This document shows positions 1-36,778 of a stretch of 36,778 nucleotides of DNA, one piece after another. The stretch lies in IMG/VR virus record IMGVR_UViG_3300037043_000339, positions 1 through 36,778 of that record. One strand, 5' to 3'. The notes under the pieces were generated by a model that saw only the letters and a list, made by a program, of their open reading frames with translations, was not told the origin of the DNA and ran no database searches. Origin of the DNA: a virus. Its lineage: Duplodnaviria > Caudoviricetes. Made by a program: the position numbers and the translations under genes. The stretch's first letter is position 1. The number at the start of each line of letters is the position of its first letter.

Positions 1-115
1 AAAATGGGTGACCATGCCGGTGCAGCATTGGGCCGCCACTTTGTCTCATTTGTCGATTGTATTTGAAAAACGACTTACGAATGTTCTCTAACGAATGACC
101 CAGTTACACAAATAA

Positions 116-439
116 TTTTACAGACTCCTACCCGCTGGAAAATATACTCTGACCGATCATGCGTATATATTGTATCTGCGCGGTGATTGTCTTTATGATG
201 TAAATATAAAGTGGTTTTTATTCGAATACAGTAATGTTTTTTTGGAGTACACTTCTGGATCAGACAATGCTACGTGGGATATGACCGGTTTCTTCAAAGA
301 AATGTTCGTCGACATTCCCTCGGTGTCCGAACAAGAGAATACACTTCAGAAATATTCAGAATTGGAAATTCTCGAAACGCGATTAAAAGAGCTGGATTTG
401 AGGATTCAAGGTCTCGTTAAATACACATTCTCGGATTGA
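116..439 (+). pseudogene. 5'-truncated type I restriction-modification specificity subunit (HsdS)-like fragment
   Basis: The frame is open from 116 (after TAA 113-115) and reads ...LPAGKYTLTDHAYILYL...VDIPSVSEQENTLQKYSELEILETRLKELD. The 'IPxxxEQ' motif plus a coiled helix is typical of the end of an HsdS target-recognition domain. There is no good start or RBS, and it is far shorter than HsdS. Confidence 0.5.
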
Positions 440-490
440 ACAATGAGACAATTAGACGCAATCCTAACAATACTTTATTAAACTTAGTAC

Positions 491-519
491 TTGACATGAC
501 CACCATCAGCGATTATATT
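491..519 (+). promoter_or_regulatory. Promoter P1 (TTGACA-17 bp-TATATT) with conserved spacer CACCATCAGC
   Basis: TTGACA at 491-496, TATATT at 514-519, 17-bp spacer. The spacer core is shared with P2 and P3. Confidence 0.8.
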
Positions 520-535
520 CCCCCTTAGCGTTACA

Positions 536-603
536 AAACATTCATTATTCAACCGAAAAGGGAACTTTACTTCCAAAAAAAGGGAAGTAAAGTTCCCTTT
601 TTT
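536..603 (+). promoter_or_regulatory. Leader element E1: AAACAT-N9-AACCGAAAAGGG box plus terminator-like hairpin
   Basis: Perfect 19-bp inverted repeat 556-574/583-601 with T-run 598-603, lying between P1 and ATG 619. Confidence 0.8.
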
Positions 604-618
604 GTTTACGAGGCCTTT

Positions 619-1128
619 ATGTGGTCATTTCTTGCATCCGCAGCAGCTCCATACCTACTTGATGTCATCACCGGTACATCCAAAAAGCAGAAGAAAGCCA
701 CCGACGCATACCAGTCCGGCGTCGACAGCACAATCGGAAACCTGAAAAAAGAGATGGGCAACAGTGCTGCCGATAGCACCATGTTCAAAACGGCAGAAAA
801 CGAAGTGGGGGTTGAATCAAAACGAGCAATAGATATGCTCACCCAGAATGCAGCCGCTTCCGGTATGTCTGACGAAGCCAAACTTGGCGGGATGGCGCAG
901 ATCAACGAGGGATCCAATAATACGCTCATCAGCGCCTTGGATTCCGCGGACCAACAGAGAAGGCAGATCCAACAGCAGGTCGACAATTTGTTGCTCTCAA
1001 AACTTGGCTTCCAGGTTCAGCAAGCGAATAATCAGGGCAATGCAATGGCCAGTGTATCATCGAACCTGAGCGCAATCCTGCCTTTCCTATTCCGGAAGAA
1101 ACCAACGCCGGTCGGTGAAACACCATGA
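619..1128 (+). CDS. Putative DNA ejection / internal virion protein (P22 gp7-like role)
   Basis: Hydrophobic Ala-rich N-terminus, Q/A/S-rich helical body and hydrophobic C-terminal patch. GAGG RBS. First gene of a coupled operon ending in the giant protein. Confidence 0.55.
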   Translation: MWSFLASAAAPYLLDVITGTSKKQKKATDAYQSGVDSTIGNLKKEMGNSAADSTMFKTAENEVGVESKRAIDMLTQNAAASGMSDEAKLGGMAQINEGSNNTLISALDSADQQRRQIQQQVDNLLLSKLGFQVQQANNQGNAMASVSSNLSAILPFLFRKKPTPVGETP

Positions 1129-1445
1129 AAGTAAAGGAAATTAAAAATTCAGACGCATCACACTTCGGCTGGGCAATAAAATGTCCGGGTTGTAGTGACT
1201 ATCATATTTTTGATAAAAGATGGACATTCAACGGCGACGTGAATAGTCCGACGTTTCGCGCAAGTATGTTGGCGACGGTAGATTGGCCGCAACACCATCC
1301 CGAAACAGGGAAACCAAAAAGTATCTGTCATAGTTTTGTCACCGACGGGAAAATACAGTTTCTGTCCGATTGCACTCATTCAATGAAAAATCAGACAGTT
1401 GATCTTCCGGATATAGATCCGCAATGGAACGAGGAAATCCAATGA
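1125..1445 (+). CDS. Small Cys/His metal-binding protein, DUF6527-like
   Basis: Motifs CPGC..H, WTFNGD..SPTF..S and CHSFVTDGKIQFLSDCTH. ATGA overlaps at both ends. Confidence 0.7.
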   Translation: MKVKEIKNSDASHFGWAIKCPGCSDYHIFDKRWTFNGDVNSPTFRASMLATVDWPQHHPETGKPKSICHSFVTDGKIQFLSDCTHSMKNQTVDLPDIDPQWNEEIQ

Positions 1446-2473
1446 ACGCAAATATATTTACACCGTCACACACCATCAGTAATACATTCCTTTCCGAAGA
1501 AGAAGACAATCCCTTGAAGAAATTCAAGGATGTGCTTTTAAGCAGGATTCTAACAGCGCAGCGTCAGGCACCGATCGACACGAGCAATGAATCGCTCAAG
1601 AACCTGGGGATTCTCGATAAGGTTGAATTGAAGAAGCAAAAGGACACGAATCAGGCTAATCGGGAAGAAGAACTGCAGGACGCAGCAATCGGATCAGGGC
1701 TTGGAATCGTGGCTGGATCTCTCGCCAATCTGCTTTCCGGGAATACGAACGCCGAAGGATTGATGAATAACGCTCTTCCCGGCATCTCTGCGGTCCAGAC
1801 GCTATTGGGTGTCCAGGGTCAGGAAGAACAAATCGACAGGAAGAACTACGGCGAAGGTGTCAACAAGTTCTATTCGACGCTGTTCAACATCAATCGTTCG
1901 AATGAAGCCACCAAATCAAAGAATCTGGAATTGGATATCAGTACGCTGAAAGCATTGAAAGACTCCAATGATTTCAGTGAGGCCGACGTTTTCGCCGACG
2001 AGAATGATCTTGCCTACACGAAGAAGACCAACAAAGATACCGGCGAAATATCGATCGAGCCGGTAATGGTCAACGGAACGCATATCAAACTACGCCGGCC
2101 GCCTTCAATGGATTCTCTGGATTATCGGCGTACCGCCGATATTCAAGGCGATATCGACAAGATGGAGAAGGAATATCGGGAGAACAATAAACTGATCGGT
2201 CAGTTGGCGGATAAAGATAAATCCGCGGAAGCATTGAATGCATACATCGAAATGTTGGCAAAATCGAATCCTGGTATGGCAGCTCTGCTGGCAAAGGCTA
2301 CTCCGGAGAGTGTCATTGCTCAGCTGGAAAACAGTCAAATTGACCTTGAAAAGAAGATCAATGAACTCAAGCCAAAGATCGGCCAGGATCAGTTCGAGGG
2401 GCATTACACCAAAAAGAAGTCTTCCAAGATCAATCTCAAGTCTGATAAACGCGAACTTCCCAAGGCAAAGTAA
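1442..2473 (+). CDS. Putative second DNA ejection / internal virion protein
   Basis: The start is probably ATG 1442 (ATGA overlap, GAGGA upstream) rather than 1424. Gly/Ala hydrophobic patch (AAIGSGLGIVAGSLANLL), coiled coils and a basic tail. TAATG-coupled to the giant ORF. Confidence 0.5.
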   Translation: MNANIFTPSHTISNTFLSEEEDNPLKKFKDVLLSRILTAQRQAPIDTSNESLKNLGILDKVELKKQKDTNQANREEELQDAAIGSGLGIVAGSLANLLSGNTNAEGLMNNALPGISAVQTLLGVQGQEEQIDRKNYGEGVNKFYSTLFNINRSNEATKSKNLELDISTLKALKDSNDFSEADVFADENDLAYTKKTNKDTGEISIEPVMVNGTHIKLRRPPSMDSLDYRRTADIQGDIDKMEKEYRENNKLIGQLADKDKSAEALNAYIEMLAKSNPGMAALLAKATPESVIAQLENSQIDLEKKINELKPKIGQDQFEGHYTKKKSSKINLKSDKRELPKAK

Positions 2474-5400
2474 TGGGTAAAGAAAAAGTCTTTAATCCTT
2501 CACGTCGGTCGTTATACGACCAGATGAAGGATCACTACAATCTTCCTGAATACGATAAATTCGAATCTTACCTCGATGATGACAATAACCGTAAGGCATT
2601 GTTCGATGATCTCTCGGGACAATCGCTACTTGGCGATGTGAAGGATTTCGACGAATTCGAATCACTCATCAAACCCCGTGTTTCTCCTGAACTCCGCTCA
2701 GAATTCATTTCCCAAAGTGCTGCCGAATTCAAGAAAGACATTGCTTCCGGACCGTCTCCTTTCGAGCCCGATAAGACTCAGTATCAATCACCCATTAAGC
2801 AGGAAGCAGCTGCCAGGGAAACTCAAGGATCTCCTGTGCTGCAGCAGGCAATGCTTGATACCGCGCTCATGGAATCCGGTATGTTGCCGCAGGTTCAATC
2901 GGAAATCAACAAAGAAATTCAGGATCAGGAAGCCGCCGACAAATTGCTGAATACCTTCCGTGAAGCAAAAATCCGGACTCTTATCGAGGAAGTCGAAGAT
3001 CTGTCTTCCAGACAGGATATCAAAGGTAACAAGGAAGCCGAATCCTACGTGCAGAGCGTCAACGATGAACTTGCCGCCTATACCCCGGAGGAAGTTGAAT
3101 CTGTTCGAAAGAAAATGGTAGTTGAACGCTCCCAATCTTACGCAAAGAAACGGATCAACGAACTGAATGCACAAAAGGGGAAGTCTGTCTGGACCGCAAT
3201 TCAAGACGGCGATTTCGGAGATCCAAACCGTCTGTTTACCGGCCGTCTGAAGGAAAAGTCAGACCTCATAAAATCACAACGGATGCATCTGGACGAAAAG
3301 AATCTCCTGCAAGAAGCAGTCGACGCTCCGAATAAAAGTCAGGGAAAATGGAATGATTTTGTAAAGGGCATCGGATCGGCAATTGGCATTGATCTTGTCC
3401 CATTTGTCGGCGATGCTGTAGAACTGGAGAAATTTTCACGAATAAAGGAATTGACCGATAAAAAACAGGATGAGCGTACCGAAGACGAGCAGGCGGTCGT
3501 CGATGCATACGCTGCACTTCAGAACGTCAAAAACAATTCAGAGTTAACGCCGATATTTTACAACATCGGTAAAGGTGCGACCGAGATGACGCCATATGCT
3601 CTGGAATTCGCTGCAACTTCGGGAGTGTATTCGACGGCAAAAAACGTCATGCAGCACGGTATAATCAAATTGATTGGCCGTGAAACAATCAAAGAAGTTT
3701 TGGAAAATGCCGCAAAGAAGAATGTTATCGGTCTTGTTAATAAAGCGACGCTGAAAGGCGTTGCATCACTCGGCGCCGGTATAACTCAGTCCCTGGCCAA
3801 TCCTCTGGGTATCGCAGTGGATTTTGAACAACGCGGAATTCCTTTACTGTCACTTGGGATGTCGAAGGAAGGGGAGATCGTCGAACGGAACGCGATCGGG
3901 AGTCCGGATGAATCGATTACAAAACTGCTGAAATCAATCGGTGTGAACGCAGCGGAATACGTTTCTGAGCGATTCGGATATGCTGTGGAAAAGCCCACTG
4001 AGATGCTCGCCAAAATGGCGATTGGTAAATTCTTAGCCAAATACGGACAGAATGCCACTGAAAAACAACTTGAAGCGATCGCGAAAAAACTTGGCTGGAA
4101 TGGTATTATCGCAGAATTCGCAGAAGAATTCCTGAATAAACCGATGCAAACTGCAATTGAAAGCGGGAAGATCGAATTCATGTCTCCGGAGGAGTCTCTG
4201 GAGACGCTTGGCATTGTTGCTGTGCCCGGTCTTGGCGGTAAGGCAGTAAAGTACAGCGCAAAGGCATTCAACGCACTCGGATCACTGCCGAAGTTAGATC
4301 CATCGGAATTGAAAAATGACAAACCTCAAAGCGGTGAAGAATCTAAAGAACAAACTGTTGAGCATGGAAACCCGGAACCTGGTGGATCTGCTGACAATAC
4401 TCCGACTGGAGATGAAATTAATCCACCGCAAAAATCTGAACCGCTTCAACCTGCAGCAGCTCCGGAACCTGAAAAGAAAGTACAACTGAAGCCCGACGAA
4501 CGAGCTGAATTCATCTATCCGAATCTACTTGAACAACTCAATCAGGAAAGTGAAGATGCGCCAATTTCAGTCTCTTCCGTGATCAGCATGGTCCCGGAAC
4601 TTCAGTCGGGAGACCGGAAAAGCAATGTCAAAACTGCCTCAAAACTCATTCAGCGATTACATCAGGAGGGTTTGGCAGTTGATAATGTTTTCAAGAAAAA
4701 GAAGGAAGATCCTGAGCAGGAATGGAAGGATAAAGCCGCCGAATTGGGTATTTCTTTTGTGGGGATGCAATCGGTTCCCGGGAAAGATTCCATTCCTCTT
4801 TTCACCGATCCTGAAACCGGATCGACATTCGTGAAGGCAGATGGTGAAACGCTTCAGCAGGCACTTGATCGGAAACGTGAACAATTCAAGCAGTCAAAAC
4901 CTGTGACACCGGAAAACAGCGAAACACCGGAAGCTGTAGTTCCTCCTGTGGTTCCAACTGACAAAGATGCGGACATAAAGCCGGATGGATCTGTCGTTGT
5001 CAAAGGCGATGATGAAGGACTATTCCCCGGGGAGAAATTAACATTAAAACCGTTTGTTCGTCCTGAATTGCCGTTCAAGAATATCGATGTCAATTCGCCT
5101 GAAAAGATTTTGGATTACAATGCCCGAATTCAGGATATCTTGTCGGCCCGATACAAAGGATACAATGATGTATTGGATAACCGAATCAAGGAACTTGATT
5201 CCGAGATTGCAAAATCCGTGAACGGATCTGCGCTGAGTAAAGCCCTGGAACACGAACAGATTAAATTGAAAATTGAGAAGGAGAATTGGGAAAAACAGTA
5301 CGGCGATCTGATTGAAGAACGGTTTGTGGAACATCGTGAATCCATTCTCGATGAAGCCACAAAGCGTGGTATTGTATTTATCGACGAATCGGAAGAAAAC

Positions 5401-8400
5401 GAATTTGTTGATGACTTCCTTCTGCAAATCGGCGACGACAATGCTACCGCAGAAAAAAATGGTGAGAAAGCCATTAAGGATGTTTTTGATTCAATTGTCC
5501 AAAAATACCTACCTAAAGACGAGGAAGAACCGGTAATTCCGCCCGTCGAGACAAAACCGCAGGAACCTGAAACGAAAGAGCCCTCCGGTGAGACGAAGAG
5601 CGGGAAAAAAGAAACGATTCCACCCGCCGACATAGCGCAGGTGAGTGAGGATATTCTGGATAAGACATGGGTAAAACGACGATCTGAAGGTCAGTATGTC
5701 CAGGATAACAATACATTCACTCGTCAAGAACCTTTGAGCGAGTCTGCCGGCAAGGTAGCATTTGGGAAAAATACCTCCGTTGTATTTGCAAAAGAAGTGA
5801 TTGCTCCTGCCCGGTATGCTGTGATCGATGTATCACTTCTTCAGCCATCACACATTTCCGGCAGCCCGAACAAACTGCACTTCATACCTGAAGCCCAGCC
5901 CAAAAACCGCAGTCAAAGCGAATCAAACCGGAATCAGAATCAGGAAATGGCCGAGAACTTGGATCCCGAGCAGATCCTCGTGGGGAAGACGGCATATGTC
6001 GGCGCTCCTACTGTTAATGATCGGGGTGAGATTATTCAGGGTAACGGTCGGGGAGGGACCGCAAGAATTTATTGGAACCAATATCCGGATGATCCGAAAG
6101 GTCTGAAATCAACGATTAAAGAATACGCTTCGGTTTTTGGACTGGATGAAAAACAGATCGATGCAATCAAGCATCCTGTCGTCGTTCGTATGTTTACTGG
6201 AAACGATAATCAGGCAATCACTCTCGGTCAGTACGAGGTAAGTGATCTGGAATCCGTTGCCAACAAGACAACCAAAGCGACGGCTATGAGCCGGAAAATG
6301 TCTGATGAAGACGTTCAGAAAATCGCTGAAATGATCCAAAAGGCAGACAGTGGTGAATTCGATAAACCGATCGGAGAGATAATTCAAAACGCTGGTCTCC
6401 CGATTGTCGATACGTTGATCTCCGGGGGGGCGATCAATGCCGACAAAAGGGAGACCTATTTTTCCCGTGATGGCCGGATTTCTCCTGATGGGGTGGAATC
6501 AATCAAGAACATCCTTGTCAATTTCCTCTTCCGCGGGGGAAACACCAATGTTCCGGAACTCTTCCGGAAGACGCCGGCAAACTTCCAGAATGCGATTGAA
6601 CGGAGCATTCATTTCCTTTTGTCTTCCAAAGCGCCTATCAATACCGAGATCCAGAACGCAATTATGATGTACGATGGATTTATCAAATCCGGTATGGGCA
6701 GCATCCTTGATTTCGTCAGGCAACCAGGTCTTACCGAAGCCGCGCCGATAGACAAATATGGCGTTGATTCTGCTACAATCGCATTGATGATCGAACAACC
6801 GCAGCGTGAACTCATTGCAAAATTCAAACGATATTTCTTGAATTCAAACGGTACGCCCGGGGACATGTTCTCCGAAGGCAATCCGGCGATGTCCAAACGG
6901 GATTCTTATACAGCATTCGATCCTTTCTTCACTCAGGCAAAGCAGTACGGTCTGCCGGAAGACAACAATAAATTCTTCGGATCTGAGGATGTGGATGTTT
7001 CTGTATTTGAGCCCAAGTCATCCTATAAAGCGATGAAAGCGAAGTATCCTGGAACGGTCTTCTTAATCCGCAAGGGAGAGAATTATATAGCACGTGGACA
7101 GGATGCGATCGATATCAAAAATGCATTGGGGATGAAACCATCAAAGGCAAACACCTATGAAATACCGGCGAGTGCGATTCAACAAATTCTTCCGAGATTA
7201 TCCAAAGCAGGATTACGTGTCGGCGTTGCTGATCAGATTGAGGAATCAGACTCACAGATAGAATTAGGTTTTGATTCTCCGGAGACAAAGTCCTTCACAA
7301 CTACCGATGGTGAATCGATTCGATATCAAAACGCTTCCGGTGAAGCAAGGTACAAACGCTCCCCTGGAAACCGCTTGGCGGAATCACCTTCAACAAGAAA
7401 ACTTGATAAAAATGAGCATCAAGTAATAAGTCGATTATATCGAAAATCTCCATTCAAATTCTTTGGCGCGAACGAAAGAATTAATGGTCCAAAAGACGTC
7501 GCGGTTCTTTTCCGTCAATTGGAAACAGAATCCGTAGAACACTGTTTTGCAGTGCATGTTCGGGAAGACGGTAAGACTGTCATTCAACATCTCTCGACAG
7601 GATTATTTAACTCTACCCTCGTTTCACAAGTACAATTCCAAGACCTCATTGAGCGGTTCGGAACGAAGGAACTGTATTTTGTCCATAACCATCCGTCCGG
7701 CAATCTTGAACCGTCCCGCGAAGATCTTGGCATTCACACACAAATAGAAAAAAGTCTGGGCGGAAAAGTTATCCTTCACGATAGCATTATTATTAATCTT
7801 AAGAGCGGAAAGTATTCGACATTCAGTCCGAACTTTGGCCAAAACGCAAAAACCAAAGACTCAACACAAGGGATTGAAGGAAAGATTCCTTTTAAGACTT
7901 TATCGTTTACACGACAAGCATTGCTTAAAGATGTTGAACTAACAAAAGTATCACAACCCGAATCTATCGCAGCATTTATAACATCCTCTCGGTTCTCTTC
8001 CGGTAAAAAATGGCAATTACTTTCAATGAATCCTCAGAATCAAATTATAGGAAGATTCTGTTTAACTTCAATCCCGAATTTCAACTCAGAAGAAAGCATA
8101 AAGAATGTTGTTAACGAGGCTTCATTATTTACCATACGCAGTGGGGGAATATCTTGCGCATTAGTAGCAAATATCGGTGATGCACCCAAATTGGCTGAAA
8201 ACGGTACATTCAATCATCTAAGAAAATCACTCGAAGAAAAGGGGATAAATTTATTAGACATTGTTGGAGTTGAACCTTCTTCAGACATATTTGAATCAAG
8301 TTTAGACAACGGGGCGCAGGATGTTATTAAGCCCGGGGCCAAAACAAACATCAACACCTTAAGTGAACCTTCTTCCGAATATGCTTCTGCATCTTTTAAT

Positions 8401-11400
8401 GAGAAAGCATATAACGGTCTTTATAAAATCAACGGTTTTTACATTGAAAAGGGAGTGAAGGCGCCATCGGTACTGGCTCGGCTTGCTGTATTGAAAATAG
8501 GCGGTAACATCATAAAGTATCCGGCCGAATTCAAAAAATCCGTCATCGATGCACTCGGATTCTTTGCCGAATCACCTTCAGCGGAATTCATCGGCGCTTC
8601 AGAACAACAAATCCGCTCAATGCTTGAAAACGCAATAACGGAGAATAAAAATGGACAAACCGAAAACGAAATCATCGGCCAGTACATCCGGACTGTTAGA
8701 TCGAATGCCTCTGGATCCGGAAATACCAATGCTGGAACAGATGGAGGAACTGGCTCAAACAGACGACCAAGCCTTAGAGTGGTTGACGAAGGAAATATAC
8801 CACAACCAACGGAGATTATCCCTGTTGACAGATTCTCCATCAGCGAACACCAACGCCTCGCCGTCAACCTTGCGTTAACGCGATTTTTAGAGAAAAAGAA
8901 AAAAGCATTCCTTCTGGCCGATGGAACAGGCGCCGGGAAAACTCGATCGGAAATCGTCATAGCTTATGAATTGGCAAAAAGGATGAAAAAACCTGCTTTG
9001 ATCACGACGTACGATGATACCGTGATCGAAGGATTCCGGCGTGAAGCGCAGGCATTGGGCATTGACCTGGAAGCATCCAATATCGAGATTGGAACCTACT
9101 ACAATCTTGCTGCAGGCAAAAAAGCCGGAAGCAAGGGGGGCGCGGACTACGCACGACGAGACTACAGCGTCCATATACTTGACGAAGCACACAGGATCAA
9201 AAATGTTGATTCGATCCGTGCTCAGATGTCGAGTGCAGTAAAAAGTGATCATCTTGTCTATGCAACCGCTACACCAATGGATAAACCGCTGCACAGCGCG
9301 TATTTCATGGCTGAGGTGATTGAACAATCCCCGGAAGATGTCGCCAAACAACTCGGTTTTGAAATTGTAAAAACTCCAATGCCTGACGGCAAGATGGAGA
9401 CTTCGGTTATTCCGTTGAACAATATGACGTGGCTTGTCGTATTGGACAATTTGCTGAAAATGAGGGATCAGGCAATTGCCGATGGAGCGATGATCCGCCG
9501 TGAATATCCGTTCTATGGAACGGTCAACAAGAAATTGATTCAGTTTTCACAAGAGCAACGTGACGAACTTGACCAGATTGAACGGTTCTGGAATGGATTT
9601 ATCACAGCAGCTCAAGCGCGAATTCAACCGATGATCGACGCCCTTCAGTATCGGTTCGATCGCGGAGAGATTAATCCTGCAAAATTCTTCAAGGAACTCC
9701 AGATAATCCGCGCATCCAAGAACTTCAAGAAAAATCCGCTGCAGAAATCGATGATGGAAGCGGAGTTCGGTCTATTGCGTGAGTTGTCTTATTGGACCGA
9801 AATGCAGAAACTCCAGATCGTGTTTGATGATGTCATACAGGCATTGGATGAAGGAAAGCGCGTCATCGTTTATGCACAATCGGTGAATCCCGGGACGCTT
9901 GAAGCAATCGACCAGGATCCTTCCAAAGAAAGTTCAATCGCCTATGGCGGATTCCTGAAGACATTAGGTGAAATGCTTTCGGCTAAGAATATCGATTTTG
10001 CGAGAATTTACGGCAGCGACAGCGACAAGGTAACAGAGGCCGACCGGTTTCAGAGGGGGACTTTCAAAGTTGCACTGGCGACAATGGAATCCGGTGGAGT
10101 GGGTATCAACCTGGACGATACATCCGGTGATGCCCCGAGAAAGATGTTTATTGTTACGGCGAACTATGCAGGCGATGCGACTGATCAGGCGATGGGAAGA
10201 GTTTCAAGGATGAACACAAAATCCGCATCGGAAGTGACCTTCTATTTCGCCCCGGAAGCAAAATCCGACCGTCGACGTGGAGTTATTCTCGGAAAGAAGA
10301 TGAATACACTGCGCCGAATACAATCCGGAGAGGATCCCGATCGAGCAACATTCGATGTGCCGATGCCGGCCGAAAGAGGTTCATTGTTCGATCCTGTTCC
10401 GAAATCGGAAGGAGTATGGATTGAACCATACCTTGACGGCTTTGTCATCGTCAAAGGAAACACTGCGAGCGTCAAAGGCGCTCTGAAGAAAATCGGCGGT
10501 GGCCGATACAACGGTACGCTCAAAGGGTGGATATTTCAAAAATCAAAACGGAAAGCACTTGAAAGCGAACTATCCAATGTCCTATCAAAACCATCCGATA
10601 CCGGCTCGGTCGTCAAAGAACCGGCAGCGGATTACCAGGGTGATTTGTTCCGGAAGAATCCTCAAATAGATCTATTCTCGAGTGAAGAAGAGACCTATAA
10701 CGCCGATAAAATTCCCGATACTCTCTCGTCTCGCACAGGTGCTGAGGCAGAATCTGAACAGGAAATCCTTGAATTTGAACATGGTCAGGATGGTATTGTC
10801 GATTCGCAGGATGTCGAAAATGAAATTCCCGGACCGCCAATGGATGAAAACCAAGAGGTCATCGAGGAATCTGAAATCACCGATTTTGGCGAAGTCATTG
10901 GTGATGCGCGGAAACATAAGGCAACGAAAGGAATATCCAGACGAGTTCAAAAAGATGACCGGCCCGGATGGATGAAGAAATATGTCGTTCTTGAAAACAA
11001 AAAGAACGGTCTGTGGGGTGTGTATATTTTGCTTGGCAAGCATGGTCAGGTAAAGAGTGTTACCGGAGATAAGTTCTCGTCTCAAAAAGAAGCGGAATTT
11101 GTATTACCGCTTGTTGAGGTATCGCTCAAGCATCGTGTTTACACAGAATCCAGATCGGATGAAAAACAATCATACGGTATCTTCCGGAAAATCGGTGACC
11201 GCCGTCTGGCATTGGTAAAAGGTGGATTTGCTTCCAGTGAAGAAGCCACTAAACACATGGTGACCAATGCCATGGATATTATCAATTTCCGTTTTCCTTT
11301 CCCGGAGCGGCCGTACCTTGAGAATATCGTCCGCGTCGGTCCCACACGTCTTAAAGGCAACGTCACTCCGAAAATGTTTCAGGATGTATTCGGTTTCCGC

Positions 11401-14400
11401 GGCGGTCAATTCGGTAATTGGGTAACCGATCATGAAGGTCAACAGTCTCTAAATCATGCGTTTGAAGCATTGCTTGACTTGGCTGATGTTCTAAACGTCC
11501 CGCCGAAAGCCATCTCTCTTAACGGAGATCTTGCAATTGCATTCGGCGCCCGGGGTCACGGTGGATTCAATTCTGCAGCAGCTCACTATGAGCCAAGTTG
11601 GATGGTAATCAACCTCACGAAGATCCACGGCGCCGGTGCGCTGGCTCATGAATGGATGCACGCACTCGATCATTACCTTGCCCGATTAGATGGAACTGCC
11701 GGTACTGAGAGAGAGGAATCCGGAAAACTCAAAAATGCTTCAAAAGCAGTCAGTTATGCTTCTCACGGTTTCTTGTGGAAGGACAACAAATCACGTCAGG
11801 AACTTCGCAATGCATTCGTGGCGATGGTGAAAGCCCTGCAGCACAAAGAAGTTGACCGTGAAATAAAAGCGGAAAACGAAGAAAAAGCGCTCACAAGAGC
11901 TATGAAGAATCTGGATTATTATTTGAACGGATTGACCAACACATTCAATACCCGTCATGCCGACACATATAAGGGGAAAGCCAAAAAACCGACCGACGAT
12001 CAGATTAAAGAATGGAACCGGCTTGTTGAAGTTTTGCGGTCCGGTGAAGTCGGGAAAGAACAAACGATTCAATCCGATTCCATGAAACGATGGGGAAACT
12101 ACCGCTCAAGTTATGACGCGCTTGAAAAACTCAATGACCTGTACAAAAAAGTCATTGGCCGGTATTTCTTCACCTCCGATCGAGGCAGCACCGGAAACTA
12201 CATTTATCATGGGATACGTCAGTTAAACGATGCAAAGCGTCGTCTTGCCGAAGCAAATTCCGGAGCAACAGAAAAGAAAACTGTCACGACTGACTTTTAT
12301 TCCAATGCCCGGGATCTTGACCGGAAACGTTCATCTGTCTACTGGAGTTCACCGCATGAGTTACTGGCGCGTGCTTTTGAGACTTTTGTCACGGATAAGT
12401 TGGCAGAAATGCAGCGTCGAAGCGATTACTTGATTTATGGGGCGGATAATAAATTTTATATCAGCCCATTCGGAGATATGAAGCCGTATTTGGAAGGCGA
12501 GGAACGTCCGCATATTCACCGATTGATGCAGAATTTCTTCGATACTATAAAAACCGAAGAAACGTCAAAAGGAGTTGCCATCTACGAACCCCGTGTTCAA
12601 TACGGCTCTCTGGCTTCTCGGTATCAGGATGAATACATATCTCAGCAGCTGCGTCAAGGTCAAACCAGACAATTGGAAGAAAAGCAGCGACGCGACCAGA
12701 AAGAGGCTGAACGACTCAAAAGAGAATCACTGCAAGCCCGGGCGAGTGAATTGTCCGAACGAAAAAAACAATTGCAGCGAGAAATGGAATTCAAGTCGAC
12801 GATCATCGGTCAGGCTGAATTGACCAGCGTAGAAAAGGAACTCAACGAGATCACTTCAAGACTGTCTGACGGACTATTTGAACGGGAGGATGAGCAACAG
12901 TCACTATTCCGGCAGGATCAACCAAGCGGTAACGGTCTCACCAAAAACCGGCTTGACCAACTATTCAAGCCGTTCATCACCGGATTGAAGGATCAATCGA
13001 TTGTGCAGATAGTATCCGGTCCAGAGGATGTTCCGGAGAATCTCCGGAAATACGCATTACCGGGTGTGAAGGCATTTTTCTTACCGATTAAAGGTCGTCC
13101 GACAGTTCACTTCGTGGCATCTGAAATTCGAGATGAGGCGGATGCGTTGAAGACATTTATCCACGAAATGGGCGCTCACTATGGGATCCGTGGATACCTC
13201 GGGTATGAGAAATCCAATGAACTATATCGCGAGCTATGGAACGATTATCAGCAGGAAATTCGAAGTGCAGAGTGGTTTTCACGGTATTCAAACTTCAAAC
13301 AATATGATCCCAATACTTCCCGGGGCCAGATTGCATTGGCAGAAGAATTTGTGGCTCGATCGTTCGCTGAACCTCTGATTGATGAAAGCGGCAACATCGT
13401 AGAACCGTCCTTCCTGGAGAAGATTGTTGCAGCAGTCCGGCAATGGTTACGCGATATCGGAGTGAAGTCAAAGATATCAGATGAAGAAATCAAAGCATTG
13501 TTGTATCGATCGTATGAATTTATCCGCGGAGATCGACCGGGATACTATGGGAAAACCGGTGGATTGCGGTACGCGATCGAACGGAAGAATATTGCGTCGT
13601 CACAGAATTTGCAGAATATGCACGACGTACTGTCTGATTTGTTACCTGAAATTACCGATGCGGCCAAACTCAAAGATCTTGTGCAAAAATATGTTCGCGT
13701 CGGCAAATTCCTGCAGGATGCAGTTAGCCAAAGCCAACTGATAAAATGGATTGATGCGCGGCAAGGACCAATCAATAAAGCCGATGTATTGAAATATATC
13801 CAAGATACAATGTCGGCCAACACTGCCGATATCGGTAATATTGATCCGAATGAAATTGCAAAAAGCGAAGGATTTCCATTGCCCTTATTCCTTTACGCCG
13901 GCGAAAATATCAGCCGCGGTGAAGGTGAAAGACTCATTGATAACCTTTCCATTGCAATCGAAATGGATCAATCCGTCAAGACTCCTGAACAAATCCGGTT
14001 AGCCACAGGATGGTTCAAAGGGCTCGACGGCGATTGGCGTATAGAACTTGATGACAGTAAATCAAGCATTAACGAGGAAATGTGGAACCGGATGATCAGC
14101 AACGAACCGCAGTTTACGGATCCTTTGGATGGAACAGTAAAACCGTATTTCAGCGATGGAGTAGAGAAATTTGAACTGGTGGACAATGGCGGAAACCTGA
14201 TTCAGAACGGATTTTCTACCAGAGATGAAGCAATACAGTGGTTTGCAAAATACGGGGGAGAATTCCGTATACCAAATACCGCATATCTCGACGAATTATT
14301 GGATCACCCGACATTATTTTCACTGTATCCTCAACTACGTGAAATTAAAGTATCTGCCGTACCGCCTGTCCGCGGCCAGCATGGGGCATTTTATGGCGAC

Positions 14401-17400
14401 CGTGCAACAATCGAAATATCCGCCCTACTGGAGAATGCGACACAGATCAAGTCAGTCTTGTTACACGAAGTTCAACATGCAATCCAATATATGGAAGGTT
14501 TTTCAGTTGGTGCGAACTTCTGGAGTGTAGGAGAGTACAAGTATCGAAGATCTGCCGGCGAAATTGAATCCCGTGATGTTCAGAATCGATTAAGACTCGA
14601 TGAATTTAGCAGACAGGATGTTCCTCCTATTAAGCAAACGCTGCTTGATGAAGGAATTCAAGAAGACGAAATCCATTTTGAATATTCCGGAGTATCACAT
14701 TCGATCAAAGAAAATGATTTGATCGATAAAATGAATAATGATGCTGCGCCGTATCGGGAAGTTAAGTTTAACAAATTGAATTGGATTTTCGAATTTGGAA
14801 GCGAAGGGATCGTAAAGACCCCGATCGGTGAAGTGAAAATGGGCAATAATCAGTTCGATAAAATCATAGAAAGAGGAGACAGGAAAAAATACTTCGGATT
14901 GATAAAACCGACGCTTGAATTGCCGCAGATAGTGTTAAAAGATTCCAAAAACGGGACATTATTCATTAAGACATTTACGATGCCTAATGATACCAATAAA
15001 TACTTTGTTTCAGTGATGTATACGATTGATGGAATTGATGTGGTAATCAGTAGCCATCTTAAGAATGAGAATAGATTGAAGCAAGATATCAAGACTGGAA
15101 GGTTGTTATATGTTGCACCGGCGATAGATGTATCCGGATATACGGATCAATCGCAACAACCCTCCACTGATTCCGGCAGTCTTGACAACAGCAATTTACA
15201 AAACCCTGATAACGATGTCAATACCGATGAACTTGATGATGATGTCCGTTTTTCTATCGCGAATAATCCGGCGATTTCCGAAGCAAAACAACGAATAGAT
15301 GCTATGGCGGAAGATCGCCGCGAGTTGTTCCAATCGGACGCAAACGATGCCTATAAGGATCCCCTCAAAGGACTTGGCTGGATCACCCGTCCAAGCGTCG
15401 TTCTTGGGAAGTATAGCAAGTTGCTGCAGCGAGCTCATGACATTGTTATTGCCGAAGAGTCATTCATGCAAGATGCGGTGATGGAAGAATCCAAAGCATT
15501 GATGAAACAGATCAATGAGCATCTTTATTCTGATATGCCTGAGAAAAGCGATCGTACGGGATTTGAAGTACTTGATTTTGTATGGCGTATGAATCAACGG
15601 AAGAAACTCGATTCTTTCTTGAAGATGAGTATTCCTTTGGCAGCGCATCTGAACGCAGTGGGAGGAGAATCCAGTAATTGGGATTTCAAAGAATTTGAAA
15701 TGCGTGCCGGTTTCATTTCGAAAGTTCAATTGGAAAAACTTCGACAATCCAATCCTGGACTCGGTGTCGGGCAGACGATCGAGGTTGTCAATCCGCTTCT
15801 TACTCAAGTCTCCGCAATAAAGGCAGCTGACGAAAAAGGTCTTAAAGATGCCGAGCGGAGGGCTTTCATTGCCGAATACATGGAAACCTCCCCGGTGATG
15901 GATCAACGGATCATTGGTGAAGAACTTTCGGATACCGCGGGAAAACCCGGATATCAATTAAAGCGAGTAGTTTCAAAAGAAATGCAGGAATCGCTTTATA
16001 AAATCTACGAAAACGAATATCCTTCATTTATCCATATTATCGACCAGTTCATCGATCCTCGTCTGGCGAAGAAAACAAAGGAGATAAACGGAATAAAAGT
16101 ACCTACGTTTAACCGCTTTGCACTGGCGGAATTGATGAAACTCAACGATCAGGAATTTCAGGATGTGACCGGCTATACGCCTGATGTTTACATAAGCAGA
16201 TCCTTGATCGGAACAGTGAAGGATCTCGGAAGAGCTATCTTCGGTGGCCAAAAATCTCCGGGCCGGAAATACAAGACCGGCGCAGCGCGTGAAACAGGAA
16301 ACGTTCAGGATATTCTCAAAGGATTCAACATCAGAGCGTTCCAGGCACTGCGGGAGAAAGCTCGTCAGGAATTTGTCCGGATGGCAATGGCAACCTCTGT
16401 TCCTGTTCCGGCAAACGATGCGATTCCGGAAGGATGGGTGAAAATCGAGGATGGGATTAGTACGATCATTCAGGCCATTGAAGCGGCCAAAAAAATGAGA
16501 CTGAAACCGTTCACGAGAGAGATGACTCCGGATGAGCGAAAGAAATACGGAAAAATGGTTCTTCTTCCGGAATGGATAACTGACATAAACCTTGAAAACA
16601 ACACTATCACAATACAACCGGCACATGAAATTAAAAAAAGATTGCGGCCGCAGGATAATCTGATCAGGGACTATGATTTCGGGGAATTTGTCCGTGAAGC
16701 CCGCGCTCTTGAAGGTGAAAAGCGCATGATGCCTAAAAGAGTGCTTGAAATACTCGTCCAGCAATACGATTCCTATAAAGTGCAGAACGGGCTCCTCCGG
16801 ATGATCAACTACCTCGCTCAGGAATCAGCATTATCGCTTCTTGTTTTTCCTGCTACGTTTATGGTGAATTACAACACCAATAAACTATTTACGATGGAAA
16901 AACTCGGTCGGTCTACTACGGCATTAATAGCAAAGGGACTATTAAAAACCGTGGGAGTTAAGACAGATCCTGCAGGTGAGTTTAATTCGTTGAAGGACAT
17001 TGCCGCTATTTCCGCCAAAGGAATGTTTCTTGGGATCCAAAAGCGCATTGGGACCGACTTCGCAAAGCATGTCGAACAGGTTGTACCGGCTGCTCTCTTC
17101 AAGCATTCAACCGTATTGAGCGATGTTGTGGCCAGTGATTTTGACAGTGCAAAAAAGAGCATCAGACGCGGATCTATCGCCGGTGCGATGCTGCAAGTGC
17201 TCGGATATGGAAATATCGACATCAAGAGTAAACAGCGATACGCTCTTTCGTTTTTAACGTCCAGAGCCAATGCCCAATCAAAAAAGCAAGGATTGACCGG
17301 AGATGCTCGAAAAACTTTCGTGAAACAGTGGCTTTCAAATGTTACGATGAAAGACCGCATGGATGCGGTCCGCGCAGCGGAATTTGAATACTTAAACTAT

Positions 17401-18618
17401 AAAGACATTCCGCATGGCTTAACAAGATTTCAACAAAAAGGATGGAGCCGACTGTTTATTCCGTTCATCCGGTTCGGGTATTCGTATTCGCTGAAACAAA
17501 AGGATAAAATTTGGGATAAAGGATTCGTCCAGATGATGCAGGGCGAAACCGTTGATCAGAAAGTTGAAGGTTTTGCCAATGCCTTATGGGCAACGATGAT
17601 TGATTTTGGTTTAATCGGGATCATGTACGGTCTTCTCGGATTCGGTGATGATGAGGATGCACGTCAGATCGTCGGCGCAAGTCAAACGTACGAAGAAACA
17701 CCCGGGGGACAATTACGGAAAAATTCACTGCCAAGCGATCTTAATACTGAAAACAGAGCGAACATCAGCAAGTTGGCGCCACAGTGGTTTGTGGGATGGA
17801 TGCAACAATCCGGCATTGTCGGTGATGATGAGGATGCCTGGTTGAGATTGAGGAACTATCCGATGTTGTATCTTCCTATGCTTGGAATGCTATCAGCAAA
17901 CGATGCGCGAAAACATGGTATCGGTGAAGGTGTTGCAACATATCTTAATGGATTGATCGATCTCGGAAAGGATTTCTTTAATTTCGGTTTTGCAGTCAAA
18001 ACACCGGTCAAAGGTCTTCAATCGATCACCGGTGAGAGAGACAATTGGCTGGACAAATACGGATCGAATATTCCGTTTGTTACCTACACCACGATGAACG
18101 CATTAGATGCGTTTGTTCCATGGGGAAGGCAATCCGATGAAATCGTTTTATTTCTGGATCCGGTGCGCAGGCGGACATCAGAAAGCCGTACGCTGGATTA
18201 CAATACCGAAATTGGAGAGCAGTTTAAGAATGGATTGGTGATCGGTCATATACCCGGCATCGTTCATCGCATGATCACTGAAGGTGAGGATCTTCCTCCA
18301 ACCGGAAGGGTGGAGACGGTATCATTACGGCCCTCACCCTCTGAAAAGCCAGAGACAACAATGAAGCGTCAATTGGCGATATCACTGCTTTCTCAGGAAT
18401 CACCGAACGCCAGATTGTATATGCAGGAACGGAAAGATCGTTTGGGAGTATTCAAACCGACACCGAGAATTGCATTCCTTGAGCCTCGGGAACCGAATTA
18501 TAGCCCCGCAAGGGAGTTGCTGCGATTGCTCGGTGGAGTTAATATCAAGCCCGTTAATAACAAAGAATATGAAAGGGCGATAACAAATAATAATTTGAAT
18601 AATCAGGAGAACGAATAA
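2473..18618 (+). CDS. Giant polyvalent (probably virion-injected) protein, 5381 aa
   Basis: Uninterrupted 16.1-kb ORF. Recognisable motifs: DdrB/ParB-like (ARYAV..LQPSH..QPKNR..GAP..QGNGR), MutS-I-like, RadC JAB (HNHPSG..PSRED), SF2 helicase (DGTGAGKT, DEAH, ATAT, QAMGRVSR), zincin HEWMH, LPD1-like, HEMGAH, LPD23-like HEVQH, PBECR-like. Confidence 0.9.
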   Translation: MGKEKVFNPSRRSLYDQMKDHYNLPEYDKFESYLDDDNNRKALFDDLSGQSLLGDVKDFDEFESLIKPRVSPELRSEFISQSAAEFKKDIASGPSPFEPDKTQYQSPIKQEAAARETQGSPVLQQAMLDTALMESGMLPQVQSEINKEIQDQEAADKLLNTFREAKIRTLIEEVEDLSSRQDIKGNKEAESYVQSVNDELAAYTPEEVESVRKKMVVERSQSYAKKRINELNAQKGKSVWTAIQDGDFGDPNRLFTGRLKEKSDLIKSQRMHLDEKNLLQEAVDAPNKSQGKWNDFVKGIGSAIGIDLVPFVGDAVELEKFSRIKELTDKKQDERTEDEQAVVDAYAALQNVKNNSELTPIFYNIGKGATEMTPYALEFAATSGVYSTAKNVMQHGIIKLIGRETIKEVLENAAKKNVIGLVNKATLKGVASLGAGITQSLANPLGIAVDFEQRGIPLLSLGMSKEGEIVERNAIGSPDESITKLLKSIGVNAAEYVSERFGYAVEKPTEMLAKMAIGKFLAKYGQNATEKQLEAIAKKLGWNGIIAEFAEEFLNKPMQTAIESGKIEFMSPEESLETLGIVAVPGLGGKAVKYSAKAFNALGSLPKLDPSELKNDKPQSGEESKEQTVEHGNPEPGGSADNTPTGDEINPPQKSEPLQPAAAPEPEKKVQLKPDERAEFIYPNLLEQLNQESEDAPISVSSVISMVPELQSGDRKSNVKTASKLIQRLHQEGLAVDNVFKKKKEDPEQEWKDKAAELGISFVGMQSVPGKDSIPLFTDPETGSTFVKADGETLQQALDRKREQFKQSKPVTPENSETPEAVVPPVVPTDKDADIKPDGSVVVKGDDEGLFPGEKLTLKPFVRPELPFKNIDVNSPEKILDYNARIQDILSARYKGYNDVLDNRIKELDSEIAKSVNGSALSKALEHEQIKLKIEKENWEKQYGDLIEERFVEHRESILDEATKRGIVFIDESEENEFVDDFLLQIGDDNATAEKNGEKAIKDVFDSIVQKYLPKDEEEPVIPPVETKPQEPETKEPSGETKSGKKETIPPADIAQVSEDILDKTWVKRRSEGQYVQDNNTFTRQEPLSESAGKVAFGKNTSVVFAKEVIAPARYAVIDVSLLQPSHISGSPNKLHFIPEAQPKNRSQSESNRNQNQEMAENLDPEQILVGKTAYVGAPTVNDRGEIIQGNGRGGTARIYWNQYPDDPKGLKSTIKEYASVFGLDEKQIDAIKHPVVVRMFTGNDNQAITLGQYEVSDLESVANKTTKATAMSRKMSDEDVQKIAEMIQKADSGEFDKPIGEIIQNAGLPIVDTLISGGAINADKRETYFSRDGRISPDGVESIKNILVNFLFRGGNTNVPELFRKTPANFQNAIERSIHFLLSSKAPINTEIQNAIMMYDGFIKSGMGSILDFVRQPGLTEAAPIDKYGVDSATIALMIEQPQRELIAKFKRYFLNSNGTPGDMFSEGNPAMSKRDSYTAFDPFFTQAKQYGLPEDNNKFFGSEDVDVSVFEPKSSYKAMKAKYPGTVFLIRKGENYIARGQDAIDIKNALGMKPSKANTYEIPASAIQQILPRLSKAGLRVGVADQIEESDSQIELGFDSPETKSFTTTDGESIRYQNASGEARYKRSPGNRLAESPSTRKLDKNEHQVISRLYRKSPFKFFGANERINGPKDVAVLFRQLETESVEHCFAVHVREDGKTVIQHLSTGLFNSTLVSQVQFQDLIERFGTKELYFVHNHPSGNLEPSREDLGIHTQIEKSLGGKVILHDSIIINLKSGKYSTFSPNFGQNAKTKDSTQGIEGKIPFKTLSFTRQALLKDVELTKVSQPESIAAFITSSRFSSGKKWQLLSMNPQNQIIGRFCLTSIPNFNSEESIKNVVNEASLFTIRSGGISCALVANIGDAPKLAENGTFNHLRKSLEEKGINLLDIVGVEPSSDIFESSLDNGAQDVIKPGAKTNINTLSEPSSEYASASFNEKAYNGLYKINGFYIEKGVKAPSVLARLAVLKIGGNIIKYPAEFKKSVIDALGFFAESPSAEFIGASEQQIRSMLENAITENKNGQTENEIIGQYIRTVRSNASGSGNTNAGTDGGTGSNRRPSLRVVDEGNIPQPTEIIPVDRFSISEHQRLAVNLALTRFLEKKKKAFLLADGTGAGKTRSEIVIAYELAKRMKKPALITTYDDTVIEGFRREAQALGIDLEASNIEIGTYYNLAAGKKAGSKGGADYARRDYSVHILDEAHRIKNVDSIRAQMSSAVKSDHLVYATATPMDKPLHSAYFMAEVIEQSPEDVAKQLGFEIVKTPMPDGKMETSVIPLNNMTWLVVLDNLLKMRDQAIADGAMIRREYPFYGTVNKKLIQFSQEQRDELDQIERFWNGFITAAQARIQPMIDALQYRFDRGEINPAKFFKELQIIRASKNFKKNPLQKSMMEAEFGLLRELSYWTEMQKLQIVFDDVIQALDEGKRVIVYAQSVNPGTLEAIDQDPSKESSIAYGGFLKTLGEMLSAKNIDFARIYGSDSDKVTEADRFQRGTFKVALATMESGGVGINLDDTSGDAPRKMFIVTANYAGDATDQAMGRVSRMNTKSASEVTFYFAPEAKSDRRRGVILGKKMNTLRRIQSGEDPDRATFDVPMPAERGSLFDPVPKSEGVWIEPYLDGFVIVKGNTASVKGALKKIGGGRYNGTLKGWIFQKSKRKALESELSNVLSKPSDTGSVVKEPAADYQGDLFRKNPQIDLFSSEEETYNADKIPDTLSSRTGAEAESEQEILEFEHGQDGIVDSQDVENEIPGPPMDENQEVIEESEITDFGEVIGDARKHKATKGISRRVQKDDRPGWMKKYVVLENKKNGLWGVYILLGKHGQVKSVTGDKFSSQKEAEFVLPLVEVSLKHRVYTESRSDEKQSYGIFRKIGDRRLALVKGGFASSEEATKHMVTNAMDIINFRFPFPERPYLENIVRVGPTRLKGNVTPKMFQDVFGFRGGQFGNWVTDHEGQQSLNHAFEALLDLADVLNVPPKAISLNGDLAIAFGARGHGGFNSAAAHYEPSWMVINLTKIHGAGALAHEWMHALDHYLARLDGTAGTEREESGKLKNASKAVSYASHGFLWKDNKSRQELRNAFVAMVKALQHKEVDREIKAENEEKALTRAMKNLDYYLNGLTNTFNTRHADTYKGKAKKPTDDQIKEWNRLVEVLRSGEVGKEQTIQSDSMKRWGNYRSSYDALEKLNDLYKKVIGRYFFTSDRGSTGNYIYHGIRQLNDAKRRLAEANSGATEKKTVTTDFYSNARDLDRKRSSVYWSSPHELLARAFETFVTDKLAEMQRRSDYLIYGADNKFYISPFGDMKPYLEGEERPHIHRLMQNFFDTIKTEETSKGVAIYEPRVQYGSLASRYQDEYISQQLRQGQTRQLEEKQRRDQKEAERLKRESLQARASELSERKKQLQREMEFKSTIIGQAELTSVEKELNEITSRLSDGLFEREDEQQSLFRQDQPSGNGLTKNRLDQLFKPFITGLKDQSIVQIVSGPEDVPENLRKYALPGVKAFFLPIKGRPTVHFVASEIRDEADALKTFIHEMGAHYGIRGYLGYEKSNELYRELWNDYQQEIRSAEWFSRYSNFKQYDPNTSRGQIALAEEFVARSFAEPLIDESGNIVEPSFLEKIVAAVRQWLRDIGVKSKISDEEIKALLYRSYEFIRGDRPGYYGKTGGLRYAIERKNIASSQNLQNMHDVLSDLLPEITDAAKLKDLVQKYVRVGKFLQDAVSQSQLIKWIDARQGPINKADVLKYIQDTMSANTADIGNIDPNEIAKSEGFPLPLFLYAGENISRGEGERLIDNLSIAIEMDQSVKTPEQIRLATGWFKGLDGDWRIELDDSKSSINEEMWNRMISNEPQFTDPLDGTVKPYFSDGVEKFELVDNGGNLIQNGFSTRDEAIQWFAKYGGEFRIPNTAYLDELLDHPTLFSLYPQLREIKVSAVPPVRGQHGAFYGDRATIEISALLENATQIKSVLLHEVQHAIQYMEGFSVGANFWSVGEYKYRRSAGEIESRDVQNRLRLDEFSRQDVPPIKQTLLDEGIQEDEIHFEYSGVSHSIKENDLIDKMNNDAAPYREVKFNKLNWIFEFGSEGIVKTPIGEVKMGNNQFDKIIERGDRKKYFGLIKPTLELPQIVLKDSKNGTLFIKTFTMPNDTNKYFVSVMYTIDGIDVVISSHLKNENRLKQDIKTGRLLYVAPAIDVSGYTDQSQQPSTDSGSLDNSNLQNPDNDVNTDELDDDVRFSIANNPAISEAKQRIDAMAEDRRELFQSDANDAYKDPLKGLGWITRPSVVLGKYSKLLQRAHDIVIAEESFMQDAVMEESKALMKQINEHLYSDMPEKSDRTGFEVLDFVWRMNQRKKLDSFLKMSIPLAAHLNAVGGESSNWDFKEFEMRAGFISKVQLEKLRQSNPGLGVGQTIEVVNPLLTQVSAIKAADEKGLKDAERRAFIAEYMETSPVMDQRIIGEELSDTAGKPGYQLKRVVSKEMQESLYKIYENEYPSFIHIIDQFIDPRLAKKTKEINGIKVPTFNRFALAELMKLNDQEFQDVTGYTPDVYISRSLIGTVKDLGRAIFGGQKSPGRKYKTGAARETGNVQDILKGFNIRAFQALREKARQEFVRMAMATSVPVPANDAIPEGWVKIEDGISTIIQAIEAAKKMRLKPFTREMTPDERKKYGKMVLLPEWITDINLENNTITIQPAHEIKKRLRPQDNLIRDYDFGEFVREARALEGEKRMMPKRVLEILVQQYDSYKVQNGLLRMINYLAQESALSLLVFPATFMVNYNTNKLFTMEKLGRSTTALIAKGLLKTVGVKTDPAGEFNSLKDIAAISAKGMFLGIQKRIGTDFAKHVEQVVPAALFKHSTVLSDVVASDFDSAKKSIRRGSIAGAMLQVLGYGNIDIKSKQRYALSFLTSRANAQSKKQGLTGDARKTFVKQWLSNVTMKDRMDAVRAAEFEYLNYKDIPHGLTRFQQKGWSRLFIPFIRFGYSYSLKQKDKIWDKGFVQMMQGETVDQKVEGFANALWATMIDFGLIGIMYGLLGFGDDEDARQIVGASQTYEETPGGQLRKNSLPSDLNTENRANISKLAPQWFVGWMQQSGIVGDDEDAWLRLRNYPMLYLPMLGMLSANDARKHGIGEGVATYLNGLIDLGKDFFNFGFAVKTPVKGLQSITGERDNWLDKYGSNIPFVTYTTMNALDAFVPWGRQSDEIVLFLDPVRRRTSESRTLDYNTEIGEQFKNGLVIGHIPGIVHRMITEGEDLPPTGRVETVSLRPSPSEKPETTMKRQLAISLLSQESPNARLYMQERKDRLGVFKPTPRIAFLEPREPNYSPARELLRLLGGVNIKPVNNKEYERAITNNNLNNQENE
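5800..6260 (+). other. Domain of giant protein: DdrB-like ParB-superfamily domain
   Basis: PARYAVIDVSLLQPSH...EAQPKNRS...GAPTVNDRGEIIQGNGRG. Boundaries approximate. Confidence 0.75.
7024..7245 (+). other. Domain of giant protein: MutS domain-I-like
   Basis: YKAMKAKYPGTVFLIRKGENYIARGQDA..I..ALG..L.KAGLRVGVADQ matches the MutS N-terminal pattern. Boundaries approximate. Confidence 0.7.
7480..8270 (+). other. Domain of giant protein: RadC-type JAB domain plus a degenerate second copy
   Basis: INGPKDVA..E..HNHPSGNLEPSREDL..LHDSIII (HNHPS at 7684-7698). The second unit (VSQPESIA..MNPQNQIIG..GINLLDIV) lacks the HxH metal ligands. Confidence 0.75.
8830..10330 (+). other. Domain of giant protein: SF2 helicase, Strawberry-notch-like
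   Basis: FLLADGTGAGKTR (Walker A, ~8908-8946), DEAH (9181-9192), ATATP, GGVGINLDD, QAMGRVSR. Confidence 0.85.
10876..12560 (+). other. Domains of giant protein: LPD5-like start, zincin metallopeptidase (HEWMH) and LPD1-like region
   Basis: ITDFGEVIGDARK; FGFRGGQFGNW..AFGARG..AAHYEP..INLTK..GAGALAHEWMHALD (HEWMH at 11647-11661); YWSSPHELLARAFE. Confidence 0.75.
13990..14600 (+). other. Domain of giant protein: LPD23-like zincin module
   Basis: TGWFKGLDGDWRIELDD..LLDHPTLFSLYPQL..LLHEVQHAIQ..EGF..YRRSAGEIESRDVQNR. Confidence 0.75.
14740..15115 (+). other. Domain of giant protein: PBECR (Barnase/EndoU/ColicinE5-D/RelE-like) RNase-fold module
   Basis: VKTPIGEVKMGNNQF.K..R..YFGLIKPTLE.P..V..LFIKTF..YFVSV..VISSH. 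Confidence 0.6.
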
Positions 18619-19242
18619 GTGGCTAAGACCAAAGAAAAACCGGCTGAAAGTCCGAATATTACTTCAATGTATGAGGAAATAAAAAAAGAATCGCAGGAAC
18701 TCATTGAAGATATGTCATCGGATTCATTTTCCGATCGTGAACGGCTATTTGTGGCATACTACCTGAAATTTCTGGATAAAACAAAAGCGGCTATCGAATC
18801 AGGATATTCAATAAAATCGGCAAATGTTACCGGACATCAGATCTATAACCGTTCACACGTCAAAGCGACAATCAAAAAGTTTTTGGAACGTACGATCGGT
18901 GATGCCTACGAAACCAGGGCGAAGATTGCAAAGTTCACAAATGCATCGCTTGAATACTTCGTTAAAATAAACCGTGAAGACGGTACGTACGAACTTGACC
19001 TACCCAAGGCTCTTGATTCCGGCATGTTTGCGACTCTCAAAAAACTCAAACCCACTAAAGAAGGGGTTGAAATCGAATTGCATAATCCTCTTGAAGCGCT
19101 CAAAATGGAGGGGCAGGCACACGGTATATTCCTTGAAAAAGTGGAGATCACTCCTACCACGCAGGATGATCCCTTTACTTTAATGGCGAAAGCTCATCAT
19201 GCACAACTTGCCAAGAAGAAAAGCCGCAAAAAAAAGAAGTGA
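18619..19242 (+). CDS. terS: Terminase small subunit
   Basis: HTH pattern SDRERLFVAYYL..TKAAIESGYS.KSA...G. Lies directly upstream of terL. The GTG start abuts the stop of the giant ORF. Confidence 0.85.
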   Translation: MAKTKEKPAESPNITSMYEEIKKESQELIEDMSSDSFSDRERLFVAYYLKFLDKTKAAIESGYSIKSANVTGHQIYNRSHVKATIKKFLERTIGDAYETRAKIAKFTNASLEYFVKINREDGTYELDLPKALDSGMFATLKKLKPTKEGVEIELHNPLEALKMEGQAHGIFLEKVEITPTTQDDPFTLMAKAHHAQLAKKKSRKKKK

Positions 19243-19248
19243 TAGATT

Positions 19249-21312
19249 ATGCGTCCTGCGGTTCAATCCGTCATATCGCAGAATTCCAAACGATGGAATA
19301 CTCTTCTTCAACCCTATGATCCGATACTTGGCATAGGATCCCCAAAGCCACGCTTACAAATAAAAATTGATGATCAGTCCACTGTATCTATTCCCGTAGA
19401 GATGGGGCAACATGCTGCTGTTGAGTTTATTCAAAAAAGCGGATCAATGGAAAAAGCAGCTGCGGCCGTCGGAAAAACCATTGAAGAAGTACGGAACAAT
19501 TTCGCCAGAGTGCGCTGTAAATATGATTTTGAGTTTTGGGCTGCGTCGTGTGTTACAATTAAGGCAAAGCGACCAAAAAAAGATGCCTTAGTCGATGGCA
19601 CCGAGGGTGATACTGGCATTGATAAGATGACGGTAAAAAAGAAGTTCGTTCTAAACCGGCCGCAACGGAAGATGCTGGCAGTTCTTGAACGGATGAGGCT
19701 TTCGGGCGTTTCTATTCGGGTTATTCTTCTGAAAGCGCGGCAATGGGGAGGATCTACACTTGTGCAAATCTACATTTCTTGGTTGCAATTGTTTCACCGA
19801 ACGGATTGGAATGCTATGATCGTTGCCGATGCAAAGGAAAAGGCATTGAATATTCGCTCGATGTATAAACTGGTCGTTCAAGATCATCCAGCTGATGTGA
19901 TCGAGGGCGTTACCGGTAAATTACAGATGATGCCTTGGGAACAGACACATAATTTCAAATATATTCCCGGCCGCGGTAATCTCATCGGTGTAGCGTCAGT
20001 TCAAAATCCGGATGCACCTCGATCGTTTACGACACACCTGCTGCACTTATCAGAAGTCGGTCTATGGAAATCAACACCTTCGGTCAACGCGGAATCACTT
20101 GCTACTTCTTTGGAAGGGGGTATTGTCGACGGACCGTATACACTGTGTGTTATGGAATCAACGGCGAAAGGTGTCGGTACGTATTTCCACCGGGAATGGC
20201 AAAAAGCAATCAATAAAAAATCGAATTATGAACCGGTATTCGTCTCATGGTTTGAAGATCCGAATGATTATAACGTACCGGTCAAAAGAGCTGCGGAATT
20301 CATTGTTACCTGGAGTGATTACGAATGGTTCTTGTGGGAAAGCGGCGCGACGATTGAACATATTGCATGGTACAGGAAAAAGAGAGTAAACTTCGATTCT
20401 GACTGGCAGATGCAAAGTGAATATCCGACAAATCCTCAAGAAGCATTTCAATCTACCGGAAACCGAATATTTGCTCCGAATATTGTCATTGAAGCGAGAA
20501 AGACCTGCAAAGATCCGATTGCAGTTGGAAATCTCAATGCCGATACGATTAAAGGACCGGGCGCATTCAAAAACATTGAATTTGTTCCTGCAGCGAACGG
20601 TTACCTTTCCATATGGAATTATCCTAATAATTTTGGAATTGAACGCTCCGGAAAATTATATACGAATCGTTACTGTGCTTTTCTGGATACCGGTGGTAAG
20701 TCAAAGGAATCAGACTATAACTCTATGTCTGTGCTGGATCGCATTCTGACGATGTACGGAGGAGTTCCGTATGTAGCGGCTGAATTCCATGGTCACTTCG
20801 ATCCTGATCTGGTGGCCTGGTATGCAGCAAGAATTGCACGATGGTATGATAATGCATTATTGGCAGTTGAAGTCAACAAATTATACCAGGATAGCGGAGA
20901 CGATACTCGCGGTCATGAAGCCAATTACGGTGTTACGGTATTGGACGAAATAAAAGATTATTACGAAAATCTGTATTACCGGATTCAACCTGAGCAGATC
21001 CAAGAGAAGTGGAACGGTGTTTTAGGTTTTCATACGAACAAAGAGACCAAACCTATGATCATCAAAGAATTGAACGCAGCGTTGCGCGACCATGGGTATG
21101 AGGAGCGTAATATTGCCGCCTGTGATGAATTCGATTATTATGAACAGAAAAAAGACGGTTCTATGGGTGCTGTGGAAGGGCAGCATGACGATCGTGTGAT
21201 ATCGAGAGCCGGAGCGCTTTGGCTTTCAGGGAAAATGGATCCGGTGGAGGAGATAGACATACAACGGAAATCCGGAACTGCAAAGCCCGGGGGGTTTGGG
21301 ATATTTCCGTAA
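19249..21312 (+). CDS. terL: Terminase large subunit
   Basis: LKARQWGGST (Walker A), LLHLSEVG (Walker B), ESTAKG coupling motif, and RNase H-like FLDTGG ... HDDRV. Confidence 0.95.
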   Translation: MRPAVQSVISQNSKRWNTLLQPYDPILGIGSPKPRLQIKIDDQSTVSIPVEMGQHAAVEFIQKSGSMEKAAAAVGKTIEEVRNNFARVRCKYDFEFWAASCVTIKAKRPKKDALVDGTEGDTGIDKMTVKKKFVLNRPQRKMLAVLERMRLSGVSIRVILLKARQWGGSTLVQIYISWLQLFHRTDWNAMIVADAKEKALNIRSMYKLVVQDHPADVIEGVTGKLQMMPWEQTHNFKYIPGRGNLIGVASVQNPDAPRSFTTHLLHLSEVGLWKSTPSVNAESLATSLEGGIVDGPYTLCVMESTAKGVGTYFHREWQKAINKKSNYEPVFVSWFEDPNDYNVPVKRAAEFIVTWSDYEWFLWESGATIEHIAWYRKKRVNFDSDWQMQSEYPTNPQEAFQSTGNRIFAPNIVIEARKTCKDPIAVGNLNADTIKGPGAFKNIEFVPAANGYLSIWNYPNNFGIERSGKLYTNRYCAFLDTGGKSKESDYNSMSVLDRILTMYGGVPYVAAEFHGHFDPDLVAWYAARIARWYDNALLAVEVNKLYQDSGDDTRGHEANYGVTVLDEIKDYYENLYYRIQPEQIQEKWNGVLGFHTNKETKPMIIKELNAALRDHGYEERNIAACDEFDYYEQKKDGSMGAVEGQHDDRVISRAGALWLSGKMDPVEEIDIQRKSGTAKPGGFGIFP

Positions 21313-21320
21313 AATTGTTG

Positions 21321-21359
21321 AAGATTTTTCTTGACTTGAACACCATCGGCTATTATAAT
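21321..21359 (+). promoter_or_regulatory. Promoter P2 (TTGACT-17 bp-TATAAT) with conserved spacer CACCATCGGC
   Basis: TTGACT at 21331-21336, TATAAT at 21354-21359. 21321-21355 matches 24651-24685 at 34 of 35 nt. Confidence 0.85.
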
Positions 21360-21370
21360 CACAACACCTT

Positions 21371-21490
21371 ATGAAGCGAATAATTGAAAATATCTTCTAT
21401 CGAACGATCGAGCAACGGGCATTTTCCGGATCGACGCCGTTTCATATATTCCAGCAGAACTTACTGAAAGCGTTGTGGTATGGCAAATAA
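21371..21490 (+). CDS. Possible 39-aa near-leaderless peptide (MKRIIENIFYRTIEQRAFSGSTPFHIFQQNLLKALWYGK)
   Basis: The ATG is about 5 nt after the predicted P2 start site, and the ORF overlaps the next start codon. It is below the ORF-track size cut-off and has no recognisable family. Confidence 0.3.
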   Translation: MKRIIENIFYRTIEQRAFSGSTPFHIFQQNLLKALWYGK

Positions 21491-21677
21491 TGAAATAGAC
21501 ATACCACGGTTAACGCAAATTGAGGCGACAAAGCTGATAAAGGCTTTAGCCAGAACCAAAAACGTTGCGGAAAAAACTGGTGAAGATCAACTGGTCATTA
21601 TTCGCTTTAATCCACGACATAAAATGTGGTCAACCATGTTTTCAGAATCTCACCAATGGGTGAAAGTTTTGACATAG
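21480..21677 (+). CDS. Small hypothetical protein (65 aa), candidate regulator
   Basis: Fills the gap between P2 and element E2. Helix plus beta-hairpin-like pattern. No strong RBS. Confidence 0.6.
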   Translation: MANNEIDIPRLTQIEATKLIKALARTKNVAEKTGEDQLVIIRFNPRHKMWSTMFSESHQWVKVLT

Positions 21678-21694
21678 AATAACGAAATTGTTGT

Positions 21695-21753
21695 AAACAT
21701 TTTTTAACTAACCGAAAAGGGCGTAGTCATTCAATATGACGAACGCCCTTTTT
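21695..21753 (+). promoter_or_regulatory. Leader element E2: AAACAT-N9-AACCGAAAAGGG box plus terminator-like hairpin
   Basis: AAAAGGGCGT (21715-24) pairs with ACGCCCTTTT (21743-52). Upper stem GTCAT/ATGAC. T-rich tail. Confidence 0.8.
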
Positions 21754-21785
21754 ATTTTTGCACTACTTTTTGAGGAGATACAATT

Positions 21786-22295
21786 ATGAGATCCATTCTT
21801 TCTTTCGGACAAAAACTGGTTTTTGTTCTTGTCACGGCCTTGATGTTGGTGCCGGTCATCAATCAAGATGCAATCGCGCAGGATGTATACAAGCCGCTTC
21901 CGGCCAACGTTTTTCCTTCCGGTCCGGAATCATTTACCGGTGTGCAATACGTGAACAGTCAGGTTTACCGATCGCCAATTATCGACGCCTGGAATTTTGA
22001 TTCCCTTCAATACTTGCTTCATTTTACCGATTCGGTGAACATCTCCTCGATCAAAATTATTCGATATGCGTACAGTACCGCCACTGTCGGAGACACTTCG
22101 TCAACACTCGGGACAGTAGTAAGTACCAATAGCGGAGGTAAGACAGTCGTCATTGTCGGCATTGACAGTGTGTTCACCAATAAGAATGCGGCAGCCGGAT
22201 ATCAGCGTCTCTTGATAACGTTTAATTCAAGCGGCAATCCATCGGGCGGTAATATCGGTAAGAAGTTTTGGCCATACATGCACGGATATAAGTGA
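21786..22295 (+). CDS. Exported protein with Sec signal peptide, function unknown
   Basis: GAGGAG RBS. Signal-like MRSILSFGQKLVFVLVTALMLVPVINQDAIA|QD, followed by a beta-rich Ser/Thr-rich mature region. Confidence 0.75.
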   Translation: MRSILSFGQKLVFVLVTALMLVPVINQDAIAQDVYKPLPANVFPSGPESFTGVQYVNSQVYRSPIIDAWNFDSLQYLLHFTDSVNISSIKIIRYAYSTATVGDTSSTLGTVVSTNSGGKTVVIVGIDSVFTNKNAAAGYQRLLITFNSSGNPSGGNIGKKFWPYMHGYK

Positions 22296-22314
22296 CTTTA
22301 ACGCTGAAATTATC

Positions 22315-24228
22315 ATGACCGAACAAAAATCGACATCGTTCATAAATTCTCAAGGGTTCGTGGTGCGGAATCAGCGCCTCGAACTCCTTGAGGAGGCACG
22401 TATTGCCTGGGACGGACTACGTGACTATCGGACCCGCAGAGCTCGAAGCCGCGATTACATGCGTGGTAAACCCAAAGAAACGATGATCGATCCCGATACA
22501 AAAGAAACCGTCAGCGAAGATGAATATATCGTAGCGCAAGGACGGATCCCATTCAAGGTTAACCGCATCAGCCCCGTCATCCGCAACCTAAAAGGACAAT
22601 TCAGGCAGTCAAAAACTTCCCGCATGGCATACGGCGTAAATCGCGATGATACCGATGCTTCGGACATGATGACTGAAGGCCTGAATATGGCCTGCAGAGT
22701 TAATCAAACACAGGAAACCGATGCTGACGCCGTTGAGGAATCGTTCATTGGCGGGATGTATGGCTGGAAAACGGGATACAAATGGAATCCGAAACTCAAA
22801 AGGGAAGAAATTTCGGTTGATCTGGTCGACGGAACTCGCCTTTTTTACAATCAGGATATCTCTGATCGGCGATTGACAGGATTAAGAATTATCGGAGAGA
22901 TACACGACGTACCGTTGAATGAAGTTATCATGCGCTTTGCAAAAAGCAAGGCGGATGAGAAGTTCATCCGGGATATGTACGCGGAAGTTCAGCAAGCAGC
23001 ATTGTATCCGTACGAATATATGCAATACGGATTCAATCTGAAGGATAGTCTGGATTTCTATACGACTCCGAATTGGAATCTTGCACGCGTGATCGAGGTC
23101 TGGAAACTTGAATACAAGTGGCGGACATTTGTCCATGATCCAATGACCGGATCGTACGATGAATTGGATGTGACGCAGCAGCAAATAGATCTCGTCAATC
23201 AACAGCGTGAACTTGAGGCGCTTGTATTGCAGCAGGAACCGCCAAAACCTATCACCATTAAGCAGCAGTTTGATGCGGTCTGGCGATGCTATTTTATGAA
23301 TCCCCTCGGATATATTCTTCATGAATCAGATACACCTTACTGGCACGAATCCCACCCCTATACACTCGGCCTTGCTCAATTTATCGACGGTGAAGTGTGG
23401 GGACTGGTTGAAGATATCATTGATCAACAGCGTCTTTCAAACCGATTGGTAAGTGCGATCGACAATATGTTCGGATCCAGCGCAAAGGGCGTTTTGCTTA
23501 TTCCCGAAGATTCGATTCCAGCCGGCATGAAGCCTGCGGATTTTGCGTCGGAGTGGACGAAATTCAACGGCGTTATTGCTTACAAGGCAAAGCATGGGAC
23601 TCCACCACCGGAACAGGTATCAATGAATTCCATTCCCACCGGTATTTTCAACTGGCTCACGATGATCTCCGGCGAGATGAAAGAAGTATCAGGCGTTACC
23701 GGTGCACAAATGGGATTGGAACCTCAAAGCGGAACTCCCGCGATGATGTACGACGCGCAAATATCACAAGGTCAGTTAACGACGAGGGATTTTTTTGATA
23801 GTTTTTCTGAAGCACGGCGTCAACGTGATCTGATGATCGTGAAATTAATCGCGCAGTATTACGATGAACCGAAAATGCTGGCAGTATCAGGACGTCGACC
23901 GGATGGACAAAAATTGATCAAATATGATCCTGCCCGTGTTCGTCAATTGGATTTTGATATTGTCATCAGCGATACACCGGACACTCCGGCGAACCGGCAA
24001 TTGATGGAGACCTATCTTGTGGATCTGATGAATAACAATCGTTTGACGTTCCGGCAGTATTTGCAGCTCTCCAGTCATCCGAAGGCAGATTTGATACTTC
24101 GAGTGATTGAAAGCTCAAATCCACTGCTGGCAAATCATCAAATGTCGCCGCAGGATGTTGCAGCATTGCAATTGCAGGCTCAAGCCGGAAATCCCGATGC
24201 CGTGGCCTTTATGAATCAAGCAGCATAA
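22315..24228 (+). CDS. Portal protein (P22-like podoviral type)
   Basis: 637 aa, after terL. Motifs GRIPFKVNRISPVIRNLKGQFRQ, GLVEDIIDQQRLSNR, SAKGVLL, EVSGVTGAQMG, and a Gln-rich tail. Confidence 0.9.
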   Translation: MTEQKSTSFINSQGFVVRNQRLELLEEARIAWDGLRDYRTRRARSRDYMRGKPKETMIDPDTKETVSEDEYIVAQGRIPFKVNRISPVIRNLKGQFRQSKTSRMAYGVNRDDTDASDMMTEGLNMACRVNQTQETDADAVEESFIGGMYGWKTGYKWNPKLKREEISVDLVDGTRLFYNQDISDRRLTGLRIIGEIHDVPLNEVIMRFAKSKADEKFIRDMYAEVQQAALYPYEYMQYGFNLKDSLDFYTTPNWNLARVIEVWKLEYKWRTFVHDPMTGSYDELDVTQQQIDLVNQQRELEALVLQQEPPKPITIKQQFDAVWRCYFMNPLGYILHESDTPYWHESHPYTLGLAQFIDGEVWGLVEDIIDQQRLSNRLVSAIDNMFGSSAKGVLLIPEDSIPAGMKPADFASEWTKFNGVIAYKAKHGTPPPEQVSMNSIPTGIFNWLTMISGEMKEVSGVTGAQMGLEPQSGTPAMMYDAQISQGQLTTRDFFDSFSEARRQRDLMIVKLIAQYYDEPKMLAVSGRRPDGQKLIKYDPARVRQLDFDIVISDTPDTPANRQLMETYLVDLMNNNRLTFRQYLQLSSHPKADLILRVIESSNPLLANHQMSPQDVAALQLQAQAGNPDAVAFMNQAA

Positions 24229-24249
24229 TACATTTATCTGGAGGATATC

Positions 24250-24639
24250 ATGTTCGAGGGAATTACGTTAAAAGATGCCGGCCGTAAGCCTGAATCACCC
24301 GAAGCTTATAAAACCGCAGCAATAGGATCCGAAGAAAATCCAAAAATGATTTATCCGCGATTATGGACAGATACAAAGGAAACACCGGTTGACATCAAAC
24401 GATTCAAGGCGGGGGACAAATTGTATTTTGTCGCAGAGGTAAATGTCTCCGAGATATCGAACGTCGATCGAGACGGGGTGGAGGAACCCGAAGCGACACG
24501 CTTCGAGTTGGAATTTCTTAAAGTCGGCATAAAACCGTTTGAATCAAAAGAAAAGCCAAAAGATGACGATGGCTTCCTGGAAGATGCAGATCAGGTTCTT
24601 GCCGACACGGTGAAACCCCCCGAGGATAGAATATTTTAA
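24250..24639 (+). CDS. Hypothetical acidic protein (head region)
   Basis: GGAGG RBS, 129 aa, between portal and scaffold. Confidence 0.7.
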   Translation: MFEGITLKDAGRKPESPEAYKTAAIGSEENPKMIYPRLWTDTKETPVDIKRFKAGDKLYFVAEVNVSEISNVDRDGVEEPEATRFELEFLKVGIKPFESKEKPKDDDGFLEDADQVLADTVKPPEDRIF

Positions 24640-24650
24640 GATGGTGTGAT

Positions 24651-24689
24651 AAGATTTTTCTTGACTTGCACACCATCGGCTATTAGCAT
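24651..24689 (+). promoter_or_regulatory. Promoter P3 (TTGACT-17 bp-TAGCAT) with conserved spacer CACCATCGGC
   Basis: TTGACT at 24661-24666, TAGCAT at 24684-24689. Near-identical to P2. Confidence 0.8.
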
Positions 24690-24697
24690 TGGACTAC

Positions 24698-24715
24698 TTA
24701 ATTAACCGATAAGGG
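24698..24715 (+). promoter_or_regulatory. Partial element E4 (TTAATTAACCGATAAGGG), no hairpin
   Basis: AACCGATAAGGG at 24704-24715 matches the E1-E3 box at 11 of 12 nt. No complementary CCCTT follows before ATG 24738. Confidence 0.55.
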
Positions 24716-24737
24716 AACAATTTCACAGGAGTATGTA

Positions 24738-25811
24738 ATGACAACGCCGTTGGATGAAAGATTAATCGACCAAACCACACTTGGCGAAAGTGGCGCCGGC
24801 AGCGACGATTTTGACAACGAATTATCTCAATTCGGAAAACCGCCCGAATCCGCGCAAGGACAAAAAACGCCGGAACAAATTCAGGCCGAAAAAGACGAAG
24901 CAGCGAAAAAGGCCGCCGCTGAAAATAAAGGCGGAGAACAGACCGAAGAAGAAAAGGCCGCAGCTGCTGCAGCTACTGCCGCAGCAGAGGCAGAGAAAAA
25001 GCGTCTTGAGGACGAGAAGAATAATGCCGTGAAACCAACGGAAGTGCCGGAATCGATTAAGAAGCATTTTCCGGATGCAAAAACGATCGACGAGGTCGCG
25101 GTTTTGGTTGACACGAAATTCGCTGATTTGAAGCGACTGGAAGATGAATTGAAGTCGGCCAATGAGTCGAATGAAGAAATGGTGAAGATTCTTGCATCGG
25201 ATCCGGCATTAACGGAAATGATGAAGGATATTCGCGCAGGAGTTCCATCGTTTGAAGCAATTCGGAAATACTTTGAATTGGCGGAAGGTGAAACCGTTCC
25301 CGATCCGCAAAAGGATCCGGAGAAGTTCAAGGATTACACCAAAAGGCAACTTGAACGTCAGGCGCGTATGGATCGCCAGAAACAGAAAAATGCAGACGCT
25401 GACGCAATCAGCAAGAAGATGGAAGATCGCGCCGTTGCTCTCTCGAAATCGTTTCGTGAAAAAACGAAAATGGATGATCAGACGTTCGAGAAATTCACCG
25501 GCTATATTAAGTCGATCATCCAGGGAGATCCGCAAAACGGTATTCCCGACAATTTCTTCGATTCGCTTTACAATGCGTATGCCTTTAACGACCTGATGAA
25601 ACAAAAGGAAGACGCTTTGAAGGCGGAATATGAAAAGAAGATCATCGAAGAGCGTAATCGAATCATCGAGAATGTAAAACTGGGAAAGCCGATTGGTGAC
25701 GGACTGCCGAATTTCCAATCGACGAAACCGAATCAGCAAGTTCTTGTTGATGAGTTTACGGATCTGGAATCGGCAATGACTTCGGAAGATCGGGTACCGA
25801 TTCCACAATAA
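24738..25811 (+). CDS. Putative capsid scaffolding protein
   Basis: AGGAG RBS. Highly charged coiled-coil protein with an acidic disordered N-terminus, directly upstream of the capsid gene. Confidence 0.75.
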   Translation: MTTPLDERLIDQTTLGESGAGSDDFDNELSQFGKPPESAQGQKTPEQIQAEKDEAAKKAAAENKGGEQTEEEKAAAAAATAAAEAEKKRLEDEKNNAVKPTEVPESIKKHFPDAKTIDEVAVLVDTKFADLKRLEDELKSANESNEEMVKILASDPALTEMMKDIRAGVPSFEAIRKYFELAEGETVPDPQKDPEKFKDYTKRQLERQARMDRQKQKNADADAISKKMEDRAVALSKSFREKTKMDDQTFEKFTGYIKSIIQGDPQNGIPDNFFDSLYNAYAFNDLMKQKEDALKAEYEKKIIEERNRIIENVKLGKPIGDGLPNFQSTKPNQQVLVDEFTDLESAMTSEDRVPIPQ

Positions 25812-25828
25812 GAAGTCCAGTTCGTAGC

Positions 25829-25892
25829 AAACATATTTTAATCAACCGAAAAGGGTAACTGAGCCAGAAATGGCCTGTTACCCTTTTTTTTT
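25829..25892 (+). promoter_or_regulatory. Leader element E3: AAACAT-N9-AACCGAAAAGGG box plus terminator-like hairpin
   Basis: AAAAGGGTAAC (25849-59) pairs with GTTACCCTTTT (25877-87). Upper stem GCCA-GAAA-TGGC. T9 tract at 25884-25892. Confidence 0.85.
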
Positions 25893-25917
25893 CAACATAA
25901 CGCGAAAGGATACAACA

Positions 25918-27117
25918 ATGAGTGATCCAGTAACCACACTCAGTCAGCAGAACCTGCCCGAACAGCATAAGGTTCGTGACGTATCGACGATCCTTTCTAA
26001 ACTCGAGCCTGACTTGTATCCTTTGGATACAATTCTTCGCCGAATGAAGAAAGGTCCCGCGGCCACCCAAACGAAAATTGAGTGGGCGCGAACGGTTTCG
26101 CTTCCTCGCACGGATACGATTGCCGCGGATTCAGCAGCGGGATCGGCTGGTGCGGCGAAGGTCATTACCGTAACAACCCCGAACATGTGGCGAATCGATG
26201 ATATCATCATCACGCCCGGTTCAGTCACAAATCCTCCGCTTCTTGTGACAGCAGTGAACTACACCAACGGACAGGTGACGGTGTATGCACTTGACCAGAA
26301 ATCCACAGTGAACGTGACAGGCTACGGCACCGTTCCGGCATTGACCACAGGTGATGTGATCGCCTGGCTCGGTAACTCAAAGGCTGAAGGATTCACGCAA
26401 TCCTACAGCCGGGCACAGTTCCCGACCTACGATTATAATTACTGCGAATTGTCGGATACGATCGTGGACGTGACGCTCACCCGTAAGAACACCAAGAACT
26501 ATACGGAAGATGACTGGAAACGCGCACGGCGCGAACAGCTCAAAGAATTCCGTCGATCGCTGGAGTATAAGCGATGGTTTGGTATCCGGTCGGAAGTGAA
26601 AGACCCGACAGATCCGACGAAGGATCGTTGGACAATGCACGGTATTACCCGGTTCTTGTCGAAGAAATTCAATTACGATAAGGATGCAACCGGGACAAAA
26701 ATTACCGAAGCAATGCTCATCGATTGGCTGGCGTCTGCCTTCGGCGGGAATAACGGCAGTCCTTCGCGGTTCCTATTTGCCGATACCTGGCTTATGGCCG
26801 AATTGGCAAAATGCGGACTGACCAACCGGCGTAACCTGAAGAATGAGGTTGTTCTCGGGATTAAGGTGGGGATGGTTCAAACCGATTTCGGCACTCTTTT
26901 CCTGAAGCATCATCGCGGATTCAACGAGATGGGCAAAGAGCATTACGGCGTCATCGTCGATATGGCTCAGGTCTATAATCGTGAATTGCGGCCGATGGAG
27001 CGGAAAGAATTGAAGCTGCAGGATATCGGAACGGACAAAGATGCTGAGCAGTACAAGGAACAGGCATCGCAGGAAGTCCGCAATCCGGAATGTCACGCTG
27101 TCATCGAAGGTGATTAG
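25918..27117 (+). CDS. Major capsid protein (HK97 fold, SU10-MCP/DUF5309-like)
   Basis: The start is re-assigned to ATG 25918 (AAGGA RBS). Motifs RDVS..L..L.P..YP..T, KIEW, YNYCE, EFRRSLEY..WFG, TDFGTL..H. Located after the scaffold. Confidence 0.85.
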   Translation: MSDPVTTLSQQNLPEQHKVRDVSTILSKLEPDLYPLDTILRRMKKGPAATQTKIEWARTVSLPRTDTIAADSAAGSAGAAKVITVTTPNMWRIDDIIITPGSVTNPPLLVTAVNYTNGQVTVYALDQKSTVNVTGYGTVPALTTGDVIAWLGNSKAEGFTQSYSRAQFPTYDYNYCELSDTIVDVTLTRKNTKNYTEDDWKRARREQLKEFRRSLEYKRWFGIRSEVKDPTDPTKDRWTMHGITRFLSKKFNYDKDATGTKITEAMLIDWLASAFGGNNGSPSRFLFADTWLMAELAKCGLTNRRNLKNEVVLGIKVGMVQTDFGTLFLKHHRGFNEMGKEHYGVIVDMAQVYNRELRPMERKELKLQDIGTDKDAEQYKEQASQEVRNPECHAVIEGD

Positions 27118-27123
27118 CAGTAC

Positions 27124-27175
27124 AGGTGAATCCCTCTCTCCTTTAATAAGGGGGAGGGGGATACCTATGTTTTTT
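27124..27175 (+). terminator. Intrinsic terminator after the major capsid gene
   Basis: TCCCTCTCTCCTT-taat-AAGGGGGAGGGGGA stem (with G-U pairs), flanked by AGGT/ACCT and followed by TGTTTTTT. Confidence 0.65.
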
Positions 27176-27209
27176 CTTATCCAACTATTTCAAACAGGAG
27201 AAAGTCGAA

Positions 27210-27758
27210 ATGAAACCAACATTGTTCGTATTCAAAAGCATTTACGAAGAGTATCAGATTCCTCTTCCGACGTCGCAGACATCGACCGATAATAAAGGAG
27301 CGCTTCGGGTCGAATCATTGAATTCCGGTCAGATCATCTTCAAAAAGTACGAATACCGTACAACGGATGAGAATATCGCGGCCTACATCCGTGAATCGAA
27401 ATGGTTCAAGAAGAAGGAGATCATCGAATTGACGGCTGCCTTCGCATCCGGGACCAAACAGGAACCGAAGAAAACGAATCCGAATCTGACTCCCGTGCAT
27501 GGCGCGGTAACGAGGAATGATATTATCGGTGTCCTTGTCGGTCCGCCATACAGCGTATTGGCAGAGGATATCAAAGAAAAGTCCCTCGATGAATTGAAGG
27601 ATTTTGCCCGTAAGACATTCTCGATCGATTTCGTCGATGCCAATGACGGCGGCGCAAAGACCGCAGATCCGGGCACCGGAGAAAAGAAGGAAAAGAAGGA
27701 GAAAAGCGGAAAAGTGAATGGAAAAAAGAAGAATTCTCCTTCCGAGACGCAGCAGTAA
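27210..27758 (+). CDS. Hypothetical protein following the capsid gene
   Basis: AGGAG RBS, 182 aa, Lys/Glu-rich tail. Confidence 0.75.
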   Translation: MKPTLFVFKSIYEEYQIPLPTSQTSTDNKGALRVESLNSGQIIFKKYEYRTTDENIAAYIRESKWFKKKEIIELTAAFASGTKQEPKKTNPNLTPVHGAVTRNDIIGVLVGPPYSVLAEDIKEKSLDELKDFARKTFSIDFVDANDGGAKTADPGTGEKKEKKEKSGKVNGKKKNSPSETQQ

Positions 27759-27766
27759 TGTAACAT

Positions 27767-27798
27767 ATCAATCCGGTTATTGATTTAACCGGATTGAT
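27767..27798. repeat. Perfect 13-bp intergenic inverted repeat (hairpin or operator)
   Basis: ATCAATCCGGTTA-ttgatt-TAACCGGATTGAT, with only a weak T-tail. Confidence 0.7.
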
Positions 27799-27819
27799 CT
27801 ACTTTAGAAAGAATTTCCA

Positions 27820-28614
27820 ATGAGCAGATCAAGAGAAGAACTTATTGATTGGGTTCAGTCCAGGATAGATGAGATCGGTATTGCTGACCAACAAAGCACT
27901 ATCGATCCTTCGATTATTTCGTTTGAGATTGACGAAGCAGCCAACAATCTGCTCCGGAGTGCCGAACGAAATATCGTATATCCTCTGGCAAGTGCGATTA
28001 TTCCGACGTTTTGTCTAGTACGACCTATGGTTCCCGCGGGTATGAACTCAATTATCATTCCCATTCAAAGCAGTCTTATCAGACATCTTCGCACTCAATT
28101 GTATAGTTGGAATGTTCATCGGGACATACTCTCTTCTGTTGAATCCGACGATTACCTGAAGCAAAATAATCCGTCAGAACGCAGCACGGTTAATCGTCCG
28201 ACAATTGCTCTGATTCCGTTCGTATTCTCGTATTCTGACGGAAGCGCGACAGTGTCTTATTCTCAGGCATTGGAATGCTTTCCCGGTCCAGCATCACTTA
28301 CATCAGGATATCGCACGACTCCTGCGCTTGGCAATACTGCAGAAAATAACATTGCGGCCGCTGCAATAGCTGAAGGATTGAGTGTAATATTCGAATCCGG
28401 TTTGGAATCAGGACAACACAAAGAAATCCGCTCTTTATTGGTAATCTCACGAAAAGTTGCAGAAAACCTTCCGGAAGATCTGCACAGTCCGATGGTGTGG
28501 TTAACAGCGGCTCAGCTGCTGACTTCTCTTCGAGAAAGTGCTGCATCCGATAAATGCCTGAAGCACGCCGAAATTGAATTGAAACAATTATCAGTATCCA
28601 AGATGGGACAATAA
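27820..28614 (+). CDS. Putative head-tail adaptor protein
   Basis: N-terminal helix ELIDWVQSRIDE and C-terminal LPEDLHSPMVWLTAAQLL, typical of adaptor proteins. Consistent position. Confidence 0.6.
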   Translation: MSRSREELIDWVQSRIDEIGIADQQSTIDPSIISFEIDEAANNLLRSAERNIVYPLASAIIPTFCLVRPMVPAGMNSIIIPIQSSLIRHLRTQLYSWNVHRDILSSVESDDYLKQNNPSERSTVNRPTIALIPFVFSYSDGSATVSYSQALECFPGPASLTSGYRTTPALGNTAENNIAAAAIAEGLSVIFESGLESGQHKEIRSLLVISRKVAENLPEDLHSPMVWLTAAQLLTSLRESAASDKCLKHAEIELKQLSVSKMGQ

Positions 28615-29021
28615 TGGCCGTAACAGTCGACCACATATTGAAACAAGTAAACTCCCGTACGGCGTTGCTTGCACGAACAACCGGCACACGCAAACTTGCT
28701 ACTCAGGTAGACGATGATTGGCTCTTGAAGCAATTTCTCTACAAGGGCACATATAAAATCTTGATCGCCCGCGGTGTAATACCTCCGGAATCTGTGTACG
28801 ATCCGGAGCCAACAACCGAGCAGGTAACAGCCGTTATGGCTGAGATTTTCCCCGAACATGAAGATTGTCTCGTGTTCTACATTTTATTTGAATGGTTTCG
28901 ATCCATTGGAGAACAAGGACTGAAAGATGAATACGAAGTATCGCACGACAAAGAACTTGATAAGTATCGATTTGTTGTTCGTACACCCATAACAGCCGAA
29001 AGACCATACAGAGGAGTGTAA
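28614..29021 (+). CDS. Putative second head-completion / adaptor protein
   Basis: TAATG coupling. Helical, with EHEDCLVFYILFEWF and a C-terminal RPY. Confidence 0.5.
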   Translation: MAVTVDHILKQVNSRTALLARTTGTRKLATQVDDDWLLKQFLYKGTYKILIARGVIPPESVYDPEPTTEQVTAVMAEIFPEHEDCLVFYILFEWFRSIGEQGLKDEYEVSHDKELDKYRFVVRTPITAERPYRGV

Positions 29022-29023
29022 TA

Positions 29024-29401
29024 ATGCCCAAGACTCGATCACCCCGGAATTCTGTGGCCAAAAGGATGGAGATCATGGAGGAGGAGATCAAAATGATCAA
29101 AACGAAACAGGTTTCCTTGACCTCAATCAGTGATTCCCTGACCGATATTAAAAAGGACATTACCCGGGTTCACGAACGGATGGATGATGGAGATATTACA
29201 ATTACCATCCACAACGGCCAATTAACCGGCGAATATAAACTCAACGAATTTGTTCAGGTTCTCTATGATCGGCCAAAAGATGCTTTTAAGAAGACATCTG
29301 ATTTTGCCGACCGTTTAACAAAGATTTTTGTTCTTGCCGGCTCCGGTGGAATGATAATTTATTGGATAATTCAAGTATTCAAAATGATACCGAAAGGATA
29401 A
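29024..29401 (+). CDS. Coiled-coil protein with a C-terminal membrane anchor (lysis-cassette associated)
   Basis: GAGGAG RBS. N-terminal coiled coil and TM segment IFVLAGSGGMIIYWIIQVF. Confidence 0.6.
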   Translation: MPKTRSPRNSVAKRMEIMEEEIKMIKTKQVSLTSISDSLTDIKKDITRVHERMDDGDITITIHNGQLTGEYKLNEFVQVLYDRPKDAFKKTSDFADRLTKIFVLAGSGGMIIYWIIQVFKMIPKG

Positions 29402-29405
29402 AACG

Positions 29406-29723
29406 ATGGATCTTCTCACAACTCTTACCGCACTGGTTTCCGGATTGATCGGTTTTTCGGAAGTGTTCTTCAAGGGATTGAAGGATCAATTCAAAGTGAA
29501 AATATCCGGCATCTGGTCATTGGTAGTTACCTGGATATTCGGAATCGGCGCGACAATGCTGGCCGCATATATCAATATCGAATGGTTCGAAAGTTTCCCG
29601 TTCACCGAATGGTACTGGACCGGATTACTCTGGGGGGTGGTAGTATCATTATGCGCAAACGGATTATTCAAACTCGAATGGGTTCAGAAAATCCTTATTG
29701 TCATAAAAGTCCGTAAAAAGTGA
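29406..29723 (+). CDS. Putative holin
   Basis: 105 aa with about 3 hydrophobic segments and a basic C-terminus (KVRKK). Overlaps the endolysin start (GTGA). Confidence 0.75.
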   Translation: MDLLTTLTALVSGLIGFSEVFFKGLKDQFKVKISGIWSLVVTWIFGIGATMLAAYINIEWFESFPFTEWYWTGLLWGVVVSLCANGLFKLEWVQKILIVIKVRKK

Positions 29724-30343
29724 ATCCGGTTCTGGCCAATAAGATCTCGGTTGGATCTCTGGAACGGGTCTTCCGAAAGAAAAAATACATTCTGGAGATC
29801 GGATCGCAATACGTGAATGTATTTGGCATTCGTGCATCCACCGGATTTACCAATACATTCGATGATATTATTGGCGCAATTTATCGTGATGTCGATGATG
29901 TGTGGGCAGTAGAAATATTTGCTGCTACCACAGAGCCGGGGAAGCATTATATGCAGAATCCGATGAATGTTGATGGAGCCGGTATAATGGTTCCCGACCA
30001 GTACCCCGGATTGTACGAAATCGGGAAGCATAAGAACCAATATTCAGCATTGGTGCAAGTAAAACCGGTGAAAGTATTCCGGGATTCAAACAGAGACCTT
30101 CGCTATGACCTTGATCCCAAAACGATTAAAAAGGGGAAGTTTGGTGCGAATCTGCACAGGGCGCATGAGAAACATAAATCAACATTTGTGGACCGCTGGT
30201 CGGCTGCCTGTCAGGTCGTTGCAGATCCTACGGATTACGATCGATTAATGATGCTGTGTGAAACACATAGCGCAATTTATTCAAATTCATTCAACTATAC
30301 TTTATTGGAAGAGAAAGATTTTGACGATGGAAATAAAACTTAA
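29720..30343 (+). CDS. Putative endolysin, L,D-transpeptidase (YkuD)-like His/Cys fold
   Basis: GIR..NTFDD, ATTEPG, and GANLHRA..VDRWSAACQV, which resembles the H-x(n)-S-x-G-C catalytic motif. Lies between holin and spanin. Confidence 0.65.
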   Translation: MNPVLANKISVGSLERVFRKKKYILEIGSQYVNVFGIRASTGFTNTFDDIIGAIYRDVDDVWAVEIFAATTEPGKHYMQNPMNVDGAGIMVPDQYPGLYEIGKHKNQYSALVQVKPVKVFRDSNRDLRYDLDPKTIKKGKFGANLHRAHEKHKSTFVDRWSAACQVVADPTDYDRLMMLCETHSAIYSNSFNYTLLEEKDFDDGNKT

Positions 30344-30935
30344 TACGGCAAATCTTCTGCTTATCTTCGTGCTGGTCACTTTGATGGTATTCGGGATTGT
30401 ACATTCGTGCAATCCCGATTCTACTTCTAACCAGACACCGGTATATGTCGACAAACCGGTACAGACCGATATTCCCACGGATACCAGTTCAAAGCCGGTG
30501 ACGATTGTGGAACGCAAGGTAGTTGATTCAGCTGCAATCGTCTTCTGGATGTCTCGATATGATTCACTGGCAGCAATTATTGCAGAGGAACGTCGTGATG
30601 CTGTCCAAACCGGGGAGCCAACCTTCGAACAATTTTTTATACCGCGTCAAATCGTCGTAGAAGACACTCTATCCGTTAACTACGTTACAATTCGGCCTCT
30701 GGATCCAATCGGGACATATGCTACCATTGATTCGACGAAATACAAGAAGTTCACCTTCATGGCCACCGTACCAATAACCAGAGAGGATTGTCGTCCATTT
30801 ATTGAGGAAGAAAAATCTTCCCTTAAAACTCTTGCCACGGTAGGCATTGGCGCAGCTGCCGGATCGCAGATTGGCGGACCGTTTGGAGCGGCCGTAGGAG
30901 CAATTGCAGGACTCGTATACGACAGAGTATTCTAA
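30327..30935 (+). CDS. Putative spanin (possible unimolecular type)
   Basis: The likely start is ATG 30327. N-terminal hydrophobic stretch ending VHSC, and a C-terminal Gly-zipper hydrophobic segment. Confidence 0.55.
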   Translation: MEIKLNTANLLLIFVLVTLMVFGIVHSCNPDSTSNQTPVYVDKPVQTDIPTDTSSKPVTIVERKVVDSAAIVFWMSRYDSLAAIIAEERRDAVQTGEPTFEQFFIPRQIVVEDTLSVNYVTIRPLDPIGTYATIDSTKYKKFTFMATVPITREDCRPFIEEEKSSLKTLATVGIGAAAGSQIGGPFGAAVGAIAGLVYDRVF

Positions 30936-30937
30936 AA

Positions 30938-32398
30938 ATGAATGTTGAGAAAATACATATTCAGGGATTGAATTATTCCGTTTCAGATCGTCAGGCGGCG
31001 CCGGGAGTATGTCGGGAATTGGAAAATCTTTTTCCATCAGGACACATCGATACTCCTGTTTGGGATCCCGTTCACAATTCAGATCAGTTCTACAAAATTG
31101 AAGGATCGGACGCCTGGCCGTTTAATAGTCCCGCACCTGTTGTAATTTATCCAATAAAAGACGCGTACCCATGGAAACGAGCAAACCGCTCGAGTATGCT
31201 CATCTATTTGCGATCGGATCCGATAAACGGAATAGATTGTCTTTGCGGCCGTCAGATTGATTCAAATAATAACATTGTTGTATCCATAAACGAAGAAATA
31301 TTTTATTCGTTTCCTCACACTGAATCAAACGATCTTTCGTTTGCACAAATATCCGACCAGTTATTTATCTGTATCTCACGGGGAGGAACACCGTTTGAAT
31401 TGTTGCAGTTAATCGAATCCGAAAGCGGAACGATTTGCCTGCCCTACAACATTCCATCACCGCCAAGTGTCGATCTGTATTTTAAGGCAGTCAAAGGCAA
31501 AGTTAACCATTTCAGCGGCACGACGGGATTTCTGTGTGCCTGGGAGTTATTTGACGGAACAATTGTCAAACCAACACAAGAAATGATCATCGAGTCGAAA
31601 GGGGATACCGGCGGGCTAATGACGGTGAAGGTCTATAAAACCGCATTAGAAGCCAAATGGAAGAATATTATCCGCGGTGTGGCCGTGTTCATGACGGACG
31701 CCTTTACGGAGGCGGTCATTGACGTTGAGAATGCAGTAATCGGTAAAAAACAATCTGCAATTGAAAACTATCTCGAAAATGCTGTATTCAAGAAAATCGG
31801 TCTCCTCGAGAATATATTCGATACCGAGCAGGAATTGAGTGTTGAATTGACCAGAGATGACTTCATTATTATTTCTGATCTGTACGACGAAGACAATCTT
31901 AATAATGATATCGTATTGCCAAACATCGTCAGTTCTTATAATGCAAAATTGCTGCTGGCGGATGTCGGCGTTCAGTATTCAAAGCCGGCAGAGGTCGACG
32001 GATTTGTCACTCCGCCTAACCAGGATGGACAGGTGATAATACGAAACGTCATAGAATTACGAATTGAGATGTCGAAGGACCCACTTGATCACCGGTTCAG
32101 GAATAAATCGATCCTTTCCTGGATCAATCCGAAAGATGCCCTCAGTGTAACCATTGAGAGGGGAATTGTTATTTATGAAGTTTTTGTGAATTTCGGAAAT
32201 CAAGAAAAGAAAATTTATTCAGAAGGATGGAAGTTGTTACAATCTAATTTTGTCGGCACAAGTTATACAGATACGTTCGTTTATTCAAATTCGACTCCCA
32301 ATCCATTGAAAGCATACATTTTCTACCGAATTATGGCTCGTTATCCGGATAATAAATTCAGCGGTTATGAAACCATTGGCGATGGAGTTTTAAGGTAA
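30938..32398 (+). CDS. Putative tail nozzle / stabilisation protein, N-terminal part
   Basis: The N-terminus GLNYSVSD..PGVCRELENL resembles podoviral nozzle N-termini. Beta-rich, with SYNAKLLLADV. Confidence 0.55.
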   Translation: MNVEKIHIQGLNYSVSDRQAAPGVCRELENLFPSGHIDTPVWDPVHNSDQFYKIEGSDAWPFNSPAPVVIYPIKDAYPWKRANRSSMLIYLRSDPINGIDCLCGRQIDSNNNIVVSINEEIFYSFPHTESNDLSFAQISDQLFICISRGGTPFELLQLIESESGTICLPYNIPSPPSVDLYFKAVKGKVNHFSGTTGFLCAWELFDGTIVKPTQEMIIESKGDTGGLMTVKVYKTALEAKWKNIIRGVAVFMTDAFTEAVIDVENAVIGKKQSAIENYLENAVFKKIGLLENIFDTEQELSVELTRDDFIIISDLYDEDNLNNDIVLPNIVSSYNAKLLLADVGVQYSKPAEVDGFVTPPNQDGQVIIRNVIELRIEMSKDPLDHRFRNKSILSWINPKDALSVTIERGIVIYEVFVNFGNQEKKIYSEGWKLLQSNFVGTSYTDTFVYSNSTPNPLKAYIFYRIMARYPDNKFSGYETIGDGVLR

Positions 32399-33636
32399 TG
32401 GCTGAATTATTGGTAAAAATATCGGTCCAGATCCACTCTCAAAACGGCGTTTTCTATTCAACTTCAGATGGCCGAAAAGTGACCGGTGTAAGCGTAAATG
32501 GACAATCTTCGGGAAACTATATTCCCGTGCGGTCCGGAATTCTGCTCTACAAAAATCAGAGGGTGAAGAAATTCATTATTTATGCGAGCAGCGATCTTGG
32601 TGCGACGTGGAAAAAACAGGAGTATGCCGCCAAATCATCGATTCGAAGGAATCTGGCATACGCAATCACGGGAAATTATGTGAACTTTGACGGTATGTCT
32701 GCAGCGGCAGATCCTTCAACGCTAAACCATCAGGCAGACAGGGATCCCAATAGATTATACGTTTCAGAAACATATAAAAATCGAAAGATTCTTGGCCGGA
32801 ATGCGCACTATGTCGGAAATTCATCTGACGACAGGATATTAACCTTCGAATCCAATGCAAAAGAAATATCTGCCGGTCAATTCGGCCAATACCCGTTATA
32901 CGTTATTTGCTCTACGAGCATATGGGCGTTGGAGGTGGGAAGCGGGGATATCGCTTTTTCAAAAATATCACCGGTAGTTATAGGCCGAAAAATTGTCAAC
33001 CGGAAGTGTGTCATAAATGTCCACGGTATTATCTGGTACTTGGCGCAGGATGGTTTACACACTCTGCCGGAAAACAATGTGAATGTTCTGAATGAATTGC
33101 AGGATACAAGTCAGATCCGAAACCGAACTCCTAAATTTGACGACAATACCAGGATTGCATTCTTAAATCACGTTCACAGACAGGAAATATGGATCAGCGC
33201 CAACAACGATTTTGAAAGAACAACCTATTGTTATTCAATTCCTTATCGACGCTGGTTCACAATTTCCGAGGTTCGGGATGAATATTTCACGATCGATGAT
33301 CAACTGTTCGGTATCAGCGGTGGAATCATCTATAAGGAAATCGGATCGACATATCGTCAGGGAAAGTTTACTACCGCCCCTATTCACTTTGGGGAACCTG
33401 AAGTGCAGAAAAGAATACGCAGCATAATAATGCGATTCGAAGATTCGTACGATGTTTTTATGGGAACCCAAAGCGTGTATGATGTTACTGTATTAAAAAC
33501 ACGAATCAGCGATGTTCTTCATTCGATTGATTTTACTACAGAATTGCGATATGCGCACCGTCAGAGGATCCCGCGGTCCACGACAGATCTGGGATTTCAC
33601 TCTGGATATGGCCGAAACTGGCCAAGATTTTGGTAA
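32398..33636 (+). CDS. Putative tail nozzle / stabilisation protein, C-terminal beta-propeller part
   Basis: NRLYVSE, GQFGQYPLYV..IWALEV and TAPIHFG.PEVQKRIRSI are patterns of P22 gp10 / T7 gp12-like nozzle C-termini. Confidence 0.65.
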   Translation: MAELLVKISVQIHSQNGVFYSTSDGRKVTGVSVNGQSSGNYIPVRSGILLYKNQRVKKFIIYASSDLGATWKKQEYAAKSSIRRNLAYAITGNYVNFDGMSAAADPSTLNHQADRDPNRLYVSETYKNRKILGRNAHYVGNSSDDRILTFESNAKEISAGQFGQYPLYVICSTSIWALEVGSGDIAFSKISPVVIGRKIVNRKCVINVHGIIWYLAQDGLHTLPENNVNVLNELQDTSQIRNRTPKFDDNTRIAFLNHVHRQEIWISANNDFERTTYCYSIPYRRWFTISEVRDEYFTIDDQLFGISGGIIYKEIGSTYRQGKFTTAPIHFGEPEVQKRIRSIIMRFEDSYDVFMGTQSVYDVTVLKTRISDVLHSIDFTTELRYAHRQRIPRSTTDLGFHSGYGRNWPRFW

Positions 33637-33651
33637 TCAAACGAGGATATT

Positions 33652-35799
33652 ATGCCTAAAGTGACCATACCCCATACCGGCAATCAGATTCAAGGACTTG
33701 TCATTTTTGATGATAAAGACCGATATCCGATCGTTCGTGCCGGTTCAACGGATTACAATAATCCTGAAGCGGAGACTGTAAACAATAATTTCATTGCGAT
33801 TCGAAATTATGTCAATTCACTTCGCGCAGATCTGGACAATATCAATACATCCATCCCAGATGCATCTCCTTCGGTCGCCGGTAAGGTAAACTTAGTCGAA
33901 CAATTGTTCGCCGGCGAAAAAGGATTTGAAGACAACGCATTTGTTGGGAAGGCAAGCGTAAAAAACGGCCAGATCAAATTATTTAACGCTGCAAATGCAT
34001 TCTATGCAATGCTGAGAAATAATAGCGTCACGACAGCCAACCGAATACTTGATGTGCCCGATAAAAGCGGTGTTCTGGCATTACTTGACGATCTCAGTGC
34101 GAAACAAGATCTACTTGCTGCCGATGATAATGTTCAGATTAACCGGTTAGATGCGATTATTCAGCGTATTCGCAATGCATCAGGATCGTACATAGATGTT
34201 TCGGCACCCGCATCGTCGTTTTCTCCAAGGTCAGTTGTTATGCCGGCGAAAAGCGGTACGCTTGTCGTGAATCCATCAGCGCTGCTTACTCCATTTAATG
34301 CACGAATATCCAGCATTACAAAATTGAACAACATCAATAGTGATGAAGCTGTGAAGATCATTACGACCGATGATGTTGAGGCATTTGTGCTTGTAAAATG
34401 GTGCCTGGAGAATATGAGCGGGGTAGGGGATAATGTCAATCATTTCACTTTTGACAGTGTGCCGGCATTCGATCTGACCGGATACCACATTTACTTCCCG
34501 CAGTATTCGCGCAATTTGAAGATTGAATCGATGAACGGGGCTACCGCGACTCTGATCAGCGAAGAAGGATTGCCGACTACTATTGGCAATGCAAATACCG
34601 GGGATCTGCCGTTCATCCATTGCAATGCGCTGAAGTATATGGTCGTTGCAATACCGTACAATCCGGCAACATCGGCGCTGGATTATTCACAATTAAAGAT
34701 GTATACGCAGGAATACAAACCCAATGGAATTACCTCCATTTCTCTTCAATTGAAACTAAAGATCGGAGTTCGGTATAACATCCTCGTGTGGGCAGTAACC
34801 TCGGAAGTGAATTCTCCGGTATCTACCGTACCGCTTGAATCCGGCCAGTATCCCCTGATTAAGTTATCGAATATCGACGAAACCGGTGCATCTATGACCG
34901 CAACGCCAACGAGAGCAGGATTCCGGATCAACATTTCTGGATTAGGGGCCGCCTCTGCTTTTGAAATATGCTATACTTCTGATGGAGTTGCTGATTTCTC
35001 GAATATCAACCATCAAAGACTGATTTCAAAATCAAAGGTGATCGATGTTGCTGTTTCAGATACAAGATCGTACAGCATAAAAATGCGGCCGCTTATCGGC
35101 GGTCAAGTTGTCGGATCTATATACACCGCATCGGTAGTTTCCGGCGCCGGTGGATCCTTACCCGGAGATCAATGCCTATTGACCATACCGGTCAGCATCC
35201 GCACGTATTCAGGCGTTATGACATACACAGATGGCGTCGCATCGCTGGGAAGCATCAAGACTCCTGCAGGTGGATCGGCGTCTGTGAATAAACTGATGGA
35301 AGGTATTGTCGGTTCGGTCTTGTTAGACAGCGCAGGACATGAATTCCTGATCGCTGAAGCCCTTGATTGGAATTTGTATTCCTTAAAGAATATCGGTACG
35401 AATAATTTCACTCCAATTACAGGAAATTTTGAAATCAACACAACAAAGCGTGGCAGGATGGCCTATTATGGCGAATTGAACAAAATCGATTACGATATCA
35501 CATTCGTATCGTTTGATTGTGACGTTCAGGTCCAATATGCAAGCGTGTTGAGGTGGTATCAAGAAGCAAAGGAAAACGAATACGACTCGATGGTGGTAAA
35601 TGCGTCTGACAAGGAGTTCAAAAAAGATACCGACGTGAAAGTATATTCTTCAAACGATGAAATAAACGGTAAGCGAGTATTTGCGGTTGATTTTTGGGAC
35701 GCAAGCACGTCACCGGAAAATCGCGGCGGAATTACCGGAACAATATCTGTCTTCGGACGGCCTCGATCGATAACCAGGTCGACAACGGAGGTTTCGTAA
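33652..35799 (+). CDS. Putative tail fibre / tail structural protein
   Basis: GAGGA RBS. 715 aa with an N-terminal coiled coil (VNNNFIAIRNYVN), repeated P.KSG.L motifs and a beta-sandwich-like remainder. Confidence 0.6.
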   Translation: MPKVTIPHTGNQIQGLVIFDDKDRYPIVRAGSTDYNNPEAETVNNNFIAIRNYVNSLRADLDNINTSIPDASPSVAGKVNLVEQLFAGEKGFEDNAFVGKASVKNGQIKLFNAANAFYAMLRNNSVTTANRILDVPDKSGVLALLDDLSAKQDLLAADDNVQINRLDAIIQRIRNASGSYIDVSAPASSFSPRSVVMPAKSGTLVVNPSALLTPFNARISSITKLNNINSDEAVKIITTDDVEAFVLVKWCLENMSGVGDNVNHFTFDSVPAFDLTGYHIYFPQYSRNLKIESMNGATATLISEEGLPTTIGNANTGDLPFIHCNALKYMVVAIPYNPATSALDYSQLKMYTQEYKPNGITSISLQLKLKIGVRYNILVWAVTSEVNSPVSTVPLESGQYPLIKLSNIDETGASMTATPTRAGFRINISGLGAASAFEICYTSDGVADFSNINHQRLISKSKVIDVAVSDTRSYSIKMRPLIGGQVVGSIYTASVVSGAGGSLPGDQCLLTIPVSIRTYSGVMTYTDGVASLGSIKTPAGGSASVNKLMEGIVGSVLLDSAGHEFLIAEALDWNLYSLKNIGTNNFTPITGNFEINTTKRGRMAYYGELNKIDYDITFVSFDCDVQVQYASVLRWYQEAKENEYDSMVVNASDKEFKKDTDVKVYSSNDEINGKRVFAVDFWDASTSPENRGGITGTISVFGRPRSITRSTTEVS

Positions 35800-35800
35800 A

Positions 35801-36502
35801 GTGGCAGATTATAAGATAGAAAATGGTGAGCTCGTCGTTTTTGGCTTCAAAAGGAATATAAACGGCAATATCAATATTGCCGGTCAGACCGAATTATATG
35901 ATCCGGATTCGGACACAGTATTGGGGAAAACATCCACCGGATCGAAGGGAGAATACGAATTTCGTTTTCCCCAACATCAGATTCCGTCAGGCCGATATGA
36001 ATTACGATTCTACGGATCGAATACCGTCCAGAAGTATTATCCGGAAGGGGATTGGGAATATCTGGACATCGTAAACGATATCATTTTCGATGTACCTGAT
36101 GTCAATGAAATATATGAAGTCGCAGATCTAAAATTGATGAACGCTTCCGGTGAAGAGAGCGGATCTCTGGATACCCTGCAGGCAAAACTCCGGTGGGAAG
36201 ATATTCGCAGAGTAGACGCCGGATATATGCCACAGAACAGGAAATCCGGACTCGACGGAACAATGCGATTGATCACCTATCAGGAAGCGCAAAAGGTAAC
36301 CGGCTTTGAAGTCTACATTTACATTTCCGACACGAATACTCCTCCTGCAAATCCATACCCGAGTGGTACTGGATGGTATTATGTGGGAGAATCTGCCGTA
36401 CCGGAAATGACGGTCGAATGCCCCGCCAATAAATATGTAGCGTTTTGGGTGGGGATGCGATGGAAGACAACGAATTCTCAGATTGTTAAGAACATTTATT
36501 AA
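35801..36502 (+). CDS. Putative tail-associated beta-sandwich protein
   Basis: GTG start with GGAGG upstream. Prealbumin-like pattern (T.TGSKGEYEF..GRYELRF) followed by an FnIII-like pattern. Confidence 0.55.
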   Translation: MADYKIENGELVVFGFKRNINGNINIAGQTELYDPDSDTVLGKTSTGSKGEYEFRFPQHQIPSGRYELRFYGSNTVQKYYPEGDWEYLDIVNDIIFDVPDVNEIYEVADLKLMNASGEESGSLDTLQAKLRWEDIRRVDAGYMPQNRKSGLDGTMRLITYQEAQKVTGFEVYIYISDTNTPPANPYPSGTGWYYVGESAVPEMTVECPANKYVAFWVGMRWKTTNSQIVKNIY

Positions 36503-36514
36503 GGAGATACTACG

Positions 36515-36778
36515 ATGGACGGATATGTTGGTTTATTTCTAGTACCTGATGAAGGTGCTCCCGTATGCGTAATGAACAATCCCACTGTGACGATTACCGA
36601 GGTTGTTGAAACAGCCGAAAGTAAAATGTCGACGGCAAAATTTGATATCACTAACATTGATATCACGGCGGGAATGCTCAAATCGATATCGATTGGAATG
36701 CGTAAAAGCGCACTTCCGGCAATCAATTATGTGATTTTTGGCGGCAGTAACGGACAGACCAATGTGAATGATGGCGAT
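36515..36778 (+). CDS. Partial CDS running off the window end (probable tail protein)
   Basis: AAGGAG RBS, ATG at 36515, and 88 open codons (MDGYVGLFLVPDEGAPVC...) to the window edge. Confidence 0.7.
   Translation, partial: MDGYVGLFLVPDEGAPVCVMNNPTVTITEVVETAESKMSTAKFDITNIDITAGMLKSISIGMRKSALPAINYVIFGGSNGQTNVNDGD

Follow-up and report, generated by a model that had tools for sequence, protein, structure and literature searches.

A box repeated at predicted leader terminators of structural gene blocks in a groundwater phage: a candidate site for terminator read-through

A short box, AACCGAWAA(GGG), lies at the base of terminator-like hairpins ahead of three structural gene blocks of an uncultured groundwater phage. 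We give an even chance to the reading that late promoters run into these leader terminators and that a putative phage factor, likely acting on the single-stranded box, lets the polymerase pass. The box is previously undescribed and narrow in range, occurring in this clade only, and its architecture is of a known kind. The DNA analysed, here called the window, is a 36.8-kb structural fragment of the phage, with the non-structural region outside it. Phages are known to switch on their late genes with one promoter and a polymerase-modifying factor (Q), with a phage sigma factor or with a phage polymerase. If the reading is true, leader terminators that share a short unstructured box would give virion genes another route of timing, and an element of about 60 nt would make a compact inducible part. 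Either main outcome would yield a new recognition specificity, be it an RNA-binding antiterminator or a promoter class that escapes its own terminator.

Box copies and terminator-like hairpins

The window carries three exact matches to AAACAT-N9-AACCGAAAAGGG, each on the + strand (536-562, 21695-21721 and 25829-25855), against a chance mean of 0.09 (0 of 100 shuffles reached three), and contains no further site even when up to 3 mismatches are allowed. The three intergenic box-hairpin copies described in the initial annotation, E1 to E3, are therefore real. The N9, taken there for a free AT-rich spacer, is constrained and contains TTAWYY; the pattern TTAWYYAACCGAWAAGGG has a fourth exact copy, E4, at 24698-24715, ahead of a scaffold-like gene. 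The E4 box and three sigma70-type promoters had been missed in that annotation. The elements are the following:

536-541, + strand: AAACAT of E1, exact motif match
545-562, + strand: box of E1, TTATTC-AACCGAAAA-GGG
560-603, + strand: terminator-like hairpin of E1 (560-597, 15 perfect pairs), then T6
21695-21700 and 21704-21721, + strand: AAACAT and box of E2, with an orthologue at 3436 in the related phage G003
21719-21759, + strand: terminator-like hairpin of E2 (21719-21748), then a T-run
24698-24715, + strand: box of E4, TTAATT-AACCGATAA-GGG, without AAACAT, hairpin or T-run
25829-25834 and 25838-25855, + strand: AAACAT and box of E3
25853-25892, + strand: terminator-like hairpin of E3 (25853-25883), then T9

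The genes around them, all on the + strand, are arranged in blocks:

619-21312: block 1, beginning with ORFs 619, 1125 (DUF6527-like, score under the cut-off) and 1424
2473-18618: 5381-aa polyvalent protein (block 1)
18619-19242: terS (block 1)
19249-21312: terL (block 1)
21371-21490: 39-aa small ORF between promoter P2 and E2, read by eye
21480-21677: 65-aa small ORF between P2 and E2, 48% identical to its G003 counterpart
21786-24639: block 2, its first product a 169-aa protein with a hydrophobic N-terminus
22315-24228: P22-like portal (block 2)
24250-24639: ORF at the end of block 2
24738-25811: 357-aa ORF, scaffold-like by position only, without a family match
25918-27117: major capsid protein, SU10_MCP family, heading block 3
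27130-27162: strong hairpin without a box, 3' of the capsid gene

As judged from the sequence, the hairpins of E1 to E3 are terminator-like and stand before the first gene of three structural blocks, both as first proposed. The predicted energies of the GGG...CCC hairpins are -24.1, -15.7 and -16.7 kcal/mol, values that shuffled inner stems matched in 0, 1 and 0 of 2000 cases, and the whole-leader z-scores are -6.35, -3.64 and -3.66. The T-runs end 15 nt (ORF 619), 32 nt and 25 nt before the start codons; for E2 the distance is 26 nt if counted from the end of the full T-run. Hairpins with swapped arms reached only -2.8 to -11.7 kcal/mol, so each stem pairs with its own partner. Since the inner stems of E1 to E3 differ in sequence and length, this is pairing copy by copy and not the covariation that had been read into the three copies; true compensatory change was seen solely against the orthologue in G003. 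The elements match no Rfam 15 family, RAT-like leaders and gut-2 included: the window gave 2 matches at E<=5 (22.2 of 68 and 18 of 40 bits) and a search over 13 loci gave 3 at E<=0.5, all under the gathering score, in agreement with the earlier remark that the motif was not recognised from any described family.

Wherever a box copy comes with a terminator (4 of 4), it overlaps the 5' arm of the predicted intrinsic terminator and abuts the stem in identical register, the inner stems being unrelated and 29-38 nt long. With the 12-nt box forced single-stranded, the predicted energies of these four leaders rise from -33.1, -23.0, -23.2 and -31.5 kcal/mol to -16.9, -9.3, -11.1 and -13.9, and the stem is detached from the U-tract. 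The W position reads A in all 4 copies facing a U-tract and T in both copies without one. The fixed register, the weaker fold with the box forced open, the compensatory changes and the W pattern are among the points that we count in favour of read-through. A RAT-like hairpin switch is not what we found: before the 3' arm is made, the best alternative fold, a different one from copy to copy, reaches only -2.8 to -3.8 kcal/mol, and this counts against read-through by comparison with RAT systems.

Promoters upstream of the boxes and readings of the element

Upstream of the boxes lies a second repeat family, three related sigma70-type promoters with a conserved spacer:

490-519, + strand: P1, TTGACA-17-TATATT, conserved spacer, 11/12 consensus, start predicted near 526
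21330-21359, + strand: P2, TTGACT-17-TATAAT, with orthologues in G003 and in the distant relative G006
24660-24689, + strand: P3, TTGACT-17-TAGCAT, with an orthologue in G003

Counted from the nearest -10, the distances to the boxes are 14, 31, 350 and 1154 nt; the 31 nt are those from P1 to the E1 box, an interval without an ORF. Such promoters upstream make leader termination plausible. P1 is aimed straight into a hairpin of -24 kcal/mol and T6, so read-through would be needed for P1 to be useful. In the Logan relatives P1 is kept with two spacer changes, and conservation starts at the promoter (470-476) and continues through box and stem; relatives do not share the DNA upstream of 470, and the ORF at 170-439, upstream of P1 near the window start, a place for a Q-family candidate, has no family match. 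Because G006 carries the promoter family at the P1 and P2 positions with neither box nor terminator there, promoters of the P1/P2 type look like the late promoters of the family, to which box and terminator would have been added in this clade.

With P1, P2 and P3 as late promoters, transcripts lacking the factor would end at E1 after about 75 nt, at E2 past the small cargo ORFs, or at E3 past the scaffold-like gene. The box at the terminator base would be the likely single-stranded RNA site of the putative late factor. Once bound, the factor would cover the A-run and GGG, so that the three bottom G-C pairs could not form; the residual stem would lie away from the U-tract and termination would fail. 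The gene for the factor most likely lies outside the window, in the non-structural region. As a point against read-through, P2 and P3 could be retained for no more than the expression of the cargo and scaffold-like genes.

E4, a box without a terminator in both phages, is not explained by hairpin blocking and counts against read-through, as does the G003 copy of E4, which also lacks GGG; E4 may be a relic, or else a binding site that serves loading or the control of translation. It is doubtful, in our estimate, that one phage protein of a new family binds the unstructured 9-12 nt RNA box, disables each late-leader terminator site by site and controls translation through E4, which would form a single RNA regulon coupling the synthesis of head, portal and ejection proteins. 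Also against read-through, the family scan of 26 protein stretches from the window gave no match to an antiterminator family, and the strong hairpin trailing the capsid gene stands without a box. The 36.8-kb structural fragment yielded no gene for Q, NusG, a sigma factor or an RNA polymerase. The 65-aa ORF was considered as the factor and is not supported: it has no family match and no usable Atlas match, its homologue search recovered only itself, it is less conserved than its neighbours (48% vs 61-69%), and its likeness to an ORF at a similar place in locus L041 is not significant (E 0.44).

The main rival overall, which we hold to be possible if somewhat unlikely, takes the box for a phage-specific promoter whose start lies within the hairpin. 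In an unlikely version, a sigma factor of the phage, or an alternative one of the host, reads the box as a DNA promoter, with AACCGAWAA as a single -10-like element and the start 6-9 nt downstream in the 5' arm; the terminator, with the same low probability, would merely insulate the genes from upstream sigma70 transcription. A late transcript that starts inside the 5' arm cannot form the terminator, and a start 7 nt past AWAA removes it from the transcript in all 4 copies. E4 is accounted for directly. The resemblance of the invariant core to a sigma28-type -10 element, which counts against read-through, extends to 7/8 positions of the consensus GCCGATAA in the E4 copies and 6/8 in the others (as given in part of PMC12784957). 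In phiEco32, phage sigma promoters consisting of a single element have their starts 6-8 bp downstream (passages of PMC8948821), and T4 late promoters are sited so that an inhibitory hairpin, there translational, cannot form (a passage of PMC2988022). However, a sigma factor reading the box would leave the conserved P1 without purpose and would not require the fixed register of box and stem, and no consistent -35 exists across the six box copies: the upstream AACAT is 9 nt away in E1 to E3, 12 nt in the G003 E2 and missing from both E4 copies. The window, which does not include the non-structural region, gave no sigma gene.

Since AACAT is spaced at 12 nt and not 9 nt in G003, the invariant part is AACCGAWAA. 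A shift of this kind is better tolerated by an RNA site than by a promoter, and between these orthologues it favours the former. The GGG is present in 5/6 box copies, and the TA is invariant except in the G003 E4, which lacks both and carries a tandem TTAACCG.

The layout of T7-family promoters fits the geometry of the box, and T7 late promoters stand before scaffold and capsid genes, as the boxes here precede scaffold-like and capsid genes. It is nevertheless highly improbable that a single-subunit, T7-like phage RNA polymerase recognises the box as its promoter and starts at GGG, with the hairpin as both a 5' stabilising stem and a terminator for the host polymerase. The invariant TA would fall at -14/-13, the 5-bp core at -9 to -5, A/T at -4 to -1 and GGG at +1 in 5/6 copies; against this stand the G003 E4, with neither TA nor GGG, a transcript that would include the entire hairpin and U-tract, and the lack of any RNA polymerase motif or family in the 5381-aa protein and the other window proteins.

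The terminators may instead be constitutively leaky, setting stoichiometry or closing cargo cassettes, with the box as a separate site; we consider this quite unlikely, and give as little weight to a box that acts on DNA as an operator or roadblock, that serves translation or processing, or that seeds short leader RNAs. The stretch from P2 through the small ORFs to E2 does look like a cargo cassette, with an extra ORF in G003 and a 1137-nt insertion in a 64.5-kb relative, and the tandem TTAACCG is what repeat-binding proteins prefer. Terminated late leaders are able to act as functional small RNAs (passages of PMC7547250). Leaky terminators do not, however, explain the fixed overlap of box and stem base, and a strong fixed terminator right before the capsid gene would probably cut the most-needed product.

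Relatives and range of the element

The related phage G003 (terminase 61% and portal 69% identical) was recovered through the DNA pattern alone. This 7.5-kb fragment is the sole independent orthologue with the element, the other carriers being near-identical strains, and that counts against read-through. It keeps the portal-block element E2, the E4 core AACCGATAA at the same place and both promoters that it covers; within the outer six pairs of the E2 stem, two double and one single compensatory change separate the two phages. Conservation of the box in related phages, on which the initial annotation had staked its proposal, is thus borne out by G003 for box and terminator, and not for the AAACAT spacing. 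The P2-E2 interval of G003 has no room for the 39-aa ORF. In the 64.5-kb relative the insertion lies before P2, and different letters follow P2. More distant relatives (MCP 41-51%) are without the box wherever their sequence covers it.

Across IMG/VR, the exact full motif was found at 3 loci, two identical in sequence; none is followed by a hairpin and we read them as chance. The 18-nt core was found at 14 loci, one match each, none followed by a GGG...CCC-T-run hairpin. The hairpin pattern AAAAGGG-N18-48-CCCTTTT occurs in about 12000 viral stretches (an estimate from 1 of 64 parts). AACCG stands ahead of it at 13 loci, about 5e-4 per oriented end and below 1/1024, and beside 0/238 ends in a 120-locus sample; we therefore reject the box as a widespread motif. 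One of the 13 is a shown relative. MCP/terL matches were found in 0/5 records representing 7 of the 13 loci, most of them fragments; this comparison did not include the 5 loci that belong to one other sequence family. A covariance-model search, which the initial annotation had called for, covered 24 sources (201680 bases) and recovered the 4 training copies; below these came only loci that the same pattern had picked out (E ~0.001-0.8) and locus L048 (E 0.33). The promoter-pattern scan recovered G003 and nothing else. Among the matches listed in full-text literature, with supplements outside and subscription journals mostly outside the search, none for the literal motif concerned phage regulation by title.

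Comparison with known systems

In lambda, N acts through nut (boxA-boxB), an RNA site that a phage factor uses in transcripts that have to pass terminators. There is a superficial likeness between the CC-GAAAA-GG core and a boxB loop; here, by contrast, the stem is only 2 bp (lost in the G003 E4, which has no closing GG), no stable boxB hairpin or boxA accompanies the box copies, and the site overlaps the terminator rather than lying upstream. Q binds a factor site in the promoter spacer, and by analogy the conserved spacer of P1 to P3 could be a factor-binding site. P1-E1 has, at the sequence level, the lambdoid order of sigma70 promoter and leader terminator before late genes. Instead of the single late promoter with a promoter-proximal sigma pause there are three promoters; the box lies up to 1154 nt from its promoter, and the window has no Q-family match. 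PR'-tR' is, like P1-E1, a sigma70-type late promoter terminated in its own leader, yet it is one promoter-terminator unit, whereas here there are three with a shared box at each terminator (passages of PMC7547250).

In BglG/SacY/LicT-RAT systems, too, the 5' arm of the terminator in a leader is overlapped by a conserved site (parts of PMC5393181 and PMC3105407). RAT is a hairpin; here no alternative hairpin goes beyond -3.8 kcal/mol, Rfam gave no match, and no CAT-domain antiterminator matched in the 26 protein stretches of this fragmentary genome. The sigma28 promoters of PMC12784957, as described in part of that paper, resemble the core in their -10 element and differ by a consistent -35. 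The late promoters of the phiEco32 and 7-11 sigma factors are, as here, short oriented motifs before late blocks, in phages with a similar capsid family (SU10_MCP); their consensi differ from the box, and PMC8948821, in which the word 'terminator' does not occur, mentions no overlap with terminators. HutP of Bacillus subtilis is a precedent: this protein attaches to single-stranded RNA motifs within a terminator and makes the terminator less stable (passages of PMC12591593). Its targets, in a single operon of the host, are NAG triplets clustered on either side of a linker, in contrast to the phage studied here with its repeated single box of 9-12 nt.

The repeated element and the module that carries it

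The initial annotation described three intergenic copies of a leader element gating structural gene blocks, and the motif does stand at all three positions (3 exact copies vs 0.09 expected). In each of these copies, E1, E2 and E3 (at 536, 21695 and 25829), the box runs into a GGG...CCC hairpin and then a T-run. The inner stems, as had been claimed, each pair with their own partner, and shuffled or swapped arms pair far less well; the leaders fold with z = -3.6 to -6.4, and the spacer between AAACAT and the box contains TTAWYY. The annotation had not recognised the motif from any described family, and a search of Rfam gave no match. A fourth exact copy of the 18-nt core, E4, lies at 24698-24715, 5' of a scaffold-like gene. 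It scores 23.4 bits with a matrix from E1-E3 only, vs 10.7 for the next site, and neither hairpin nor T-run was found at 24698-24715. Two further strong hairpins, both without a box, lie at 27130-27162 (3' of the capsid gene) and 30391-30418 (within ORF 30258). The window, a complete virus record of 36,778 bp, contains a tailed-phage structural module with every gene on the + strand, together with three copies (P1 to P3) of a sigma70-type promoter whose spacer is conserved.

Layout and genes of the structural module
Unit 1, + strand: P1 (491), E1, block 1
Unit 2, + strand: P2 (21331), small ORFs, E2, block 2
Unit 3, + strand: P3 (24661), E4, scaffold-like gene, E3, capsid gene and genes downstream
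Genes by family searches, + strand: polyvalent protein (5381 aa), terS, terL, P22-like portal, SU10-type capsid protein
2473-18618, + strand: the polyvalent protein, matching ddrB-ParB, LPD14, MutS-I, RadC-like JAB, SNF2, LPD1, LPD23 and PBECR2

The -35 to -10 spacer is unusually conserved across the promoter family, whose copies in the window span 490-519, 21330-21359 and 24660-24689, and is likely an operator or activator site. Members also occur in the G003 locus L038 (2909 and 6420) and in the locus L042 (8441), on one short contig from run X6 and, outside the structural module, in a 64.5-kb relative (a Logan contig of run X12).

The closest named relatives are 7 Bacteroidales loci with portal identity of just 32-35%, and all five runs containing at least half of the window's sequence words are groundwater metagenomes, three of them flagged as a possible source. 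The C-terminal 1100 aa of the polyvalent protein fall in no family, yet show 33% identity in the locus L041. The capsid ORF reaches 415 aa through an in-frame ATG within the E3 hairpin (25870-25917), the start in database gene call P0001; the start at 25918 is favoured over it by the ribosome site and homologue lengths of ~395-405 aa. A protein identical to that of the 65-aa ORF (21480-21677) is recorded on 5 contigs, the longest of which (105,961 bp) may place it in a prophage or in a longer genome.

Conservation in G003 and other relatives

A scan of viruses by DNA pattern alone, box plus terminator, gave 13 viral loci, one of which, the phage fragment G003, turned out to be syntenic (terL 61%, 65-aa ORF 48%, 169-aa protein 62%, portal 69%). 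There E2 still precedes the orthologous gene, and the sequence of its stem is new: the outer pairs G-C, G-C, G-C, C-G, G-C, U-A of the window are G-C, G-C, G-C, U-G, A-U, C-G in G003. Both P2 and P3 are retained, as is the E4 core AACCGATAA, after which G003 has another TTAACCG instead of GGG. The placing of AAACAT at exactly 9 nt holds for E1-E3 and breaks down in G003, where AACAT-to-AACCG spacing is 12 nt. Because this spacing and the 3' flank of E4 differ, we take AACCGAWAA (6/6 copies) as the invariant part.

E1 is retained in Logan contigs from 4 runs in 3 studies, in which similarity ends 5' of 470-476. For the 64.5-kb relative, among the 10 of 15 differences from the window that were listed for 470-698, none falls in the E1 box or stem, and those listed affect the promoter spacer (500, 502), leader (529, 533), loop (575) and coding part. 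This relative has 484 differences in 21645-24835 vs 7 in 25818-26050, which spans E3; of the 701 differences in this comparison, 40 were listed individually. Conservation of the box in related phages was thus borne out in G003 and the Logan contigs and not, in the sequence available, in more distant ones: AACCGAWAA has 0 copies in the 31.6 kb of G006 (MCP 41%; gap 5' of the MCP gene 39 nt) and 0 in the 9.6 kb of G007 (portal 53%), and the element is absent from L005 (MCP 51%; gap 20 nt). Across viruses, the box is unenriched 5' of GGG...CCC-type hairpins. Judged from sequence, the element is clade-specific. We conclude that this narrow phage clade carries a real, selected cis-element that had not been described before, with an architecture of a known kind.

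A GC-rich structured region with a terminator-like hairpin at its end is common to five viral loci (L022, L023, L026, L027, L032), and Rfam gave no match for it at gathering score. E4 of G003 (L038 6467-6490) reads TTAA-N7-TTAA, the shape of a CtrA site, a likeness that is probably due to chance; a small hairpin without a U-tract follows. The terL-to-E2 interval (21313-21690) resembles a cargo site: the window has a 39-aa ORF there, G003 an additional 85-aa ORF whose N-terminus is twin-arginine-like, and the 64.5-kb relative an insertion of 1137 nt.

Proposed antitermination or initiation at the box

P1 is directed into E1, which is reached after ~75 nt, and the two are conserved together. The register from box to stem base is constant in 4/4 copies with a terminator, and apart from this their stems are unrelated. 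In G006, where the terminators are missing, the P1 and P2 positions still carry weaker versions of the promoter, so the promoter family would be older than the box. From these observations we infer a box-bound switch that would let polymerase pass the leader terminators, a mechanism we regard as an even call. An agent bound at the box would keep the terminator base from closing, the likelier agent being a protein on single-stranded RNA, or a complementary RNA. In computed folds, holding the box single-stranded about halved the folding energy and separated the stem from the U-tract. Folding gave no competing hairpin in the leaders, which argues against a RAT or riboswitch-like fold. No factor for the box was found in the window, which covers the structural module only.

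Counted against the switch are E4, the hairpin 3' of the capsid gene that has no box, and the resemblance between the core and a sigma28 -10 element (PMC12784957). The last also favours the box being a promoter with its start inside the hairpin, which would account for E4 and give a transcript that evades termination. There are precedents in phiEco32-type single-element promoters (PMC8948821) and in T4 late promoters, which leave out an inhibitory arm (PMC2988022). We consider the two promoter versions, even jointly, rather doubtful, and retain them because unexplained phage-specific promoter motifs are common, according to PMC10914365.

Comparison with known systems

Full-text literature searches, which covered the main text of articles, did not show the motif regulating phage genes. 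Closest in working to the proposed switch are the lambdoid PR'-tR' switch (PMC7547250), although here the arrangement is spread over three units, and RAT-type site-specific antitermination (PMC5393181, PMC3105407). On the features tested, the element belongs to neither. HutP (PMC12591593) provides a precedent for a protein acting on single-stranded RNA.

Follow-up and report, generated by a model that had tools for sequence, protein, structure and literature searches.

The question raised by this locus is what two tiny open reading frames, ORF39 and ORF65, do for a phage that encloses them between a strong promoter, P2, and a terminator, E2, and whether the larger of the two governs the late genes around it. 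The window, by which we mean the whole stretch of DNA that was analyzed, is a linear virus record of 36,778 bases with a CheckV completeness of 56% (about 65 kb full size). It carries the virion module of a podovirus-like phage, with terS, terL, a P22-like portal and an SU10-type major capsid protein (MCP), and the unit formed by P2, ORF65 and E2 sits in the head module with terL on one side and the portal on the other. Five groundwater sequencing runs contain 84-100% of the sampled words from the window, and three of them may be its source; no RNA runs are listed among the sequencing runs carrying window sequence. The closest GenBank terminases are those of Bacteroides phages (35-36% identity), and the host group, itself little studied, is probably related to Bacteroidota.

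The reading that we favor, tentatively and at a little under an even chance, is the one proposed in the initial annotation, that ORF65 is a box-binding antiterminator; it would act at each late-operon terminator. If this is true, a 60-65-aa protein of a new family would serve as a compact, non-processive timer of late genes; to our knowledge only a handful of antiterminators have been described in phages, and the textbook examples (N, Q, P7, put) act processively. The system is compact (one gene, a 25-nt box and sigma70 promoters), and because variants of the protein and of the box exist in several phages they might provide an orthogonal ON switch for synthetic biology. Even if ORF65 is not the switch, the family to which it belongs is real, has no name so far and keeps a fixed regulatory setting in phages. 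The order P2, ORF39, ORF65, E2 described at the outset was confirmed at the positions given in Table 1.

Table 1. Features of the P2 unit and of the related promoters, boxes and terminators in the window
Feature	Position	Strand	Remarks
P1, same promoter type as P2	491..519	+	Directly ahead of E1, no gene between
E1, box and 20-bp terminator hairpin	538..606	+	Gates operon running to terL
Large terminase (terL)	19249..21312	+	phrog_2, E 2.1e-18; upstream neighbor of P2 unit
P2, sigma70-type promoter (TTGACT-17-TATAAT)	21331..21359	+	11/12 consensus matches; spacer common to P1 and P3
ORF39, near-leaderless leader ORF	21371..21490	+	39 aa; overlaps ORF65 by 11 nt
ORF65, conserved small protein without named family	21480..21677	+	65 aa; homologs, silent changes, structure models; candidate box-binding regulator
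E2 box, ACAT-N9-AACCGAAAAGGG	21697..21721	+	Box 3' end is 5' arm of terminator stem
E2, intrinsic-terminator-like hairpin and U-run	21714..21760 (hairpin 21714-21753)	+	z -4.64; 0/200 shuffles as stable
169-aa gene, first behind E2	21786..22295	+	L001 copy 62% identical; absent from L003
P22-like portal	22315..24228	+	PF16510, E 3.9e-49; gated by E2
P3, weaker -10	24661..24689	+	Ahead of probable scaffold gene
Box variant AACCGATAAGGG in P3 leader, without terminator	24704..24715	+	L001 keeps AACCGATAA at same place
E3, box and terminator hairpin	25831..25892	+	Ahead of major capsid gene

The ORF65 family and its genomic neighborhoods

A homology search with the single sequence matched ORF65 only to itself, and homologs were reached by terL synteny first and by profile searches afterwards. 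In each of the two closest terL loci, L001 (61%) and L003 (53%), a 64-aa ORF lies right after terL. The L001 protein is 48% identical to ORF65 (E 3e-20), and the L003 protein aligns through L001 only (E 4e-6; the direct comparison gives E 0.028). A profile built from these three sequences (window, L001 and L003) retrieved 14 proteins among 1.84 billion representatives and later searches added 3, which brings the family to 18 sequences including those of the window and L003 (17 homologs). Its members have 55-93 aa, 2-7 arginines and a net charge of 0 to +4. The DNA context is known for 4/18 members (the window, L001, L003 and genome G359). Family-profile searches of genomes returned only G359 each time (1/401, 1/401, 1/55, 1/277 and 1/401); a scan of viral contigs with three other homologs gave no match, and a portal scan of viral contigs gave one distant locus. 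No Pfam family was found for any of 15 members at E<=0.1, and the family had no match in PHROGs, PDB sequences, the ESM Atlas or GenBank phages (query P0005). Open-access word searches of the literature, without supplements, found neither the family nor the box. Missing database matches do not prove novelty.

In the contigs of a soil relative, all of the listed ORF65 differences (7/7) are silent, including two at first codon positions (8 of the contig's 11 differences are listed, at a depth of 2.5-3, and 4/7 were also seen in a second run of the same study). Judged by these substitutions, ORF65 is a real gene under purifying selection. A protein identical to ORF65 is encoded on a contig of 105,961 bases, as against the CheckV estimate of ~65 kb for the window genome; the two figures would fit either a genome of greater size or a prophage flanked by host DNA.

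The initial annotation had suggested checking whether homologs of the 65-aa protein occur together with the boxed terminator across genomes. Box and terminator follow the gene in 3/3 loci with downstream DNA, versus neither gene nor boxed terminator in 89 more distant terL loci (many redundant; at least 1 kb of downstream DNA is present in 81 of all 93 terL rows), a distribution that suggests an antiterminator. In L001 the 12-nt box and terminator come behind the homolog after an extra gene, and in L003 a variant box and terminator lie directly behind it. A family profile run over 96 loci and the window matches only the window, L001 and L003/L088 (one contig), and a relaxed box and hairpin pattern run over the same set matches the same loci plus L095 and L096. 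The association was seen within a single lineage: in a quick tree of 30 of 82 rows, the terL sequences of the window, L001 and L003 group together as one clade (SH-aLRT 96), and because of this the three co-occurring loci count as one event. Shared ancestry alone would explain the co-occurrence of ORF65 and the boxed terminator. In terms of sequence and gene order, ORF65 belongs to a family of small phage genes that has no name and sits in a conserved unit of promoter, gene and boxed terminator.

Several observations were made at the edges of this comparison. The extra ORF of L001 (3151-3408, 85 aa), between the ORF65 homolog and E2, has an N-terminus that we take to be twin-arginine-like. G359 is silent on the box because its contig ends inside the homolog; no terL, portal or boxed terminator was found in the G359 genome, and terL was not found in 277 genomes of its order. 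At 280-590 and 1272-1820, L100 (G359:C145) carries two tandem P-type promoters ~280 nt apart, with a run of 10-nt direct repeats between them, and, on the other strand, what is presumably, by the look of the sequences, a HicA/HicB-like gene pair. A scan of viral contigs with the box and terminator pattern gave 3 matches, L001 and two giant-virus-like contigs. In these two, L095 (10001-10061) and L096, a similar ACAT...CGAAAAGGG hairpin stands after a gene end without an ORF65 homolog, and the contigs are identical around the match. A scan with one pattern for the box by itself gave a single match, L006, which falls within coding sequence of an unrelated phage and was rejected as chance.

Promoter, leader ORF and boxed terminators

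Among the 14 promoter-like sites between 18000 and 28000, P2 scores highest and the remaining 13 score 9; it is linked with P3 by a 59-nt repeat and has counterparts in L001, L003 and G359. The ATG of ORF39 lies 11 nt behind the -10 hexamer of P2. ORF39 is absent from L001 and L003, where the ORF65 homolog itself starts 14 and 8 nt, respectively, behind the -10 hexamer, and G359 has an unrelated ORF of 27 aa, which begins 7 nt behind a same-type promoter and ends 3 nt short of the homolog. The first ATG is found 7-14 nt behind the -10 of a sigma70-type promoter in 4/4 loci with DNA. Leaderless or near-leaderless starts in 4/4 loci, together with a short ORF in front in 2/4, fit translational coupling.

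The exact sequence of ORF39 was not found in a 15-billion collection. The soil relative departs from the window sequence after 21390, and, within the first 30 of its 72 loose letters, the final 13 match 21465-21477 at 12/13 (by eye); 17 letters appear to replace 74, and therefore the soil ORF39 would be 57 nt shorter, in the same frame and without a stop. We rejected ORF39 as a conserved protein, as it is missing in two relatives, apparently shorter in frame in one and replaced by an unrelated leader ORF in another. It is likely, from these comparisons, a translational-coupling leader for ORF65, as had been suggested; the unrelated leader ORF of G359 and the shorter in-frame version of the soil relative support this role indirectly. 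The remark that ORF65 has no clear ribosome binding site also stands, with a Shine-Dalgarno match absent for both small ORFs. Their pairing energies are +1.8 and -2.1 kcal/mol, versus -5.9 to -9.3 for 6/10 other starts; terL, the portal and the gene at 27820 are likewise without a Shine-Dalgarno match, and the MCP value was taken from a start inside E3.

E1, E2 and E3 are the three strongest plus-strand elements of hairpin and U-run in the window, four others reaching only -12.8 to -13.4 kcal/mol. A consensus terminator scan missed E2, probably owing to its loop rule, and Rfam gave no match in the window at E<=1. The succession of P1 and E1 without an intervening gene is an attenuator layout. 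The 12-nt box occurs in 3 copies in the window as against 0.015 expected (200 shuffles), and the P-type spacer pattern occurs in 3 copies and in 0 shuffles; these shuffle figures are flattering, because both patterns were written from the copies counted. No difference is listed at the E2 box in the relative contigs X9 and X10.

The box reaches into the 5' arm of the hairpin in 5/5 elements (E1-E3 and those of L001 and L003), with its 3' end forming the 5' arm of the lower stem. The segment AAAAGGG of the box is the A-run that pairs with the U-run. When pairing of the box was forbidden in folding calculations on the five elements, the stem beside the U-run was lost and the fold energy rose by 13.7-18.5 kcal/mol. 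The stem sequences differ among the E elements while the box stays the same; ACAT precedes the box core by 9 nt in the E elements and by 12 nt in L001, and the distance from CGA to the U-run is 34-37 nt in 4/5 elements and 44 in E1. The box core is kept where no terminator needs it, because L001 retains AACCGATAA behind its P3. On its own the box folds weakly, at -0.6 to -3.0 kcal/mol and with a hairpin of 2-3 bp at most, which rules out a stable stand-alone hairpin and is why no RAT-like hairpin is seen. Around the start of P3 (24672-24711) the minus-strand promoter spacer (TAGCCGAT) matches the box core (TAACCGAT) at 7/8 positions as an inverted repeat, probably by chance because the match is poor in P1 and L001.

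Comparison with known systems and proposed mechanism

The geometry of the box resembles that of the RAT elements. As described in the available text of PMC4347634, each terminator under BglG-SacY-LicT control has a conserved element of 20-30 nt of its own, which overlaps its 5' arm. The phage boxes likewise overlap the 5' arm in 5/5 elements, one per terminator, and the presence of such a box at each strong terminator suggests, by analogy, an antiterminator. Unlike BglG and SacY, ORF65 has no CAT or PRD domain (Pfam, 15 members, E<=0.1) and is too short for a PRD; unlike the RAT systems, the box forms a hairpin of 2-3 bp at most, and phage head and packaging genes are gated, not sugar operons.

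The likeness to lambda N drawn in the initial annotation holds for gene order: in the window, L001 and L003 a small phage gene stands between its promoter and the first terminator that follows. It does not extend to the protein. Lambda N is a disordered protein, whereas ORF65 is predicted to be folded (alpha/beta, mean pLDDT 80-83), with 2-7 arginines across the family and a net charge of 0 to +4. The box has a loop sequence of the GAAAA/GAUAA type that we take to be boxB-like (lambda nut); unlike nut, the box overlaps each terminator instead of being loaded far upstream, and it is the late genes that are gated. N and HK022 Nun use an arginine-rich motif (PMC4124055, in the part available), and a lambda-N-like motif of this kind was rejected for ORF65 on its arginine content and predicted fold. 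Xp10 P7, which is similar in size and binds RNA polymerase, opens the intrinsic terminators that precede late genes; according to the accessible portion of PMC6624301 it plugs the RNA exit channel, and no nucleic-acid box is described for P7 there. ORF65 shows no sequence match to P7 and no fold match among those listed. ORF65 was not filed under N, BglG/SacY or Q because the defining protein features of these fail. Analogy suggests that its unit works like RAT-type antitermination rather than by processive control, the two modes being distinguished in the available part of PMC8191782.

As a box-binding antiterminator, ORF65 would act as follows. Transcripts from P2 would stop at E2, and because of this ORF65 would be made first; its output would be low, at a rate set by leaderless initiation, and in the window phage ribosomes would enter at ORF39 and then initiate again at ORF65. 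Above a threshold ORF65 would occupy the box, the simplest target being the nascent RNA, and keep the lower stem beside the U-run from forming, so that host RNA polymerase could continue into the operons for portal, capsid and terminase. E1, E2 and E3 would be opened one by one, as in a timer, and the terminator-less box behind P3 may be a further ORF65 site (for loading, or for control of scaffold translation). The positive feedback that had been proposed is not supported as a direct effect of E2 read-through, because ORF65 lies upstream of E2. Only read-through of E1, over ~21 kb that include a single weak hairpin at 6459, could add ORF65 mRNA, and on that mRNA ORF65 would be without a ribosome site.

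Some of the evidence speaks against an antiterminator. The P3 box stands without a terminator in two genomes, and a model of occlusion has no need of it there; the net charge of ORF65 is low; the AAAAGGG part of the box is simply the partner of the U-run; and L095 and L096 carry a similar motif and hairpin without the gene. As the window is only 56% complete by CheckV, the missing part of the genome may encode another antiterminator.

Alternative roles for ORF65

The alternative that survives best, unlikely as we consider it, is that a Q-like factor from the missing part of the genome binds the promoter spacer and opens the P/E units, and that ORF65 is a passenger of the P2-E2 transcript with another job. 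The binding site of Q lies between -35 and -10. As in lambda Q, Q21 and BrrG, a strong sigma70 promoter with a conserved spacer is followed by a short transcript, a terminator and the late genes. Over the 17 spacer positions, differences number 1-4 within the window, 2 within L001 and 4-6 between the window and L001; the G359 spacers differ at 6 positions among themselves and at 8-11 from those of the window and L001. Spacers more alike within a genome than between genomes could reflect a DNA-binding factor, which could be the real switch, and they could equally be a repressor operator or the product of local duplication. There is probably, on sequence, a further P-type promoter copy outside the window: in run X7 (near-identical phage DNA) the contig of record 13 matches 31 nt of P3 (24655-24685), preceded by 204 unlike letters. 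This copy and the incompleteness of the window favor the Q-like factor; a promoter-pattern scan of viral contigs gave 0 matches. Q recognizes a site within late promoters (10.1101/2024.11.20.624540, in the text available). However, Q-type control is processive and needs no box per terminator (PMC8191782, available part), yet every strong terminator here has one. In contrast to lambda Q, several promoters share the layout and every terminator comes with a box of its own. No Q-family protein was found in the window, and ORF65 and its homologs have no such Pfam or PHROG match.

We regard as distinctly improbable that ORF65 is a DNA-binding dimer on the box (CC-N6-GG) or the spacer that represses or road-blocks the late promoters, its own included, until another signal removes it. 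The box does lie just downstream of P1 and P3, the usual position for a repressor, and is quasi-palindromic (ACC-N6-GGT in E3 and L001), but the P3 box of L001 and the box of L003 break CC-N6-GG, and the terminators would still need another opener. Leaderless translation is typical of phage repressors, e.g. lambda cI. Two structure models (pLDDT 80.0 and 82.9) agree on an N-terminal arm, a helix at 13-33 and a beta-hairpin. R25 is basic in 15/16 sequences and K27 in 16/16, both on the predicted helix, where positions 18 and 21 are K/R in 11/16 sequences each, and these basic residues count in favor of the box-binding antiterminator; F43 and S57 are nearly fixed. The basic helix pointed out in the initial annotation is upheld by the conserved R25 and K27. 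Its aromatic strand (IRFNPRHKMWS) was dropped as a conserved feature, as only F43 is nearly conserved, the segment is mostly a loop insertion and the tryptophan lies in this insertion, which is absent from most homologs.

With VIA, the MADS-box chain 7nb0 ranks first for both models (Z 4.5, rmsd 4.6-4.8 over the two models: 4.8 with 49 residues aligned for the first, and Z 3.9, rmsd 4.6 with 48 aligned for the second), tied with unrelated rows, and Foldseek places 4 MADS entries in the first 12 rows for the second model (E 0.65-3.7). That MADS-box chains top the weak fold lists of both models favors a DNA-binding repressor; against it, none of the fold matches reaches significance (Z stays under 5, rmsd spans 4.6-8.4 and the best Foldseek E is 0.65, with nothing at E<=0.001 in PDB or BFVD), and unrelated folds tie with them. 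PF00319 (SRF-TF) matched 0/3 records (window, L001 and L003) and 0/5 family members at E<=10. Like the MADS-box proteins SRF, MCM1, MEF2 and SEP3, ORF65 is predicted to have an arm, a long basic helix and a beta-hairpin, in the same order and at similar length, and the CC-N6-GG geometry of the phage box is that of the CArG box consensus (PMC12447436, available part). Unlike them, its helix is shorter, PF00319 gives no match, the scores are below significance and the middle of the box is not all A/T. As predicted from the models, the resemblance is a weak lead only.

There is a slim chance that ORF65 is unrelated to the box and is an accessory gene in its own promoter-terminator unit, such as a packaging helper or a TerI-like superinfection-exclusion protein. 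Small terminase-adjacent genes can be defense proteins, TerI in Listeria being the precedent in the available text of 10.1101/2025.02.27.640495. The slot is variable, L001 adding its 85-aa gene inside the unit, and the co-occurrence with the box is confined to one clade; yet ORF65 is fixed across terminases only 53-61% identical while flanking genes come and go, and the G359 homolog stands again behind the same promoter type in a different neighborhood.

Slimmer still is the chance that the box serves a phage sigma factor as -10 element at a late promoter, with ORF65 a helper or unrelated and transcripts escaping the terminator because they start inside the hairpin: ACCGA(A/T)AA has what we take to be a sigma28-type -10 likeness and the box stands without a terminator at P3 in two genomes, but the upstream ACAT is missing at P3 and its spacing elsewhere is either 9 or 12 nt, there would be no point in a sigma70 promoter that leads straight into E1 without an intervening gene, and no sigma factor was found in the window (Pfam, PHROG). 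The longest shot is that ORF65 is a phage MADS-like dimer which, on CArG-shaped box DNA ~35-45 bp upstream of the termination point, lets the polymerase pass; if true, a transcription-factor fold specific to eukaryotes would have a relative or analogue in a prokaryotic virus, and termination would be controlled in a new way.

A few features of the neighboring genes were also recorded. The 169-aa gene behind E2 encodes a hydrophobic, signal-peptide-like N-terminus (judged by eye). The E1-gated operon includes a 5,381-aa polyvalent protein (2473-18618) with matches to ddrB-ParB, MutS_I, RadC, SNF2-like, LPD1, LPD14, LPD23 and PBECR2. The start of the MCP as listed (25870) falls within the E3 hairpin, and the true start is likely the ATG at 25918, behind a GAAAGGA element. 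After the capsid gene, at 27130-27162, there is a 15-bp hairpin with an offset U-run and without a box, which may lower expression stepwise or stabilize the mRNA.
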